Shown here: one piece after another, positions 1 through 64,000 of the stretch
Layout of the letters: each line of letters begins with the position of its first letter
How positions within the stretch are numbered: the stretch's first letter is position 1
Sequence record: NZ_AP019725.1
Length of the DNA stretch: 64,000 bases
From: a plasmid
Reading direction: 5' to 3' (one strand)
Notes under the pieces: model-generated
The model's input: only the letters and a program-made list of their open reading frames with translations
Databases searched by the model: none
What the model was told of the DNA's origin: nothing
Translations under genes and position numbers: made by a program

Positions 1-178
1 TAGAATCATGAAAGTGGAAAAAGAAAAATACATAGCGGTTCTTAGACAGATATACGGTGCATTCTGTCCGGTTGGAATGCCGTTGAAGGTGAAGATACTT
101 CTGGCATTGCTGGCTTTGGTTGTCAGTTTTGTTGTAATGTCTTTGAAGAATTTAATTTTTATGCAATATGGAAGTTAA
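1..178 (+). CDS. traJ: Conjugative transposon TraJ, C-terminal fragment (window-truncated)
   Basis: An open frame from the window edge ends in ...VVMSLKNLIFMQYGS with TAA at 176-178. Its stop overlaps the traK start, the usual traJ-traK arrangement in CTnDOT-type elements. The N-terminus lies outside the window. Confidence 0.45.
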   Translation, partial: RIMKVEKEKYIAVLRQIYGAFCPVGMPLKVKILLALLALVVSFVVMSLKNLIFMQYGS

Positions 179-803
179 CAAGGCCAATCTTACTAAGGGA
201 TTCCTCTCCTATGTGGAAGCAAAGCGTAAGCAAGCCCTTTATCTGAAGCTTTTCTTTGTATCCGCCACATTCATAGTGCTTGCCGTGCTGTATTATTCAT
301 ATTCGATTGTGAAACACGCCAATGACAATGTGCTGGTTGTAAGCACTGGGGGAGAAATACTTCCGGTAGAGTCAACGGAGCTGGAAGAGCTGTATAAGGC
401 TCTTCTGGTGACCCATTGCTATTCAGTGAGTTATTATGTCAATAGTTTTGATGTCAACAACATCAAGAACAACCAGGCACGTGCGGCCTTTCTCGTAAAC
501 CAGGCTGATCTGAATGCTGTATTCGGGAAATACCAGTATGACAAGGCCTATTCGGATGCCATCAATAAGGGGGTTGTTTACCGGTGCAATTTTGATCGTG
601 TAGAGGATCTGCAACAAGTGGGTAACGGTAGCGAGTATCAGGTTGTATTCTCCTCGACACTGAGTGTGATGAGCAGTAACGATACAAAGAAAATCCGCAT
701 AGTGTCAAACGGTACTCTGATACGTGTCACGCCGCGCTACCCGGAGAATCCGACCGGTTATTATTTCAAGAATTATGTCCAGGAATATTTTCCTTTAAAT
801 TAA
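168..803 (+). CDS. traK: Conjugative transposon protein TraK
   Basis: 211 aa with an N-terminal TM segment. Size and position (after traJ, before traM) match Bacteroides CTn TraK. The traK-traM gap is 7 nt. Confidence 0.75.
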   Translation: MEVNKANLTKGFLSYVEAKRKQALYLKLFFVSATFIVLAVLYYSYSIVKHANDNVLVVSTGGEILPVESTELEELYKALLVTHCYSVSYYVNSFDVNNIKNNQARAAFLVNQADLNAVFGKYQYDKAYSDAINKGVVYRCNFDRVEDLQQVGNGSEYQVVFSSTLSVMSSNDTKKIRIVSNGTLIRVTPRYPENPTGYYFKNYVQEYFPLN

Positions 804-810
804 TTGTGCC

Positions 811-1866
811 ATGAAAATAAGGAAACCTTTTGTAATGGGGGGCATGTTGCTTGTGGCGGCATTGCTCTTTCTCTCCATGTTTATGGACATGTCTGCTCCT
901 CAGGAGATGGAGAGGCAGACAATATCCTTGCGTGCCGAGGCTGAAGATTTGTCCATCGATGATATGATCAATACGTCCGATAAGAGGAAAAGCCCTTCCA
1001 ATGATGTTGTAGCACCGGGCTTTGCCGGCAACGTCGGAGAATATGCTTCTTCTTCCGTTTCGACATATAGGGAAGATGATCCGGAGGCGATAGCCCGTAT
1101 TCAGGCGGCTATCCGTGAGAATGAGGAGAATCTGTCTGCCGGTTTGCGGAATATCGAGGCTGAAAGGAAAGGGCAGGCATTATCCGGCCTGCCTTCGGCC
1201 CGGAGTGATGAACATGACCGGGATGGCCGTTTCCAAAAGGATGGAATGGAAGGCTTGAAGAAGGACAGAAGGATAGAAATGGAAGAGCTTGAGAAGAGTG
1301 ATGCGGAGAATGATGAAGAGATGCCGGTGGCCGGGCCGGAAAAGGCTTCTCCATTTCACAGTATCCGCCTTACTTCTTCAAGTAACAGAAATGCGATTAA
1401 GGCATATGTACATTCGGAGCAGGTCGTAATGGCTGGCAGTACCCTTAAAATGCGTTTGGGAGAGGATGCCTATACGGATAATGGCGTGTTTATTCCGAAA
1501 AATTCACCGGTATATGGTATTGTAACCGGGATAGACGGCGAACGTGTGAATGTCAAGATTACCCATATCAATCTTTCAGGCAACATCCTGCCGTTCGCGA
1601 AGTCGGTATATTCCAAGGACGCCTTGCTGGGTATCTATGTGCCCGGTAATCCAAAATCCGAAATCTCCAAGGATGCTGCAGGCGGTGCGTTGGACGGGTT
1701 GCCCACAAGTGGAATATCCGGTGTTGATGCAGCTGCGCAGGTTGCTACTGTTGTGGCTTCAAGTGCTGCCAATGCTGGTAAACAGGCTTTATCCAAGAAT
1801 GTGAAAAAGATAAAGGTCACCATTAAGACCAATTATGAAGTTTATCTTCGTCCGGAAGAAAAATAG
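811..1866 (+). CDS. traM: Conjugative transposon protein TraM
   Basis: 351 aa with signal/TM, a charged middle and a Gly/Ala-rich C-terminus. Operon position is between traK and traN. Confidence 0.75.
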   Translation: MKIRKPFVMGGMLLVAALLFLSMFMDMSAPQEMERQTISLRAEAEDLSIDDMINTSDKRKSPSNDVVAPGFAGNVGEYASSSVSTYREDDPEAIARIQAAIRENEENLSAGLRNIEAERKGQALSGLPSARSDEHDRDGRFQKDGMEGLKKDRRIEMEELEKSDAENDEEMPVAGPEKASPFHSIRLTSSSNRNAIKAYVHSEQVVMAGSTLKMRLGEDAYTDNGVFIPKNSPVYGIVTGIDGERVNVKITHINLSGNILPFAKSVYSKDALLGIYVPGNPKSEISKDAAGGALDGLPTSGISGVDAAAQVATVVASSAANAGKQALSKNVKKIKVTIKTNYEVYLRPEEK

Positions 1867-1924
1867 GTGATATCTGATAAGGAAAGAAGGAATTAGTGTA
1901 TAACAATCAAAAATAAGTAAATCA

Positions 1925-3124
1925 ATGAAGTATGACATGAAGAATATATTGTTCTCCCTATTTGTGTTCCCCCTTGTCTGTCCGGTGGCGGCACAGACAG
2001 CCGACACAGATCGGCCAGTGGTTGACAATACCATTGCTTTGCGGGAGATCCAGTCTTCCTTTTTCTCTGTCTCTACACAAAAGACATTCCATCTCATTTT
2101 TCCGAATGAGGTGAAATACTTCTCTATTGGAGACGAGAATGTGGCCGGAGAAAAAATTGAGGCTTACCCGTGCGCTATCCGTCTGAAATCTGTTGTGCAG
2201 TCATTTGAAGGCCTTACCAATATGAGTGTCGTTACTGCCGATGGGCAGTATTACAGTTATAATGTCTCGTTTGTCCCGGAACTTCAGAAGACATATCTTC
2301 AGGTCGGCAGAAGCTATATGCAGCCCCCGGTTATTGCTGTCAACGACAATCAGCAGAGCCATCTCATCTTCCCCGACAAGATAATGTACGTTGACTACGG
2401 TACGGAGGATGTGGAAGTTGTCAAGGCTTCAGGCGTTGACAACATTATTGCTGTGCGGGCTTCAGCCCCTTTCTCTTCTGAGACGAACGTGTCTGTCGTC
2501 ACCCAATCAGGCAAGTTCTATACTTTTGATCTGAAATTTGCAGAGAAGCCGTCCCACCTTTCATATGTCGTTGATCCTACAGCCAAGACGGAGGAAAAGC
2601 GCATTGCCCTGCTTGATAATAAGGAACTTAACAGTGTGCAGCGTGAGAGTCTGCGTAAAAAGGTGAATGCATGTTTCTCATCCTTGAACAAATTGCATAA
2701 GGATTATGCCGGCATTCGCTTTTCCATCACCAATGTCATTATTGACAAGGATATTCTTTTCTTCAAATTCCGTATTGTCAATTACAGCAATATAGACTAT
2801 GTCCCTGATTTCGTGCGTTTCTATATCCAGGACTCCAAATTCCGGAAAAAGACGGCCATCCAACAGATCGAGCAGATCCCTTTGTTTTTCTTTGATTATC
2901 CGGAGCGGATCGGTGCGCATGAGACAAAAAACTTCACAGCCGCTCTGAACAAGTTTACAATTCCGGACAAGAAAAAACTGGTTATTGAGATGCAGGAGCG
3001 TGAAGGTGGCCGTCACTTCCTTTACAAGCTTGATAACAAGCCTATAATTTCGGCTGAGATACTTAATCCCCAAAGAAAATCAGGTACCGGGAAGATGGAT
3101 TTTCCGGTACGGAATAATCCTTGA
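1925..3124 (+). CDS. traN: Conjugative transposon protein TraN
   Basis: 399 aa secreted protein (MKNILFSLFVFPLVCPVAAQ) immediately after traM. It overlaps the next gene by 4 nt (ATGA). Confidence 0.7.
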   Translation: MKYDMKNILFSLFVFPLVCPVAAQTADTDRPVVDNTIALREIQSSFFSVSTQKTFHLIFPNEVKYFSIGDENVAGEKIEAYPCAIRLKSVVQSFEGLTNMSVVTADGQYYSYNVSFVPELQKTYLQVGRSYMQPPVIAVNDNQQSHLIFPDKIMYVDYGTEDVEVVKASGVDNIIAVRASAPFSSETNVSVVTQSGKFYTFDLKFAEKPSHLSYVVDPTAKTEEKRIALLDNKELNSVQRESLRKKVNACFSSLNKLHKDYAGIRFSITNVIIDKDILFFKFRIVNYSNIDYVPDFVRFYIQDSKFRKKTAIQQIEQIPLFFFDYPERIGAHETKNFTAALNKFTIPDKKKLVIEMQEREGGRHFLYKLDNKPIISAEILNPQRKSGTGKMDFPVRNNP

Positions 3125-3660
3125 TTTCACAGATGATAAAGCTGCTTGCCATATTGATGTTACTATCAGGTTCCGTTCCGGTATCCCTGCTCGAGGAACT
3201 GGCGATAAAGTCCAGGACCCTTGCCCCCATAGTTGAGGTGGCAGACCTTTATTTCTCTGCAGGGATTTTGGATTATCTGCCTTTACGCATACCCGTCGTT
3301 GGTGGAAGGGTATCTTCTCCCTATGGGTATCGTAAAGATCCCCTTACTGGAAAGGGGCGATTTCATGCCGGCCTTGACTATGCCTGTGAACTGGCTACTA
3401 CGGTTCATGCTTCAGCTGCTGGTGTTGTCTGTTTTGTCGGGCACCGCGGCGGGTATGGAAAATGTGTAGAGGTCAAGCACCGTTACGGTTTCAGCAGTAT
3501 TTATGCGCATTTATCGGGATATTACGTCAGAACTGGAGAGAGTATTCCTGCCGGTAAGATAATCGGTTTTGTCGGTACTACCGGCCGAAGTACGGGGTAT
3601 CATCTGCATTATGAGGTGAGAAAAGACAATCGTGTTATCAAACCACTATTTATATATTGA
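3121..3660 (+). CDS. M23 family metallopeptidase (peptidoglycan hydrolase) of the conjugation module
   Basis: Motifs YGYRKDPLTGKGRFHAGLDYA and GTTGRSTGYHLHYEV match the M23 HxxxD / HxH zinc site. The gene is translationally coupled to traN. Confidence 0.7.
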   Translation: MISQMIKLLAILMLLSGSVPVSLLEELAIKSRTLAPIVEVADLYFSAGILDYLPLRIPVVGGRVSSPYGYRKDPLTGKGRFHAGLDYACELATTVHASAAGVVCFVGHRGGYGKCVEVKHRYGFSSIYAHLSGYYVRTGESIPAGKIIGFVGTTGRSTGYHLHYEVRKDNRVIKPLFIY

Positions 3661-4001
3661 GAATGGAACGGATAGAACAAGAGAAAGAGTATATAATGTT
3701 GTTAAGTATTGCGCGTTACGGTTATGCTGCCATTCCCCAGGACTATAAATTCCTGTCTCGTCATGCCATGCTGAACATATATTATGAGATACTGAAAAGT
3801 TATACGTCAGGAATGAGCATCGAACATTTGGATAAGGCTGTAAAGCGGCATGCTGCTCTTCAGATAGCCAGGATGGATGATATTGACGCATTGTGTGCAT
3901 ATAGGAAGGCCAAGGGGAACAAAGAAACCAAAAGGTTGCTTGGCAACAACATCTATTATTGGAAAGTATTGTTGAACGAGATAAAAAAAAGAAAGCCATG
4001 A
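3657..4001 (+). CDS. Hypothetical conjugative-transposon protein
   Basis: 114-aa ORF overlapping the M23 gene stop by 4 nt, same operon orientation. It is preferred over the antisense 3646..4005 ORF on operon context. Confidence 0.4.
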   Translation: MRMERIEQEKEYIMLLSIARYGYAAIPQDYKFLSRHAMLNIYYEILKSYTSGMSIEHLDKAVKRHAALQIARMDDIDALCAYRKAKGNKETKRLLGNNIYYWKVLLNEIKKRKP

Positions 4002-4240
4002 ACACTATACGCCAGATTGAAAGGATGGAGAAGCTTCACGGTCTGATACTCCGTGAGATGACGGGTGATTCCCTTGATTTGTCCATTAAGTTGGGTGTGT
4101 CCCGGAGAATGGTCAACTATTATCTTCAGGAGTTCCGGGACTATGGTGCCCGGATAGCGTACTCACCGGTTCGCAAAACCTATTATTATTTGAATGATTT
4201 TGAAATAATCTTTAAATTTGAGATAAAGGTTTCCTGCTGA
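3998..4240 (+). CDS. Small hypothetical protein, possible HTH (start at internal Met of the 3959 ORF)
   Basis: MNTIRQIERMEKLHGLILREMTGDSLDLSIKLGVSRRMVNYYLQEF has a helix-turn-helix-like segment. It overlaps the previous gene's stop. Confidence 0.3.
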   Translation: MNTIRQIERMEKLHGLILREMTGDSLDLSIKLGVSRRMVNYYLQEFRDYGARIAYSPVRKTYYYLNDFEIIFKFEIKVSC

Positions 4241-4307
4241 GTATTAGGAAATACGAAATGATATTGCATACGTTATCTACTATATTTGTATAATAAAATA
4301 AATTCAA

Positions 4308-4910
4308 ATGTTTATGAGAAAGTTAAGAATTATTTATGCTTTGTTTGCTCTGTTGGCTGTCAGCTGTGGCCGTGACGAGCTGGTTGAAAATGAGGTACAA
4401 CGTCCGGTTGTGCCTGGTAAACAGTCCTCGGTTATTATTGAAGGTGAGGATGGTGACGGGCAGGGTGTCACGACCCGTGCCGGTAATAGGGTGGAGTTCA
4501 CTGGCGGTTATGCTACCGGTGCCGGTTTGTATGATGGAGCAGCTAAGGCTTCTGTTACAGCGGTTCCCTATTCCGGTTATCAGCTTGCCAGTTTTACCGG
4601 AGGGCCGGTGGGTGGCAATACTAATCAATTCAGTGGGTCTAATCAATACAATTTTAATATTAATAGCCAAGATTGGAGATTTAAGGTCTCCTTTAAGAAA
4701 GAGTACACTGTAACTGTATCTGCAGGTACTGGTGGCACAGTGTCTGGCGGTGGCAAAGTCCTGGATGGTTCCAGTTGCACGGTTACTGCAAGGGCCAATT
4801 CAGGATATTCGTTTGATGGTTGGTATGAGGGCAGTAGTAAGGTCAGTTCTTCAGCAAGCTATACTTTCACGGTTAGTTCTAACAGAACTTTCTACTTTTA
4901 TTTGACTTGA
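4308..4910 (+). CDS. Lipoprotein with Listeria-Bacteroides repeat domains
   Basis: Lipobox LLAVSCG. The C-terminal repeat YTVTVSAGTGGTVSGGGKV...SGYSFDGWYEG...YTFTV fits the GYxFxGWY List_Bact repeat. Confidence 0.6.
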   Translation: MFMRKLRIIYALFALLAVSCGRDELVENEVQRPVVPGKQSSVIIEGEDGDGQGVTTRAGNRVEFTGGYATGAGLYDGAAKASVTAVPYSGYQLASFTGGPVGGNTNQFSGSNQYNFNINSQDWRFKVSFKKEYTVTVSAGTGGTVSGGGKVLDGSSCTVTARANSGYSFDGWYEGSSKVSSSASYTFTVSSNRTFYFYLT

Positions 4911-5146
4911 TAAAATACTTTTCATATAATGGTTTTTGTCTCTAAAAGCAACAATGAAATCTTGTTAATTTTCTTACTAATGCAAATCTACATACATTTT
5001 TCTTTTTTCTAAAAAATCCTTTATCATATTATAATATATTAACTTTTAGAGGGCCTGATATTTGTTGAATCTTATATCTGTTTGTTATTGGGGCGTTCCC
5101 GTTCCGGTCGGGCTTTCCGGCTCAAACATATTCGTTACACTCATAC

Positions 5147-5225
5147 TCGCCTGCTATCCCTAACGCGACCTGAGTCAGGTAAATAAGAATGCTTTTTGAT
5201 ATAGGGATACGCGTAGGGATAAATA
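5147..5225. repeat. Inverted and direct copies of a TAGGGATA-containing motif in a GC-rich intergenic island
   Basis: The copies are tatccctaacgcg (5155-5167, inverted), tagggatacgcg (5202-5213) and gcgtagggataaa (5211-5223). The island (5090-5170) has higher GC than its flanks. Confidence 0.4.
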
Positions 5226-5366
5226 TAACACGTTGATAATCAGAAAAATAGCTTAAAAATAGTGAGCTGAAAATTTGGCTATATCATTGAAAATTCGTAT
5301 ATTTGAAAACAGAATACAGATATAGGAAGATATACCTGAATCCTGTTTTCTCATTTACACAATATT

Positions 5367-6041
5367 ATGGACACTGCCCTGTCGAGCCAGCCGATGGCAT
5401 TTAATCTGTTCTATCCCCTCATGTTATTGTTGAAGCAGGATCCAGCAGTGGTTACACTTGCCGTGAGGTCGGTCTTCAGGAACTTCCCGGTATTTGAGGT
5501 GACGGAAATCGGTCTGGAGTTTATTCCTACACCTATCGAGAATTACACGAATGACAAGTCTGCCATGGATGCGTATATTCGATTCGTGGACAACAAAGGA
5601 GGCAAGCATATCATCGCCATCGAGACTAAATATACGGATATGCTCGGAGTGAACGAGGCCAGCCGTTGTGAGGAGCAGAAGCAGATGCTCGTTGATACCG
5701 GTCTGTTCTGTGCGGACTTTGAGGAGCTGCTGATTGGAGGTAAAGTAAAACTTACGCAGATTTACAGAAACCTTTTGCTTACAGAGCGGTACAGGATAAA
5801 AGAAGGGCTGAAGGATTCGTATTCAGTAGTGCTTTCGCCGAAGGAGCATCCGTCAACCGAAGAGGAAATCAAGTCGGTTACGGAGTACCTGAAGCCGGAG
5901 TATGCCTATAAGCTGAGTGCTGTTACCTTGGAGGACTTTGTGGATGCGATGATACAGTACCTACCGGAGTATTATGCCCAGGTTTATGAGAGGTTCAGGG
6001 GGAGATACTTGGAGTTTGAGAAGATTGATTTGAATTTGTGA
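5367..6041 (+). CDS. PD-(D/E)XK nuclease superfamily protein (restriction-endonuclease-like)
   Basis: D...E-x-K core is visible in DAYIRFVDNKGGKHIIAIETKYTD. 224 aa. Confidence 0.5.
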   Translation: MDTALSSQPMAFNLFYPLMLLLKQDPAVVTLAVRSVFRNFPVFEVTEIGLEFIPTPIENYTNDKSAMDAYIRFVDNKGGKHIIAIETKYTDMLGVNEASRCEEQKQMLVDTGLFCADFEELLIGGKVKLTQIYRNLLLTERYRIKEGLKDSYSVVLSPKEHPSTEEEIKSVTEYLKPEYAYKLSAVTLEDFVDAMIQYLPEYYAQVYERFRGRYLEFEKIDLNL

Positions 6042-6055
6042 TAGAACCATACTAC

Positions 6056-6185
6056 CACACCGATTAAATTGTCAAAATGCCGACCAAACTAGCACAAGAA
6101 TACTGGTTACAACACCACAAGAATGTCGACTAAATTGCCACAAAAACACCGATTAAAATACCACAAAAATACCGATTTATGTTGT
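6056..6185. repeat. Cluster of imperfect direct repeats (CGAYTAAATTGYCAMAAA, CACCGATTAAA, CCACAAGAAT) upstream of the ATPase gene
   Basis: cgattaaattgtcaaaatg (6062-6080) vs cgactaaattgccacaaaaa (6131-6150). caccgattaaa occurs at 6058 and 6152. gcacaagaat and ccacaagaat are at 6097 and 6120. Confidence 0.4.
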
Positions 6186-6232
6186 TTGTAAGAGTAAAAT
6201 GCTTATATTTGCATCATTAAAACTTTATAATA

Positions 6233-7525
6233 ATGAAATACTTACATAGGGTGGCAGATAAAATGCTACAAGAACGACTTGAAACATTCGGTGCAGTTCT
6301 GATAGAAGGTCCAAAATGGACAGGAAAGACAACCACAGCAGAGCAACACGCCAACAGTTTCATTAAGTTGCAGGATCCTGATATGGCAGATGAATATCTT
6401 GCTACGGCGGCTACTAAACCATCACTTTTGCTGAAAGGTGAAAAGCCAAGACTAATAGATGAATGGCAGGATGCTCCCGTAATATGGGATGCGGTACGTA
6501 CAGCCGTTGATAATGCCAACGGATTACCAGGGCAATATATCCTCACAGGAAGCAATGCTGTGGATAAGACAAAAATAAAACATACAGGAACAGGAAGAAT
6601 AACTCGTATGAAGATGTATCCTATGAGTTTATGGGAATCTATGGAATCATCCGGTGAAGTCTCTATAAGAGAATTGTTTGATAATCCGGAATATGACATA
6701 GATGGCGCTTCAAGCAAACTTGATGTGCCGGAACTGATACGTGCGGCTTGCCGTGGCGGTTGGCCTGCTACCCTGCAGATGAGCCAGAAATCTTCTATGT
6801 TAGTAGCAAAAGATTATGTAAACAGCGTGTGTGAGAATGATATATCCAGGATAGATGGCAAACAACGTAATCCGAAAATAGCAAGGCAAATAATGAGGTC
6901 GTATGCACGAAATATCAGCACACTGGCAAAGAAAACCAATATACTTGCTGACATTACAGCATCCGGAGATATAACTATCTCTATGGATACTTATGACGAT
7001 TATGTGGAAGCACTGGAAAAATTGTATGTCATTCAGGACATTGATGCCTGGTGTCCGGCCATAAGAAGCAAAACAGCAATGCGCAGTGCGCCCAAACGCT
7101 GTTTCACCGACCCCTCTATTGCCGTGGCAGCAATGAACATTGGAGCGGAAGCATTGGAAATACAACTCAAGACATTCGGGTTTATTTTTGAACAGATGTG
7201 TGTACGCGACCTTAAGGCCTATACCGCAGATTTCAACAGCCGTATATCATACTATCGTGACCGCTATGGTTTGGAGTCTGACCTCGTTTTACATCTGGAA
7301 GATGAAAGATATGCTTTGATTGAATGCAAAATGGGTAGTAGAGAAATAGAAGAGGGAGCAAAACATCTATTGGAAATCAAACGTCTTATCCAAGAATATA
7401 ACAAAACGGAAAAGCAAGTGCCATTACGGGAGCCGGATCTTTTAATAGTCTTGACAGGCGGTAAAATGGCCTATACACGAGCAGATGGAGTTAAAGTTAT
7501 TCCACTTGCTTGCCTAAAAGACTGA
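6233..7525 (+). CDS. AAA-family ATPase with DUF4143-type C-terminal region
   Basis: Walker A is GPKWTGKTT. The 430-aa architecture is typical of the Bacteroides ATP-binding / DUF4143 family. Confidence 0.75.
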   Translation: MKYLHRVADKMLQERLETFGAVLIEGPKWTGKTTTAEQHANSFIKLQDPDMADEYLATAATKPSLLLKGEKPRLIDEWQDAPVIWDAVRTAVDNANGLPGQYILTGSNAVDKTKIKHTGTGRITRMKMYPMSLWESMESSGEVSIRELFDNPEYDIDGASSKLDVPELIRAACRGGWPATLQMSQKSSMLVAKDYVNSVCENDISRIDGKQRNPKIARQIMRSYARNISTLAKKTNILADITASGDITISMDTYDDYVEALEKLYVIQDIDAWCPAIRSKTAMRSAPKRCFTDPSIAVAAMNIGAEALEIQLKTFGFIFEQMCVRDLKAYTADFNSRISYYRDRYGLESDLVLHLEDERYALIECKMGSREIEEGAKHLLEIKRLIQEYNKTEKQVPLREPDLLIVLTGGKMAYTRADGVKVIPLACLKD

Positions 7526-7677
7526 TATTATGTAGTTAGTGAAAATAAGAAGCCCTATAGTAAAAGGGTGACCTTTGAAAAGTTTAATATGCGTTTTGTT
7601 AGATAACTGCTTAAAGAGAACATTACGTATAAAAGACCACTCAAATTTACTATTAAATATTATAATTGGGATATAAC

Positions 7678-8259
7678 TTACATTGAATATAAATGAAAGA
7701 ATTTCTTTATGTGGCGGAGGAATGGGGTAGGTTCCTTGTCGATAGAGTAAGGGTTTCCCCATTTGGAGATTCCGGACACTGATTCCGCGTATGTGATGTG
7801 CAGGCGTATCTTTGCCCTGGTCATGGCCACATAGAAAAGTCTTGCGGATTCTCTGATTTCCTCAGGAGTCTTCTTGTCAAAGAACGGATAGACACCATCA
7901 GTTGCCTCGAAGATAATCACGTTCTCAAATTCAAGGCCTTTTGCCTTGTGGACTGTAGAGACGAACACCTTTTCTGTTATACATGAGCTGTCACACAGGT
8001 CGGCTTCACGGTAGGTAGTTATATCGAGAAGGTGGGCTGAAAGCTGCTCCTTCAGACTCGGAGTCTTCTCCGGAGAGATTACATCATTACGGAGGAAGCT
8101 GAAGATGTACTGCATCTTCGGGTTTGCTTCTATCCATCCCTTCTGTATGAATGTGTCGTACAGATGCTCCAGCCCGTCAACGAGCAGAGGATATTCAGAC
8201 GATCTCTGGTAGAGACGGCTGAGTGTGCCGTGATAGATGTCAGCATGTTCTTGGTTTAT
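7678..8259 (-). pseudogene. UvrD/Rep-like helicase, C-terminal fragment only (about 190 aa)
   Basis: Helicase motif VI region STVHKAKGLEFENVIIFEA...LFYVAMTRAK. The frame stays open upstream to 8259 but has no N-terminal ATPase half. The intact family is 600 aa or more. Confidence 0.6.
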
Positions 8260-8525
8260 CTACACAGATTCCATTGAACTGTGTATATATGACTGATGGT
8301 TCAGCAAGACATTTGGAGTTATACAATGGAAGAAAGATAACTTTCAAAAGAACGACACCTAAGAATCTTTCTTTCACCAGTAAATTAGCCATGCTGATAA
8401 CATTCGCCCTTAAATCTCTTGGCAAAATAAATATAGAACAGACCGTCATAAAAAGAATACGGGAGTTACTGAAGAATGAGCCAAAGAGTGAAGTTATGAA
8501 AGACTTAAGTTTAATGCCGGAATGA
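8223..8525 (+). pseudogene. AbiEi-like antitoxin (DUF6088-type) C-terminal fragment
   Basis: LGLSTQIPLNCVYMTDGSARHLELYNGRKITFKRTTPKNLSF...IRELLKNEPK resembles, from memory, the C-terminal half of the roughly 190-aa family. The N-terminal half is absent and the ORF overlaps the helicase fragment. Confidence 0.45.
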
Positions 8526-8548
8526 ATAAGGAATATAGTAACAGAAGC

Positions 8549-8680
8549 TTATGAATAATTATTTAAGTCTAACAAAAGAACAGCAGCAAAAGGTATTACA
8601 GGCAGCAGAAAACAAGATAGGATTGCCTGGTCAAGCCATAGAGAAAGATAATTTAAATTATTGGATGTCATTATTATAGA
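8549..8680 (+). pseudogene. AbiEii/AbiGii nucleotidyltransferase toxin, N-terminal stub (43 aa)
   Basis: MNNYLSLTKEQQQKVLQAAENKIGLPGQAIEKDNLNYWM then stop. It matches the typical N-terminus (...VEKDYWV) of the family and lies directly after the AbiEi-like fragment. Confidence 0.4.
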
Positions 8681-8837
8681 GGGTGTATGAAATTAAGGGT
8701 TTCTAAACTTTTCTTGGAGTGTTTTCATCATATCATATCAATCCCCGACCGATGAGTTTTATAGAGAAAAATAATGCGTAACACAGTTTATTTTACACTA
8801 CCAATACAAATCATATCTCCCCCTTGAAGTAATAATA

Positions 8838-9353
8838 TTATAAACCGAAAGTAGGCTTAAGCAATTGCAAAGCCTTATCAACCTCAACCTGACTTACATC
8901 CATAAGGTCATCCCCCCAGGCTTCCGGGAAATCAATTATGGATTTTCCATTGTTCAGGACTGCATTCCTGATGGCTTTCTTTACATTCGGAAAAGAAGGC
9001 TCTATCTTGAAGTGCAAGCAATGGCGTACAGCCATTGTAAGCATTTCTTCGTCTATAAAGAAACGGATGGTCACATTCATGTGGATATGGTTTTTCTGTT
9101 CAAATTTTTTCCTCTTTGTTTGGAGTTTAGATAATCTGGAGTAGAAGAATGACGGAACATTCTTGCCTTCCGAAACAAGCCTTTTCATTTCATCCTGAAT
9201 TTCATTGATACCGTCACGGATGTCAGTAAGGTCAGTACAGTTTGAAGCGATTGTATAAGGCGAAAGTTTTCTTATCATATCAAAATGATTTATAGGGTTA
9301 AACTTTATATCTGTAGTTCTTATAGGATGTCTTGCGTATATACACAGCATCAT
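8838..9353 (-). CDS. Hypothetical protein (146-171 aa; probable start at internal Met near 9278)
   Basis: Second gene of a two-gene minus-strand unit. The long ORF overlaps the upstream gene, and the internal MIRKLSP start gives a roughly 20-nt overlap. Confidence 0.4.
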   Translation of the reverse strand: MMLCIYARHPIRTTDIKFNPINHFDMIRKLSPYTIASNCTDLTDIRDGINEIQDEMKRLVSEGKNVPSFFYSRLSKLQTKRKKFEQKNHIHMNVTIRFFIDEEMLTMAVRHCLHFKIEPSFPNVKKAIRNAVLNNGKSIIDFPEAWGDDLMDVSQVEVDKALQLLKPTFGL

Positions 9354-9615
9354 ATACTTCGTCCGTATGTTCTGATGGCATTATAAAGCCGTTACATTCA
9401 AGAATATGGCAGACTGTATATATGGCGGTAATCCTGTTGTCCAAGATGACAAACTCTACATTCCTGAAAAAACCTTTGAAGGTCTTGCCGTTTGCATCTG
9501 TGATTATAACAAGCTCTCCCTTCAGATGGTCAAGTTCTGCTGCTCTCTTCTGTGCATTCTTAAGCAATATATTGGCACTTTTCAAGCCTTGCTGAATAAT
9601 TACTTCCGGTTTCAT
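9298..9615 (-). CDS. Hypothetical protein, 105 aa
   Basis: ORF with coding-like composition, upstream partner of 8838..9353. No recognisable motif. Confidence 0.4.
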   Translation of the reverse strand: MKPEVIIQQGLKSANILLKNAQKRAAELDHLKGELVIITDANGKTFKGFFRNVEFVILDNRITAIYTVCHILECNGFIMPSEHTDEVYDAVYIRKTSYKNYRYKV

Positions 9616-9655
9616 ATGATAACAAATTAAAGTGTTGTATAATTGGGTTAATTAT

Positions 9656-9692
9656 ACCCTATCCTTTATACCTTGATACAAAGGATAGGGAA
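9656..9692 (-). terminator. Hairpin (ccctatccttt / aaaggataggg, 11-bp stem) downstream of the 150-aa gene
   Basis: Perfect 11-bp inverted repeat with a 12-nt loop between two minus-strand units. Confidence 0.4.
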
Positions 9693-9872
9693 AAAGAGTC
9701 AGTCAATGTCATAGCCTATCATGGTATTGTCATTGATAAGCAGATAATAATAGCCGTTCCCGGTGTTTCGGTATTCCTTCATAAAACCAGCTGCCATGTC
9801 ACCGTCCTCACGAGGTTCGCACCAGAGTGTGCCGTCATAGCCGCAAAAGTCAAACCTGTAGCTTGAATACTT

Positions 9873-10325
9873 CTACTTCTTTTTGAAGGCTTCCCTGAAG
9901 CACTCCATCACCATGCAGCCGCAATACTTTTCAATGGTGCTCAATCTGATACATTTTCCGTCAATGGTGGTTCCTGTCGTGATATGGTTTTCATACAGTG
10001 ACTTCTCCGGATCTGCGTCTGCAATCTGTCTTAGCCAGGCATTGGTATGTGAAGCCAGCCGCGCCAGCTTCTTGTATTTCAAGACCTCTTTTCTGACGGT
10101 TTCCTTATCATCCTCACCGGTCGGATAATAAACAGCCTGAATGGATGCCCAATCATAAAACCTATAGCCTTTCCTTTTCTTTCTCTCTGCGATTATACCT
10201 ATCACTCCTTCCTGACGATTGATAAAAAGCCTTCTGCGCTTACCGTTGATTTTTACGTACAGTGAAGATGGGTTGTTGGGGTTACGGAGATATGCTTCTG
10301 CCGGATGTATCGTTGTTGTGTTCAT
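9873..10325 (-). CDS. Hypothetical protein, 150 aa (basic, mobile-element associated)
   Basis: Complete ORF. It is preceded by palindromic operator copy (a) at 10353-10377. Confidence 0.45.
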   Translation of the reverse strand: MNTTTIHPAEAYLRNPNNPSSLYVKINGKRRRLFINRQEGVIGIIAERKKRKGYRFYDWASIQAVYYPTGEDDKETVRKEVLKYKKLARLASHTNAWLRQIADADPEKSLYENHITTGTTIDGKCIRLSTIEKYCGCMVMECFREAFKKK

Positions 10326-10352
10326 ATCGGTAAATTTTGATAATTAATACTA

Positions 10353-10377
10353 TTTTGATTATGTTACATAATCAGAT
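10353..10377. promoter_or_regulatory. Palindromic operator-like site, copy (a): TTTTGATTATGT-T-ACATAATCAGAT
   Basis: Perfect 17-bp palindrome GATTATGT T ACATAATC at 10357-10373, with its centre 40 bp upstream of the 10325 start codon. Confidence 0.55.
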
Positions 10378-10619
10378 TAAGAAAAAACCATATCTTCGGC
10401 AAACCTCTCTATCCAGTCAACAATATGGTTCATGTTGTATTCAGAAGTGATAATAGCTTCCGTTTCGCTTATCTGAGTGAACCTTGAAGATTCATATCCG
10501 TCTATGAACTCCTTTAAGCTCTCTACACCGAACATTTCCTTTTCTTCCTCGAACTCCTTGTCTATTTCAGCAAGAGGCTTTCTGAACGTGATGTGCAAAG
10601 TTTCATAGTTCTTTTCCAT
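10377..10619 (-). CDS. Hypothetical small protein (about 80 aa from internal Met MEKNYETL)
   Basis: ORF 10377..10742 trimmed to avoid overlap with the upstream gene. Acidic small protein typical of CTn accessory regions. Confidence 0.35.
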   Translation of the reverse strand: MEKNYETLHITFRKPLAEIDKEFEEEKEMFGVESLKEFIDGYESSRFTQISETEAIITSEYNMNHIVDWIERFAEDMVFS

Positions 10620-10626
10620 AATACAG

Positions 10627-10905
10627 TCATTTAGAGTCATTGATAATGGTAATATTTCCGTACATTTTTCTGAATACTTCCGAGACATCCTCAAAATATC
10701 TGCTGCCATACTCACAGGTAAGTTCCTTTGTCCAGAAGTCAAAGCTAAAGGATTCCGTATGGTCTATCGTTACACTCACATAGTCCTCCATACCGCTCTG
10801 GCACACAATGGTATGCCGTTGTACCTTAAACTGACGGTTCAGGCTCATATATCTTGCGGTCAATTTCTTAACCATCATTTCAATCCACTTCATAATGTAT
10901 GTCAT
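10627..10905 (-). CDS. Hypothetical small protein, 92 aa
   Basis: ORF tightly spaced (8 nt) upstream of the 80-aa ORF. Confidence 0.4.
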   Translation of the reverse strand: MTYIMKWIEMMVKKLTARYMSLNRQFKVQRHTIVCQSGMEDYVSVTIDHTESFSFDFWTKELTCEYGSRYFEDVSEVFRKMYGNITIINDSK

Positions 10906-10923
10906 TTGATTGTTTTGCTACTT

Positions 10924-10970
10924 TTTCTTGAAAAAGTAGTCACAACCTTTTTTTGAAGGTTGTGCTACTC
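10924..10970. terminator. Two adjacent perfect hairpins (ctacttttt-cttg-aaaaagtag and cacaacctt-ttttttg-aaggttgtg)
   Basis: Both 9-bp stems were read directly. They sit between the radC-like stop (10978) and the next minus-strand start (10905). Confidence 0.4.
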
Positions 10971-10977
10971 GGTTCAC

Positions 10978-11586
10978 TTAGAGTCTGCCTTCATCTGCAT
11001 AACTGTAGTAAGAATCATTGCAGATGATAACATGGTCAAGCATTCGGATATTGAGTGTCTTGGCTGCCGTTGCTGCCGATTGGGTCAGCTTATCATCCTC
11101 TGTACTTGGTTTTTTGTTTCCGCTCGGATGATTGTGAGAAAGGATAAATGAGGTAGCCTCGCAAAGAATAGCCTCTTTAAGCAGTACCCTTATATCAATC
11201 AGGCATGTATTCAGCCCACCGGAAGAAATGCGTATTCTCTTGATAACTCTTGCAGATGAGTTCATTAAGATAGCCCAACATTCTTCGGTCTTGTTATCTC
11301 CCAAAACAGGCTGCATATAGTCATAAATGTCTGTACTCTGTCTGATAACCGGTCTTTGGTTCTTGTTTGAGTTGCAGCGTTTGTAAAGCTCCACACCTGC
11401 CATAACGAGATTGCGCTTTCCTGGGGTCATTTTCGCCAGGACATCCTCAAAGCTGCACTCTTCGCCATAAACCACTTCCTTTTCCTGTACCTTGTTTACC
11501 ATCACTGCGCTGTTGGTAAGAATATACACAAGTTCTGAACTGTCCATCAGTCTGTAATCGCCGTTAACTTCGAAACCTTTTCTCAT
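10978..11586 (-). CDS. radC: RadC-like JAB/MPN domain protein
   Basis: JAMM motif ILSHNHPSGNKKPSTED. 202 aa, typical of the Bacteroides CTn-borne RadC. Confidence 0.8.
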   Translation of the reverse strand: MRKGFEVNGDYRLMDSSELVYILTNSAVMVNKVQEKEVVYGEECSFEDVLAKMTPGKRNLVMAGVELYKRCNSNKNQRPVIRQSTDIYDYMQPVLGDNKTEECWAILMNSSARVIKRIRISSGGLNTCLIDIRVLLKEAILCEATSFILSHNHPSGNKKPSTEDDKLTQSAATAAKTLNIRMLDHVIICNDSYYSYADEGRL

Positions 11587-12424
11587 ATCCGTATGCTTTA
11601 GAGGGTTAAAAACTTGAATTATTCTTCAGCTAGATTTAGACCTTTTTTTTGAAAACCTTTGTCTTGGTTTGGTCTTTTGTCCGCTGACTTTTTTTTAGAT
11701 TGAGAATCATTCCCCATCTGAGTTTGAGCCTTTTTTTTACGGCTTCTTTAGGTACGGGCGAGTGGAATTAGAAAAGTTTTGAACGAAAAAAATGTTGGGG
11801 CAGTCGCAGACAACATCGTTATTTTTTTCAGGGCAAAGGCTGCAGGCCGGAACTCTTTCATTTCCACCACGACCATATACCTTTGCCGTATAAAAAGAAA
11901 GGCTCTTAGATGGGGGAACACCGATAAATGAGGAAGCGGACAGCAGAAAAGACCAATGAAAGACAATAGAAAAACGAGTTATACCGATTATACTCTGGGT
12001 AGATAAGGAACTTTAGCGACATACCTTAAAGGGGTGGTGGGAGTAAGAGAAGATTACTTGGGATGAAGTACAAAGTTTACAGAAACCTAAATTATTAATG
12101 ATAGGTATATTTTCTTTCTGAGTAACTTATGCGATATGATAGAATAGATTGATTATAAAAAATTTTCGCATTAATAATTTGAATTCTACTAGGATTGTTA
12201 GAAATCATTTTTATGACTGCGAAATTATTGTTGAATTGGTTTTGTATCCTGTCCATTAGGATGTAATTTTTTAAGCACAATATTATATAGTAATTACTGT
12301 TCTCATTTACATTATCTCTGGTTTTTAAATACCATGCATATAAAAACACCATGTTTTTTTAATATTTCTCCCATCATCCATATCAATACTTTATTTTTTA
12401 TTTGCATCAGAAAATCAAATACTA

Positions 12425-14971
12425 ATGTTCAATTTTAAAACCATGAGAAAACATTTAGTAACTGTCAGTCTTCTTCTGACCAGTCTTTTTACCAACGCTT
12501 ATGCGTTAAATAATAATTCCGATTTCAATAACGGGTGGAAGTTTACACTTTCTGATTCTGTCTGTTATTCATTTGTAAACTATAATCCGTCTTCGTGGAA
12601 AACAGTGAATCTGCCCCATGATTGGAGTGTTGATCTTCCTTTTGAGTCTACAGCGGAAGGTTGCACCGGTTTCCTTAAAGGTGGAATTGGTTGGTATAGT
12701 AAAACATTTGATACACCCGACAATTTCGTTGATAAGAAATGCTATATAGTTTTTGATGGGGTGTACAATAATTCTGAATATTGGATAAATGGTAGAAAAT
12801 TAGGATTCCATCCATATGGATACTCTCCATTTTTTTATGACATTTCAGATTATTTGAATCCGAAAGGACAAGAAAACAGAATTTCTGTCAGAATTGACCA
12901 TTCCAGATATGCAGACAGCAGATGGTATACCGGTTCGGGTATTTATAGAGAAACTCAGTTGATATTTACTGATAAGTTGCATATTCCTGTTTGGGGAACT
13001 TTTGTAACTACACCTGTAGTTTCCTCTGAAAGAGCAACCGTAAATATTGAGGTAAGGGTCAAGAACGACTATTCCGGACCAAGAGCAGGTGAAGTAAGAA
13101 CTTCTTATTTTGACTCCAAAAATAAGAAAGTAGGCGAGAAACTGACATCTTTTTTGATAGAGGCAGGAAAGGAAATGAAAATCAACCAGTCGGTAGAAAT
13201 ATCAAATCCTTCCCTTTGGGATGTTGATTCTCCTTCAATGTATCTTGCAAAGAGCGAAATTCTTGTAGATGGTAACGTTGTTGATACAAAAGAAACTCCT
13301 TTTGGTATTAGAAGTATAAAGTTTGATGCTAAAAAAGGATTTTTCCTCAACGGAAAGAACATGAAGATTAAAGGTGTTTGTCTTCATCATGATGCAAGTA
13401 TGATTGGAGCTGCATTGGTTGAAGATGTTTGGAGAAGACGATTACAGACTTTAAAAGATGGTGGTTGTAATGCCATTCGTTTGTCACATAATCCTGGTGC
13501 AGATGCTTTCCTGGAGCTTTGTGATGAAATGGGATTTCTTGTTCAGGAAGAATTTTTTGATGAATGGGATTATCCAAAAGATAAGCGATTAAACATGGAT
13601 GAACAGTCCATTGATTATATAACAAGAGGATACTGCGAATATTTTCAGGAATGGGCCGAACGAGACCTTAAGAATGTAATGCTTAGAAGTAGAAATCATC
13701 CATGTATATTTCAGTGGAGTATTGGTAATGAAATAGAATGGACTTATAAAGGATGTAAGGAGTCAACAGGTTTCTTTAGTGCAGATGCCGGTGGTGGATA
13801 TTTCTGGAACCAGCCTCCTTATTCAACTCAGAGAATCAGGGAAGAGTGGGCTAAACAGCCTAAGCAGACTTATGATATTGGTCGCACAGCGAAGAAACTG
13901 GCAGCATGGACTCGTGAGATGGACACAACTCGTCCGGTAACAGCTAATTGTATACTTCCTTCTATAAGTTATGAGACAGGATATATTGATGCTCTTGATG
14001 TAGCCGGATTCAGCTATAGAAGAGTAATGTATGATTATGCCCACAAGAATTATCCTGACAAACCTGCAATGGGTACTGAAAATCTCGGTCAGTGGCATGA
14101 ATGGAAAGCGGTTATCGAACGTGACTATATCCCTGGTATGTTTATATGGACAGGTGTAGATTATTTAGGAGAAGTTGGAACAAAAGGTAGAGAATGGCCA
14201 CAAAGAGCTATCGGATGTGGACTGCTTGATTTGGCAGGATTTGAAAAACCTTCTTTCCATATGATGAAATCACTTTGGACTGATGCGCCATTTATTGCTA
14301 TCTATTCTCAGACAGCCAACAAGTCTTCTTATGTTGAAAAGGATGGAAAGTTTACTGATAAGGATCCTAAAAAGCCTTGGACTCAACGACTTTGGGTTTG
14401 GGAGGATGTAAACAGTCATTGGAATTATACTAAAGGTGAAAAAGTTGTTGTGGAGATATATTCAAACTGCGATGAGATAGAACTATTCCAGAATGGCAAA
14501 TCCTTAGGAAAACGCTTCCTGAAAGATTTTGAGGATCATATCTATAAGTGGTCGGTAGATTTTAAAGATGGAAATATAGTTGCTAAAGGTAAAAAGAACG
14601 GTAAGAAAACAACTTCTGCAATTTATACCACCAAAGAAACAAATTCAATTAAGCTATCAGTTGATAAGGTTGCAGTTGATGCTAATAATACGGATGTGAT
14701 ACATGTTACTGCACAATTGATTGATAGGAACGGAAGAAATATTTCTTGGGAAGAAAAGGAAATAACATTTAATATTGGTGGCAATTACAGATTATTGGGT
14801 GTGGAAAATGGCGATCATCTGAATGTTTTAAACTATAAATCAAATACAGTAAAAACCTATAAAGGAAGAGCATTGCTAGTGTTGCAGGCTACGGACAAGG
14901 CCGGCATTCTGAACATCAATGCAAATTCTGGCAGCATTAGTTCAAATGATTTAAAGGTTGAAGTTAAATGA
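12425..14971 (+). CDS. Glycoside hydrolase family 2 (beta-galactosidase-like)
   Basis: Signal peptide. Motifs [19 protein letters not shown] and WSIGNE (NE acid/base). 848 aa. Confidence 0.85.
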
Positions 14972-14987
14972 TTTAATTATAATAATT

Positions 14988-16196
14988 ATGTTACTGAAGA
15001 ATGTATTAACAATAGTGGGAGGTATAGCGTTGTTTGCCTCCTGTGTAAACCAGCCTTCTGCTACAGTGTCTACTGATGATAGTGCTTATGACCAGCGTAA
15101 AGCGGATTCTTTGGGAATACCCAAAGGAAATAAATTAAGTGCTGCGATGAAACGTGCCATGGAATGGCCGCAGCGTGACAATTCGTGGTTCTTTGAATAT
15201 AAGATGATGCCTTTAAAAGGTGATTTGGCTTATGAGGAAGGTATAGTTAGACGCGACCCAAGTGCTATGATTAAGGTTGGAGACAAGTACTATGTATGGT
15301 ATTCAAAAAGTTATGGTGAAACTCAGGGATTTGCCGGGGATGTTGAAAATGAAAAGGTTTTTCCATGGGACAGATGCGATATATGGTATGCCACAAGTAA
15401 GGATGGTATTACCTGGAAAGAAGAAGGTGTGGCTGTTAAAAGAGGTGAAAAAGGAGCATACGATGACAGATCGGTTTTCACTCCTGAAGTTATGCAGTGG
15501 AATGGTAAGTATTATCTTTGTTACCAGACTGTTAAATCGCCATACACAGTTAGAGTTAAGGAAAATGTTGCTATGGCATGGGCTGATTCTCCTGATGGTC
15601 CGTGGGAAAAGACTGATAAGCCGGTTCTTACCCCATCCGACAATGGCGTTTGGGAAGGAGAAGAGGATAATAGATTTAAAGTAAAAGCTAAAGGTGACTT
15701 TGACAGTCATAAAGTGCATGATCCATGTATCATACCATACAATGGTAAATTCTATCTTTATTATAAAGGTGAAAGAATGGGTGAGGAAATTACCTGGGGA
15801 GGTAGAGAAATCAAACATGGTGTAGCTATAGCCGATAATCCACTTGGTCCTTATACCAAATCAGAGTATAATCCTATAAGCAATAGTGGACACGAGATAT
15901 GTGTATGGCCTTATAAAGGAGGTATAGCATCTTTGATTACAACAGACGGACCGGAAAAGAATACCTTGCAGTGGTCGCCAGACGGCATAAACTTCGAGAT
16001 AATGTCCGTTATACCAGGAGCACCTCATGCTATTGGTCTGAACAGAAGTGCTGATAATGATAAGGAACCTACTGAAATATTGCGTTGGGGATTGACTCAT
16101 CAATACATTACCTATAATTATCAATGCATTATGCGTTTTGAAACATGGACTAAACAGACTCATACTGCAATTGGTGAATCAACAAAGCGAAAATAA
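14988..16196 (+). CDS. GH117-like (GH43-superfamily five-bladed beta-propeller) hydrolase, candidate alpha-1,3-(3,6-anhydro)-L-galactosidase
   Basis: Lipobox LFASC. Propeller-blade motifs are [36 protein letters not shown] and [10 protein letters not shown]. It is a paralog of 54154..55386. Confidence 0.55.
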
Positions 16197-16202
16197 TAGC
16201 TT

Positions 16203-18728
16203 ATGAAGAGAAATATCTTGTCTGCGCTTTTGATTATGCTTGGTATTGCATATTCAAATGCGCAGCCGGGCTTCGAATCATTTTCAATGAACAACCAGCT
16301 TGTTAAAGACTTGAGCGGTTATAATTGGAAAATGAAGATGATGCGTCCTGGTGAAGGTGAAAAGCAGGGAATCCATAAAATTTTCCCTGAGGATATTGAG
16401 ACATTGGTTTGGAATCCTGCTAAAGTTCCCGGCGATGTTTACACTGATTTGTGGAAAGCCGGAGCCATAGACGATCCTTATTTTGGCAGGAACTCAGTTA
16501 AAGCACAGTGGGTTCAGCACTATGAATGGTGGTATGCAGCACAGTTTTATGTTACAGAGGATGTAAAGAACAAGTATATCCGTCTTGAATTCGACGGTGT
16601 TGACTATAGCTGCGATGTCTGGCTCAACGGACATTATTTGGGAAGGCATGACGGAGCGTTCGAGAAATTCAATTTTGAAGTAACAGACTACTTAAGAATA
16701 GGTAAGGATGCGCGCCGCGGTGCTAATATGCTTACTGTCAAGCTTAATCCTCCTACTCATATCAATACAGAACTTGGCGGTTTGAAGACTCCATGGTTCG
16801 GCGACTATTGGCGAGACCTGATTCCATTCGGAATTTGGCGTCCTGTGAGACTTGTGACATCCGGTAAGGTTAGGATAGACGATGTTTATGCCCGTACCAG
16901 GATAAACAAGAACTCTAGTGCTGATGTGGATATGGAGATAATGCTTGAAAATACTTCAAGCGAACCAATGTCGATGGATATAACAGCTTCTGTGCAGGGA
17001 TATAATTTTGAGTCGAAACCTATTCTGGTCAAGTTCAAACAGACAGTACCTCCCGGCAAACATATGTATAAGAAGAATTTCCATGTTGGCAAACCTGAAT
17101 TGTGGTGGCCATGGGATATGGGTAAGCAGAATCTGTACATAGCCAGAGTTTCCGCTCAAAACGGAAGTGTGAGACACGATTATAAGGAGGTTAAGTTTGG
17201 TATCAGAGAGGTAACCTCGGCATGGAATCCAGGTTTTAAGAAGGGTGTTGATGTAAGTTTTCCACGTACAACAGTTATAAATGGTAAACCTGTTTTTATC
17301 CGTTCAGCATGCTGGGGAGGCACACCAAATATATTTGTGGGTCGTACAGCTCCCGGAACATACGAGAAACTTCTTGTTTTGGCCAAGGAAGCCAATTTGA
17401 ATAATATCAGAATATTTGGCTGGCATAATCCTGAAATACCTGAATTTTATGAGATATGCGATTCATTAGGTCTAACGGTATGGCAGGATATGTTGCCATT
17501 GGGTTCCGGTAATATTCCAATGGAAAAATCCTATGTAGAGAAAGTATTGCAGGTAGCCAAGAGTGTAGCAATAGAACGTCGTAATCATCCATCGCTCATA
17601 ATGATGGAAGGAGGCGAGGAATATTTCTTGAGAACCAGAGATGTTAAGTTTGCCAATGACTTTCTGTTGCAATTGGGTGATACCCTTCAGCATTATCTTC
17701 CATTGCCTTATGTCCCCGATTCTCCTCTAACATGTGCCGCTTCGCAAGAGGCCGGTTATAAACCTAAGGAGGCAACCCATGCATTGGCGTATTTCTATTC
17801 AATGGGCCGATGGCTGATGGAGGATTGGTACAGAAAGCAGGATTACCCTATCGTACCGGAGTTTGCCATAACCTCCGTACCCAATGTAGAGAGTCTCAAG
17901 AAATTCATTCCTGAAGCTGAGATGTGGCCTCCCGGATTGAGCTGGGGACATCATTGGGCTGATTTGGATAAGCTTAAGATGCAAAACTTCGATACATTCG
18001 GTGAAGAACGTTCCAATGGGACATTGCAGGAGTTTGTAGATGCTACTCAGGATGCTCAAGGTGTAATATTCCAGAATGGTGTAGAGTTCTTCCGACGTCA
18101 GAAACCAAGACTTAGCGGAATAGCCCTTTGTCATTGGATAACTTACTGGCCTGACATGAAGTGGGGTATTGTAGATGCCTACCAACAGCCTAAGAGATCG
18201 TACGATTTTGTTAAGAGAGCCTATCAGCCATTGCTTGTATGTCTTGATTTCACAAGGCGCAGATGGCATAATGATGAAAGCTTCAAAGGTGCAATATGGA
18301 TAGTTAACGACCTTTATAAAGAATATAAGAACTCAAATGTTACTATCCGTATAAAAGACGATGTGGGTAATGTTCTTAAAGAGGCTGACTACAAGGTAAG
18401 TAAGATAGGCGAGAATTGTGCATTTAAACTCACTGATATCAGTTATAATGTTCTGTCTACAGTTAAGAAGATGTTCCATGTTGAACTCACACTGACAGAC
18501 AAGGGCGGTAAAGAAATCTCAACAAATAAATATTTCTTCTTGATTGGCGATCAGGCTGAAGCTACTAAACAGTTTAATGAAATGAATAAAAAGATGTCCA
18601 AGTCATTGCACAAATATACTAACGGAAATTATTACCGATATTATCCTGCCATGATTCAGACAGATGGACAGAATTATAATAGTGAAATTGAAGTTCCTGT
18701 AGCCAAAGGTTTTGGAAAAGCTAAATAG
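16203..18728 (+). CDS. Glycoside hydrolase family 2 (beta-mannosidase/exo-galactosidase-like architecture)
   Basis: Signal peptide. N-terminal sugar-binding motif DVYTDLWKAGAIDDPYFGRN. 841 aa. Ends with a genuine TAG stop. Confidence 0.75.
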   Translation: MKRNILSALLIMLGIAYSNAQPGFESFSMNNQLVKDLSGYNWKMKMMRPGEGEKQGIHKIFPEDIETLVWNPAKVPGDVYTDLWKAGAIDDPYFGRNSVKAQWVQHYEWWYAAQFYVTEDVKNKYIRLEFDGVDYSCDVWLNGHYLGRHDGAFEKFNFEVTDYLRIGKDARRGANMLTVKLNPPTHINTELGGLKTPWFGDYWRDLIPFGIWRPVRLVTSGKVRIDDVYARTRINKNSSADVDMEIMLENTSSEPMSMDITASVQGYNFESKPILVKFKQTVPPGKHMYKKNFHVGKPELWWPWDMGKQNLYIARVSAQNGSVRHDYKEVKFGIREVTSAWNPGFKKGVDVSFPRTTVINGKPVFIRSACWGGTPNIFVGRTAPGTYEKLLVLAKEANLNNIRIFGWHNPEIPEFYEICDSLGLTVWQDMLPLGSGNIPMEKSYVEKVLQVAKSVAIERRNHPSLIMMEGGEEYFLRTRDVKFANDFLLQLGDTLQHYLPLPYVPDSPLTCAASQEAGYKPKEATHALAYFYSMGRWLMEDWYRKQDYPIVPEFAITSVPNVESLKKFIPEAEMWPPGLSWGHHWADLDKLKMQNFDTFGEERSNGTLQEFVDATQDAQGVIFQNGVEFFRRQKPRLSGIALCHWITYWPDMKWGIVDAYQQPKRSYDFVKRAYQPLLVCLDFTRRRWHNDESFKGAIWIVNDLYKEYKNSNVTIRIKDDVGNVLKEADYKVSKIGENCAFKLTDISYNVLSTVKKMFHVELTLTDKGGKEISTNKYFFLIGDQAEATKQFNEMNKKMSKSLHKYTNGNYYRYYPAMIQTDGQNYNSEIEVPVAKGFGKAK

Positions 18729-18752
18729 TTAAATGTTTTAAATTATAAAGAA

Positions 18753-19769
18753 ATGAAAGCAAGTTATTATGAAGGAAATAAAACCTTCACTGTAAAAGAA
18801 AAGGAATTAATTGCACCTGCTAAAGGCGAAGTTAGAATTAAGGTCGCTTATTGTGGTATATGTGGAAGTGATGTTCACATCTTTCATGGTAATATGGATA
18901 GCCGTGTTTCTATCCCGCAGACTATCGGTCACGAAATGTCAGGAGTAATTGATGCTATAGGGGAAGGTGTAGAAGGATATAAAGTAGGTGATAAAGTAGT
19001 TGTTCGCCCTCTCGATAATCGTCTTGAAGATGCTTCTGATAAAGGTTGGAGCCATATCTGTAAAAAACTTAAATTTATTGGTATTGATAGCGAAGGTGCG
19101 TTGCAGCAGTATTGGAACATTATGGCGTTCACTTTACACAAACTTCCGGATGATATCGACCTGAAACTTGCAGCCTTAATTGAACCTTTGGCTGTAGCTT
19201 GTCATGATGTTCGTCGTAGCGGATTGAAAGCCGGTGAAGTTGCCGTAGTTTTAGGGGGTGGTCCAATCGGAGCTTTGGTGGCAATGGTAGCAAAAACAAC
19301 AGGTGCAAAGATTGTTGTTTCTGAAGTTAATCCTGTAAGAATAAAGCTTCTTAAAGAGATGGGATTTGATGTAATCAGTCCAGCTGAACAAGACCTGTTG
19401 GAATATGTCAAGAAAATAAGCAACGGTTCTTTGGCTGATGTCGTCTTTGAGGTTGCCGGTGTTCAGAGTACGGTTAACGCTATGACAGAAATTGCCGGTT
19501 TGCGTGCCCGTATAGTAGGTGTTGCTATACATGCTCAACCAAGACCTGTAGACTTGAAGATGATGTTCTGGCGTGAACTTACATTCATGGGAGCTCGTGT
19601 TTATGAATATGAAGATTATGAAAAAGCTATTGATTTGGTTAATCAGAAAGTTCTTCCGTTGGAAAACATCATCTCTAATGTTCAGCCTTTGACAAATATA
19701 CAGTCATTATTCGAAGAAATCGTAAGCAATCCTAGTGGAATGAAATATTTGGTAGACTGCCAAGGGTAA
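18753..19769 (+). CDS. Zn-dependent medium-chain alcohol dehydrogenase; candidate 2-keto-3-deoxy-L-galactonate 5-dehydrogenase
   Basis: GICGSDVH and GHEMSG zinc sites. Rossmann motif GGGPIGAL. Confidence 0.8.
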   Translation: MKASYYEGNKTFTVKEKELIAPAKGEVRIKVAYCGICGSDVHIFHGNMDSRVSIPQTIGHEMSGVIDAIGEGVEGYKVGDKVVVRPLDNRLEDASDKGWSHICKKLKFIGIDSEGALQQYWNIMAFTLHKLPDDIDLKLAALIEPLAVACHDVRRSGLKAGEVAVVLGGGPIGALVAMVAKTTGAKIVVSEVNPVRIKLLKEMGFDVISPAEQDLLEYVKKISNGSLADVVFEVAGVQSTVNAMTEIAGLRARIVGVAIHAQPRPVDLKMMFWRELTFMGARVYEYEDYEKAIDLVNQKVLPLENIISNVQPLTNIQSLFEEIVSNPSGMKYLVDCQG

Positions 19770-19826
19770 ATAATAAATTAACAAGTGACAAATTACATTA
19801 TTAATGATTTTAAACTAAATAATAAT

Positions 19827-20597
19827 ATGGACTTTTTAAATAAATTCAGTTTGAAGGGCAAGACAGCTCTTGTAACAGGTTGTAAAAGAGGAATAGGTAA
19901 AGGTATGGCAGTAGCTTTGGCTGCTGCAGGTGCTGATATTATCGGTGTTAGTGCTTCATTGGAGCCAAAAGGTAGCGAAGTTGAAAAAGAAGTTAAGGCT
20001 TTGGGTCGTAACTTTAAAGGATACACTTGTGACTTTAGCGACAGAGACGCATTGTATGATTTTATCAATAAAGTTAAGGCTGATTTCCCTGTAATTGATA
20101 TTTTGATTAATAATGCAGGTACTATATTGCGCAAACCGGCAGCCGAACACCCTGACGAGATGTGGGATAAGGTTATTGCTACAAATGAAACAGCTCAGTT
20201 TATTCTGACACGTGAAATCGGAAAGGATATGGTGGCAAGAGGCAATGGTAAAATTGTATTTACAGCTTCTTTGTTGACCTTCCAGGGAGGTATAAATGTA
20301 CCGGGTTATGCTGCAAGTAAAGGTGCTGTTGGTCAGTTGACTATGGCTTTTGCTAATGAATGGGCTGGTAAAGGTGTAAATGTAAACGCTATTGCTCCTG
20401 GTTATATTGCTACCGACAATACAGCTGCTTTGCGTGCAGATTCAGTACGTTCTGAGCAGATTCTTACTCGTATACCTGCCGGACGTTGGGGTACTCCTGA
20501 AGATTTCGGTGGTCCGGTGGTATTCCTTTGCTCAGAAGCTTCTGCTTATATGCATGGAACAATCATGCTGGTTGACGGTGGCTGGATGGGTAGATAA
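19827..20597 (+). CDS. SDR family oxidoreductase, KduD-like (2-dehydro-3-deoxy-D-gluconate 5-dehydrogenase type)
   Basis: TGCKRGIGKG cofactor motif and YAASK catalytic motif. Start set at internal Met MDFLNKF. Confidence 0.8.
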   Translation: MDFLNKFSLKGKTALVTGCKRGIGKGMAVALAAAGADIIGVSASLEPKGSEVEKEVKALGRNFKGYTCDFSDRDALYDFINKVKADFPVIDILINNAGTILRKPAAEHPDEMWDKVIATNETAQFILTREIGKDMVARGNGKIVFTASLLTFQGGINVPGYAASKGAVGQLTMAFANEWAGKGVNVNAIAPGYIATDNTAALRADSVRSEQILTRIPAGRWGTPEDFGGPVVFLCSEASAYMHGTIMLVDGGWMGR

Positions 20598-20629
20598 TAT
20601 TGTTATAAATACTATTTTTTGAAATACTT

Positions 20630-22075
20630 ATGAAGACATATCAGCAATATATTAATGGTGCGTGGGTCGCACCATTAAATGGAAAATATACTGAAGTTTA
20701 TAATCCTTCGGACGACTCAGTTGTCGGAATGGTTGCAAACGGTGATGAGAAAGATGCCGATCTTGCTTTACAGGCAGCACAGGCAGCTCAGAAATCATGG
20801 GCAAAACTAACAGCCAGAAGAAGAGCCGAAATACTTTATGCCTTTATTGAAGAAATAAAGAAAAATAAGGAAGAACTTGCCAAAATGATTTCTACAGAGC
20901 AAGGAAAACTGTTCAAGGTTGCTCAGTTTGAAGTTGATGTTTGTTGTTCTTTTATTGCATATGCATGTGAATGGGCAAGAAGGATAGAAGGCGATATTGT
21001 CCCTTCAGATAATCCTAATGAACATCTTATGATTCAGAAAATTCCGCGTGGTGTGGTAGTGGCAATTACAGCATGGAATTTCCCATTGGCTTTGGCAGGC
21101 AGAAAGATAGGTCCTGCTCTTGTAGCTGGTAATACAATTGTTGTAAAACCTACTACTGAAACCCCTATTGCAACATTGATGTTGGGTGAGATGGCCAAAA
21201 AGGCTGGTGTTCCTGATGGCGTTCTCAATATTATTACCGGTTCAGGTAGAGTTATGGGTACAGCTTTGGTTGAAAATCCTATTACCAAAATGGTCACTAT
21301 GACTGGTAGTACTCCGGCAGGTCAGGCCATTTACCGTTCTGCGGCTAAGAATATTATCCATGTTCAGTTGGAGTTGGGAGGAAAGGCACCTTTCATCGTA
21401 TTCGATGATGCTGATATTGATGCGGCTGTTGATACGGCACTTTCTTCTCGTTTTGATAATTGTGGTCAGGTTTGTACATGTAATGAACGCCTGTATCTTC
21501 ACGAGTCGATATATGATGAATTTATGGCTAAATTCATGGAAAAAGTTAAAGCGATTAAGGTTGGCGACCCATTCGATCCAACATCTGATATGGGACCAAA
21601 GGTCAACAAGAATGAGCTTGAACACATGAAACAGCTTGTAGAAATCAGTTTGAAAGAAGGAGCGACACTGGCATGTGGAGGTAAAGTTCCTGAAGGTGAG
21701 CAATTCCAGAAAGGTAACTGGTTTGAACCTACAGTTCTTACTGATGTGAAACAAAATATGACAATCGTACACGAAGAGTCTTTCGGACCTATACTCCCTG
21801 TTCTGAAATTCTCCGACTATGATGAAGTAATCAATTATGCTAACGATTGCGAATACGGTTTGGCCGCTATGGTATTTACTAATGATCTTAACCGTGTCAT
21901 GAAGTTAAATACCGATCTTGAGTTCGGAGAAATTTACGTAAACCGTCCTCATGGTGAATTGCATCAGGGATTCCACAATGGCTACAAGCTGAGTGGAGCT
22001 GCCGGTGAAGATGGCAAGTATGGTTTCGAACAGTATCTTGAGAAGAAAACATTCTATATCCGTTATAAAGAATAA
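20630..22075 (+). CDS. NAD(P)-dependent aldehyde dehydrogenase; candidate 3,6-anhydro-L-galactose dehydrogenase
   Basis: ALDH family ([15 protein letters not shown], catalytic Cys in GQVCTC). 481 aa. Confidence 0.8.
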
Positions 22076-22079
22076 TAAG

Positions 22080-23174
22080 ATGTCACATATTATTAAGTCT
22101 GTTAAAACGCAATTGTTTCAAGTACCATTGGATGAGGTACTTGCCGATGCAAAGCATGGAAATCATTTCTATTTTGAGCTAATAACAGCGACAATAAAAT
22201 TAGAAGACGGAAGTGAAGGCACTGGTTATACCTATACCGGTGGTAAAGGAGGCTATTCAATCAAGGCCATGATTGACAATGACCTGATTCCTGCACTTAT
22301 AGGAAAGGATGCAGACAATATAGAAGAGCTTTACGACATGATGCAATGGCATATTCATTATGTTGGTAGAGGTGGTATTGCTTCATTCGCAATTTCTGCA
22401 GTTGATATAGCTTTATGGGATTTAAGATGTAAGCATGCCGGTCAGCCATTATGGAAGATGGCTGGTGGAGCTTCAAACAAATGTAAGGCATATTGTGGAG
22501 GAATAGACCTTCTGTTCCCTTTGGACAAACTTCTGAAGAATATCGATGGCTATCTGAAAGCAGGTTTCAATGGTGTTAAAATAAAGATTGGTCGCGAAAA
22601 TCCTGATGAAGATGTTGAAAGAATCAAGGCTGTAAGAGAGTTTATCGGACCTGACATTACATTTATGGTTGATGCAAATTATTCCATGACAGTAGAGCAG
22701 GCAATTGATATGGCAAACCGTATCAAGCAATACGATATAACCTGGTTTGAAGAGCCTACAATTCCTGACAACTATAAAGGCTACGCTCAAATCACTGATG
22801 CAACAGGCATGCCTCTTGCCATGGGTGAGAATCTTCACACCATACACGAGTTTGAATATGCTATGGAACAGTCCAAACTGAAATATGTTCAGCCTGATGC
22901 ATCAAACTGTGGAGGTATAACAGGATGGCTTCAAGCAGCCAAACTTGCTGAAGAACACAACGTAACTGTATGTTCGCATGGAATGCAGGAACTGCATGTA
23001 AGTCTTGTATCATCACAGAGACATGCCGGTTGGATAGAAGTCCATAGTTTTCCGATAGACCGTTATACGCGTCGTCCGCTGGTAGTTCAGGATTGTATGG
23101 CTATAGCGTCAGATGAACCGGGTATTGGAGTAGAGTTCAACTGGGAAATGCTTGAACCATACAAGAAGCTTTAA
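22080..23174 (+). CDS. Enolase-superfamily (mandelate racemase/muconate lactonizing) enzyme; candidate 3,6-anhydro-L-galactonate cycloisomerase
   Basis: MR/MLE-like metal-ligand region (VKIKIG...FMVDAN...WFEEP). Start at Met 22080, 5 nt after the ALDH stop. Confidence 0.75.
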
Positions 23175-23275
23175 TATCTTCTTTTCTCAATGAGGCTATA
23201 TCAAACATTATATTTGATATAACCTCATTGGTGTTATCAAAAGAATATAACTTAATAACTTTAAAACTATGATAT

Positions 23276-24319
23276 ATGAAAATACGAAAAGAGAGATTTG
23301 GCTCCGTCGAAGGAATGGAAATCACATTATATACACTTGTTAATGATAATGGTGTAGAAGTCTCTGTAATGAATTATGGAGCAACTGTTACGTCTGTCTT
23401 ATTGCCTGTTGGTAATGGAAATAAAAGGAATATAGTTTGTGGTTTTGACACCCTCGAAGGCTATTTTTCCGATGAGTTTCTTTCTAATGCACCTTATTTC
23501 GGAGCTACAATTGGCCGTTATTGCGCCACCATTCAAAATGCGTCCTATGATGACGTGAAACTTTCAGCAAATGTAAACAATACCCATTGCCTTCATGGAG
23601 GTGTGCAGGGTTTTGATAAAAAAGTATGGGGTGTTATCGGATGCGATAGCTTTGAAAATGAAAGCTCTATAACATTGAAGTATTTCTCTCCCGATGGTGA
23701 ACAGGGGTTCCCTGGTAATGTAACAGCGGTTGTTATCATTGCTCTTAATAATAATAACGAATTAAGTTTCAGATATGAAGCGGATACAGATAAGCGTACA
23801 CCACTATCCATGACTAACCATACATATTTCAATCTTTCGGGATTTATGGAGAATGTAGAAGGCCATAATGCATATGTTGCAGCAAGTAATGTATTGCCAA
23901 TGAATCCTTCAGGCAGTGTAGAAAAGAATATTATTTACATATCTGGCAGCAGCGTCGACCTTCGTAGTTCAAGGAATATAGGTCAGGTTCATAATGAGAT
24001 AAATGATGGTTTTGAGCACTTCTATATGTTTGATAAGGGATTTACTGATGTTCCGGAGAAGGTTGCCGAGATTAATTGCCCTTCTAGTAATGTAAGTATG
24101 GAAGTTCTGACGACAGAAGAAGGAATGCTCCTGTATACAGCCAAATATACTTCGTCTTCATTACAAAGAAATGAAAGTGAGAAATATGGTAAGTACTGTG
24201 CCTTTTGTTGTGAGACACATAGAGTACCTAATGGTCCTAATTTAAAAGATGCAAATAAGGTTTTTACCGACAGGGGTGAGAAATTTGAGAGTCATACAAT
24301 ATTTAAATTTAATTTTTAA
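23276..24319 (+). CDS. Aldose 1-epimerase (galactose mutarotase-like)
   Basis: Mutarotase-type sequence (TNHTYFNL, HGG). 347 aa. Confidence 0.75.
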   Translation: MKIRKERFGSVEGMEITLYTLVNDNGVEVSVMNYGATVTSVLLPVGNGNKRNIVCGFDTLEGYFSDEFLSNAPYFGATIGRYCATIQNASYDDVKLSANVNNTHCLHGGVQGFDKKVWGVIGCDSFENESSITLKYFSPDGEQGFPGNVTAVVIIALNNNNELSFRYEADTDKRTPLSMTNHTYFNLSGFMENVEGHNAYVAASNVLPMNPSGSVEKNIIYISGSSVDLRSSRNIGQVHNEINDGFEHFYMFDKGFTDVPEKVAEINCPSSNVSMEVLTTEEGMLLYTAKYTSSSLQRNESEKYGKYCAFCCETHRVPNGPNLKDANKVFTDRGEKFESHTIFKFNF

Positions 24320-24331
24320 CAGAATAAGATT

Positions 24332-25354
24332 ATGATAAATGGAATATTATGGGCTGTAGGAGCCGGAATTATGTTGGGCTTGTATGCTTTGCCTGAGAAA
24401 TATATTAAAGGTTATAAATATGAGAATACCTGGTTTCTGTTTTTTTTCCTGGCATTGATAGTAATGCCTTTGGTGTCTTCATTTTTATTGATAGACAATT
24501 TTTGTGATGTTCTCGCATCATTGCCTTCGAATGTACTTTATCTCATGGTACTGACATCTTTTCTTTGGGGAATGGGAGTGCAGCTATGGAGCAAGGCAAT
24601 AGATTATATAGGAGTTTCATTGGGTTTCTCAATATTTATAGGTTCTGTAATATTGGTAGGTTCTATTTTGCCATTCATTGTCGACGGATTGCCTTCTGAA
24701 AATGCTTTATGGTATATAATAATAGGTCTTATAATCATTCTTATAGGAGTAGTATCAAACGGGCGTGCCGGTATACTTCGAAAAGAAAGTTCGGAACATA
24801 AAGATTCAATGGAACAACTTTCGTCTGGCAAGACTTTGCGAGGAATATTCATAGCTCTTATAGGTGGTCTTTTAGCTACAGGTTTCAGTCTGGCAAACGC
24901 TGTAGGTAATGCTCCTATTACAGAGGCTGTTGTAACACAGGGAAATCCCGAATGGATGAGTGCTATAGCAATAATGTTCATTATATATCTTTCCGGAGCT
25001 CTTTATGCTATTCCTTATTTTGTAATTAAATTGTGTAAGAATAAGACGTGGGGTCTGTTTAAGAATGAATACTGTTTGTCTAATTTCTGGATGGCATTTG
25101 TAATGGTATTTTTGAATTATACTGCTTCTGCATCTTTTGCGTACGCTGCTTTTTCTTTAGGTTCGGCAGGCAATACAGTTGGTTATGCCATTTATAATAC
25201 AGTATCTGTCCTTCTGGCGGTGATAGGCGGACTTCTTACTAAAGAGTGGGCTGATGCTCCTAAAAAAGCGAAGGGATTATTGTATTTTGCTCTTGTTGCT
25301 ATGTTGCTGGGAGTGGTTCTCATTGCAATGGGTAATGCGGTAAATGTGAAATAG
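24332..25354 (+). CDS. RhaT-like sugar:proton symporter (10 TM)
   Basis: Polytopic membrane protein with two homologous halves, L-rhamnose/proton symporter-like. Confidence 0.55.
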   Translation: MINGILWAVGAGIMLGLYALPEKYIKGYKYENTWFLFFFLALIVMPLVSSFLLIDNFCDVLASLPSNVLYLMVLTSFLWGMGVQLWSKAIDYIGVSLGFSIFIGSVILVGSILPFIVDGLPSENALWYIIIGLIIILIGVVSNGRAGILRKESSEHKDSMEQLSSGKTLRGIFIALIGGLLATGFSLANAVGNAPITEAVVTQGNPEWMSAIAIMFIIYLSGALYAIPYFVIKLCKNKTWGLFKNEYCLSNFWMAFVMVFLNYTASASFAYAAFSLGSAGNTVGYAIYNTVSVLLAVIGGLLTKEWADAPKKAKGLLYFALVAMLLGVVLIAMGNAVNVK

Positions 25355-25413
25355 CAAGTAATTCATTCTGACAATAAATTAACTTTATTTATTAATATTA
25401 AAAATAATAGACG

Positions 25414-26433
25414 ATGAAAATTGTAACTTTTGGAGAAATAATGCTTAGATTGTCTACACCAGGCAATACACGTTTTGTTCAATCAGATTCCTTTGATGTT
25501 GTTTATGGCGGCGGTGAAGCAAATGTAGCTGTAAGTTGCTCAAATTACGGACATGAAACTTATTTCGTTTCTAAGCTCCCTAAGCATGAAATAGGGCAAT
25601 CTGCAGTAAATGCACTTCGTAAATATGGTGTTAGAACCGACTATATAGCTCGTGGTGGTGATCGTATAGGTATATATTATCTTGAAACTGGGGCCTCTAT
25701 GCGTCCAAGTAAAGTTATATACGACCGTGCAAACTCTGCAATCTCTGAGGCAGAACCATGTGACTTTGACTTTGATGCTATTATGGAAGGAGCAGACTGG
25801 TTTCATTGGTCTGGTATTACCCCAGCCATTTCTGATAAAGCTGCCGAGTTGACTAAACTTGCTTGTGAGGCTGCTAAGCGTCATGGTGTTACAGTCTCAG
25901 TAGACCTTAATTTCCGCAAGAAACTTTGGACTAAAGAAAAGGCTCAGTCCATTATGCGTCCATTGATGCAATATGTTGATGTATGTATTGGAAATGAAGA
26001 AGATGCAGAACTTTGTTTAGGATTCAAGCCTGATGCCGATATAGAAGGAGGCAAAACAGATGCAGAAGGATACAAAGGTATTTTTACTGCAATGGCCAAA
26101 GAGTTCGGATTCAAATATGTAATCTCTACTTTGCGTGAATCATTCTCTGCTACACATAACGGATGGAAAGCTATGATTTACAATGGTGAAGAATTCTATA
26201 CATCAAAACGATACGACATTAATCCGATTATTGACCGTGTAGGTGGTGGAGATTCTTTTTCTGGTGGTATTATCCATGGCTTGCTTACTAAAGCAACTCA
26301 GAGTGAGGCCTTGGAGTTTGCAGTTGCAGCTTCGGCTTTAAAACATACAATCAATGGAGATTTCAACTTGGTATCTATTGAAGAAGTTGAAGCTTTGGCT
26401 GGTGGTGATGCAAGCGGACGTGTACAAAGATAA
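25414..26433 (+). CDS. kdgK: 2-dehydro-3-deoxygluconokinase (PfkB family)
   Basis: PfkB motifs GGGEANVAV and DRVGGGDSFSGG. Typical Bacteroides KdgK length. Confidence 0.75.
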   Translation: MKIVTFGEIMLRLSTPGNTRFVQSDSFDVVYGGGEANVAVSCSNYGHETYFVSKLPKHEIGQSAVNALRKYGVRTDYIARGGDRIGIYYLETGASMRPSKVIYDRANSAISEAEPCDFDFDAIMEGADWFHWSGITPAISDKAAELTKLACEAAKRHGVTVSVDLNFRKKLWTKEKAQSIMRPLMQYVDVCIGNEEDAELCLGFKPDADIEGGKTDAEGYKGIFTAMAKEFGFKYVISTLRESFSATHNGWKAMIYNGEEFYTSKRYDINPIIDRVGGGDSFSGGIIHGLLTKATQSEALEFAVAASALKHTINGDFNLVSIEEVEALAGGDASGRVQR

Positions 26434-26513
26434 TTCGATAGATTGATCATTATATTTTTAAATTAAGATAATAAAAACGAGCAGATTTGATAAAGTAGCA
26501 GTCTTTAATAAAA

Positions 26514-26915
26514 TTGCTTCAGAATGATATGCTATACTATAATTTCAATAACTACGAAGAATTCAAGGAATTATTCGGATTAGTAAAACATGGGAATGGA
26601 GTAAAAAGCAGAAAGAACAAGATTCTGTTGAGCTTCAAAAAGAACAGGAAACTTTTGCATGATGCGGTAGTTTCCGGAGATTATTCACTGGTTCATATAT
26701 CAGATATGGCGACAATGAAGAAACTGGTGACTGATGAGATTATAAAAAGCAGCAATGACAACATGAAGCTTTCTTATGTTGTAGACCTGATGGGAAAAAG
26801 GTACTATAGTTCAACCTATTCAACTGACGGAAATAAAGGCTTGTGTGAGGATGGAGACACAAGAGCAGTCAGATATATCAATATGGAAAATAACTTTGCT
26901 GAGAAAATTTATTAA
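26514..26915 (+). CDS. Hypothetical protein, 133 aa
   Basis: Low-GC ORF between kdgK and GH2. No recognisable motif; possibly a remnant. Confidence 0.3.
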   Translation: MLQNDMLYYNFNNYEEFKELFGLVKHGNGVKSRKNKILLSFKKNRKLLHDAVVSGDYSLVHISDMATMKKLVTDEIIKSSNDNMKLSYVVDLMGKRYYSSTYSTDGNKGLCEDGDTRAVRYINMENNFAEKIY

Positions 26916-26928
26916 AACGAAAAATATA

Positions 26929-29388
26929 ATGAAAAGACTTCTAGGTACAATTATCCTGTTGCTCATTCTGGGTAACACAATAAACGCAGTAACGGATGGT
27001 ATCTCCTTCAACGAAAACTGGCGCTTCTTTAAAGGTGAAATAAAAGGAGCCGAAGCTATATCGTTCGATGATGATTCGTGGAGAAAACTTAACTTACCTC
27101 ATGACTGGGCAATAGAAGGTCCGTTTGACAGCAAGTACAATGCAAGATGCGGCGGACTGCCATTTCATGGTACTGGCTGGTACAGAAAGACCTTCATTGG
27201 GGATGCACAATGGAAGGACAAAATTGTAAGAATTGGCTTCGACGGAGCAATGAGCGAAGCTAAGGTTTGGATAAACGGAGTTAAGGTGGGCGAACATCCT
27301 TACGGATACACCGGGTTTGAGATAGACATAACAAAGTATCTAAAAATAGGTGAAGAAAACGTATTGGCTGTACAGCTTACTCCGCGAGATCTGTCATCAA
27401 GATGGTATCCCGGTGCGGGTATCTATAGAAATGTATGGTTAAGAGTAGACAACAAGGTTTACATACCCGAACACGGAGTATATGTAACAACTCCTACTGT
27501 CACTAAGTCAAAAGCTGTAGTACAGATAGAAACAACTGTGAAAAACGCAACATTCGGCAATGGGAAATTTAATATCAGGCATAGCATTATCAACGCTCAG
27601 GGGGAAACGGTAGCAATATTAAATGATAATGTTGAAGTAGCTGCCGGGGAGCAGGGAAAAACTCTTGCATATATAAATATGTTGAATCCTAATATCTGGG
27701 GACAGAAAAATCCATATATGTATAAGCTGAAGACAGAAATATATGATGGAAAAGACCTTACAGATACATATTTTACCGACTTTGGTATCCGTAAAATATG
27801 TTTTACGAAAGACGGATTTTTCCTAAACGGTGAAAAAATAAGATTTAACGGAGTATGTCTTCATCACGATAACGGTCCAATGGGAGCTGCAGTCAACGTT
27901 AGAGCAGATGAAAGAAAGCTTCAGATTATGAAGGAAATGGGTGTGAATGCTATTCGTACATCACACAACCCTCCTTCACCGGAATTTCTTGATTTGTGCG
28001 ACAGAATGGGACTTGTAGTGCTTGATGAAGCCTTCGACGAATGGACAAAGGCTAAAGTAGACAACGGTTATCACCTGTATTTTGATGAGTGGAGTAAAAA
28101 AGACCTTACAAGCCTCATAATGCGCGACAGAAACCATCCGTCGGTAATAATGTGGAGTATAGGGAATGAAATTCTTGAGCAAAGTGATAAGAAAAAAGGA
28201 TTTACAGTAGCAAAATATCTTGCAGATATTTGTCGCGAACTTGATCCTACACGTCCAAGTACATGTGGGTTCAGCTATTACCCTGCCCCATTCGACAACA
28301 ACATGGCACAGCAGGTAGACATTGCTGGAATGAATTACAAACCAGGCAAATATGCTGAAGTTCAAAGACTATATCCTGATCTTCCATTATATGGCTCGGA
28401 AACTTCCTCGTGTACAAGTAGCCGTGGAGTTTATCACCTACCTATAGAGAAATATGAGAAAAACGGCACAAATCAGGTTACAAGCTACGACCTTATCGGT
28501 CCCAAATGGGCATACCCACCTGATATAGAGTTCCATTTCCAGGAAATGAACCCACGCTTTATGGGGGAATTTATATGGACAGGATTTGACTATCTGGGCG
28601 AACCGACACCATACGGAGGCAGAGATAATTCAACCCATGGATACTGGAATGACGACTGGCCTTCAAGATCATCATACTTTGGAGCAGTGGATTTGTGCGG
28701 TTTGCCTAAAGACAGATTTTACCTATATCAAAGCCAATGGACAGATAAACCGATGGTTCATATACTTCCTCATTGGAACTGGAAAAAAGGAATGAACATA
28801 CCTGTATATGTTTACACCAACTGTTATGAGGCAGAACTTTTTCTTAACGGAAAATCATTGGGCAAAAGGGTAAAAGGAAGAGACCTAACTGAAATTATGG
28901 TGTCGTTTAATCATTATGCCCCTAACACATTCCAGTCAAAATATCGTCTCTCGTGGGATGTTCCGTTTGAACCGGGTGAACTTACAGTAAAGGCATACAA
29001 TAATTTAGGTGAACTAAAGGCAGAAAAAACAATCAGAACAGCAGGTAAACCAGCTCAAATCAAACTTATACCAGACAGAAAGGTAATAACTGCCGATGGC
29101 AAAGATCTGTCATATATTACTGTAAGAATTGAAGACAGAGACGGTAATCTATGCCCTGAGGCAGACAATCTGGTAGAATTCAGTGTTGAAGGTGCAGGAC
29201 ACTTTAGAGCTGTAGGAAACGGTAATGCTGCAACAACGGAGTCGTTCATAGAACCCAAAAGAAAAGCATTCAGCGGTATGTGTATGCTAATTGTTCAGTC
29301 TGACGAAAACAAGCAAGGAAAAATGAATATTACCGCCACTTCTAAAGGACTTAAAACAGCTAAGACAACAATAAATGTAGAACTTTAA
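26929..29388 (+). CDS. Glycoside hydrolase family 2 (beta-galactosidase-like)
   Basis: Signal peptide MKRLLGTIILLLILGNTINA. Motifs NLPHDWAIEGPF, GTGWYRK and WSIGNE. It is a paralog of 12425..14971. Confidence 0.85.
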   Translation: MKRLLGTIILLLILGNTINAVTDGISFNENWRFFKGEIKGAEAISFDDDSWRKLNLPHDWAIEGPFDSKYNARCGGLPFHGTGWYRKTFIGDAQWKDKIVRIGFDGAMSEAKVWINGVKVGEHPYGYTGFEIDITKYLKIGEENVLAVQLTPRDLSSRWYPGAGIYRNVWLRVDNKVYIPEHGVYVTTPTVTKSKAVVQIETTVKNATFGNGKFNIRHSIINAQGETVAILNDNVEVAAGEQGKTLAYINMLNPNIWGQKNPYMYKLKTEIYDGKDLTDTYFTDFGIRKICFTKDGFFLNGEKIRFNGVCLHHDNGPMGAAVNVRADERKLQIMKEMGVNAIRTSHNPPSPEFLDLCDRMGLVVLDEAFDEWTKAKVDNGYHLYFDEWSKKDLTSLIMRDRNHPSVIMWSIGNEILEQSDKKKGFTVAKYLADICRELDPTRPSTCGFSYYPAPFDNNMAQQVDIAGMNYKPGKYAEVQRLYPDLPLYGSETSSCTSSRGVYHLPIEKYEKNGTNQVTSYDLIGPKWAYPPDIEFHFQEMNPRFMGEFIWTGFDYLGEPTPYGGRDNSTHGYWNDDWPSRSSYFGAVDLCGLPKDRFYLYQSQWTDKPMVHILPHWNWKKGMNIPVYVYTNCYEAELFLNGKSLGKRVKGRDLTEIMVSFNHYAPNTFQSKYRLSWDVPFEPGELTVKAYNNLGELKAEKTIRTAGKPAQIKLIPDRKVITADGKDLSYITVRIEDRDGNLCPEADNLVEFSVEGAGHFRAVGNGNAATTESFIEPKRKAFSGMCMLIVQSDENKQGKMNITATSKGLKTAKTTINVEL

Positions 29389-29407
29389 ACTTATAAAAAC
29401 TATAAAA

Positions 29408-31180
29408 ATGAAAGCAATCATTACTTCATTAGCAGTTGCAACTATTGCCTGCTTAAGCGCATGTAACAATTCGGAATACAAGCCCAACATTGAGACTACA
29501 GCTTCTCCAATTGGTACTGACATATTCAAACCGGATTCTGCATCAATTGCACAAAACTACAGAATACCGAAATGGTTTGAAGATGCCAAGTTCGGTATAT
29601 TCATTCATTGGGGTGTTTATTCTGTGCCTGCCTACGGCAGCGAATGGTATTCAAGATGGATGTATAAAGAAGGACATCCTATTAACAAGTATCATGTAGA
29701 AACGTATGGTCCACTGACAGAATTTGGCTACAAAGATTTTATTCCTATGTTTAAAGCCGAGAACTTCAATCCACAGGAATGGGCAGAGCTTTTCAAGGAA
29801 TCAGGAGCGCAGTATGTGGTACCTGTAGCCGAACATCACGATGGTTTTGCTATGTACAATAGTACCTTCAATAAGTGGAACTCGGTAGATATGGGTCCTA
29901 AGAGGGATGTTATTGGCGAACTAAAAAAGGCAATCATAGCAGAAGGACTTCATTTCGGGTTATCATCGCACAGATGCGAGAATGCTTGGTTTTATGAATA
30001 TGGAATGGACACACCATCCGATGTTCAGGATATGAGTATTTCTCTTTACGGCGAACGTCTGCACCAGCCTGAAGGTAAAGGTATGACTCCTTACTACGGT
30101 AAATATGAAGGTTCTAACGAAAAGTCAAGACGTGAATTCCTCTTGCATACCTACGAACTGATTGACCAATATCAGCCTGAACTGATATGGTTTGACTGGA
30201 CTGTAGGAAAATATCCGTTCCAGCCTACTTTCTATAAATTCATGGCCTATTATTACAATAATGCGCTTGACTGGGGTAAGGAAGTTGTTGTAAATACCAA
30301 ATTCGGCTATGGTGATAATATCCAGGTATTCGATATCGAACGTGGTAAAAGTGACAGAATACGTAAACACTCATGGCAAACCGATACATCAATAGGTAAA
30401 AAATCATGGAGCTACTGTCCTGATGAGGAGAACAAAACTCCAGACCATATTATCGATGACTTTGTGGATATAGTCAGCAAGAATGGTAACCTATTGCTTA
30501 ACGTAGGACCAAAAGTTGACGGAACTATTACAGACGAACAAAAGAATGTTCTTAAAGAGATAGGAAAATGGCTTAAAGTTAATGGTGAAGCAATCTATTG
30601 CTCTCGTCCATGGGTTACTCCAGGCGAAGGAGAAAACAAGGGAACTGCCGGTTATATGACAGATAATGAAAAAACCGAATACACAGCTCAAGACATTCGT
30701 TTTACAACTCGTGATAATAAAGTATATGCAATATCACTTGCATGGGATGATGAAGTTCTTATCAAATCGTTTGCAAAAGATTATATAGAGAATGTGGAGA
30801 TAAAATCTGTAAGTATGCTCGGATCAGAAGAAAAGCTTGAATTCAAACTTACAGATATAGGTCTGAAAGTGAAATTCCCGAAACAGAAACCTACAGAATA
30901 TGCCCATGTTCTTAGAATTGAACTCAATGGTACTGTGATAGCAAAACCAGTTACAGACAAAACAGTTGACAAACTAGTGTCTACTATAAGAATCATGAAC
31001 CATGGTGATAAAACTGTAGAAGTGGATTTGGTAAGCACTGCGGGTAATGACAGTAAAACCAGAACTGTTACACTGAATAGTGCTGCATTAACAGAAGAAA
31101 CCTTCATACATAATATTGACACTGAGAAAACAAAAAAATATGTTCTGAAAGCAGACAATAATATTGTTTATAAGAACTAA
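29408..31180 (+). CDS. Glycoside hydrolase family 29 (alpha-L-fucosidase family; plausibly alpha-L-galactosidase in this context)
   Basis: Lipobox. Canonical GH29 N-terminus WFEDAKFGIFIHWGVYSVPAYGSEWY. Confidence 0.85.
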   Translation: MKAIITSLAVATIACLSACNNSEYKPNIETTASPIGTDIFKPDSASIAQNYRIPKWFEDAKFGIFIHWGVYSVPAYGSEWYSRWMYKEGHPINKYHVETYGPLTEFGYKDFIPMFKAENFNPQEWAELFKESGAQYVVPVAEHHDGFAMYNSTFNKWNSVDMGPKRDVIGELKKAIIAEGLHFGLSSHRCENAWFYEYGMDTPSDVQDMSISLYGERLHQPEGKGMTPYYGKYEGSNEKSRREFLLHTYELIDQYQPELIWFDWTVGKYPFQPTFYKFMAYYYNNALDWGKEVVVNTKFGYGDNIQVFDIERGKSDRIRKHSWQTDTSIGKKSWSYCPDEENKTPDHIIDDFVDIVSKNGNLLLNVGPKVDGTITDEQKNVLKEIGKWLKVNGEAIYCSRPWVTPGEGENKGTAGYMTDNEKTEYTAQDIRFTTRDNKVYAISLAWDDEVLIKSFAKDYIENVEIKSVSMLGSEEKLEFKLTDIGLKVKFPKQKPTEYAHVLRIELNGTVIAKPVTDKTVDKLVSTIRIMNHGDKTVEVDLVSTAGNDSKTRTVTLNSAALTEETFIHNIDTEKTKKYVLKADNNIVYKN

Positions 31181-31197
31181 AAACATCATTTTTATGG

Positions 31198-31230
31198 TCA
31201 GGTGCTTTAATTACCAACAAGCATCTGACT
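31198..31230 (+). terminator. Imperfect hairpin after the GH29 gene
   Basis: gtcaggtgctt ... aagcatctgac (11-bp stem, 1 mismatch). Confidence 0.3.
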
Positions 31231-31458
31231 ATTTGTACAATCTGGATACCTTGAAAACCAAGATTCTATCTGAAAAAACGAAAATACCCACTCTTTAATT
31301 TCAAAACACCTACTATTCCATCAATTCGGAAGTTATAAATTTGCTTTGTATTAAAAATTACGTGAGTTTAAGTAAACCACGACAATATCACAAATAAGAT
31401 ATTCGACAAGCTATTTTCGTATAAATTTATTATAAATGAAAAACCAAGCAAAGTAATA

Positions 31459-31498
31459 CTTTTTATAATCATTTACAACGGCAGCAGATTTAGTTCTG
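31459..31498 (+). promoter_or_regulatory. Long stem-loop in the 5-prime leader of the GH16 gene
   Basis: tttacaacggcagcaga-tttagt-tctgctactgttgtaaa: a 17-bp stem with 2 mismatches, ending about 20 nt before the start codon. Confidence 0.3.
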
Positions 31499-31526
31499 CT
31501 ACTGTTGTAAATTTAAATTGGTAATT

Positions 31527-32900
31527 ATGAAAAAAAGAATTAGCCTTACAAACATATTAATATTGTGTGCAATAACATTCGCAAACTGCAATGAAGTTAT
31601 TATAGAAACAGGTCAAGAAGAATCTGTCAATAATCAGGAAGGTGCAGACAATAATAATACAGAAGAATTTCCCGAAAATACTTTCCCTGTAAGTGAAAAA
31701 ATAAAAACAATCCCTTTACCCCCTACTGGGCAAAAATGGATTGTAAATGATATGTTTACTGATGATTTCAATGCCAGTGAATTGGATGAGTCAAAATGGA
31801 TAAATCCACACCCTACATGGAAAGGTCGTGAACCCGGTCTATTTGAAGAGGAAAGAGTTTCATTTAAAGACGGATGTATGGTACTTGAGGGTATAAAAAT
31901 GAACAATCCGATAGTTGTTAATGGTACTGAATTCAACATTTCATGTGCAGCTGTAGTATCTAAAGAAGAAAAGGCTCACTATGGCTATTATGAATGCAGA
32001 TTCAAAGCAAATAAAACGACACTCTCATCAACGTTTTGGCTTTCAAACAGAAGTGGAAAATTTCCTACCGACGGAAAACAACCTGAAGGAGCTGCACCGG
32101 GAATGTTTAAACAAGAACTTGACATTTGTGAATGTATAGGCAGGACTGGTGATTTCAACGGAAATTTCTTTTATAAAGGAATGAACTCAAATGTTCATTA
32201 TTGGTTTACTCCAGAGGGAGAAAATGTACAGAAAGACATCAGAGCTAAAGAAACAAGGCTATACAGAGAGGATGGAGGTGTACCATCGGACGATTTCAAT
32301 GTGTATGGTTGTTGGTGGAAAGACAAAAGTTCAGCCACTTTCTATCTAAACAACACTCAATCAGGAAGTGTGGAATTCTATAATAGAGACACTAACGATC
32401 CATTTTATTTTACTGAACCTATGGGCGTAAACATGGTAGTGGAAACATACCCATATCCATGGATAGAGCTCCCTAGCGATGAGGAACTTGCTGATGAAAC
32501 AATGAATAAAACATATTATGACTGGGTTAGGGCTTATACTCTTATAGATATAAATGTAGAAACTGAAGAAAGCCAAAATAAAGTGTTTGGCAATAACATA
32601 AATATAACTAATAAGGAGAATAGAATACTCAAAAATAAAGAAAACAAATATAGCACGGAACTGATATATACAGCCGACTATAATTGTAATGCGGTAGTAA
32701 TAATATATAATAAAGACAAAAAAGAAATTTGTAGAAATTCGAGGAAACTCTTTGCAGGATATGCCAGCTTCAATCTTGAATATAGTGTAGAATATGAAAA
32801 AGATAAAGTGTATTATATAGTAGCATACCTGTTACCGGAAAATGAAACAGATATAAATAAGGCTTATCAGACAGATTCATATATTTTGAAAACTTTATAA
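31527..32900 (+). CDS. Glycoside hydrolase family 16 (porphyranase/agarase-like) with C-terminal extra domain
   Basis: Lipobox FANC. GH16 catalytic motif ELDICE (ExDxxE). 458 aa. Confidence 0.7.
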   Translation: MKKRISLTNILILCAITFANCNEVIIETGQEESVNNQEGADNNNTEEFPENTFPVSEKIKTIPLPPTGQKWIVNDMFTDDFNASELDESKWINPHPTWKGREPGLFEEERVSFKDGCMVLEGIKMNNPIVVNGTEFNISCAAVVSKEEKAHYGYYECRFKANKTTLSSTFWLSNRSGKFPTDGKQPEGAAPGMFKQELDICECIGRTGDFNGNFFYKGMNSNVHYWFTPEGENVQKDIRAKETRLYREDGGVPSDDFNVYGCWWKDKSSATFYLNNTQSGSVEFYNRDTNDPFYFTEPMGVNMVVETYPYPWIELPSDEELADETMNKTYYDWVRAYTLIDINVETEESQNKVFGNNINITNKENRILKNKENKYSTELIYTADYNCNAVVIIYNKDKKEICRNSRKLFAGYASFNLEYSVEYEKDKVYYIVAYLLPENETDINKAYQTDSYILKTL

Positions 32901-32990
32901 GCCTTTAAATATAACGAAATATGAACGATACATATTTAGGGTATTACAACAGAAAAACAAGTTTATCATAAAATAAAAAATTAACATACC

Positions 32991-34601
32991 ATGGTAAAAT
33001 TTAATTTTAACAGCAGCTTGGCAACAGTTATTGCAGTTGTACCCACTGTGTGCAGTATGGCTCAGGAAAAACCGATGAACGTGATATTCATCATGTCAGA
33101 TGACCACACTTCGCAAGCTATTGGAGCTTACGGAAGCCATCTGGCAAAACTTAATCCTACTCCTAATATTGATGAACTGGCCAGTGACGGAGTAGTATTC
33201 GATAATTGTTTCTGTACGAACTCTATCAGCACTCCTAGCCGTGCATGCATAATGACCGGACAATACTCTCACCATAACGAAGTTCTTACACTTGACGAAA
33301 AACTTGATGTAGACAGACAATATCTTGTGAAGGAATTCAGCAAAATGGGATATCAGACTGCCATGGTGGGTAAATGGCATCTGAAAAACGAACCTGCAAA
33401 CTTTGATTATTACAAAGTTCTTAACGGTCATGGAGGACAGGGTGAATATTTTAATCCCACATTTCTTACAAATGAAATAAGTAACAAAGAATGGCCTAAA
33501 AATCAGGTAAAGACAAATGGATATTCTTCGGATGTTATTACAAATATAACTATTGACTGGCTGAAAAACAGACGTGACAAGAACAAACCTTTCTTCCTGA
33601 TGCATCACTATAAAGCTCCTCACGATATGTTTGAGTATGCTCCACGATATAAATATTATCTCGAAGATACAGAAGTTCCGGTACCGGAATCGCTTTATAA
33701 TCAGGATGGATGGGGTTCTGAGGCTACAAGAGGGAAAAATGACTCTCTGAGACACTTCATCGGTACTTCTATTTCAAGAAGACATGAGAACAGAAGCTAC
33801 GCAGAAGACTATAAAATAAATACAGGTGATCCTAAAAAGGATACATACGAAGCGTACCAAAGATACCTGAAAGATTATCTGAGATGTGTAAAAGGTGTGG
33901 ACGACAACTTGAAAAGGCTGTTTGACTACCTGAAAAAAGAGGGACTTTGGGAAAATACCATTATTGTTTATACAGGGGATCAGGGTATGATGCTTGGTGA
34001 ACATGACTTGCAGGACAAAAGATGGATGTATGATGAATCAATGAGAATGCCTTTTATTGTGAGAGATCCAAAATCTAAGCAAAGAGGTGTACATAACGAT
34101 TTAATGATAAATAATATAGACTTTGCTCCTACTCTGATTGAACTGGCAGGCGGTAAGGCTCCAGAATATATGGACGGAAAAAGCTTTGCTGATGTATTTG
34201 AAGGTAAAACTCCTGCAAACTGGAAAGATGAGGTTTACTACAGATACTGGATGCACATGATTCACCATGATATTCCTGCACATATTGGTATAAGAACAAA
34301 AGATTATAAACTGATATTGTTCTACGGAAGACATTATGACGAAAAGACAATGGGCACTCCTTCAATGTGGTGGTTAAGAGATAAAGGCAGTCATAAGGTG
34401 GTACAAACTCCGGTTGCTTTCGAACTCTATGACTTGAAAAAGGATCCTATGGAAATGAAAAACGTAGCAAATGATCCCGAATATAAAGATGTTCTGAAAG
34501 ATATGAAAGTGCGTCTGGCTAAACTTAGAGAAAAAGTTGGCGATACTGACGAAAAATATCCTAAAATAAAAGCTATTATTGACAATGCTTTAAAGAACTA
34601 A
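32991..34601 (+). CDS. Sulfatase (formylglycine-dependent, Ser-type signature S-T-P-S-R)
   Basis: Signature ISTPSRACIMTGQY and metal-binding IFIMSDDH. 536 aa. Confidence 0.85.
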   Translation: MVKFNFNSSLATVIAVVPTVCSMAQEKPMNVIFIMSDDHTSQAIGAYGSHLAKLNPTPNIDELASDGVVFDNCFCTNSISTPSRACIMTGQYSHHNEVLTLDEKLDVDRQYLVKEFSKMGYQTAMVGKWHLKNEPANFDYYKVLNGHGGQGEYFNPTFLTNEISNKEWPKNQVKTNGYSSDVITNITIDWLKNRRDKNKPFFLMHHYKAPHDMFEYAPRYKYYLEDTEVPVPESLYNQDGWGSEATRGKNDSLRHFIGTSISRRHENRSYAEDYKINTGDPKKDTYEAYQRYLKDYLRCVKGVDDNLKRLFDYLKKEGLWENTIIVYTGDQGMMLGEHDLQDKRWMYDESMRMPFIVRDPKSKQRGVHNDLMINNIDFAPTLIELAGGKAPEYMDGKSFADVFEGKTPANWKDEVYYRYWMHMIHHDIPAHIGIRTKDYKLILFYGRHYDEKTMGTPSMWWLRDKGSHKVVQTPVAFELYDLKKDPMEMKNVANDPEYKDVLKDMKVRLAKLREKVGDTDEKYPKIKAIIDNALKN

Positions 34602-34781
34602 TATTTCAGGGTATTATAAGATTTTATTTAGAAATAGAGGCTACGTAAATAGAGCTGTGTCAACCCTTTAACTTGTCATTTATTTAGTTAAATATTACTT
34701 CGAATACATCTGATTTTCAGGTGTTTATCCGAAAGTAAAATTTGAGATAATCAGGCTTGTTTAGGATTGACACAGTTTGAA

Positions 34782-37700
34782 TTACGGTCTCTCATCCTCT
34801 GATTTTCCTTTTAAATATGATGTAGGAGTTACACCAAACATTTCCTTAAACCTAAGTCTGAAAGTATTGACATCATTATAACCAATCTCCCACGCAGTCT
34901 CGGAGACATTCTTCTCGCCAGACTGAAGTAACTGAGCCGCATATTTGAATCTTATATTACGTATAAATTTCAAAGTTGTGTCTCCTGTAATAGCCTTGAT
35001 TTTCCTGTTTAAATATGTTCGCGAAACACCATACTCATCGGCAATCAGTTCTACACTTAACTCCGGATTACTCATTTCCCTTTTAATAATATTAATAATC
35101 TCGGTCATAAAATTGAGGTCAGTCTTTGTACTGGCAACCTTTTCAGGAGATATAATAGCATTTTTTGAGTATTGCTCCTGCAATCTGGCTCTATTGGCCA
35201 ATATACTTTTTATTACCCCACGCAAAGTGGACATTTCAAAAGGTTTTTCAAGATATGAATCAACATTAGCCAGATTATAACTGTCCAGTCTGTTCTTGAC
35301 AGAATTATTAGCTGTTAGTACTATAATCGGAATATGGCTTATCTCCTCATCTTTCTTTATCTCAATACACATGTCAATACCATTCATTATCGGCATGCGT
35401 ATATCTGTAATTATCAGATTAGGATAAAACTCCTTACATTTTTCAAGACCTTCCTTTCCGTTTCCAGCAGTAATGACTTCAAAATCGGAAGAAAGATTCT
35501 CGGCAACCACATTTCTCATCTGGTCATTATCCTCTACAATCAGTAAAGTCAGTTTATGAAGTTCTGAATCCTCCGACTGGTTAGTCTCCTGTTTAACTTC
35601 ATTATTCGAAAAATCCATAGACGATAATTCGTCGTCAATAAGCGATAGAGTGTCTTTCCTTAATATATCATAATATGGAATCTCACTCAATGTCACATGT
35701 TCTGTAAGTTCTCTCTTCAGTATAATATTACATTTTGTTCCTTCACCCGATTTACTGAAAATTTCGATATTTCCTCCATGAACATCAATAATATTCTTAC
35801 ACATAGACAGACCGATACCCGTACCAGCCTGCTTGAGTTTATTATGCTCCTTGCCTTGATAGAATCTCTCAAACAGATGCGACAGTTCTTCCTCAGAAAT
35901 ACCTTCACCTGTGTCCTGTACAGACACTGTTATGGTATTGGCATCATTCGCTACATATACACTTATACTTCCTCCTTGTGGGGTATATTTGAATGCATTT
36001 GAAATTACATTTACAATTACTTTCTCAAATAAAGAAATATCTATCATCGAAACTGCAGCTTCTTCAGGAGTATTTATAGAATATATTATATTCCTGTTCT
36101 CTGAGAGACACTTAAACCTCGAATAAATATCTCCAACCACATCTGACACATTAACCGGATACGGATTAAACTGTAGCTTCCCACGTTCTATTTTTCTGAA
36201 ATCCAACAACTGATTTATAAGAATTTTCAATGTGGAAACATTTTGGCGTATGAGGGTCAAATAATAAAGTTGTTTCTTGTCAGATCCACAATTATTGATT
36301 GCCGACTCCAAAGGTATCTCAATGAGAGTGAGAGGTGTCCTGAACTCATGCGACACGTCCGTAAAGAACTGAAGCTTGTATTGTGTAATTTCTTCAGCCT
36401 GCTTAGCCTCAAGATTTGCTGCAAGTACTTCTTTTTTCTTTCTATAGAAAGCTTTTAATATCAAATAAGATATATACATAAGGACGACAAACAGTAAGAA
36501 ATAAATAAAGTATGCCAGTCCGCTACGTACAAATGGTGGCTTTACGGTGAAACTCAATTGGGCTGGATGTTCGCTAACAAAACCATCTTCATTACTGGCT
36601 TTTACAATAAATATATAATCGCCCTCAGGCAAGTTGGTGTATCTTGCAGTTCTCTGAGTACTGTTAGTTAGCTGCCATTCGTTGTCAAAACCTTCAAGCT
36701 TATAGTAATACTTTAATCCTCCTGGATTGGACAACTGTAGTCCGGTAAATCTGAACGCTACATTCCTGTCATCATAATCCAGTACCAGCTCACTGTGCTC
36801 GGAATTAAATTTTAATGATGTACCATTAGTCAGCATGTCTGTTATAAAGACTTTTGGCTTTCTCTCATTTTTCACTATTTCATTACCCCTGAACACAAGA
36901 ATTCCCCTTCTGCTTCCAAATACAAGTTCACCGTTATGACGTTTAACACCACATATTTCACTGAATTCTTCTTCGGATATGCCATTATCTTTTCCATAAT
37001 GGATAATGCTGTTATCTGTTAGATTGACTCTGGAAATACCTTTGTTGCTCGATACCCATACATTATTATCCTGATCTGTCAGCACAGTTTTAATGGAATT
37101 ATTGTGCAGCCCGTTCTTTGTAGTCAGTTTTGTGCAACTGTTATTAATATAGTCGTATAATATTAATCCATTACCCATTGAGCCCATCAGCAGTTTTCCA
37201 TTATATTCCTTTATATCAAGAACATAAAGATGATTGAACCAGTCACTATCCCCACTGAATGTTATACGGTTTACTTTCAGATTTTCATCATTGATATCAA
37301 TAAAATTCAATCCACTGTCAGTACCTATCCATATTTTAGATTTATTATCAAAATACAAAGAACGGATTATATTCGAAGATAAATCAGAATTATATATAGT
37401 GAAATGTCTGTAATCCACAACATTTCCATTGTTATCAAGCTGTAATCTGAAAACTCCATTACTGTAAGTGGCAATCCACAAAACATTTTCCGAAGTTTTT
37501 TCTATTGAGAACACGAAGCCCATTTTAAGTGATGAAGGACAAGAGTAATTTACAATATCGGCAGTTTTGTTATCTATTGCAACAAGATTTGCCGGAAAAC
37601 TTGTTCCTACCCATATCAGTTTACGACCATTTTTGAGTTTTGTTTCTTCAAAAGCATAACCTCTATTCTCATATTTTGAATTGACATTTACAACTTGAAA

Positions 37701-38888
37701 CAAATCATTATAATTTTTATCTGCAGAGAGCCTGAACACCCCTTCTTCTTCTTCACCTAACCACAAATTACCGTCGGAGTCCTCAAAAACCGCACGAACC
37801 TGCATACATTCACTCTTCTGTTTTCTACCGGAAGGATCTTTATGAAAACCTTTGGGTATATAATTCTGAAACTTATGTGCTTTCTTGTTTAGTGAGTATA
37901 GTCCTCCACCTCTGATTCCAATCCATATATTGTTTTCAGAGTCAGTCATCAAGCATGACACATTATTGCTATTCAAAGATTTGACAAACTCCTTATTAAG
38001 ACTGAATTGAGTTGAATAATTTTCATTATCCTCTGATTGGGAAAGATATTCCAAACCCCTTCTATTTGCCACCCAAATATTATCAAAATCTTTTATTAGT
38101 GCAGATACAGGTTTATCGTATAGCAGGACAGGAGTAATGTTATCAAAAGTACCGTCATGAGGTTCTATTTTAAACAGTTTAGATCCACCTACAAGAATAG
38201 CACTCTTATCACCAGTTATGATATTGCCTGAGATGTGAATTTTATTTGAAACCAGCTTATCATCCTTTATACCTGTCACCAGTTCAGTATATGCATTCCT
38301 AGCAATCCAAATATTACCATATACATCCTGATATATATCCTTTATTGCGTCACTGGAAGCATTTCCCTCGAACTCAAAAAGATGTCTTTCTGTTATAATA
38401 TTTTCCTTATGGTCGAATTTAATCTTTAACAAACCATAATTCATTCCTATCCATATATCATTCTGCGAGTCAACCATTACCGCTGTAATGTCCCCCCCCT
38501 TTAAATCTTTTCTGTTTATAAGTATCTCAATGGGAAAATTTATAAATTCACCTGTTTCGTAGTCAAAACGTGACAATCCGCGTCCATAAGTACCAACCCA
38601 CAGATTATTATAGCTGTCAATATCCAGACTCAGAATCATATTTGTACTTATAGCCCCTTCCTGCCCGTCACTCAAATATGCCTTATATTCATAACCGTCA
38701 TATCTGTACAGACCATCAAGTGTTGCTATCCAGATAAAACCATACTTATCCTGAATTATATCATTGACTTCACTTTGAGGCAAATTCCTGGTACGGAATT
38801 CATACTCTTCGCCATTTATTACATATTGCGGGAAAACCTTAATTATACAAGTAAATATTATGCAAAAGAATAAACAAAATTTTTTCAT
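34782..38888 (-). CDS. Hybrid two-component system sensor histidine kinase/response regulator with AraC-type HTH (PUL regulator)
   Basis: 1368 aa. It has a signal peptide, beta-propeller repeats (GLxRYD), HisKA (SHEFRTPLT), HATPase, a receiver domain (LIVEDN...D) and C-terminal AraC-type HTH. Confidence 0.9.
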   Translation of the reverse strand: MKKFCLFFCIIFTCIIKVFPQYVINGEEYEFRTRNLPQSEVNDIIQDKYGFIWIATLDGLYRYDGYEYKAYLSDGQEGAISTNMILSLDIDSYNNLWVGTYGRGLSRFDYETGEFINFPIEILINRKDLKGGDITAVMVDSQNDIWIGMNYGLLKIKFDHKENIITERHLFEFEGNASSDAIKDIYQDVYGNIWIARNAYTELVTGIKDDKLVSNKIHISGNIITGDKSAILVGGSKLFKIEPHDGTFDNITPVLLYDKPVSALIKDFDNIWVANRRGLEYLSQSEDNENYSTQFSLNKEFVKSLNSNNVSCLMTDSENNIWIGIRGGGLYSLNKKAHKFQNYIPKGFHKDPSGRKQKSECMQVRAVFEDSDGNLWLGEEEEGVFRLSADKNYNDLFQVVNVNSKYENRGYAFEETKLKNGRKLIWVGTSFPANLVAIDNKTADIVNYSCPSSLKMGFVFSIEKTSENVLWIATYSNGVFRLQLDNNGNVVDYRHFTIYNSDLSSNIIRSLYFDNKSKIWIGTDSGLNFIDINDENLKVNRITFSGDSDWFNHLYVLDIKEYNGKLLMGSMGNGLILYDYINNSCTKLTTKNGLHNNSIKTVLTDQDNNVWVSSNKGISRVNLTDNSIIHYGKDNGISEEEFSEICGVKRHNGELVFGSRRGILVFRGNEIVKNERKPKVFITDMLTNGTSLKFNSEHSELVLDYDDRNVAFRFTGLQLSNPGGLKYYYKLEGFDNEWQLTNSTQRTARYTNLPEGDYIFIVKASNEDGFVSEHPAQLSFTVKPPFVRSGLAYFIYFLLFVVLMYISYLILKAFYRKKKEVLAANLEAKQAEEITQYKLQFFTDVSHEFRTPLTLIEIPLESAINNCGSDKKQLYYLTLIRQNVSTLKILINQLLDFRKIERGKLQFNPYPVNVSDVVGDIYSRFKCLSENRNIIYSINTPEEAAVSMIDISLFEKVIVNVISNAFKYTPQGGSISVYVANDANTITVSVQDTGEGISEEELSHLFERFYQGKEHNKLKQAGTGIGLSMCKNIIDVHGGNIEIFSKSGEGTKCNIILKRELTEHVTLSEIPYYDILRKDTLSLIDDELSSMDFSNNEVKQETNQSEDSELHKLTLLIVEDNDQMRNVVAENLSSDFEVITAGNGKEGLEKCKEFYPNLIITDIRMPIMNGIDMCIEIKKDEEISHIPIIVLTANNSVKNRLDSYNLANVDSYLEKPFEMSTLRGVIKSILANRARLQEQYSKNAIISPEKVASTKTDLNFMTEIINIIKREMSNPELSVELIADEYGVSRTYLNRKIKAITGDTTLKFIRNIRFKYAAQLLQSGEKNVSETAWEIGYNDVNTFRLRFKEMFGVTPTSYLKGKSEDERP

Positions 38889-38910
38889 AAGTAACTATTC
38901 AAAATTAATT

Positions 38911-39384
38911 TTATACATATGAGTAATTCACAAATAAGTTCGTCCCTACAGATGCAAGAGCTCTGTTTGTACAATAGAAAAGCGAGTCCTTAGTATTGTA
39001 ATCAGCAGGTCTTATCCATTTGCCTTTCAATATACGCCATAGTGTCTCGGCTGGATTAAGTTCCGGAGAGTATGGTGGAAGATAGAAAAGGAATAATCCT
39101 CTATCCTCCCATATCTTTCTTATTTCCTTTATCTTTCGGTTCCTATGGACAGAAGCATTATCAAGTACAACCACCGTTTTCTTCTTTACCTCAAAAGAGA
39201 ACCTGTCAAGATAATCCACAAGCCTGTCTGCATTGATGGATTCTTGTGTTGTAAAGCCTTTATATTGATTTCTTCTGGTAATCATTCCAAAGATATTAAG
39301 TCTTGCAGCTTTCTCGGATGGAATATATACATTCTCATCTTTGAACTGCCATCCGTAAGGTACATACATGACTTTCATCAGCAT
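38911..39384 (-). mobile_element. IS630-family transposase, C-terminal DDE part (interrupted gene)
   Basis: LPPYSPELNPAE is the Tc1/IS630 DDE signature. The ORF start abuts the IS982 target duplication at 39387. Confidence 0.7.
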
Positions 39385-39393
39385 AATAAAGTT

Positions 39394-40413
39394 ACCTGTT
39401 GGCGGAATTAAATTATAAAAGATTTATGTTTAAAAAGTTGTGCATATTGTTGATATTTAGTAAATTAAAGGTGACTAAACTTTTAATAGACAAATATCGT
39501 ATGCACAACTTATATGCAATATTCGCAAAATTACTGAACATATGCAAGCAAATTGCCGGCAATTTAGTCAATGAATCCGGGAATGTACCAAGACGAGGAG
39601 TCGTCCCTAAATTCTCAGACCTTGAAGTAGTGGCCTTGAACATGGCATCAGAGGCTGTTGGTATTGACAGTGAGTCGCTGTTGTTTGCAAAGCTACAGGA
39701 ATATAGGGTTGAAATACCCAACCTTATTTCCCGCCGACAATACAATGACAGGCGTAAAATAACTTCCTCCCTATGTAATGCAATCCGAGAAGAATGGTTT
39801 CTAAAATGGATGGTGGTGAAGACTATTTCTGTATTGATTCGAAACCGATAGAAGTATGTCGTATTGCCCGTTCCAAACGTTGCAGTATGGGAAAGAAGGA
39901 TTTTAGAAAAGCACCTGGGGTAGGATACTGCGCATCATAAAGCATGTATTATTATGGGTATAAACTCCATGCAGTCTGCGGGTTAAGTGGTATCATCCAT
40001 TCCTTTGACCTCACTAAGGCAAGTGTGCATGACATTCATTACCTGAAGGATGTGAAAGTGGATTATAGTAATTGTACAGTCATAGGGGACAGAGGATATA
40101 TAAGTGCCCAAGCGCAATTGGATTTGTTTGAAACTGCCAATATCAGATTGGAGGTACCATACAGATGTAATCAAAAAGAATGGAAGCCAACATTTCCGGC
40201 TTTTGCCAAAGCGAGAAAAAGAATTGAAACCCTATTCTCACAATTGTGTGACCAGTTTATGATTATAAGGAATTATGCGAAAGATACAGATGGATTGTTT
40301 GCCCGGATTATTGGGAAGATTAGCGCACTTACAATCCTTCAATATATTAACTACAAAAATGAAAAGCCTATTGGCAGAGTTAAATATGCGCTATTTTAAT
40401 TCCGCCAACAGGT
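39394..40413 (+). mobile_element. IS982-family insertion sequence (1020 bp) with perfect 16-bp terminal inverted repeats and 7-bp target-site duplication TAAAGTT
   Basis: Left IR ACCTGTTGGCGGAATT at 39394-39409. Right IR AATTCCGCCAACAGGT at 40398-40413. TAAAGTT at 39387-39393 and 40414-40420. Confidence 0.8.
39399..40399 (+). pseudogene. IS982-family transposase, disrupted (frameshift plus in-frame TAA at 39938-39940)
   Basis: Two ORFs (150 and 151 aa). The conserved ...FCIDSKPIEVCRIARSKRC segment is in the frame of the second ORF but is cut off from it by TAA. The second ORF holds the DDE region (VIGDRGYIS). Confidence 0.7.
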
Positions 40414-40516
40414 TAAAGTTCTATTTAACCTTTGGAATCAAGGCTTTCAAGTTCTTGCAACTTCTCTTTCTTGTATGAATAGAGTTGCGGTGAGGGGGTA
40501 CCCCTTGGGCGTTTTC

Positions 40517-40933
40517 TTATTCGCTTATATCTTGCACCAATGCTCCTAAAAAACGTTTGAAGGTAATGTCGCTGGCTTTTTTACCGGAAGCCTTTTCCCA
40601 GGCTTCGCGTGCTTTTGACACACTCTGACGGTCTTCCTCTATAGCCTTACGGACTGCTTCCTCATCGGAACAATCCATTATAGGTTTACGACCTTGGCCG
40701 GGACGTGTTTTTAAGCCTTTGATACCATTTTCTTTATAACGTTTTATCCAAGCGTATACTGTTGGTATTGTCACATCGAATATTTCAGCTATTTCTGAAG
40801 CTGATTTTCCTGATGACTTCAACAATATGGATTTGCATCTGATACGATAGTTATGAGTAGGGCCATTATGATAGCCTTTCTCCAATTCGAGGCGATTAGC
40901 CTCACTTAATTCAAGCACTTTTATATGTTTCAT
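40517..40933 (-). mobile_element. IS630-family transposase, N-terminal HTH part
   Basis: HTH region (IRCKSILLKSSGKSASEIAEIFDVTIPTVYAWIKRYKENGIKGL) typical of IS630 OrfA. Same orientation as the C-terminal part at 38911. Confidence 0.7.
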
Positions 40934-41029
40934 GATTTACATTCTAAAATATCATGATACAATATTAATATTTTATGTTGAATATAAAAATATTTTAGAT
41001 CACTTACTTATCTCTTTTGTTTTAATAAA

Positions 41030-41070
41030 GTAAGTGTCAAGGCTAAAGTTACTTGTTTGTTTAGCCTTGA
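41030..41070 (-). terminator. Hairpin downstream of the sulfatase pseudogene (gtcaaggctaaa / tttagccttgac)
   Basis: 12-bp perfect stem with a 14-nt loop, about 50 bp after the sulfatase stop on the minus strand. Confidence 0.4.
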
Positions 41071-41116
41071 CATTAAGAATCCGTTCCTTCGCTCAGTCTT
41101 ATAACTTATTTGTCTA

Positions 41117-42543
41117 TTATTTATATTCTTTAGGACGTCTGTATTCTTCCTGCTCATAGAACTGTTCAAGCACGCGCTTTTCGTATTTTCTTTCCAGCAT
41201 CCACATAGGTCTGTCTAGTGTCATTTCCCAGTCTGACAACATCTTATAATATTTTCTTATCAAGTCAGGATGTTTGTCGGCCAGATTATTCTGTTCGCCT
41301 TCATCCTTACTTATATCGTATAGTTCTGCTGGTCTGTCAGGGAAACGCATGAACTTCCAGTCGCCGTCTCTCACAACGCCTCTGTTTTCAATTTTCCAGT
41401 AAAGAGTCTGGTGAGGACGACCGTTATTTTTGCCAGTAAGATAGGGAATAATGTCTACACCATCCAGCGGATTTGCAATTTCCTTGTCGTAACCTGCAAG
41501 ATTGATGAAAGCAGGCAAGAAATCGAGGAAGCTTGTAGGCTTGTTGTAGTGGCTACCTTTCTTTATCACACCAGGATAAGAAATTATGGCAGGAACTCTT
41601 ACACCACCCTCAAGGAAGGTAGCTTTCATACCGCTCAGAGGATAGTTGGAAGTTTCAGTTCCGTTAGGTCCACCGTTATCGTTAGTAAACACTATGATTG
41701 TATTTTTGTCAAGTCCCAGTTCTTTAAGCTTGTCGAACACCTGTCCGCAAGCCTTGTCCATTGCCCATGCCATGGCAGCAAGACTTTTTCTTTTACCTTT
41801 CAGGTGAGCAAATTTCGCCAGGTCTTCCTTTTCAGCCTGTAGCGGAGCATGTACAGCGTTGAATGCCAGATAAACAAAGAAAGGTTTTTTTGCATTTTCC
41901 TCAATGAACTTGCAGGCTTCGTCGGCGAGCAGGTAAGTCATATACTTATCCGGTTCCTTGAAATGAGCGAATCCGTATTCAAGTCTGTTTTCCACACCCT
42001 CATCGGCAAAGGACTCTTCTTCATTCTGATAAGGATAATAATTTCTACCTCCCGAACGGAATCCCACAAATTGGTCAAAACCTCTTCTGTAAGGATGATA
42101 TTCGTCTGTAGCTCCCAGATGCCATTTTCCGAATGCTCCACAAACATAACCAGCTTCGCTAAGATAGTTTGATATAAACTTTTCTGAAGTAGGAACACCC
42201 ATGTCAAGTCCGTATTTACCGTGCTTGCTCATGTATCCCACTACATTGTTCTCTTCGATACCGAATCTCTGCTGGTAGCGTCCGGTCATAAGTCCTGCCC
42301 TTGATGGTCCGCTCACCGCATCGGTGGTATACATCTGGTGGAGTATCATTCCGTTTTCCGCCAGCTTGTCAAGATTGGGAGTTTCAAACTATTTGCTTCC
42401 CTGAAAACCGAAATCAGCATATCCGGCATCATCTGAGAGAATAAACACAATGTTTGTTTTTTTTTGTTCGTTGTTTCCTTCTGCCCATGCAATTGCCGGA
42501 ACAAGTAAGAGAGTTGCTTTTAGAATTTCAGATGTTTTCATAA
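41117..42543 (-). pseudogene. Sulfatase (Ser-type, S-G-P-S-R) interrupted by in-frame TAG
   Basis: Reverse complement of 42350-42543 reads [89 protein letters not shown], all in one frame. The stop (TAG at 42391-42393, minus strand) sits where sulfatases normally have Gln. Confidence 0.75.
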
Positions 42544-42800
42544 AACGCCATTTGTTAATAATTAAATAATAAATGGTTGCTGCAATGCAACAACCATTAA
42601 ATAATTCTGTTTGTTATCTCTTGAAAACAATCTACCTTAATTATGTATACCACTTGCTCAAACAATCCTTTTCTTTATTGGCAAAGGTATTATCATTAAA
42701 AAAAACTAATCAGTGGTTTTTTGAAAAAAAAGTATGGTATTTGAGTACTTCTCCTATAAAATACTTTTAATTTTTTAGGGGAAGTTTATGTTTAAACGTA

Positions 42801-43190
42801 TTATTCCATATTTTCGTCTATGTAGTAGCCGGAGAACCCGCATGTTTCCATATTCGTTATTAAATTCATATCTTCAGATGTAAGTTCGAAATTAAATACA
42901 TCGGCATTCTGAATTATTCTTTCTTTGTTCAGAGATTTTGGCAGTGGAACAACGTTGTTCTGTAGTACCCATCTCAAACATAGCTGAGCCACCGATTTAT
43001 TGTATCTTGATGCTATTTCACATAGAACAGGATACTGCAGCATATATCCGTTTCCAAGCGGACTCCATGCTTTACTGTAATATTATTTCTCTGGCAATAA
43101 AGTACTGTATCCACTTGTGTATATCCAGGGTGAAACTCAATCTGATCTACCATCAGCTGTATATTTGCACTTGTAAAATTAAATGTCTAT
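42801..43190 (-). pseudogene. Aldo/keto reductase, C-terminal remnant
   Basis: The C-terminus ...VAQLCLRWVLQNNVVPLPKSLNKERIIQNADVFNFELTSEDM is AKR-like. An upstream out-of-frame segment, EFHPGYTQVDTVLYCQRNNITVK, matches the AKR central region. No N-terminal half is present. Confidence 0.5.
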
Positions 43191-43342
43191 AATTGCTTAT
43201 ATTGTAGATGAGAACTTTTATAAAAAAAATGCCATTGTATGCAAATACACCATATTAAAAACTCTTTTCCAATATATATAAAACACCAACTATCACTTTC
43301 TTTGCAAAAAAATTAATTTATTGTTTGCTAAAAAATCAATTT

Positions 43343-46300
43343 ATGGAAATCAAAAACAAAAAGTGGGAGAGGTTACCTTTATTGGTAATGCTTCTGTTTT
43401 GTGTATCTGCAATTAGTGCACAAAAGATTACTATTAGTGGAAAAGTTACAGACGAAATGAAAGATCCTATAATAGGTGCTACAGTTTCTGTTAAAGGTGA
43501 TAATACCGCAGGGACAATTACTGACCTTGATGGTAATTATTTTTTGGAGGCTGATAGTAAGTCGACTCTCGTATTCAGTTTCATAGGCTATGAAACACAA
43601 GAAATCTCTGTTAATGGAAAAACACAAATTAATGTTTCTTTAAAAGAAGAATCTGTTATGCTTGCTGAGGTTGTAGCTATTGGCTATGGTGTACAGAAGA
43701 AAAAAGAATTAACAGGTGCTGTTTCGCAGATAAAGTCTGATGAAATGCTAAAAATAGCAGGTTCGGATTTTACAAAAACTTTGCAAGGTAAGATTTCAGG
43801 TTTGAATATTACTGAAAGTTCCGGTCGTCCTGGAGATGGCGCTGTTATTCAAATTCGTGGATTGGGTTCTATTAATGGTAATTCAAGTCCTCTTTATGTC
43901 GTAGATGGAATACCGGCTGACGGTAATCCTAATTTACCTGCGGAAGAAATTGAAACAATAGATGTGTTGAAGGATGGTGCTTCGGCTGCAGTATACGGAA
44001 CACGTGCTTCAAATGGTGTTATATTGATTACGACAAAACGCGGTAAAGCAGGTAAAGCAAAAGTAAGTTTCTCTGGTTATTATGGTCTACAGAACATTGT
44101 ATCAGGAACTCCATTGCTTAGTACACCACAGCAGTTGTATGTTGATGAAATGTATCAGCGTGCTTTAGGTGGTAACTCTTCCGACTTATATTATAATCCC
44201 GATGCAATGGATTATAATACCGATTTTATTGGATCAGTAACTTTAGATAATGCCCCAATGCAAAATTATAACTTGACTGTAAGTGGCGGTAGTGATGTTA
44301 TGACTTATAATGTTAATGCCAACTATTTCAAACAGGATGGTATTCTTATTAATTCCGGTTACGAAAGATTCTCTACCCGTGCAAATGCAACATTTAAGAA
44401 AGGTCGTTTCAGTGGATTTGTAAGTATTGGCTTAAATCATTCTGATAAATCTGTTGAGCCTTGGAATGTATATCAGTTTGCACAATATCAGAAACCATAT
44501 ATGAAACCATTGAATATGGAAGATGGAAGTGAAGTAGAAATTGATGCTGATAACAACGTAGAACATTTGGGATATTTGGCTCGTATATTGACTAATTCTG
44601 ATGACAGAGTTGAAAATTCTCATAATATAGCAGCAAACTTTAAGATAGAGATTATTGACGGTCTTACTTATCAGGTGAATTTAGGTTATAACTATTGGCA
44701 ATATAAAAGAGATTTCTTTGAACCTCAGTTTATGGTTTATGATAAAAACGGGAACCTTAACACAGCTTCAAGTAGAGTTGATGCAAGTCTTTTGCAGGAG
44801 GATAATTCAAGCATGAAACTTACTATGGAAAATGTATTAAGTTATGATAAAACATTCGGAAAGCACAAAGTAGGTGCTGTAATCGGTTATACTATTGAAA
44901 AGACAGACTGGGTGCAGAGCGCAATGTCTAAAAAAGATTTCATTAGTAATGATACACCTGTTTTCGATGCAGGAAATGTTCTTACATCAATTGGAGGATC
45001 TAAATCTACTCATGTAATTGTAGGAAAGTTGTTCCGTTTACAATATGCTTATGACGGTCGTTATATGTTATCTGCCAGTGGACGTTACGACGGTTCTTCA
45101 AGAATGGCTAAGAATAACAGATATGCTTTCTTCCCTGGTGTTTCATTGGGTTGGAATATTAATGAAGAAAAGTTCTTGAAAAATGTAGATTGGTTGAGCA
45201 ATCTTAAATTGAGAGCCAGTTATGGTGAGGTTGGTAATGAAGGTATTGGTGACTATAAATATGCATCTTACATCCGCAACCAGATTGATTATGTTTGGGG
45301 ACCGGAAACAGGCGATCAGTTAGGTCTGGGTGCTATACAGAGAGCGTATTCCAATCCTAACATAGTATGGGAAACAAATGTATCAAAGAATATCGGTCTT
45401 GATGCTTCGTTATTAAGAGGAGCTTTAAGCTTGAGTTTTGATATGTATAAGAATAATAAGAAGGATATGTTGCTTGATGTGATTATTCCTGCATCATCTG
45501 GTACAAATGTAGGTTGGGGAAATAACTCAATTACTTCTAATATCGGAAACATGGTAAATAAGGGTTTTGAGTTCTCGGCTACATACAAAGGACATACAAA
45601 ATTTGGCATGAACTGGTCATTGATAGGGACATTCACTAAAAATATCAATGAAATTACTTCGTTGGGTGATATGAATGAAATACCTTTGGCTAATAGTAAA
45701 CTTGGTTCCTGGTTGAATAATGATAATGTTACAACATATATGAAAGTTGGTTATCCTGCTGGTTCATTTTTCTTAATTGAATCAGATGGAGTAATACAGA
45801 CTCAGGAAGAACTGGATGCTGTTAAGTCTTATATGCCAAATGCAAAATTGGGAGACTTGAAACTGGTAGACCAGAATGGTGATAATATAATTGATGATAA
45901 GGATCGTGTTTATAAGGGAAGCAGTATGCCTAAATTTGAAATGGGTTTAACTTTTAATGCTGATTATAAAGGTTTTGATTTTTCTACTCAGCTATATTAT
46001 TCACATAAAAATATGGTATACAACGGTGCAAAACAGTTTGCATACGCAGGAGTAAGACACGTTGAATTATATGATATGTGGACTCCAAACAATATCAACT
46101 CAGATATACCTGTACCTGAACCATATAATTGTAATCCTAGATTAGATTACTTTCTGGAAGATGGAACATTCTTAAGATTACGCAATATAACATTGGGCTA
46201 TTCTTTACCTAGAAAGTGGTTTAAAGGTATTTTGGATTATGCAAGAATATATGTAACTGCACAAAATCCGTTTACATTTACTAAATATGAGGGATATGAT

Positions 46301-46399
46301 CCTGAAGTTGGTGGAGATGGTGTTGCAAGCCGAGGTGTTGATAAAGCCAACTATCCTATAACAAGAAAATTCTTATTTGGTGTACAGCTTGATTTTTAA
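43343..46399 (+). CDS. susC: SusC-like TonB-dependent outer-membrane transporter
   Basis: Carboxypeptidase-like N-terminal domain, TonB box region, plug and 22-strand barrel. Ends ...GVQLDF. About 1018 aa from Met MEIKNKKW. Confidence 0.9.
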   Translation: MEIKNKKWERLPLLVMLLFCVSAISAQKITISGKVTDEMKDPIIGATVSVKGDNTAGTITDLDGNYFLEADSKSTLVFSFIGYETQEISVNGKTQINVSLKEESVMLAEVVAIGYGVQKKKELTGAVSQIKSDEMLKIAGSDFTKTLQGKISGLNITESSGRPGDGAVIQIRGLGSINGNSSPLYVVDGIPADGNPNLPAEEIETIDVLKDGASAAVYGTRASNGVILITTKRGKAGKAKVSFSGYYGLQNIVSGTPLLSTPQQLYVDEMYQRALGGNSSDLYYNPDAMDYNTDFIGSVTLDNAPMQNYNLTVSGGSDVMTYNVNANYFKQDGILINSGYERFSTRANATFKKGRFSGFVSIGLNHSDKSVEPWNVYQFAQYQKPYMKPLNMEDGSEVEIDADNNVEHLGYLARILTNSDDRVENSHNIAANFKIEIIDGLTYQVNLGYNYWQYKRDFFEPQFMVYDKNGNLNTASSRVDASLLQEDNSSMKLTMENVLSYDKTFGKHKVGAVIGYTIEKTDWVQSAMSKKDFISNDTPVFDAGNVLTSIGGSKSTHVIVGKLFRLQYAYDGRYMLSASGRYDGSSRMAKNNRYAFFPGVSLGWNINEEKFLKNVDWLSNLKLRASYGEVGNEGIGDYKYASYIRNQIDYVWGPETGDQLGLGAIQRAYSNPNIVWETNVSKNIGLDASLLRGALSLSFDMYKNNKKDMLLDVIIPASSGTNVGWGNNSITSNIGNMVNKGFEFSATYKGHTKFGMNWSLIGTFTKNINEITSLGDMNEIPLANSKLGSWLNNDNVTTYMKVGYPAGSFFLIESDGVIQTQEELDAVKSYMPNAKLGDLKLVDQNGDNIIDDKDRVYKGSSMPKFEMGLTFNADYKGFDFSTQLYYSHKNMVYNGAKQFAYAGVRHVELYDMWTPNNINSDIPVPEPYNCNPRLDYFLEDGTFLRLRNITLGYSLPRKWFKGILDYARIYVTAQNPFTFTKYEGYDPEVGGDGVASRGVDKANYPITRKFLFGVQLDF

Positions 46400-46425
46400 T
46401 TTGATTAACTGAAATTTTTAAAACT

Positions 46426-48204
46426 ATGATAAAGAAATTAGCTTATATATTATGTTTCTCTCTTATTGGGGGAACTTTTACGAGTTGTGAAGATGCCTTG
46501 CTGTCACAAGTTAATCCCAATTCTCTGACTGATGGCTCGTTTTGGAAAACCGAAGCTGACTTTGATAAGGCTGTAAATGCATTGTATGGTTCTTTGCAGT
46601 TGGAATATGTAAGTGGTTCAGGATTGACTTTCGAAATGCTAAGAAGTGATTTGGCAGGTACAGAAACATGGTATAGTACTCAAAATATCTTCACCCAGTT
46701 AAAGTGGGATAGCTCTTCACCATATGTTGAAAACCGTTGGTCACAATTGTACGTAGGTATTTTCAGAGCAAATCAAATATTACATTACATTGAAAATGCA
46801 GATTTCCTTACACAAGAGAAGAAAGAACAGATAATAGCTCAGGCACGTTTTATTAGAGGATATGACTATTTTTTCCTTGCCAATACTTATGGTGGAGCCG
46901 TAATACATGATAAAATGGCTTCTTCGGCAGAAGAAATAAACATTCCTTTTTCATCAAAGGATGATGTAATAAATAAAATGGTTATTCCGGATTTTCAGGC
47001 TGCTCAAATATTACCTAAAGTATGGCCCAACGGTAATGACGGACATATCACTTGGGGTGCGGCTACAGCTATGTTGGGTAAGACTTATCTTTTCCAGAAA
47101 GAATGGAAGTTGGCAAGAGAATGCTTTAAGCAATTAGTTGAAAGCAACTTATATGAACTGGAAGAAAATTATATGGATAACTTTACCACTGATAATGAGT
47201 TTAATAAGGAATCTGTATTTGAAGTCTCTTTCTCCGATAACTACAAGCCAGGAAATAGTGGAAACCTGCATGACGAGATAGATGGTTCGGAAGGTGTATC
47301 TATTGCAAACCAGTTTGCTTCTCTTTTTGCAGGTGGTTACAATACAGTGTTACCTACCTACCATTGCCACGAAATGTTTGTTTCGGCAGATGTTATGGAT
47401 CCTGATGCTGAATGGACAAAAGCTGGACATTTGAACTCTATGAGAACATACGCAACAATTGTAGTTGAGAAAGGTGACGGTGATTATTATAAGGCTCCTC
47501 TTGTTAATGAATATGATGCTGATGGAAATCTTGTTGCCAAAGGAAAAGTAAACTTTGGATATGGTCAGAGTTCTAAAGTAAGGAAATGGACACGTTGGGA
47601 TAGAGTGGAATCTGAGGATCCTACTACAGGATGTAGAACAGGTATAAATTACAGAGCTATTAGATATGCTGACGTTTTGTTAATGTATGCCGAAGCTATT
47701 CTTGAAGATGATGGTGATGTAGATTTGGCAATAGAATATATTGATAAAGTAAGAGAACGTGCAGGGGTAGTAAAACTTAAGGATTATATAACAGAGAATA
47801 ATGGATTTTTCCCTAAATTGTGGGTCTCTAAATTTGCAAATAATTACACAGACTTTGAGATGATTCCTGCCAATAAGGATAATGTATTGATGCATTTAAG
47901 AATGGCTGAGCGTTTGCTTGAATTGGCTTTTGAAGGTCATCGCTGGCTTGACTTGGTTCGTTGGGGATTGGTTAAAGAGTGCTTCGAACAATGTTGGAGT
48001 GAAGAACAAGGTATACGTTTGAATTTATGTGGGTCTATTACAAGTACAACAATAAGTTCTACAGAACAGATTCCACCATTAAATGTTAAGGAACGTGTGC
48101 GTCCTGATTTTGAGATGCGTTCAAAGGTATATCAGTCGGATGTTCACGATTATTTCCCAATACCTAGCTGTGAAGTTCAGAATAATAAAGCATTACAGAA
48201 TTAA
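46426..48204 (+). CDS. susD: SusD/RagB-family glycan-binding outer-membrane lipoprotein
   Basis: Lipobox FTSC. TPR-like SusD fold features. 592 aa, directly after susC. Confidence 0.9.
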   Translation: MIKKLAYILCFSLIGGTFTSCEDALLSQVNPNSLTDGSFWKTEADFDKAVNALYGSLQLEYVSGSGLTFEMLRSDLAGTETWYSTQNIFTQLKWDSSSPYVENRWSQLYVGIFRANQILHYIENADFLTQEKKEQIIAQARFIRGYDYFFLANTYGGAVIHDKMASSAEEINIPFSSKDDVINKMVIPDFQAAQILPKVWPNGNDGHITWGAATAMLGKTYLFQKEWKLARECFKQLVESNLYELEENYMDNFTTDNEFNKESVFEVSFSDNYKPGNSGNLHDEIDGSEGVSIANQFASLFAGGYNTVLPTYHCHEMFVSADVMDPDAEWTKAGHLNSMRTYATIVVEKGDGDYYKAPLVNEYDADGNLVAKGKVNFGYGQSSKVRKWTRWDRVESEDPTTGCRTGINYRAIRYADVLLMYAEAILEDDGDVDLAIEYIDKVRERAGVVKLKDYITENNGFFPKLWVSKFANNYTDFEMIPANKDNVLMHLRMAERLLELAFEGHRWLDLVRWGLVKECFEQCWSEEQGIRLNLCGSITSTTISSTEQIPPLNVKERVRPDFEMRSKVYQSDVHDYFPIPSCEVQNNKALQN

Positions 48205-48215
48205 ATTTTAATACG

Positions 48216-49775
48216 ATGAAGACAATAAATAAAATATTATTAGTTATTTTAGCCTTTTTAGGAATAAGTTGCCAAAAGGACTATGAGTTTAACGAAGATA
48301 TAGTCCAGGAGTATGTTACTACTTCTTTTGGAAATAAAGCGAATTTGATGCAAGTTAATGGTTGGATGTCATTTCTGGATTTGTCAAGAGGTGTTGAATC
48401 CAGAACATGGACTTTCCCTGAAGGTGTAGCCATTAATTTAGATTCTACGGAAGTTACAACCTCAGCATCCGAAAACCTGAAAGTTAGTTTTATTGTTCCT
48501 GGAGTTCATAAGATTTCTCTTAAACAAATATTCTGTAAGGAAATAGAAACAGAGGATGGACTTACTAATGAAAAGGAACAGTTTGTTGAAGTTACGGTTT
48601 TAGATAGTGTTAGAGCGTCATTTACCGCTTTGTGTAGAGAAACTGGTGCTGAAATAAATTTAGCTTCGGGCGCCAAGAATGAGCTGCAAGGTGGTCATCA
48701 CATAGATTTTACTGTTACTTCTACAGGTGCACCTAATAAAAATGTCTTCACTTTTGTTAGTGAAGATGGAAAGGCAGAAACAGTTGAGGCAGTTGACGGT
48801 ATTGCATCTTATCAGTTCTACTCACCGGGGTTGTATGAGGTTACCTTGGAGTCATCAAGTGATTTTGGACGTAGCAGCATAAAATATACAGAGTTGGTAA
48901 ATGTTATAGCTTCGGAAGATCCTGTTGATTTTATTGGTGCTGAAAGATTATCATCCAATACTATAGGTTTGAAATTTAGCCGTGCAATGAAAGATGCATC
49001 AGACTGTCCTGTTAATGCTTTTTCACTGAATATAACCAACGGGGAAAATATGATTCCTGTAGTTGCAAATATTCAATCAGTAAGTACGGATGTCAATATT
49101 GTAAAACTTGTATTAGATACTGATATTTATAATACCGATAATATAACTGTTTCATACGATGCATCTGTTGGTAATTTGATAACACTTGACTATGTTTATG
49201 CTACAAATTTTATTTCAGAACCGGAAAGTTTCGATTTCAAGATGTCAAATCTTTTGAAAGAAGCAGGATATGATGTAGGTTTTGAAAATTGTACTGTAGA
49301 AGATTGGGATAAAGTTTCTTGGGGAGCAACTCTATGGGACGACTATAAATTATCTATGGTAAATGATAATGCTCATTCTGGTAACGGTGTTGCATATGCA
49401 GAAATTTCTGCTGGTAAAGGAATGATAATGGGTTGCGATACCAAAGTAGCAGGAGATTATGCCATCCCTGTAGAAGCAAATGTTGATTATTTGCTTTCTA
49501 TGTGGATAAATGTACAAGAATTAGATGGTACTCCAGTAAATGGAATATATCCAAATATTACTTTTGATTTTGCAATAGATACAAAATGGAGTACTGGTGT
49601 ATGGTTTAATAATGATTTTGTTAAAGGTCAATGGGTGAATGTTACATGTAAAATGTCATCTTCCAAAGCTGGAGATTCAGGAATTATCATTAGAGCTACA
49701 AATGAAAAATCATCATCAGCATTGAATTTCTATTTTGATGATATTTCATTGACTAAAATAGAAAAACGTCCATAG
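48216..49775 (+). CDS. Surface glycan-binding lipoprotein (SusE/F-positioned SGBP)
   Basis: Lipobox GISCQ. 519 aa, beta-rich, positioned right after susD. Confidence 0.5.
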   Translation: MKTINKILLVILAFLGISCQKDYEFNEDIVQEYVTTSFGNKANLMQVNGWMSFLDLSRGVESRTWTFPEGVAINLDSTEVTTSASENLKVSFIVPGVHKISLKQIFCKEIETEDGLTNEKEQFVEVTVLDSVRASFTALCRETGAEINLASGAKNELQGGHHIDFTVTSTGAPNKNVFTFVSEDGKAETVEAVDGIASYQFYSPGLYEVTLESSSDFGRSSIKYTELVNVIASEDPVDFIGAERLSSNTIGLKFSRAMKDASDCPVNAFSLNITNGENMIPVVANIQSVSTDVNIVKLVLDTDIYNTDNITVSYDASVGNLITLDYVYATNFISEPESFDFKMSNLLKEAGYDVGFENCTVEDWDKVSWGATLWDDYKLSMVNDNAHSGNGVAYAEISAGKGMIMGCDTKVAGDYAIPVEANVDYLLSMWINVQELDGTPVNGIYPNITFDFAIDTKWSTGVWFNNDFVKGQWVNVTCKMSSSKAGDSGIIIRATNEKSSSALNFYFDDISLTKIEKRP

Positions 49776-49786
49776 TAAATTAAAAA

Positions 49787-49816
49787 TAGATAGGGTTAGC
49801 TCCCTATCTATTTCTT
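49787..49816 (+). terminator. Hairpin atagataggg-ttagct-ccctatctat after the SGBP gene
   Basis: 10-12 bp perfect stem followed by a T-rich tract. Confidence 0.5.
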
Positions 49817-49844
49817 AGATATTATTAATTAAATTTTTTGTAGA

Positions 49845-50873
49845 ATGGAATTGAAATTATTGCTTTTATCATTAGGATTTTTATTTATTTCTTGTAGTTC
49901 CTGTATGCCAGGAGATAATAATGGAGAAGAGAATGGGTCAGAAAACGGATCAAATACAGACCCGGGTGATTCTGAAACAGAATTTGAATATGAATGGGAC
50001 AAGTTTCCTGTACCAGTTTCGGCAGGTACTGGAATGAAATGGGAATTACAGAGTCAGTCGGATGACTTTAACTATACTGCTGACAGTAATAACAAAGGTA
50101 ATTTTGAAAAGAAATGGACCGATTATTACCATGCCAACTGGTCAGGACCAGCTCCTACAATATGGCAGAGAGATCATATTTCTGTCTCAGATGGTTGTTT
50201 GCGAATTGAAACCAGTAGACCTGACGATGTAAAAATAGTTAAGGTTACAAGCGGAGATAAAGAAAAAATGATGCCTGGCACTTATACAGGGTGTGTTACA
50301 TCTAAAACTAGAGTAGTATATCCTGTGTATGTAGAGGCATATGCCAAGATAGCTAACTCAACAATGGCTTCGGATGTATGGATGTTAAGTCCTGATGATA
50401 CTCAAGAAATTGATATTATAGAGGCATATGGTAGCGATAGGGTTGTAGGTGATGATGGACATAAATTTTACGGACCTGATAGAATTCATTTAAGTCATCA
50501 TGTGTTTATTAGAGATCCGTTTCAGGACTATCAACCAACAGATCCTGGAAGTTGGTATAAAGATGTGAATGGAACTATTTGGAGAAATGATTTCCATAGA
50601 GTAGGAGTTTACTGGAAAGATCCATTTAATTTGGAATATTATGTTGATGGTAAAATGGTAAGAAGGGTATCTGGGAAAAATATTATTGACCCCAATGATT
50701 TTACTAAGGGTACCGGACTATCGAAAGAAATGGATATAATTATAAACATGGAAGACCAGAGCTGGAGAGCTATAAGTGGATTGTCTCCGACAAACAAAGA
50801 ATTAATGAATAAAGATAATAATACATTCCTTGTTGACTGGATAAGAATTTATAAACCGGTAGAGGATAAATAA
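49845..50873 (+). CDS. Glycoside hydrolase family 16 (beta-porphyranase/agarase-like)
   Basis: Lipobox FISC. Catalytic motif EIDIIE (ExDxxE). 342 aa. Confidence 0.75.
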   Translation: MELKLLLLSLGFLFISCSSCMPGDNNGEENGSENGSNTDPGDSETEFEYEWDKFPVPVSAGTGMKWELQSQSDDFNYTADSNNKGNFEKKWTDYYHANWSGPAPTIWQRDHISVSDGCLRIETSRPDDVKIVKVTSGDKEKMMPGTYTGCVTSKTRVVYPVYVEAYAKIANSTMASDVWMLSPDDTQEIDIIEAYGSDRVVGDDGHKFYGPDRIHLSHHVFIRDPFQDYQPTDPGSWYKDVNGTIWRNDFHRVGVYWKDPFNLEYYVDGKMVRRVSGKNIIDPNDFTKGTGLSKEMDIIINMEDQSWRAISGLSPTNKELMNKDNNTFLVDWIRIYKPVEDK

Positions 50874-50882
50874 TTATTTTAT

Positions 50883-50917
50883 GGAGACCATCTCAAAATG
50901 ATTTTGAGATGGTCTCT
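50883..50917 (+). terminator. Strong rho-independent terminator (GAGACCATCTCAAAA-TGA-TTTTGAGATGGTCTC + T-run)
   Basis: Perfect 15-bp stem then ttctctttttat, 10 nt after the GH16 stop. Confidence 0.8.
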
Positions 50918-51282
50918 TCTCTTTTTATATAGTTAAGGATTTGATTTATTCTAGTTATAGTGGAGAAAAAATATCTTTATGGGAGAGATTTTCATTTACT
51001 TAGGGAAAAGTTGCATTTTGCCATATATAAATACTATTTGTATGATATATATTTGCCATACAATATCCGACTGAAAAATTCTGAATATGATGAAAATGGT
51101 ATTCTGGTTAAAAAGTATGATAATATCAGTATAATGGAAAAAGACATATTGATTGAACCATCAAGATAAAAGTTCTTTGCTTCAAATAAAATGTTCCGTT
51201 AGATGATATTCAATAACGGAGCATTTTTTTATTCTCAAAACCATAAACTTTACTAATATTGTACTTTAATATAAAATAATTT

Positions 51283-53223
51283 ATGAAAAACAGAATTATC
51301 GGCTTGTTTTGTTTTATGGCTGTTCATTTAGCCGCTTCTGCACAGACTCATGTGCAATTGAATTTGAATGTAAAACATAAGCTTGGGGATGTAACAGAGT
51401 TTAACCGTCCTAAGTTTATAAATTTCCATGCTACAATAAATGAGAATTATTGGGATAGTGCAAATAAGATTGCTGATTTACGTGATGACCTTATAAGAAA
51501 ATATGATGTGTATGTGGGGCGTGAAACAGGTATGATCAAGACTGTGCTTCGCAATGTTAAGGAGGATCCCGAAAGACCAGGTTTTGCCGACCCAGATGAT
51601 TTGGCTAGACTATGTAGCCAGAATAAGAAACGGTATGTTCAGAACACAAAGGTACATCCTTACGAGAAATACAGTAATCTGATTCTTTGTAATCAGTTCT
51701 CTCCTTTTTATCCTGACGGAACTAAAACGCTGAAAGGATGGGCTTTATCGCAGAAGGATACTGAAGATGAGCCTTTCGGAACAGCTTCGGGTGAATTTTA
51801 TGGCAGGTATATTAAGGAGTATTTTGGTGAAGGAGGAGAAAGTGGTGAACCTAAGCCTGGGTTCTGTGAGGTAATTAATGAGCCTTTGTGGGATATTTAT
51901 GATAAGCCGAAAGCTCCAAAGTCAAGTATAACCAAATTATTTGAATTCCACTCTACTATTGCCGCACAGGTGAAAAAGTTTAATCCTGATATGAAAGTGG
52001 GAGGTTATTGCACTGCCTTCCCTGATTTTGAACTCCAGAATTTCGGAAGATGGAATGCCAGATGGAAACAGTTTATTGATATTGCCGGAAAGGATATGGA
52101 TTTCTTTACTATTCATTTATACGATTTTCCATGTAAAGATGGTAAACAGATGTACAGAAAAGGCAGTAACATGGAGGCCACAATGGATATGATTGAGCAG
52201 TACAGTATGATAAAGCTTGGTGAGGTTAAACCTCTTATGATTTCGGAATACAGTGCGCAGACGCATGATTACAACAGGAAGCCATGGTCGCCATATCGCG
52301 ACTGGCTGCGACTGAAATCGACCAACTCGATGCTTATGCAGTTTATGGAAAGGACCGATAATATATGTTATGCCATGCCTTTTGCCATGCTCAAATCTGA
52401 GTGGGGATATAATCCCAAAACGGGTCTTGCACATACAGCGAGAATGCTGAGAAGAGAAAACGAGCCTGAAAGCTTTACCGGAGAATATGTTTACTCTGAA
52501 CTTATAAAGTTTTATCAGCTCTGGAAGGATGTGAAGGGTACAAGGGTTGAAACAAACTGTGATAATCCTGACATTATGTGTGATGCATATGTAGACGGGA
52601 AGAATGTGTATTTCATTATAAACAATCTGGATTTCAAACCAGTAGATTTGAATCTTTCTGTAAACGGAACATCTAAGGATGCAAAAAGTATAGAAGTCAG
52701 ACATCTGTACCTTAAAGGTGGGAAAGACGGAGTACCTATGCTTGATGTATACGATGCAAAGAGTCTTGACCACTTTACTTTAGAAACTGAGGCAACATGC
52801 GTCATTTGCTATAATTTCGACAGAAAAGTGAAAATAAACGAAACGATGGAGGAGGTGAAATATTATGCAACGGATTACCTTAAAGAGATTGCTGCTGGCA
52901 AAGAACTGGTTTTCAATATAAATAATGTCAAGAAGACCGAATATGGTGAGGCCGTTATCCGTCTTGGACTTGGCAGAAATCATGGTTTGTCGTTGCTGCC
53001 TGAACTTTTAGTAAACGGTAAGAAAGTTGATATCCCGGATAATTTCAGGGGTGACGTTCAGAAAGACCGTGCTTCTTTCTTCGGTGTTATTGAAGTGCCT
53101 GTGGACTACAGCATTCTTAAGGGAAATAATACTATCTCGTTAAAGTTCCCAGATAATGGCGGTCACGTAAGTACAGTTACTATGCAGATTTTTAATTTTT
53201 CAAATAATATTAGAGGTATATGA
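51283..53223 (+). CDS. Clan GH-A (beta/alpha)8 glycoside hydrolase, probably GH86-like beta-porphyranase/agarase
   Basis: Signal peptide. NEP acid/base motif in CEVINEPLWD. 646 aa with C-terminal beta-sandwich-like region. It sits between two GH16 genes. Confidence 0.5.
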   Translation: MKNRIIGLFCFMAVHLAASAQTHVQLNLNVKHKLGDVTEFNRPKFINFHATINENYWDSANKIADLRDDLIRKYDVYVGRETGMIKTVLRNVKEDPERPGFADPDDLARLCSQNKKRYVQNTKVHPYEKYSNLILCNQFSPFYPDGTKTLKGWALSQKDTEDEPFGTASGEFYGRYIKEYFGEGGESGEPKPGFCEVINEPLWDIYDKPKAPKSSITKLFEFHSTIAAQVKKFNPDMKVGGYCTAFPDFELQNFGRWNARWKQFIDIAGKDMDFFTIHLYDFPCKDGKQMYRKGSNMEATMDMIEQYSMIKLGEVKPLMISEYSAQTHDYNRKPWSPYRDWLRLKSTNSMLMQFMERTDNICYAMPFAMLKSEWGYNPKTGLAHTARMLRRENEPESFTGEYVYSELIKFYQLWKDVKGTRVETNCDNPDIMCDAYVDGKNVYFIINNLDFKPVDLNLSVNGTSKDAKSIEVRHLYLKGGKDGVPMLDVYDAKSLDHFTLETEATCVICYNFDRKVKINETMEEVKYYATDYLKEIAAGKELVFNINNVKKTEYGEAVIRLGLGRNHGLSLLPELLVNGKKVDIPDNFRGDVQKDRASFFGVIEVPVDYSILKGNNTISLKFPDNGGHVSTVTMQIFNFSNNIRGI

Positions 53224-54017
53224 TGAAGACCTTACTATCATTTTTGTCGCTGATGTTTTCAGCAAATTTTGTTTGTAATGCGCAAAACCTTCCGGAGGTT
53301 CCGGAAGGTTTTAAATGGGAAAAGGTGGAAAGCCTTTCGGATGAGTTTGATTACTGGGATGCTACAAAATGGCACAGGTCATTATGGAATTATGACGTAC
53401 CGGTACAGATGGTTGCCGAGAACTCGGGAGTAGATAACGGTTTGCTTTGGATCAAGGCTACACTTGACGATGGCAAGGAAAGGTGGTTTAAGACTTCTAG
53501 GGTTATGTCGAATACGAGAATTTCATATCCGATGTACACAGAATGTTATATGCGTACCGCACATATTTCGGCTTTCAGTACTTTCTGGATGAATAATGGC
53601 AACAGTAATGACAGGGATGAGATAGACATGTGTGAGCATAACTCAAAACCTTCTATTAAGGCACAGGAGAATACACGTCCTTATACTATGTATTCGCAAT
53701 ACTTTGTTGTCAAGAATGGTGTTACAGAAAGAAATAACGGTAACTTCGATAACAGGAAACTCTCTGACGGAAATCCGGCAAAAGGAGTGAAATGGAATGA
53801 AAAGTTCCAAAGAATTGGAGTGTGGTGGAAAGATGCCAACAATATTCAATTTTACTTGAATGGTGAACCTACAGGAAATGTGGTATCAAAACAGGATTTT
53901 ACTCTAGAACTGAATATCATATGGGATTTGTGGACTGCTGATGAGACCTGGACCGGCGGATTGTGTGAAAAGAATGATCTTCTTGATGATAGTATCAATA
54001 CTATGTATGTAGACTGA
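53220..54017 (+). CDS. Glycoside hydrolase family 16 (porphyranase-like)
   Basis: Signal peptide. Catalytic motif EIDMCE (ExDxxE). 265 aa. Confidence 0.75.
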   Translation: MMKTLLSFLSLMFSANFVCNAQNLPEVPEGFKWEKVESLSDEFDYWDATKWHRSLWNYDVPVQMVAENSGVDNGLLWIKATLDDGKERWFKTSRVMSNTRISYPMYTECYMRTAHISAFSTFWMNNGNSNDRDEIDMCEHNSKPSIKAQENTRPYTMYSQYFVVKNGVTERNNGNFDNRKLSDGNPAKGVKWNEKFQRIGVWWKDANNIQFYLNGEPTGNVVSKQDFTLELNIIWDLWTADETWTGGLCEKNDLLDDSINTMYVD

Positions 54018-54153
54018 ATACTTCTAGTCTAAGATAAAGAGAAAAAAATCTTTAATTTTAAAATACATACTATCTACTTTAAATTTACCTATGTTAGGTT
54101 TGGTAATTTATCAATATATTCGTAATTGATTTTTTTATTAATATTTTTATAGT

Positions 54154-55386
54154 ATGAGAGTAAAGCTTTTAGTATCAGTATTGATAGGAGTTTCTGCAGA
54201 CTTGTTTGCACAGAATCCATTCCCTTATGTTATGCCTAAAGAAAAGCCAACTTTCAAGATGAGTTGCGCTATGAACAGAGTGTATGATAATTACGGAGCT
54301 GCAACTCCACAGTTGAATGAATTATACACGAACTTCAAGTACTCACCGCTTACAGGCTTTGACTATCATAATGATGATGGGACAGTAACACGAAGAGACC
54401 CTTCAAGAATTATTAAGGTAAACGGTAAATACTATATGTGGTACACCAAGCGTTGCACTCCAACAACCTTTGTAGGGACAAAGCTTGCTAATGATACTAT
54501 TCCGTCTGTGGATTGGGACTTGTGTGATATTGCATATGCCACAAGTAAAGATGGTTTTCATTGGGAAGAACAGGGGATAGCTGTACATCGCCCGAAGAAA
54601 CCGGAACTTGGGTGGAGGTCGGTTGCAACTCCGGATGTATTGGTCTGGAAAGGCAAGTATTATTTATATTATCAGGCCTTTTCTGTAATGAGCGGAAGTA
54701 CCGGTCGTGATGACTGCCCAGTTGCAATGTCGTATGCCGATTCGCCTGACGGACCATGGACTCCCGTAAATGAAATCATTATTCCAAACGGTGAACCCGG
54801 TGATTGGGATCAATTTTCTATTCATGACCCTCAACCATTGGTTTATAAAGGGAAAATATATCTATATTATAAATCGGATTATAACGGAAAGGATAATGGC
54901 GGTTTAATCCGCTCTCAGGGTCTTGCCATAGCTGATAATCCTATGGGACCATTCAAAAAATATGAATTGAACCCGATTATCAGTTCCGGACATGAGACTC
55001 AGTTTTTCCGTTTCAAGCAGGGGATAGCCTCGATTATGGCTAAAGACGGGCATGAAAATAATACTATTCAATATTCAGAGGATGGCAAGAATTTCAAGGT
55101 TGCAAGTATTTGTGCCATGATGCCAATTGCTTCAGGACTTTATGACCCGGATGCCTTTACGGATGTACCGTTTGCTAATGGCATAACATGGGGTATTTCC
55201 CATTATAATTTGTGGGGTCGAAACAGAAGAAGTATTTTATTGCGGTTCGACTGTGATTTGAGTATTGATTTCAATGATCCGGAAATGAAAAAGAATGATG
55301 TTCCTTTTTCTTTGGAAGAGTTATATCGAAGGGGATTGACTAAAAAGCAGAAGGAGATTATCTTAAAAAGGGATAGAATAAAATAA
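54154..55386 (+). CDS. GH117-like five-bladed beta-propeller hydrolase (second paralog)
   Basis: Signal peptide. Motifs [36 protein letters not shown] and GKIYLYYKSD are shared with 14988..16196. Confidence 0.55.
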   Translation: MRVKLLVSVLIGVSADLFAQNPFPYVMPKEKPTFKMSCAMNRVYDNYGAATPQLNELYTNFKYSPLTGFDYHNDDGTVTRRDPSRIIKVNGKYYMWYTKRCTPTTFVGTKLANDTIPSVDWDLCDIAYATSKDGFHWEEQGIAVHRPKKPELGWRSVATPDVLVWKGKYYLYYQAFSVMSGSTGRDDCPVAMSYADSPDGPWTPVNEIIIPNGEPGDWDQFSIHDPQPLVYKGKIYLYYKSDYNGKDNGGLIRSQGLAIADNPMGPFKKYELNPIISSGHETQFFRFKQGIASIMAKDGHENNTIQYSEDGKNFKVASICAMMPIASGLYDPDAFTDVPFANGITWGISHYNLWGRNRRSILLRFDCDLSIDFNDPEMKKNDVPFSLEELYRRGLTKKQKEIILKRDRIK

Positions 55387-55476
55387 AAATACCCCCTAAT
55401 TTCGAAAGAAATATCTACGACTAGTCTGGTAGGTTAATTATATTTTTGTGTTCATATAAAAACTTAAAACTAATTA

Positions 55477-55797
55477 TGAATAAACTTTTATTTTTTCTAC
55501 CAATTTATTTTTTCGTGTTCGGAGAAATCGTCTGAAGATGAAGATATTAATATTCCTTTCGAAAATAGGACTTGTTTTGTAGATGATAGCATTCGTACCA
55601 TTGTTGATTCTGTCTATAATTTATTATCTCCTGATGAACCTACTGCGCAAATTCATGGTATAAGACCTATATTAATTGTTGAGAATGGTAAGTTAAGCTT
55701 AGAAAAGTGCCGTAAGCTGATACCTTATGGCATCGGGCATATTTCGCAGTTTGCATGTATGAAGGACTTAAAGGTAAATGTATTACGTTGGAGATAG
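55477..55797 (+). pseudogene. Small lipoprotein gene with a frameshift in a poly-T tract
   Basis: MNKLLFF... shifts frame within cttttattttttt. One T fewer gives MNKLLFFYQFIFSCSEKSSEDEDINIPFENRTCFVDDSIRT... (lipobox FSC) running to 55797. Confidence 0.3.
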
Positions 55798-55886
55798 AAC
55801 TGTTACAGAAAACAGAAGAGTTATATTTTTGGAGGTTACAGTTAATGATGATGAAACGAATTTATAAACCTATATAGAAAAAACAT

Positions 55887-57443
55887 ATGAGAACTGATTT
55901 ATTTTTTTATCCGGCAATTGCCGCAGCAGTGCTGTCTTCATGCGGAGGGAAAAAAGACGCTGCAGAAGTGAATAAGAAACCTAATGTATTGTTTATTTAT
56001 GCCGACGATATCGGTTACGGTGATTTGAGCTGTTATGGCGGAAAATCGATTATTACTCCAAATGTGGAGAAACTGGCATCTGAGGGTATAATGTTTACAA
56101 ATGCCCACTGTGGTGCATCTACAAGTACACCATCAAGATATGGAATGCTCACTGGTGAGTATCCGTGGAGAAAGAAAGGTACCGGGATAGCGGCAGGTGA
56201 TGCAGCTATGATTATCAAGCCAAACATATATACTATGGCTGATATGTTTGTTGATGCAGGATATTCGACAGGTGTCATCGGTAAGTGGCATCTTGGTCTT
56301 GGTGATAAGGCTGGTCAGCAGGACTGGAATGGATTGGTTTCTCCAAATCCAAGCGATATCGGGTTTGAATTCTCGCATATAATGGCTGCGACAGCTGACC
56401 GTGTTCCTTGTATTTGGATTGAAAACGGAAGAGCTTTAGGATTATCACCAGATGATCCCGTAGAGGTTAGTTATACCAAGAATTTCCCTGGCGAGCCTAC
56501 CGGAAAAGACAATCCAGAGTTGCTAAGACTTCATCCTTCTCACGGACATGATATGAGTATCGTAAACGGTATTTCACGTATTGGATATATGAGAGGAGGT
56601 AAATCTGCATTATGGAGAGATCAGGATATTCAGGACAGTATCATTGCCAATGCCGTAAGATTTATTGAAGAAAAGTCGGCTTCGGATAAACCTTGGTTCC
56701 TGTATCTGGCTACAAATGATATTCATGTACCTCGTGATCCGCATGAAAGATTTGTCGGAAAAAGCGGACACGGTCTCCGCGGTGATGCTTTGTTGTCTTT
56801 TGACTGGGGTGTAGGCGAAGTTATGAAGACTCTGGAAAGATTAGGTATTGACGAGAATACAATTGTCGTCCTTTCAAGTGATAACGGTCCGGTGATAGAT
56901 GATGGTTATAAGGATCAGGCTGTGGAATTACTTGGCGACCATAAGCCTGCAGGCGACTTGAGAGGTGGCAAGTACAGTAACTATGAGGCTGGCACACGTG
57001 TTCCATGTATCTTGAGATGGAAAAATCACGTTAAACCAGGTGTTAACGATTTGCTTATGTCTCAATTGGACTGGTTTGCTTCATTTGCTGCAATGACTGG
57101 TGTAACTTTACCTGATGGTGCAGCGCCTGACAGTGAGAATCTTCTTGATGCATGGTTGGGTAAATCGGAAAAGGGTAAAGAATATTTTGTAACACAGAAT
57201 ATTCAGAACTTCCTTGGCATAACAGATGGCGAATGGAAGTTTATTCCTAGAAATAATGCTCCTGCTTTGAATGTACAGACTAATACAGAGTTGGGGAATA
57301 GTCCAAAGGATCAGTTATTTAAGTTGAATGGCGACAGGAGTGAATCAGTGAATGTGATTGACAAGAATCCTGAGGTGGCTGCTAAACTTAAAAAAGAGCT
57401 TGAAAGAATAGTCGACAATAGATATTTACAAAATATGAATTGA
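55887..57443 (+). CDS. Sulfatase (Ser-type signature S-T-P-S-R)
   Basis: Lipobox SSCGG. Metal-binding FIYADDIGYGD. Signature STSTPSRYGMLTGEYP. 518 aa. Confidence 0.85.
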   Translation: MRTDLFFYPAIAAAVLSSCGGKKDAAEVNKKPNVLFIYADDIGYGDLSCYGGKSIITPNVEKLASEGIMFTNAHCGASTSTPSRYGMLTGEYPWRKKGTGIAAGDAAMIIKPNIYTMADMFVDAGYSTGVIGKWHLGLGDKAGQQDWNGLVSPNPSDIGFEFSHIMAATADRVPCIWIENGRALGLSPDDPVEVSYTKNFPGEPTGKDNPELLRLHPSHGHDMSIVNGISRIGYMRGGKSALWRDQDIQDSIIANAVRFIEEKSASDKPWFLYLATNDIHVPRDPHERFVGKSGHGLRGDALLSFDWGVGEVMKTLERLGIDENTIVVLSSDNGPVIDDGYKDQAVELLGDHKPAGDLRGGKYSNYEAGTRVPCILRWKNHVKPGVNDLLMSQLDWFASFAAMTGVTLPDGAAPDSENLLDAWLGKSEKGKEYFVTQNIQNFLGITDGEWKFIPRNNAPALNVQTNTELGNSPKDQLFKLNGDRSESVNVIDKNPEVAAKLKKELERIVDNRYLQNMN

Positions 57444-57462
57444 TGATTTTTTGGGGGTTATA

Positions 57463-57505
57463 TATTCCGTATATGGTTCTATAGGACCTATACGGGATTT
57501 TTTTA
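57463..57505 (+). terminator. Rho-independent terminator after the sulfatase gene
   Basis: tccgtatatgg ... cctatacggga hairpin followed by ttttttt. Confidence 0.6.
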
Positions 57506-57957
57506 TGAAGAACACAGGTCTATGAAACTGAAATTTTACTTTATCCTGATAATCTCTGTTACTATATCAATACATGCTTTTGCCTCCTTAAATAGAGTAA
57601 AGAGTTCAAAGTATATTGAAATTAAAAAATATGAAGTAGTTGATATAGTTTTCAAATCTACAAAATCCTCTTGTCCTTTTGATGTAGAGTTCAGCGTACT
57701 GTTTACCTCAAGGAATCGAATAATACTATTCAAAGTCCTAAATTACAGCACTTTAATATCTTTGGAAAAATCCCCGAACCACTGAATCAGCCATATGCCA
57801 AATTCACCAATTTTCGATAGATTCTCGTTAATCATCCTTTGACTTTACAAAGGTAAGTGTTCGGTTCTATTCCTCCAAATATTTATATAATTATTTAGGG
57901 GTAGCTACAAGCTATTTTATAAAGTTTATCTTTTGATTATTAATGTTTTAAGAGATA

Positions 57958-58352
57958 TTATTCAAATGCCAATACTTTGTTTCTTTCCAATATTTCTATA
58001 ATATCCTGTTCCTTATACAGAATCTTTCCTCCTATTCTGTAATAGGGCAATTTACCATTCATTCTATATTCAATGAGTGTTCTTTTTGTTATTTTGAGAG
58101 CTTTTGATAATTCTTGTTCTGTAATATAGCGGTTCCCGTCTAATATAGGTCTGTAGATTAAGGAGTTTGCATCCAACATTCAGAAAGCCATCTCTTCCAG
58201 ACCTTTGTAATCTGTCCAGTAAAATATAGGCGAAAAAACTCTTTGGTAAGATGGTTGTCAGGGAGTTTTCCAACAGGAGTTACACCGTTTTCTTCAATAA
58301 AGACATCCACATCAATATTATATTTTTCAACTAGTTCAAATTTATTTTCCAT
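57958..58352 (-). CDS. Excisionase/MerR-like HTH protein, apparently split by a frameshift (N-part 58158..58352, HTH part 57958..58179)
   Basis: The C-terminal ORF has an HTH (ITEQELSKALKITKRTLIEYRMNGKLPYYRIGGKILY). The N-terminal 64-aa ORF (MENKFELVEKYNIDVDVF...) is in another frame, with T6/A6 homopolymers at the junction. Confidence 0.45.
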
Positions 58353-58390
58353 ATAAGCTAATTTGTGTGGTTTGGGACAAAAATAGTAAA

Positions 58391-58415
58391 TTTTGATTAT
58401 GTCACAAAATCAAAA
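58391..58415. promoter_or_regulatory. Palindromic operator-like site, copy (b): TTTTGATTATGT-C-ACAAAATCAAAA
   Basis: The 12-bp arms match with 1 mismatch. The centre is 51 bp upstream of the 58352 start codon. Confidence 0.55.
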
Positions 58416-58518
58416 TTAAATAATTTGAACGTATTGTGTTATAAAATTTATTGTAAAAAAAAAGACTTGCCTATTCCATCAGGAATCAAGCAAGCCTACA
58501 GCATGAGCGCACAATGAA

Positions 58519-58734
58519 TCAGTCTTTCAGAGAGTATGTCTTCACTGTCTTCTTACCTACTTTTTCTGTAGAGAAGGAAAGTTTGTCTTCCTTAGACAAC
58601 CATCCGATAGCAGCCCAGAACTCAGATTCTGAGAGCTTGGACTCCCTCTTAAAAAGAGATACTTCTACACCATTTTTACCTTCGAGCAGATGCCAGATAA
58701 TGCCGGCATTCTGGCCAATTAATACCTGTTCCAT
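58519..58734 (-). CDS. Small winged-helix-like hypothetical protein, 71 aa
   Basis: NAGIIWHLL...WAAIGWLSKEDKL resembles small wH proteins common on Bacteroides mobile elements. Confidence 0.35.
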   Translation of the reverse strand: MEQVLIGQNAGIIWHLLEGKNGVEVSLFKRESKLSESEFWAAIGWLSKEDKLSFSTEKVGKKTVKTYSLKD

Positions 58735-59386
58735 AATGAAATTGATTAAATGATTAATGAAAAGTGAATAAATGAGGAAACATCTATCACAGCCTGGAGA
58801 GGGTGCGATAGATAGGCTGCAGATGCAGCTATAAACTTAAATTATAATGTGCTTTGATTTACTACTGTCAAGAATTGAAGAAATGAATGAGAATGACAGT
58901 GTAAGAAGTTATTTATGTCTTATGACAAAGCAAAGATACAGAAATTTTCTATTAACAAAGAAAATTTGAAAAGAAAAAGCGGTTAAGTTACCCTAACCGC
59001 CCATAGCCATGCACGTCTTCCGTAATAGGCTATTACCAGAACCTCTGCCTGAATTTATAAAATTACGAAGAATATCTGATAAAAGCAAATAAAATATATA
59101 TTACCCCAAACATTATTGGACAAAAAGAAATAATAGCCCGTGAAGAGAACCAACAATAGGGAAATAGTATAATATTCCAGGTTCCAGATATCAACCAGGC
59201 ACCGCAGAGAAAGAAGCAGCTGGAAGAAGAACTCGACCAGCCCAGGAAAAGAAGCCGGGGTTTTGGAATGGGTATGTGATTTTACATATACATGCTTGCG
59301 TTAGGGATACCTTGCCCCCTGTATTTTTGATACAGGGGTATTAGGCTCCCCAAAGGCTTTTATAAAGTTATAAGCAGGGGAAAGGA

Positions 59387-59935
59387 CTACACACAATACA
59401 ATTCACAGGGTTTGCCCGTTGATTGGTGATTGATATTGATTAATATTTTCAACTGAACTTCCTTTTGATTGCCAATGCATGATAAATCAACATTTTCTAT
59501 TACATGGCAGCCATTAGCTTCACAAATCTTGTCAAATTCTATATGTCTCTTTCCTTTCTCCGCTATACCATGAGAATCGATGATAATAAAAAGCGGTTTC
59601 TTCTCCAAAATAGTATGAAGGACTTCCTCACTCAGAAAGGTTTCTGTGGAGAAATACATATCCGTTCCGTATTCGTTTCTCTCCAAATTGGCTGTATGTA
59701 ACAGTAAAGCCATATTTTCAAGGGTGGTAAGACTTTTAATATCTTCCTCTTTGGGCATTTCATTCTGACAATCAAGAACCATTGCTGTGATATTGTATTC
59801 AGGCTTCTCTGGTACTGTTGTATAACAATCCAAGTGAGTACCGACATGTCCTCTTGCCCCTATTCTGTCAGCTTGTGTATTAGCCCATTTAATAGCAGGT
59901 GAATTCTCTTCTAATGTTATGTGTAACTGATTCAT
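59387..59935 (-). CDS. Cyclase-family metal-dependent hydrolase (arylformamidase-like)
   Basis: HxGTHxD motif in GARGHVGTHLDCYTTVP. 182 aa. Confidence 0.55.
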   Translation of the reverse strand: MNQLHITLEENSPAIKWANTQADRIGARGHVGTHLDCYTTVPEKPEYNITAMVLDCQNEMPKEEDIKSLTTLENMALLLHTANLERNEYGTDMYFSTETFLSEEVLHTILEKKPLFIIIDSHGIAEKGKRHIEFDKICEANGCHVIENVDLSCIGNQKEVQLKILININHQSTGKPCELYCV

Positions 59936-60160
59936 AATTCTGTATTTACTTTTATTTTCCCGAATGTTTTCTGTTCATCACGTACCCGGCTAAGTTCCCG
60001 ATGTGCTTTTTCCTTATACTCCTGAAGAACTTTGATTTCGTTACGAAATAAAAATTCAACAAGGATATCATTGTTTTTATACAAACTATACAAATGTAGA
60101 TATTAAAATTGACTTATAGCTGTAATTATGAAATAAATAAGCTACATTCAGCACCATATT

Positions 60161-61432
60161 TTACTTCACGAGAATGACATCATCGAGGTTGGTGGTGTAC
60201 TGCTTGCTGATGTGTTCGCATTTGAGGTGCCATGACTTATCTGTAGTGCCCTGGACAGCTACCTTTATGGTGTTGTGGCCATTCTTTCGGTTGATAGCAT
60301 CTATGGCGGCGGCCAGGCGTGATTGCTTGTCACGGTCAATGGTGTCAAAAAGGTTGGTTTGGATGGCAGAATCAGGAACTATGTTCCAGACAATGACACC
60401 GGCTTTTTTGTACTGATAACCGCCCTCTTTGCGGAAATCCATGCGGAGTGCCCGAACTGCAGTGCTTACAAGTTCCTGAAGGTCGTTGGTCGGTACCTGC
60501 AGGTGGATGGTGCGGTTGATGCAGTACTGCGGAAGATCCATACGGAAACGGCTGGTATAGGCGAATACTGTTATCTCTGTGCAGCAGCTGTGCTGCATAC
60601 GGAGCTTACGGACACATTCGGAAGAAAAGTTGGCGACAGCTTCCTCTAAGCTGGAGAGTTCGGACAGACCGGAGTCAGGGAAACTTCGGCTGGTACAGAT
60701 ACTCTTCTTCTGTGGCAGTTCCTCGACATCGATGCAGGATTCACCACGAAGCTCCTTCCAAGTACGTACACCGGTAATTGTAAGTTATTTTCGCACAAAA
60801 CTCTCGCTTTTCTGAGTGAAATCCCAGGCGGTATTTAAACCGTAATAGTGCAGCTTATCCAAGCTTCGATGGCCGATACCCCAAACATCGCCAATTTCGA
60901 AGCCCTGCAGCGCCTTGATGCGCTTTTCCTCAGAATCAATCATGCATACACCCTGATATCCCTTGTACTTCTTTCCGTAACGGCTTGCCACCTTCGCCAG
61001 AGTCTTTGTCGGAGCAATACCCATCGTAACCGGGATGCCGGTACCCTTTCCGATGGTCTTCACAATCCTGTGACCGTAGGAAACCAACTTCTCCCCTTCT
61101 CCGAAGCCGGAGAGATCCAGGAACGCTTCATCAATTGAGTACTGGGTCAGTTCGGGCGTGAACTCGGACAGCAGCATCATTACCCGGCGACTCATGTCAC
61201 CGTACAGGTTGTAGTTTGAGCTGAAGACAGCCACATTGTTTGCCTCAAGGACTTCACGAATCTGGTAGAGAGGTGTACCCATCTTGATACCCATTGCTTT
61301 AACTTCGTTGCTTCGGGCCACGACACAGCCGTCATTGTTACTCAGAACAACGACAGGTTTGTCACGGAGCAGCGGATTGAACACGCGCTCGCATGAACAG
61401 TAGAAGTTATTGCAATCGACAAGGGCTATCAT
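60161..61432 (-). pseudogene. umuC: Y-family translesion polymerase UmuC with a single in-frame TAA (60785-60787)
   Basis: The N-terminal ORF ([18 protein letters not shown]...SIDEAFLDL) and C-terminal ORF (DUF4113-like, ...QYKKAGVIVWNI...) are in the same frame. Hand translation of 60599-60784 gives LTITGVRTWKELRGESCIDVEELPQKKSICTSRSF..., a conserved UmuC segment. One stop codon is the only break. Confidence 0.8.
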
Positions 61433-61878
61433 CTTCCTTTTCTAAGCTGTCTCTTTATGTTATAAGTAAGAACACCCCATATCAGGTAGTTGTTCTCTTC
61501 AGTAATCTTTATGGGTGAATATTCCTCGTTGGCCGGTACGAGCCAGATACATTTCTCCTTATCGTCAAAGCGCACAGTCTTCAGCGTGAACTCTCCATCG
61601 ATGAAAGCCACAACGATGTCACCGTCCTGAGGCTCCAAGGCCTTGTCTATAACCAACAGGTCGCCATCATCAATACCACAGTCCTTCATTGAATCTCCGG
61701 AAGCACGGGCATAGAATGTTGTGGCCGGATGACGTATGAGTTCCCGGTTCAGGTCTATGCTGTCAGTCATGTAGTCCTGGGCCGGTGAAGGAAATCCAGC
61801 TCTCACACCTTGATCTGCAAACGGCAATGACAGTTCACTGCTCAGGTCAGCAGAATACATGGTAAGTTTTATGTTCAT
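61429..61878 (-). CDS. umuD: UmuD (LexA-like S24 peptidase accessory subunit)
   Basis: S24 motifs [21 protein letters not shown] (Ser) and ...KTV (Lys). Overlaps umuC by ATGA. Confidence 0.85.
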
Positions 61879-62159
61879 CCCAGTAGACCTTTCTCCAGCA
61901 TTTCCTTACGAAGAAGTTCTTTCTCAACCTCAGTCATATCAGCCAGTTTCAATCTGTGCGGATTCTGTATCTGATAAGCCTTGACATCATCAATCACATT
62001 CTGGAAGTCATACAGAAATTCGCGAGAAGCGCCATGCCTTCTGTAGATTTCAATGGCTGCTTCCAATACTTCTACTGTGCAGCTGTCATCGCCCTGAAAT
62101 ACGATAGCCGGTATATCATTTACGATGCATTTTCTTAATAAAGCAAGTTGATCTTTCAT
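61875..62159 (-). CDS. Hypothetical 94-aa protein, first gene of the umuDC operon
   Basis: Overlaps the umuD start by ATGA. Palindromic operator copy (c) lies immediately 5-prime of its start codon. Confidence 0.45.
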   Translation of the reverse strand: MKDQLALLRKCIVNDIPAIVFQGDDSCTVEVLEAAIEIYRRHGASREFLYDFQNVIDDVKAYQIQNPHRLKLADMTEVEKELLRKEMLEKGLLG

Positions 62160-62160
62160 A

Positions 62161-62185
62161 TTTTGATTATGTTACAAATTCAAAA
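62161..62185. promoter_or_regulatory. Palindromic operator-like site, copy (c): TTTTGATTATGT-T-ACAAATTCAAAA
   Basis: The 12-bp arms match with 2 mismatches. On the coding strand the site ends 1 nt before the ATG of the 94-aa ORF. Confidence 0.55.
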
Positions 62186-62286
62186 ATAACATAAAATAAT
62201 TTAGTTGTGTAATTTTATCCTAATCATACACAATCTACAGATAGTTGTGATACAGATAAATGGATAGTTGTATAAAACCGTCCATA

Positions 62287-62574
62287 TTAAATATTTTTCA
62301 ATTTACTTATTGAAGCAACAAACTCTTTGGCAGGTTTGAAAGCAGGTATATCATGTTCCGGCACAATTAATGTAGTGTTTCTGCAAATATTGCGAGCGGT
62401 TTTCTCTGCTCTATGCTTCAGGATAAAGCTGCCGAAGCCTCTTAGAAAGACAGGTTCCTGATTTGCCAATGAAGATTTTACTTCAGACATGAATGCCTCT
62501 ACTACTGTTAATGCTGTTGCGTAATCTATACCAGTAGAATAAGATATTTGTTTAACTAATTCAGATTTTGTCAT
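62287..62574 (-). CDS. HU-family DNA-binding protein
   Basis: MTKSELVKQIS...GFGSFILKHRAEKTARN...KPAKEF is the canonical HU/IHF fold sequence. Start at Met MTKSEL. Confidence 0.8.
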   Translation of the reverse strand: MTKSELVKQISYSTGIDYATALTVVEAFMSEVKSSLANQEPVFLRGFGSFILKHRAEKTARNICRNTTLIVPEHDIPAFKPAKEFVASISKLKNI

Positions 62575-62630
62575 ATAGCTATTTATAAAGGTTGATAATA
62601 AATACATTAAAATAGGCACAAAGATAATAA

Positions 62631-63584
62631 TTAGGAAGCATCAGATTTCAATAATGACAATTTTAAAGAGCCATCACACAACAAATCATAATATAAATAA
62701 AGCAACGGTTTTAAATAAGACCGGATAGCCGGAACCTGCAAATATATTTTCTTATTTACCATAACACACGAAAGCTTTTCATAACCGTTTGGTATATGCT
62801 TATTAAGCTGAGAGATAAAATTAATAATCTTTTGAGGAGTAGGCCAGTTCAAGAACTGAATGGTCACATTCATATCATCATAACTAACAGATAATTTATA
62901 AGAAAGATCTTGTGAGGTAACGAGAGAAGAAATAAGAAGCAGAGCCTCTAAATAATTGCTACCAGCCATTACTATTATATCTCTATCACAAGATATTTTT
63001 GACAAAACATAATCAATCAGCAAAGTTGAAGATGAAGAAAGCAAATATCCTGTTGAGTCTGGATCACCGGATTTATCCAGACCAAAGAACAAGACAGGAT
63101 CCCAGCAGATATATACAGAGCCAGACTTATCTGTGCGTATTGAAGCCAGGCACTGATTATCGTCAAACAAAAGTCTTGTATTTCCCTTAACTGGATCAAA
63201 TTGAAAAAGATTGCGATAGGCATTCAGTCCAGATTTATCCTGATGTATAGATTTGAGCAAATAGCCATGCAGTCCAAATACATGTTTTAGTTTCACATAT
63301 GTTTCTTTTGCCGAAACATCAAACAAATAATCTATTATTTGTTGTCTGCTGCAACGAACAGGCAGGGAAAACTCTTCGCAATCTTCCAATTCTTCTAAAT
63401 TAACCTTCAGTAATTCAGCCAGCATAATAACCGAAATATCCGTAAAACCGTATAATTCCATACAGCAAATTACGTTATTTTCATTACAATAAATGAGATA
63501 ACCCCTATTGTTGATTCTATAAAGGCGAAAAAAATCACCATACTCTACTGGAGTATATTCTTTGAAAAGCGACTGGAAATTCAT
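62631..63584 (-). CDS. Hypothetical protein, 317 aa
   Basis: Long ORF with no recognisable motif. Same strand as, and downstream of, the 64-aa ORF. Confidence 0.45.
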   Translation of the reverse strand: MNFQSLFKEYTPVEYGDFFRLYRINNRGYLIYCNENNVICCMELYGFTDISVIMLAELLKVNLEELEDCEEFSLPVRCSRQQIIDYLFDVSAKETYVKLKHVFGLHGYLLKSIHQDKSGLNAYRNLFQFDPVKGNTRLLFDDNQCLASIRTDKSGSVYICWDPVLFFGLDKSGDPDSTGYLLSSSSTLLIDYVLSKISCDRDIIVMAGSNYLEALLLISSLVTSQDLSYKLSVSYDDMNVTIQFLNWPTPQKIINFISQLNKHIPNGYEKLSCVMVNKKIYLQVPAIRSYLKPLLYLYYDLLCDGSLKLSLLKSDAS

Positions 63585-63595
63585 ATTTGATATTT

Positions 63596-63790
63596 TTAAA
63601 GTGACAAATCATTATTTTTATGTTTCTTTTTCCGTTTCAAAGGCGGAAGATCATCTTCTCTATTTTTCCTGCTACCGCCAGTAATATCAATATCCGGTAT
63701 AAAAGGAAGAGCAGAATGTGACATATACTCATTATCGCGTTCTAAAGACTCTCGCCACTCCCCTACCCTGTATATCGTGTTATCATGCAA
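63596..63790 (-). CDS. Hypothetical small protein, 64 aa, basic C-terminus
   Basis: ORF only; Lys/Arg-rich tail (PPLKRKKKHKNN). Confidence 0.2.
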   Translation of the reverse strand: MHDNTIYRVGEWRESLERDNEYMSHSALPFIPDIDITGGSRKNREDDLPPLKRKKKHKNNDLSL

Positions 63791-64000
63791 TAAAGGCTCT
63801 CTATCAAAATGGCTCTGTATATTAGCATAGGTAAATTTGCGAGATATATCGGAAGCCTTAAATTCAAATGGAATATACCTATCTTTGGCAACAAGAATCA
63901 GTTTGCCAGTGCTGCAAGTGTCAGCCCGGAACAGATAGGTAGAATAATAAAGTTGGAACGGGATTTTGGATATACATTAAAAAGAAATTTAAGATTGCCA

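What the first reader, a model, noticed from the sequence alone, without database searches (positions are those of the whole stretch)
12425..57443. A 45-kb red-algal galactan (porphyran/agarose-type) PUL bracketed by conjugative-element genes
The enzyme set is unusual for a gut Bacteroidales genome and diagnostic for sulfated red-algal galactans. It holds three GH16 with ExDxxE, a GH86-like clan GH-A enzyme, two GH117-like propellers, three GH2, a GH29, three sulfatases, susC/susD/SGBP and an HTCS regulator. On one side are CTnDOT-type tra genes (1-4.2 kb) plus RadC and small CTn proteins. On the other is a second mobile module (Xis-like HTH, umuDC, HU). This matches the reported marine-to-gut transfer of porphyranase loci on an integrative conjugative element in Bacteroides plebeius. 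This copy also carries extra IS insertions and pseudogenes, suggesting ongoing decay or remodelling.
Basis: partly seen in the sequence, partly recalled or inferred. Interest (0 to 1): 0.65.

Follow-up and report, generated by a model that had tools for sequence, protein, structure and literature searches.

The report
Known Bacteroides agarose-digestion locus on plasmid

Summary
Window 12425-57443 holds three GH16, one GH86, two GH117, three GH2, one GH29, three sulfatases, SusC/SusD/SGBP and an HTCS regulator.

It is not new. Gene for gene it is the Ag-PUL (np1_33 to np1_4) of B. uniformis NP1 (Pluvinage 2018). All 20 published NP1 cloning primers map to the expected positions near the gene ends. 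Six proteins match NP1-type crystal structures at a bit score per residue that implies near-identity. The exact GH86 protein is indexed in 7262 blocks of the assembly collection.

[quoted passage not shown] The B. plebeius enzymes are only distant to moderate homologues, and the window has no tRNA or integrase. Both flanks match, at 96-97%, one circular 62-kb B. uniformis plasmid that lacks the PUL. This agrees with Pudlo et al., who placed this PUL on the 124-kb plasmid pBUN1.

"Extra IS insertions" is not supported. The IS630/IS982 nest is np1_13-16 and is in every copy that could be checked here, and the window lacks an IS256-family insertion that NP1 has. Some decay is real: sulfatase np1_12 carries Q51*, umuC has an in-frame stop, and a 5-kb helicase-resolvase segment is deleted.

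Verdict: already known, low interest.

The parts
168..3660 (+). Distal end of the plasmid T4SS operon: a 211-aa protein (168-803), TraM (811-1866), TraN/DUF4138 (1925-3124) and an M23 peptidase (3133-3660)
   Evidence: Pfam. 96.4% identical to the circular B. uniformis plasmid pBuniCL06T06-1, positions 1350-6656. In related contigs a VirB4-like TraG ATPase and TrbL lie upstream.
4308..8246 (.). Accessory and decayed region: InlB-repeat protein (4308-4910), 5'-truncated PD-(D/E)XK nuclease (5367-6041), AAA_14/DUF4143 ATPase (6233-7525), C-terminal remnant of a UvrD-like helicase-exonuclease (7678-8115, minus strand), and a deletion junction at 8241-8246
   Evidence: Pfam. Relative to L046, 5,049 bp are missing: most of the helicase, three small genes and a resolvase. 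The junction shows CAGCAT microhomology.
8838..11586 (-). Small plasmid genes, including DUF6956 (10377-10742) and a RadC-like JAB protein (10978-11586)
   Evidence: Pfam. Conserved to the left of GH2C in most copies.
12425..14971 (+). GH2C (np1_33), exo-beta-galactosidase acting on agaro-oligosaccharides
   Evidence: Pfam GH2. PDB 5T9A/5T9G, 1961 bits over 825 aa. NP1 cloning primers map at 12500 and 14971.
14988..16196 (+). GH117B (np1_32), alpha-1,3-(3,6-anhydro)-L-galactosidase
   Evidence: PDB 5TA7/5TA9, 905 bits over 379 aa. Primers map.
16203..18728 (+). GH2B (np1_31)
   Evidence: Pfam. Primers map.
18753..26433 (+). Cytoplasmic 3,6-anhydro-L-galactose pathway and transporter: Zn-ADH (18753-19769), SDR/KduD-like (19827-20597), AHG dehydrogenase (20630-22075), AHG cycloisomerase (22080-23174), GalM (23276-24319), RhaT-like importer (24332-25354), KdgK (25414-26433)
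   Evidence: Pfam. Assigned as np1_24-30 in Pluvinage 2018.
26845..29388 (+). GH2A (np1_22). The small ORF 26514-26915 (np1_23) overlaps its 5' end.
   Evidence: Pfam. Primers map at 26989 and 29388.
29408..31180 (+). GH29 (np1_21), predicted exo-alpha-L-galactosidase
   Evidence: Pfam. PDB 7SNK and 7LJJ 'Exo-alpha-L-galactosidase', about 990 bits over about 540 aa. This is a close homologue, not an identical sequence.
31518..32900 (+). GH16C (np1_20), beta-porphyranase, motif ELDICE
   Evidence: Best PDB hits are the porphyranases 4AWD, 3JUU and 4ATE. Motif. Primers map.
32991..34601 (+). S1_11-type sulfatase, exo-L-galactose-6-sulfatase
   Evidence: PDB 7LHA/7LJ2 'Exo-L-galactose-6-sulfatase', 1220 bits over 520 aa.
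34782..38888 (-). Hybrid two-component system regulator (np1_17)
   Evidence: Pfam Reg_prop, Y_Y_Y, HisKA, HATPase_c, Response_reg and HTH_18.
38911..40933 (-). IS630-family transposase remnant (DDE_3 part 38911-39384, HTH part 40517-40933), interrupted by the IS982 element. Corresponds to np1_16 and np1_13.
   Evidence: Pfam. It does not close into one ORF after removing IS982 in silico. Present in all eight copies recovered around the HTCS, truncated by a contig end in one.
39394..40413 (+). IS982-family element with 33-nt terminal inverted repeats and a 7-bp target duplication, TAAAGTT. Its transposase is broken by a frameshift and a stop. Corresponds to np1_14/15.
   Evidence: 95.3% identical to an annotated IS982 transposase on a B. 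faecis plasmid.
41117..42541 (-). Sulfatase np1_12. In this copy it is a pseudogene with Q51* (TAG at 42389-42391). The leftover ORF 41117-42349 lacks the signal peptide and the N-terminal DD motif that by position is the metal-binding site.
   Evidence: The intact form is 474 aa in 4 related loci. An independent +1 frameshift occurs in 6 others.
43343..49775 (+). SusC-like TonB-dependent transporter (43343-46399), SusD-like (46426-48204), SusE-like SGBP (48216-49775). Correspond to np1_11, np1_10 and np1_9.
   Evidence: Pfam. NP1_9 primers map. Agarose binding was measured by Pluvinage 2018.
49845..50873 (+). GH16B (np1_8), surface endo-beta-agarase, motif EIDIIE
   Evidence: PDB 5T9X, 758 bits over 324 aa. 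Motif.
51283..53223 (+). GH86 (np1_7), endo-beta-agarase
   Evidence: PDB 5TA0/5TA1, 1484 bits over 628 aa. Pfam Porphyrn_cat_1 and BPA_C.
53220..54017 (+). GH16A (np1_6), motif EIDMCE
   Evidence: Best PDB hit is 6HY3 beta-agarase C, 324 bits. Primers map.
54154..55386 (+). GH117A (np1_5)
   Evidence: Best PDB hit is 4U6D, 552 bits. GH117B-type enzymes score about 225 bits.
55887..57443 (+). Sulfatase np1_4
   Evidence: Pfam Sulfatase. Best PDB hit is 7OZE, 740 bits.
57522..63584 (.). Plasmid accessory arc: np1_3 (57522-57785, plus strand), HTH_17 (57958-58179), DUF2582 (58519-58734), cyclase (59387-59935), umuC with an in-frame stop at 60785-60787 (60161-61432), umuD (61429-61878), HU (62287-62619), and a 317-aa protein (62631-63584)
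   Evidence: Continues 100% into L062. From about 3.2 kb beyond the window end, L062 matches the mobilisation module of pBuniCL06T06-1 at 97.1%.

Best explanation
The region is a copy of the B. uniformis NP1-type agarolytic PUL (Ag-PUL), carried as cargo on a conjugative plasmid backbone of the pBUN1 / pBuniCL06T06-1 kind.

Mechanism, taken from the published biochemistry of proteins that are near-identical here:
1. Surface GH16B cuts agarose and GH16C cuts porphyran.
2. SusC, SusD and the SGBP bind and import the oligosaccharides.
3. In the periplasm, GH86 cuts them further. GH117B removes non-reducing 3,6-anhydro-L-galactose, and GH2C removes beta-galactose.
4. The S1_11 sulfatase and GH29 handle L-galactose-6-sulfate ends from porphyran blocks.
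5. A RhaT-like importer and seven cytoplasmic enzymes convert anhydrogalactose to central metabolites.
6. The HTCS switches the locus on.

The tra genes on the left and the umuDC/HU genes on the right are two arcs of one circular plasmid backbone, not ICE ends. This copy differs from strain NP1 in lacking an IS256-family insertion, and it carries a nonsense allele of sulfatase np1_12. Identity and gene order are shown here. Enzyme functions come from the literature. The plasmid location of this particular copy is inferred from homology of its flanks.
For: - All 20 NP1 cloning primers map to the expected positions near the gene ends, 19 with no mismatch. The RT-PCR primers that could be mapped lie in collinear order.
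- The gene list equals Supplementary Table 1 of PMC5849685.
- PDB matches at about 2.35 bits per residue: 5T9X, 5TA0/5TA1, 5T9A, 5TA7 and 7LHA.
- The AHG pathway genes are present.
- Metagenome and isolate contigs are 99.9-100% identical over 16-22 kb.
- Window 1-5305 matches the circular plasmid NZ_CP072237.1 at 96.4%. The window's rightward extension matches the same plasmid's mob/T4CP module at 97.1%.
- The circular P. vulgatus plasmid NZ_CP103198.1 holds window 27422-63876 at 99.7-99.8%.
- Pudlo et al. report this PUL on the 124-kb plasmid pBUN1, with divergent mobilisation genes that lack TraJ.
- The window has no tRNA and no integrase among the 49 ORFs of at least 100 aa scanned with Pfam, nearly all the non-overlapping ones.
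Against: - The window holds no replication gene and neither end of a replicon, so circularity of this copy is not shown.
- pBUN1 itself was not in any searchable collection, so direct identity to it is untested.
- Some related contigs place parts of the PUL next to apparently non-plasmid genes: TamB/Omp85 in L052, capsule genes in L008 and ABC transporters in L005. Integrated or rearranged copies may therefore exist.
- pBuniCL06T06-1 encodes tyrosine recombinases, so integration of this backbone is not excluded.
- Identity to the PDB chains is inferred from bit scores, not from printed alignments.
Confidence: 0.9

Rival explanations
1. One reading: this is a copy or variant of the B. plebeius porphyran PUL carried on its tRNA-Lys-integrating ICE.
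For: The locus contains porphyran-active parts related to B. plebeius enzymes: S1_11 sulfatase against 7SNJ at 940 bits, GH29 against 7SNK at 999 bits, GH117B against 4AK5 at 770 bits, and GH16C with best hit 4AWD. Bacteroidetes-type TraM and TraN genes lie nearby.
Against: The core endo-enzymes are only distant relatives of the B. plebeius ones: GH86 against 4AW7 at 263 bits compared with 1484 bits to BuGH86, and GH16C against 4AWD at 184 bits. The window has no tRNA, and no integrase among the ORFs scanned. The flanks match circular plasmids. Pudlo et al. treat the two loci and their carriers as independent transfer events.
Confidence: 0.02
2. It is the NP1-type Ag-PUL, but in this genome it is integrated in the chromosome (an ICE or an integrated plasmid) rather than on a free plasmid.
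For: Pluvinage 2018 assumed a chromosomal insertion. Some contigs join PUL parts to non-plasmid-looking genes (L004, L005, L008, L052). The related backbone plasmid encodes tyrosine recombinases.
Against: The window and the contigs 100% identical to it (L006, L050, L062, L069) show only plasmid-backbone genes for 10 kb beyond each end, with no junction to housekeeping genes. Among the lookups that reported contig lengths for this window-type configuration, the longest were about 70-122 kb, which is plasmid-sized.
Confidence: 0.08

Closest known systems
Ag-PUL (np1_1-33) of Bacteroides uniformis NP1 (Pluvinage et al. 2018, Nat Commun 9:1043, PMC5849685)
   Same: Same genes in the same order and orientation. 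The published cloning and RT-PCR primers match. GH16B, GH86, GH117B, GH2C and the S1_11 sulfatase are near-identical to the crystallised proteins. The IS630/IS982 nest is the same (np1_13-16). As in the window, sulfatase np1_12 is listed as 'cytoplasmic', meaning no signal peptide was annotated.
   Different: The window lacks the IS256-family transposase between the HTCS and the S1_11 sulfatase, which NP1's 'np1_19' RT-PCR primers target. Left of the PUL it has a 5-kb helicase-resolvase deletion that many other copies lack.
Plasmid pBUN1 (124 kb) of B. uniformis NBRC 113350 and related circular Bacteroidales plasmids (pBuniCL06T06-1, NZ_CP072237.1; P. vulgatus BFG-201 plasmid, NZ_CP103198.1)
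   Same: The literature places the Ag-PUL on a large circular plasmid. The window's left tra arc and the mob module just beyond its right end match pBuniCL06T06-1 at 96-97%. The right 36 kb of the window matches the P. vulgatus plasmid at 99.7-99.8%.
   Different: pBUN1 itself could not be compared because it is absent from the collections. pBuniCL06T06-1 has no PUL: about 9.7 kb of other genes sit where the window-type element has about 62 kb. The P. vulgatus plasmid has only the PUL from mid-GH2A onward, joined next to a resolvase gene, and its tra module is different.
Porphyran PUL / ICE of Bacteroides (Phocaeicola) plebeius DSM 17135 (Hehemann et al. 2010, 2012)
   Same: Both are red-algal galactan PULs of marine ancestry on mobile DNA, enriched in East Asian gut microbiomes. 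They share enzyme families (GH16, GH86, GH117, GH2, GH29, S1_11). The S1_11/GH29 pair shows moderate to high similarity.
   Different: It is a different locus. The endo-enzymes are distant paralogues, the specificity is mainly agarose, and the window carries a full anhydrogalactose pathway in the cluster. The carrier also differs: a plasmid backbone rather than a tRNA-Lys ICE.

Membership tests
B. uniformis NP1-type Ag-PUL | Gene content and order np1_4 to np1_33 | tested here: met
   Pfam and PDB annotation of every ORF compared with Supplementary Table 1. The only difference is the missing IS256-family insertion.
B. uniformis NP1-type Ag-PUL | Nucleotide identity to NP1 DNA at the published primer sites | tested here: met
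   All 20 cloning primers map at the expected offsets, 19 with no mismatch. Most RT-PCR primers map collinearly. Those that did not map are attributed here to errors in the machine-read supplement, apart from the np1_19 pair, which targets the IS256-family insertion.
B. uniformis NP1-type Ag-PUL | Proteins identical to the crystallised BuGH16B, BuGH86, BuGH117B, BuGH2C and exo-L-galactose-6-sulfatase | tested here: met
   About 2.35 bits per aligned residue to 5T9X, 5TA0/5TA1, 5TA7, 5T9A and 7LHA. Residue-level alignments were not printed.
B. uniformis NP1-type Ag-PUL | Confers growth on agarose and is induced by agarose | not testable with these tools
   Shown for NP1 in PMC5849685. Not testable for the source of this window.
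B. plebeius porphyran PUL / ICE | Orthologues of BpGH16B and BpGH86A at high identity | tested here: not met
   4AWD 184 bits and 4AW7 263 bits, compared with 758-1484 bits to the B. uniformis structures.
B. plebeius porphyran PUL / ICE | Integration at tRNA-Lys, with an integrase and att repeats | tested here: not met
   No tRNA in the window. No integrase domain among the 49 ORFs of at least 100 aa scanned. No integrase within 10 kb beyond either end in identical contigs. Boundaries further out could not be examined.
pBUN1-type conjugative plasmid carrying the Ag-PUL | Backbone homology on both sides of the cargo to a circular plasmid | tested here: met
   Window 1-5305 matches NZ_CP072237.1 1350-6656 at 96.4%. 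The right-end extension matches 16371-22684 at 97.1%. NZ_CP103198.1 covers 27422-63876.
pBUN1-type conjugative plasmid carrying the Ag-PUL | The molecule that holds this window is circular and extrachromosomal | not testable with these tools
pBUN1-type conjugative plasmid carrying the Ag-PUL | Sequence identity to pBUN1 itself | not tested
   pBUN1 was not returned by the PLSDB searches. Only the literature statement is available.
Bacteroidota polysaccharide utilisation locus (Sus-like) | Adjacent susC/susD pair with CAZymes and a dedicated regulator | tested here: met
   SusC (Plug, CarbopepD_reg), SusD_RagB, HTCS and 10 GH genes.

The most novel reading that the evidence does not exclude
The most novel reading the evidence leaves open is about the population of copies, not the locus itself. 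The Ag-PUL plasmid family may be in active modular flux in human guts. Two observations point that way. First, sulfatase np1_12 has been knocked out at least twice independently (Q51* and a +1 frameshift in an A-run, with intact alleles still circulating), which suggests relaxed or diet-dependent selection on one desulfation step. Second, breakpoints recur next to a resolvase gene: window 8241-8246, 8742, and position 27422 in the P. vulgatus plasmid. These rearrangements produce truncated PUL variants that lack the agarose/AHG half. If real, this would be a natural experiment on which parts of a horizontally acquired seaweed pathway are kept in different hosts and diets.
Probability: 0.35. 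Interest if true: 0.25.

Novelty: already known. Interest (0 to 1): 0.1.

Why it matters
It matters mainly as a correct annotation. The window can be labelled as the experimentally characterised B. uniformis-type agarose/porphyran PUL on a pBUN1-like plasmid backbone, and its enzyme functions can be transferred from crystal structures and assays. The correction of carrier type matters for estimating how this dietary trait spreads between gut species: this is a plasmid backbone, not the B. plebeius ICE. The allele and rearrangement differences seen among copies are minor, but they could serve as markers for tracking lineages of the element in metagenomes.

Tried and rejected
- Pfam gave no hit at E<=0.001 for the three GH16 proteins or the SGBP, and called GH117 'GH43'. 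PDB sequence searches resolved these.
- PLSDB megablast did not return pBUN1, so direct comparison was impossible. Related plasmids were used instead.
- The GTDB species-representative scan gave only one 100% hit, on a 38-kb contig binned as a 'Clostridia bacterium SZUA-378' MAG. This is most likely mis-binning or contamination. All other hits were 63% or lower, so it did not identify the host.
- I checked whether the carrier was the pervasive Bacteroidales plasmid pMMCAT (bioRxiv 2024.04.29.590671). That paper has no link to seaweed PULs, so this idea was rejected.
- tRNA and Rfam scans of the whole window found nothing.
- I tested whether removing IS982 in silico, with one copy of the target duplication, restores an intact IS630 transposase. 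It does not: three stops remain.
- A GH29 review (PMC10154630) had nothing on the L-galactosidases.

Full report
**Observation.** ORF listing and Pfam scans confirm a plus-strand run of carbohydrate genes from 12425 to 34601 and from 43343 to 57443. Between them, on the minus strand, lie an HTCS regulator (34782-38888), transposase fragments and a sulfatase. Pfam recognises the three GH2, the GH29, the three sulfatases, SusC, SusD, the HTCS and the two porphyranase-type accessory domains of the GH86. It misses the GH16s and calls the GH117s GH43-like. Sequence searches against solved structures fill these gaps:

| Window coordinates | Best PDB matches |
|---|---|
| 31518-32900 | porphyranases 4AWD, 3JUU, 4ATE |
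| 49845-50873 | 5T9X (758 bits over 324 aa), then beta-agarases |
| 53220-54017 | beta-agarase C, 6HY3 |
| 51283-53223 | 5TA0/5TA1 (1484 bits over 628 aa) |

The three GH16s carry ELDICE, EIDIIE and EIDMCE. It omitted the block 18753-26433: Zn-ADH, SDR, aldehyde dehydrogenase, MR/MLE cycloisomerase, GalM, RhaT and KdgK. This block is the cytoplasmic 3,6-anhydro-L-galactose route and the most agarose-specific part of the cluster.

**Identity.** The PDB entries with near-maximal scores all belong to the B. uniformis NP1 agarose work. They are 5T9X (GH16B), 5TA0/5TA1 (GH86), 5T9A (GH2C, 1961 bits over 825 aa), 5TA7 (GH117B, 905 bits over 379 aa) and 7LHA (exo-L-galactose-6-sulfatase, 1220 bits over 520 aa).

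Pluvinage et al. 2018 (PMC5849685) define the Ag-PUL as np1_1-33. Their Supplementary Table 1 lists the window's order read from right to left:
- cyclase, DUF2582, an unknown gene, sulfatase
- GH117A, GH16A, GH86, GH16B
- SusE-like, SusD-like and SusC-like proteins, sulfatase
- four transposase fragments, HTCS, an unknown gene, sulfatase
- GH16C, GH29, GH2A, an unknown gene
- KdgK, RhaT, GalM, the MR-like enzyme, AldA, KduD, MDR
- GH2B, GH117B, GH2C

I mapped their primers onto the window. All 20 cloning primers land at the expected offsets, 19 with no mismatch. For example, GH2C_F is at 12500, which is nucleotide 76 of the gene, and GH2A_F is at 26989, which is nucleotide 145. The RT-PCR primers that could be mapped are collinear; most of the rest appear garbled in the machine-read supplement. 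The finding's interval 12425-57443 is therefore np1_33 to np1_4 of a published, transcriptionally and structurally characterised locus.

**How it works (from the literature, applied to near-identical proteins).**
- Surface lipoproteins GH16B and GH16C make the first cuts in agarose and porphyran.
- GH86, GH117B and GH2C complete the breakdown to galactose and anhydrogalactose.
- np1_24-30 convert anhydrogalactose in the cytoplasm.
- The HTCS is the likely inducer-sensing regulator.
- The block GH2A-GH29-GH16C-S1_11 is the porphyran-side module. The S1_11 sulfatase and GH29 are close homologues of the B. plebeius and other exo-L-galactose-6-sulfatase / exo-alpha-L-galactosidase pair.

**Carrier.** Three lines of evidence argue against that.

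1. The B. plebeius endo-enzymes are distant: 4AW7 scores 263 bits and 4AWD 184 bits.
2. The window has no tRNA, and Pfam found no integrase among the 49 ORFs of at least 100 aa that were scanned.
3. Both flanks are plasmid backbone.
   - Window 1-5305 (a T4SS protein, TraM, TraN, M23 peptidase) is 96.4% identical to the circular 62-kb B. uniformis plasmid pBuniCL06T06-1, positions 1350-6656.
   - Contig L062 is 100% identical to window 52631-64000 and extends it by 9.6 kb. Its extension matches positions 16371-22684 of the same plasmid at 97.1%. That stretch holds a BfmA/BtgA mobilisation protein, a DUF5712 protein, the type IV coupling protein and a C10 peptidase.
   - In the PUL-less plasmid these two arcs are 9.7 kb apart. 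In the window-type element they are about 62 kb apart, with the PUL in between.
   - A circular 76-kb P. vulgatus plasmid (NZ_CP103198.1) carries window 27422-63876 at 99.7-99.8%, followed by a relaxase, MobC, ParA and a T4SS.

This agrees with Pudlo et al. (bioRxiv 10.1101/2020.06.09.142968). They report that the genomic context was unresolved in NP1, that the PUL lies on the 124-kb circular plasmid pBUN1 in strain NBRC 113350, and that its mobilisation genes are divergent and lack TraJ. I could not compare with pBUN1 directly, and circularity of this copy is inferred, not shown.

**IS elements and decay.**
- The IS982-family element spans 39394-40413. It has 33-nt inverted repeats and a 7-bp TAAAGTT duplication, and its transposase is broken.
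- It sits inside an IS630-family transposase gene (38911-39384 and 40517-40933).
- This nest is np1_13-16. It appears in seven of the eight copies recovered around the HTCS, and the eighth contig ends inside it. The alignment to the P. vulgatus plasmid also runs unbroken across it. It is therefore ancestral to the gut lineage, not extra here.
- NP1's 'np1_19' RT-PCR primers match an IS256-family transposase that sits between the HTCS and the S1_11 sulfatase in L055-57, L059 and L060. That insertion is absent from the window. This copy therefore has one IS fewer than the reference strain.

Real lesions in the window are:
- Sulfatase np1_12 with CAG to TAG at codon 51 (window 42391). The remaining 410-aa ORF lacks the signal peptide and the N-terminal DD motif that by position is the metal-binding site.
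- umuC with an in-frame stop at 60785-60787, seen in the window. The same split ORFs are called in the related copies.
- A 5'-truncated PD-(D/E)XK nuclease gene.
- A 5,049-bp deletion with CAGCAT microhomology at 8241-8246. It removed most of a UvrD-like helicase-exonuclease gene, three small genes and a resolvase.

Across the related loci, np1_12 is intact in 4, carries Q51* in 7, and carries an independent +1 frameshift in an A-run in 6. One locus, L057, appears to carry both changes.

**Distribution and origin.** The exact GH86 protein is indexed in 7262 blocks of the assembly collection, and contigs 99.9-100% identical to the window are common in human gut metagenomes. Among GTDB species representatives the next-best GH86 relatives are Rikenellaceae MAGs (59-63%) and marine Flavobacteriia. 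The closest of these is Jejuia at 52-53%, where SusC, SusD, GH2C and S1_11 homologues lie nearby. Aquimarina follows at 43-46%. This fits a marine Bacteroidota ancestry with no close donor sampled, as already stated in the literature.

**Verdict.** It is wrong about which published locus this is, about the type of carrier, and about the IS load. The locus is already known in detail, so interest is low. The only mildly new material is the polymorphism among copies: the sulfatase alleles and the rearrangements next to the resolvase gene.

Noticed in passing
window 41117-42541; L001-L010, L012, L054-L061: Sulfatase np1_12 exists as three alleles among near-identical copies: intact 474 aa (4 loci), Q51* (the window plus 7 loci), and a +1 frameshift in an A-run near codon 28 (6 loci). 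L057 appears to carry both lesions. This suggests repeated inactivation of one desulfation step.
   Followed up: partly
window 34601-34792; L055-L057, L059, L060: Some copies, and strain NP1 judging from its RT-PCR primers, carry a 404-aa IS256-family (Transposase_mut) insertion between the HTCS and the S1_11 sulfatase. The window does not.
   Followed up: yes
PMC5849685, Supplementary Tables 1 and 3: The paper's RT-PCR primer numbering is shifted by one relative to its annotation table after np1_17. The np1_17 and np1_18 primers both lie in the HTCS, np1_19 targets the IS256 transposase, np1_20 targets the sulfatase, and np1_33 targets GH117B. No primer pair appears to target GH2C.
   Followed up: partly
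window 8241-8246, 8735-8742 and 27422; L011 23749-23867; L046, L047: Breakpoints recur next to a resolvase gene. One is the 5-kb deletion in the window. Another is a roughly 160-bp indel at 8742. In L047, window position 34792 is joined directly to 8742. In the P. vulgatus plasmid the resolvase is joined to mid-GH2A at 27422. These may mark a recombination hot spot that generates truncated PUL variants.
   Followed up: partly
L013 (QKAS01000065.1, 'Clostridia bacterium SZUA-378' MAG): This contig carries GH16B through sulfatase np1_4 at 99.8-100% identity to the window, in a MAG labelled Clostridia. It is most likely a mis-binned or contaminating Bacteroides plasmid contig. It also has a 49-bp deletion at window 50887-50936 and a roughly 450-bp insertion at about 54020.
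   Followed up: no
L004 (222,922-bp contig), L005, L008, L052: Parts of the PUL occur in other contexts. L004 has a truncated SusC with different flanks. L005 has ABC transporters after DUF2582. In L008 the PUL ends after GH16A, next to a helicase and capsule genes. L052 has IS21 inserted in RadC, next to TamB/Omp85. These could be chromosomal or rearranged copies.
   Followed up: no
window 60161-61432 (minus strand): umuC is a single 424-codon reading frame interrupted by one in-frame stop at codon 216. The same split is called in the related copies, while umuD next to it is intact.
   Followed up: partly
window 59135-60049: Short stretches around the cyclase gene match small mobilisable Bacteroides plasmids (the cepA/bla-bearing 5-11 kb plasmids, near their DUF5712 and BfmA/BtgA genes) at about 90%. 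This may be a shared oriT or a recombination remnant.
   Followed up: no
L014, L015, L017 (Rikenellaceae MAGs): The closest non-identical GH86 relatives (59-63%) are in Rikenellaceae MAGs, not marine Flavobacteriia. L014 also has GH117A-like and HTCS-like neighbours. The habitat of these MAGs was not determined.
   Followed up: partly

Follow-up and report, generated by a model that had tools for sequence, protein, structure and literature searches.

A recurrent 25-bp palindrome of gut Bacteroides mobile elements as a candidate operator upstream of umuDC and other element operons

We analysed a 64,000-nucleotide stretch of plasmid DNA (sequence record NZ_AP019725.1; the window), which consists of a Bacteroidales conjugative element and an inserted porphyran-utilisation locus. 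A 25-bp palindrome with the consensus TTTTGAwTnTGT-n-ACAnAwTCAAAA occurs at positions 10353, 58391 and 62161 (sites a, b and c). Once the porphyran insert is disregarded, these three sites share one co-directional backbone block. A gene family that accompanies the motif is referred to below as PAP, for palindrome-associated protein, a label coined in the present analysis. The relevant features of the window are the following:

6028-6052, no strand assigned: degenerate half-site (ATTTGAATTTGT...) at the stop of a PDDEXK_13 nuclease gene
9873-10325, minus strand: 150-aa gene 3' of site a, 208-210 aa long in relatives, no family match
10353-10377, no strand assigned: site a, reads TTTTGATTATGTTACATAATCAGAT and overlaps the DUF6956 stop codon by 1 nt
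57958-58179, minus strand: HTH_17 ("Xis-like") gene, 3' of the 64-aa ORF, belongs to the inserted cargo
58158-58352, minus strand: truncated PAP gene, a 64-aa ORF of which the first 57 aa are the N-terminus of a 190-aa family
58378-58385, minus strand: predicted -7 box TATTTTTG for PAP transcription, separated from site b by 5 nt on its downstream side and from a TTTG within the palindrome by 19 nt
58391-58415, no strand assigned: site b, reads TTTTGATTATGTCACAAAATCAAAA and covers the -33 element and spacer of the predicted PAP-gene promoter
60030-60054, no strand assigned: weak variant palindrome, minus strand TTTTTATTTCGT-A-ACGAAATCAAAG with a CGT.ACG core, between umuC and a cyclase-like gene
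60161-61432, minus strand: umuC, with one in-frame stop after codon 215
61429-61878, minus strand: umuD, 149 aa, a Peptidase_S24 domain only, without a DNA-binding domain
61875-62159, minus strand: 94-aa gene, first in the umuDC unit, with an invariant MKDQ start
62161-62185, no strand assigned: site c, reads TTTTGATTATGTTACAAATTCAAAA and precedes the 94-aa gene, first of 94aa-umuD-umuC
62181-62188, minus strand: candidate -7 box TATTTTTG, partly within the distal arm of site c

A search of the window with up to three mismatches returned exactly sites a, b and c, and none of 100 dinucleotide-preserving shuffles returned any. This result confirms the three near-identical palindromes of the original prediction; the best remaining matches in the window carry six mismatches. 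The single arm mismatch reported for site b and the two for site c are also correct, but the perfect palindrome within site a, given as 17 bp, spans 19 bp (TGATTATGT-T-ACATAATCA, 10356-10374). The plus-strand arm TTTTGATTATGT is the same in all three copies. The gap to the next minus-strand ATG measures 27 nt at site a (150-aa gene), 38 nt at site b and 1 nt at site c (94-aa gene), so that site c does abut a start codon as described. The claim that each copy lies 5' of a particular minus-strand gene holds for sites a and c. Site b is followed first by the 64-aa ORF and not by the Xis-like HTH_17 gene, which sits in the inserted cargo outside the unit that site b would control, and with this the proposed link to excision is lost. 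Nor did a further half-site proposed at 57931 stand out: 12-mer matches with up to two mismatches number 30 against 20 expected, a modest excess, and this one lies inside the cargo with no counterpart in relatives. The variant palindrome at 60030-60054 is a possible low-affinity site. It is kept in L003 and L043-45, and its CGT.ACG core recurs in the upstream site of 104-aa PAP genes. The half-site at 6028-6052 is possibly a relic; locus L141 carries a full site at the equivalent position, 3' of a PDDEXK_13 homologue.

The 25-bp palindrome is a real, non-random signal common to many gut-Bacteroides mobile elements. Relatives of the window element keep it at five intergenic positional classes (a-e), across lineages with diverged flanks. 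The position of site c is kept in L001-L004, L052, L053, L062 and L065 and lost in L054-type relatives; site a is kept in L004 (position 17211) and L050 and is degenerate in L065. In all lineages, site e lies 2-3 nt past the traB stop of a traA-traB operon with a ParA-like TraA; in L054 it is flanked by convergent genes. Sites d and e are not 5' of any start; each is bounded by a stop codon on one side and a conserved terminator on the other. The window element has no traA or traB beside the site-bearing block. Among the related elements, changes fall mainly at the degenerate positions of the motif. We found 22 sites in 88.6 kb of these elements but none in 587 kb of other Bacteroidales elements with homologues of the 94-aa protein. 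In this element DNA the motif is therefore not ubiquitous upstream of unrelated genes; it is ubiquity that the original prediction had named as counting against it.

Further afield, a metagenome scan yielded more than 117 exact instances of the motif in about 20 unrelated mobile-element contexts, and a scan of viral contigs gave no matches. Among non-redundant sites, 74 of 79 are intergenic. The neighbouring genes mostly encode toxin-antitoxin, nuclease, mobilisation, Rep or PAP proteins, with repair genes in the minority; umuDC is the only SOS-type target seen, and in L084 the motif again lies upstream of a umuD-umuC pair, a distant one with 43% identity. The motif sequence is unchanged in DNA that ranges from 29% to 48% GC. 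Tandem arrays are absent except for three tandem sites in L132.

Bacteroides promoters follow the consensus -33 TTTG / -7 TAnnTTTG. A TAnnTTTG box lies 5-7 nt after site b in every lineage, including those with diverged flanks, and 5-9 nt past the site 5' of PAP genes in three distant subfamilies. At an offset of exactly +5 from a site we counted 8 such boxes where about 0.08 are expected. On this consensus, site b is predicted to overlap the PAP core promoter. The candidate box at site c occurs in the same register in 4 of 7 lineages, and if it is real, transcription would start within the palindrome. We consider it weak because, taken over all sites, this register turns up 19 times where chance predicts about 16; on the same counts, a -7 box in the distal arm was dropped as a general feature of the motif. 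Prediction from the consensus gave no convincing conserved promoter at sites a and c.

The organisation of the motif bears on what kind of signal it is. Each half-site reads T-T-y-T-G-A-w-T-n-T-G-T, with T4, G5, A6 and G11 invariant among 28 distinct sites. In the same set, the mirrored variable positions do not covary: pairs match at 15 sites for positions 7/19 (15.4 expected from the marginal frequencies) and at 9 sites for 9/17 (7.6 expected). Site c folds at -1.9 kcal/mol, no better than shuffled sequences (z = 0.46), sites a and b reach only about -6 kcal/mol, and an Rfam search with the palindrome matched no family. Because the mirrored variable positions do not covary and the hairpins are weak or absent, we read the palindrome as a dyad protein site and not as a hairpin. 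Inverted half-sites with independently varying positions, a preference for non-coding DNA and a conserved placement relative to genes are what one looks for in an operator. The palindrome thus resembles an operator to which a protein would bind, and it connects several operons, 94aa-umuD-umuC included. A role as an RNA or transferred single-stranded DNA hairpin (a terminator, a processing or stability element, a translational occluder, or a single-stranded promoter or priming site) would account for the symmetry, for the several copies that abut stop or start codons, for the terminators that adjoin sites d and e, and for the cluster B arm TTTTGATTTTGT, which directly follows a 12-bp stem and could act as its U-tract. 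Beyond the missing covariation, the weak folds and the lack of an Rfam family, on which we reject the hairpin models, transcription of the PAP gene is predicted to start downstream of site b. The TTTG within the motif also resembles the Bacteroides -33 element, so a duplicated promoter module or general promoter element had to be considered. Since 587 kb of other Bacteroidales element DNA contain no full site, the motif is not a general promoter part. Only at PAP promoters does a -7 box stand at a set distance from the site, and the tendency of changes to fall at degenerate positions speaks against the hairpin and promoter explanations, which together we regard as very improbable.

The original prediction had interpreted the palindrome as an SOS-type box for a self-cleaving LexA-like, S24 or CI-like repressor, under which umuDC and other element functions would be induced by DNA damage. 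The operator part of this proposal stands, as the motif is dyad-symmetric, serves several operons and also lies 5' of the L084 umuDC. The occurrence upstream of two independent umuDC operons could favour SOS control as well, and error-prone polymerase operons are usually tightly repressed, as PMC8460599 describes for rumAB of R391 under SetR, LexA and CroS. Several observations point the other way. Non-canonical LexA proteins of Bacteroidetes recognise GGA-N5-TCC or CTAA-N5-TTAG, and both groups are absent from Bacteroidales (PMC8565304). Our motif matches neither of these boxes nor the diverged TTAC-N5-GTAA, and identity with a LexA box of that study was rejected. Neither the window nor the related loci examined yielded an S24 protein that has a DNA-binding domain: the only nearby S24 protein is the 149-aa UmuD, and the family that travels with the motif is the unannotated PAP, in which no S24 domain was detected. 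Finally, most motif instances flank non-repair genes. The SOS, S24 or CI-like part of the prediction is very unlikely.

PAP emerged from an all-against-all clustering of ORFs as the most widely shared family, present in five contexts where the next families reach three. In 11 of 14 PAP-bearing loci a site lies within 120 bp of the PAP gene; 103 of 117 metagenome motif loci have no PAP within the few kilobases of available flank. The gene is bracketed by the palindrome, with one copy in its predicted core promoter and one at or just after its stop codon. Loci that were retrieved by the PAP protein instead of the motif (L062, L065, L185-187) show the same bracket. Remote members of 104 aa, 75+109 aa, 156 aa and 228 aa behave alike, and a 77-aa member (L132, in 48% GC DNA) has its three tandem sites upstream. 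PAP proteins are small and basic (77-230 aa). They are built from four parts: an arm that is basic and disordered ([KR]GGxRxGAGRK), the conserved segment T.VMRVP, a pair of helices and, in most members, a QLxLF tail at the C-terminus. The most conserved part, GGxRxGxG..K....T...R.P, is present in all members; its constancy parallels that of the motif.

In 51 PAP-family proteins a QLxLF peptide (QLSLF, QLKLF, QLNLF and similar) is located no more than 15 aa from the C-terminus, and the 104-aa subfamily ends exactly on it. Members from L116/L119 and L132 have no such tail, yet still accompany the motif. QLxLF is the consensus for binding to the β sliding clamp (PMC4549789). With the terminal QLxLF or QL[SD]LF peptide by which clamp binders are recognised, PAP is a putative clamp binder.

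The fold of PAP matched nothing in the collections searched: Pfam (29 members, RHH families included, E-values up to 1), PHROGs and NCBIfam, the PDB by sequence and by profile, and the PDB by structure with Foldseek. AlphaFold models were mediocre (pLDDT 65 and 73 for two models); in the latter, an extended segment leads into a helix, which a loop of 12 residues connects to a second helix of 37 residues. Comparison by hhalign with Arc, Mnt, CopG, omega and ParG gave a probability of 0.3% against these five ribbon-helix-helix proteins. With no match to the RHH families of Pfam, this low score and a different predicted fold, we find no support for PAP as a ribbon-helix-helix repressor. The site-PAP-site arrangement was also considered as a tiny transposable cassette and judged unlikely, for its ends show no target duplications and solo sites are positionally conserved. 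A literature search for a described Bacteroides element regulator like PAP returned nothing relevant.

The copy of PAP in the window is broken. Its basic arm and its C-terminal half with QLxLF are gone at the cargo junction near 58180, which falls within the gene; the other junction lies at 11990 (...|TAATCGGTATAAC). Both junctions are away from any palindrome, and a role of the palindrome as a site-specific recombination site for the cargo was rejected. A local HMM search found no intact PAP in the window, in L043 or in L046-51. The earlier statement that no repressor gene is evident in the window can be amended in that the 64-aa ORF after site b is a truncated remnant of the best candidate. 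That a premature stop in umuC accompanies the truncated PAP is no more than suggestive, since L052, a relative with an intact PAP, has a damaged umuC too.

We favour, with moderate confidence, the interpretation that the palindromes form an operator set for an element-encoded, autoregulated repressor, with PAP acting as a symmetric dimer. We infer from sequence comparison that PAP binds the palindrome and that binding represses. A dimer of this small protein would occupy the dyad, and as one motif copy lies in the predicted core promoter of the PAP gene, bound PAP would turn off expression of its own gene. The single copies that separate closely spaced accessory operons (at 94aa-umuDC, the RadC block, the 150/208-aa block and after traB) would constitute a small regulon, most likely repressed by PAP. 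In this, PAP would resemble the global repressors encoded by plasmid backbones, under which establishment genes fall silent after the element is installed in its host. As the porphyran cargo has cut the PAP gene of the window after codon 57, sites a, b and c would be orphan operators unless another element supplies PAP in trans. Several observations sit less easily with a PAP operator set. No DNA-binding fold can be recognised in PAP. Sites d and e do not precede starts, so that simple promoter occlusion fails there, and a convincing conserved promoter is missing at sites a and c. The majority of metagenome motif loci (103/117) have no nearby PAP, the window element retains intact sites despite its truncated PAP, and the lineage also encodes a Crp-like protein, DUF3408, DUF2582 and HU.

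These latter proteins raise the question as to whether the palindrome is bound by another factor, be it a host protein, the Crp-like cNMP-binding regulator, DUF3408/TraB, DUF2582 or an HU-like protein, with PAP merely the gene most tightly under its control. The scarcity of PAP near most motif loci and the constancy of the motif from 29% to 48% GC, which a conserved host factor would allow, are consistent with this idea. The Crp-like gene is kept on the traA side in L002, L004 and L054-61, the C-terminus of DUF3408 is ribbon-helix-helix-like by sequence and its gene abuts site e, and HU-family genes are found immediately upstream of site c and within clusters A and B. However, no alternative family recurs across independent contexts as PAP does, and the site bracket around PAP genes holds in remote lineages. 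The winged-helix protein DUF2582 is weakened as a candidate by its absence from the usual place between umuC and PAP in L053 and L065, both of which keep all sites. Sites of HU and IHF are not dyads. CRP/FNR-type sites read TGTGA-N6-TCACA and TTGAT-N4-ATCAA, and the half-site spacing of the palindrome differs from theirs; nor is the Crp-like protein seen across contexts. Together, these factors other than PAP, the Crp-like regulator among them, are unlikely binders. A second doubt concerns the role of binding. PAP could bind the palindrome mainly for a non-transcriptional purpose, as a centromere-like or replisome landmark that works with the ParA-like TraA in partition or relaxosome positioning, or that recruits or senses clamps at replication or after transfer. 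In all lineages site e adjoins the traA-traB operon; in L109 a PAP-like gene is followed by a site and then by a ParA-type ATPase gene; in L187 a Rep_3 initiator gene lies with PAP and three sites; and sites d and e are not close to promoters. All of this would fit such a function. So would the QLxLF tails, since RK2 TrfA binds the clamp through QLSLF (PMC4549789, PMC8034659). On the other hand, most centromeres and iteron origins are arrays, whereas the sites are single and dispersed, with L132 the one exception. A site in the promoter of PAP itself is a classic autoregulatory position, the window element has no traA or traB beside this block, and the L116/L119 and L132 members lack QLxLF yet keep the motif. 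We judge a predominantly non-transcriptional role improbable. The two roles are not exclusive, as omega of pSM19035 and KorB of RK2 perform both regulation and partition.

A bolder and still doubtful extension of the PAP operator set is that PAP couples about five fixed element sites to the sliding clamp through its C-terminal peptide, which would make it a new kind of mobile-element regulator. In one version, passage of the replisome or complementary-strand synthesis after transfer would set or relieve repression of establishment genes such as umuDC, in a bacterial parallel to the late genes of phage T4, whose transcription depends on the clamp. In another version, the sites would recruit clamps for replication of the element, as RK2 TrfA does.

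Conjugative elements of gut Bacteroidales shuttle polysaccharide-utilisation loci (here for porphyran), resistance genes and mutagenic polymerases between species. To our knowledge, the regulation of such elements outside CTnDOT is almost unknown, and we know of no SOS regulator in Bacteroidales. If the PAP operator set is real, it supplies a defined cis-element, for which a position-weight matrix is ready for use; a regulon common to many unrelated Bacteroidota mobile elements would gain a candidate trans-factor, and the silencing of element-borne umuDC could be approached directly. The putative clamp-binding tail makes a replication-coupled switch open to simple experiments. Insertion of the cargo destroyed the candidate regulator in a widespread porphyran element, the operons of which may be deregulated.

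Omega of pSM19035 and KorA and KorB of RK2 are global backbone repressors of conjugative plasmids. The proposed PAP system resembles them in relying on one small element-encoded protein, putatively DNA-binding, and several short operators distributed over the backbone, that of its own promoter included. The putative targets are likewise accessory, establishment and partition genes, and there is a link to a ParA-type ATPase. Some PAP-family sites are far from promoters, as in class III of KorB, and an unstructured basic N-terminal tail is also found in omega and ParG. In contrast to these systems, PAP shows no similarity to RHH or ParB proteins that we could detect, its proposed operator is a single 25-bp dyad instead of the heptad arrays of omega or the 13-bp OB site, it carries a C-terminal QLxLF tail, and it is hosted by integrative elements and small Rep_3 replicons of Bacteroidota. 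The SXT/R391 elements offer a second parallel, since they carry a umuDC-type operon (rumAB, polV) under self-encoded repressors (PMC8460599). SetR is described there as CI-like, with an S24 domain and responsive to RecA, whereas the elements considered here have no S24 repressor and no CI/Cro member; the operators are unrelated. Within the same phylum, the Bacteroidetes LexA regulon also places a palindromic box 5' of umuDC, and its non-canonical LexA is thought to descend from a mobile-element repressor (PMC8565304). By comparison, the palindrome described here is a 25-bp dyad with mostly non-repair targets on mobile elements. Acinetobacter is another LexA-less lineage that controls umuDC with an unusual repressor, UmuDAb/DdrR, and an atypical box; UmuDAb is homologous to UmuD but carries a DNA-binding domain in addition (PMC11332147), in contrast to the UmuD of the window with its S24 domain only. 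Finally, RK2 TrfA (QLSLF) and IS transposases (C-terminal QLxLF) are mobile-element DNA binders that carry a clamp peptide (PMC8034659, PMC4549789), which in the transposases, as in PAP, can stand at the extreme C-terminus. TrfA is an initiator that acts on iterons and transposases act at element ends, whereas the sites of the PAP family lie in promoters and in the gaps between genes.

The three palindromes of the original prediction were confirmed at their positions, and they are the only matches in the window to the idealized 25-mer at up to three mismatches. The next best matches carry 6 mismatches, and the same search on 100 shuffled sequences returned zero matches. All three copies share the arm TTTTGATTATGT on the plus strand, equivalent to an invariant ACATAATCAAAAT on the minus strand, which carries the genes. 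The perfect palindrome within copy a, described as 17 bp long, actually spans 19 bp, and a proposed half-site at 57931 found no support. The copies are placed as follows:

Site c, 62161-62185, ends 1 nt ahead of the ATG of the 94-aa gene.
Site b, 58391-58415, 38 nt ahead of a 64-aa ORF.
Site a, 10353-10377, overlaps the DUF6956 stop codon, 27 nt ahead of the 150-aa gene.

The gene following site b is this 64-aa ORF rather than the predicted HTH_17 gene. The MKDQ start of the 94-aa gene does not vary between homologues.

The window, a Bacteroidales conjugative element, encodes TraM, a TraN-like DUF4138 protein and an M23 peptidase (811-3660), together with RadC, DUF6956, an HU-family protein, UmuD and UmuC. 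Parts of this backbone are separated by a large polysaccharide-utilization locus, which encodes GH2 enzymes, sulfatases and a hybrid two-component regulator; in other samples, this element's gene table also lists a porphyranase domain. Since the cargo-less relatives L002 (Bacteroides mediterraneensis) and L004 (a Phocaeicola MAG) connect 58180 with 11990 by about 900 bp, 11991-58179 is an insertion. It comprises the porphyran-type locus and the HTH_17 gene. One co-directional block downstream of the mobilization genes contains sites c, b and a, in the order HU, site c, 94aa-umuD-umuC, ..., DUF2582, site b, 190-aa gene, site d, ..., RadC, 92-aa gene, DUF6956, site a, 150/208-aa gene. The right cargo junction (...agagta/TAATCGGTATAAC) is base-exact in the different cargos of two relatives, L052 (9704) and L059 (18843), and the terminal ~55 bp of cargo are similar between the window and L052. 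At the same place, L004 contains three copies of a ~TTGTACAAAAGTAnCnCTAAGG repeat (15190-15604). This region looks like a cargo-capture hot spot. Of a 915-aa UvrD-like helicase that also has an RNase_T exonuclease domain, the window retains only the last 145 residues (7678-8115, minus strand); among the loci recorded for this helicase (L046-L049), L046 has an IS21-type insertion at the gene.

Among 42 loci fetched with the 94-aa protein as bait, only the four closest (L001-L004) contain the motif. Because the remaining 38 (587 kb) contain no site at up to three mismatches to a generalized consensus, we can rule out a general promoter element. Relatives of intermediate divergence (L052, L053, L054-61, L062-67) display five positionally conserved classes of site, with 22 sites across 88.6 kb in six related loci:

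Class e, 2-3 nt past the stop codon of traB (DUF3408).
Class c, ahead of the 94-aa gene; absent from the L054 type.
Class b, ahead of the 190-aa gene.
Class d, 10-13 nt past the stop codon of the 190-aa gene.
Class a, at the DUF6956 stop codon, ahead of the 150/208-aa gene.

A terminator hairpin comes after site d and another after site e, and their stems carry compensatory changes between lineages. The palindrome shows no such pattern. Among 28 distinct sites, the half-site reads T-T-y-T-G-A-w-T-n-T-G-T with T4, G5, A6 and G11 invariant, and mirrored variable positions are complementary as often as marginal frequencies predict (pair 7/19, 15 observed vs 15.4 expected; 9/17, 9 vs 7.6; 10/16, 21 vs 20.4). 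No stable fold is predicted for site c (-1.9 kcal/mol, z = 0.46), sites a and b reach about -6 kcal/mol, and the palindrome matches no Rfam family. With no excess complementarity, weak or absent folds and no Rfam match, the pattern is not that of a hairpin; it reads as the signature of a symmetric protein that recognizes two half-sites.

An exact-pattern scan for TTTTGANTNTGTNACANANTCAAAA returned at least 117 stretches from metagenome contigs and none from viral contigs. Among the matches listed, 24 of the 80 loci examined match any protein of the window's element family; the others form about 20 context clusters. These contexts include toxin-antitoxin pairs (YefM/YoeB, HipA), Fic and RhuM; DUF5712 with a coupling protein; UvrD-like helicase-exonucleases; PDDEXK_13 and PLD nucleases; a Rep_3 initiator and a ParA ATPase; and a single distant umuD-umuC operon in 29% GC DNA (L084). 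Again among the matches listed, 74 of 79 non-redundant sites are intergenic, 27 lie within 15 nt of a gene end (in nine of these the stop codon is the TGA of TTTTGA) and eight lie within 5 nt of a gene start. The most frequent of the other contexts is cluster A (20 metagenome loci). There, as represented by L097, the motif forms the centre of an imperfect inverted repeat of ~105 bp (6818-6922; TTAAGT...GTAATC / GATTAC...ACTTAA), with a DUF4007 gene on one side and an HTH_XRE-HipA pair on the other.

All-against-all ORF clustering of the matches listed identified the C-terminal half of the 190-aa protein as the most widespread family, present in five contexts. A local HMM detected this palindrome-associated protein (PAP) in 14 of 117 listed loci, and in 11 of these 14 a site lies within 120 bp of the PAP gene. 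The gene is usually bracketed by one site upstream and another at or past its stop codon. This bracket extends to remote members, and to loci selected by protein bait instead of motif (L062, L065, L185-187). The remote members are:

L088 and L086, 104 aa.
L092, 75+109 aa.
L119, split into 81- and 76-aa ORFs.
L109, 228 aa, followed by ParA.
L132, 77 aa, 48% GC, with three tandem sites, adjoining a tRNA-like end.

A 156-aa homologue of the L119 protein (in L116) has no site within 2.7 kb. The tandem copies in L132 (894-975) lie upstream of the PAP-like gene and adjoin sequence like a tRNA gene 3' end (GGGATTTGAACCC), a hint that an integrated element ends here.

PAP has a basic, disordered N-terminal arm, two helices and an invariant core (GG.R.G.G.K ... 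T...R.P). The family is small (122 representatives among 1.84 billion proteins), without a match in Pfam, PHROGs, NCBIfam, PDB or a fold search, and without profile similarity to canonical ribbon-helix-helix proteins. Most full-length members carry [DN]KRQLxLF at the C-terminus. QLxLF is the beta-clamp-binding consensus, with QLSLF as its full form (PMC4549789), and RK2 TrfA binds the clamp via QLSLF (PMC8034659). The 64-aa ORF past site b matches the PAP N-terminus over 57 residues and then diverges at the cargo junction, so that the part with the conserved core and clamp motif is missing; no intact PAP was found in the window or within ~20 kb to each side.

The canonical Bacteroides -7 box is TAnnTTTG. 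A predicted box of this type lies 5-7 nt past site b in every lineage, including the differently flanked L053 and L065, and a TTTG within the palindrome lies 19 nt upstream of it. Among 85 non-redundant contexts from the matches listed, a box at offset +5 was observed eight times against ~0.08 expected. At offsets +4 to +9, all identifiable cases but one (L074) precede the 190-aa gene or a distant homologue of it. A candidate -7 box instead overlaps the distal arm at site c of the window, as it does in the 104-aa subfamily; this register is not enriched overall in the same 85 listed contexts.

The best-supported reading is that the palindromes form an operator set for an autoregulated, element-encoded candidate repressor, PAP. 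Site b would occlude the PAP promoter, and sites c and a lie at the head of the umuDC and 150-aa units. The analysis establishes the cis-element and the association of the PAP gene with it; we infer that PAP binds these sites, represses and interacts with the clamp. An SOS-type box controlling umuDC and other units, as originally predicted, has no support beyond the umuDC neighbourhood. The palindrome differs from published Bacteroidetes LexA motifs, both LexA groups are missing from Bacteroidales (PMC8565304), and the UmuD encoded here contains the S24 domain alone. A role linked to partition or replication is still viable because sites d and e lie between stop codons and terminators, where promoter occlusion does not account for them, because some sites neighbour ParA genes and because PAP carries the clamp motif.

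Several other features of these elements deserve mention. The umuC gene of the window (60161-61432, minus strand) contains one in-frame stop after codon 215 (..ESFVRK*LTITG..). L043, a contig found in at least 20 samples, has the same split in its gene table; umuC of relatives is intact (423 aa). The split umuC and the truncated candidate repressor PAP occur in the same element. Since L052 combines a damaged umuC with an intact PAP, no causal link between the two lesions is shown. The window also contains a perfect palindrome, CTACTTTTTC-TT-GAAAAAGTAG, between the RadC and 92-aa genes (10918-10939) and another, AACAAATAAT-CT-ATTATTTGTT, within a 317-aa gene (63322-63343). Both keep their stems in relatives (L004 16649; L002 8817) with inverted 2-nt centres (AA; AG), as if the centres had been flipped. 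In loci of the Phocaeicola plebeius / coprocola type (L028, L030; 11736, 14806), the equivalent accessory region holds a recurrent palindrome of its own, ACGGTTTTGC-NN-GCAAAACCGT, which may be a distinct operator that serves another regulator. Between traA and mobA (L002 6776, L004 6756) lies a perfect 20-bp palindrome, GTTTTTGTACGTACAAAAAC, that probably belongs to the origin of transfer.

Small ImpC/DinI-type genes precede plasmid umuDC homologues. The 94-aa gene (61875-62159, minus strand), which precedes umuD wherever relatives retain umuDC, recalls these genes by its position. Its product is one of a small group of related Bacteroidales proteins (57 clusters; MKDQ..PA.VFQGDD.C is invariant) without a family match. 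In L002 (5194-5652, minus strand) and homologues, DUF3408 (TraB) is encoded past the ParA-like TraA, and its C-terminal segment IRISKETHAKLKRLANVSDVSMHVLATNILEIAFEKY reads like a ribbon-helix-helix. With site e abutting its stop codon, this TraA/DUF3408 pair resembles a type Ib partition module or a VirC1/VirC2-like module.
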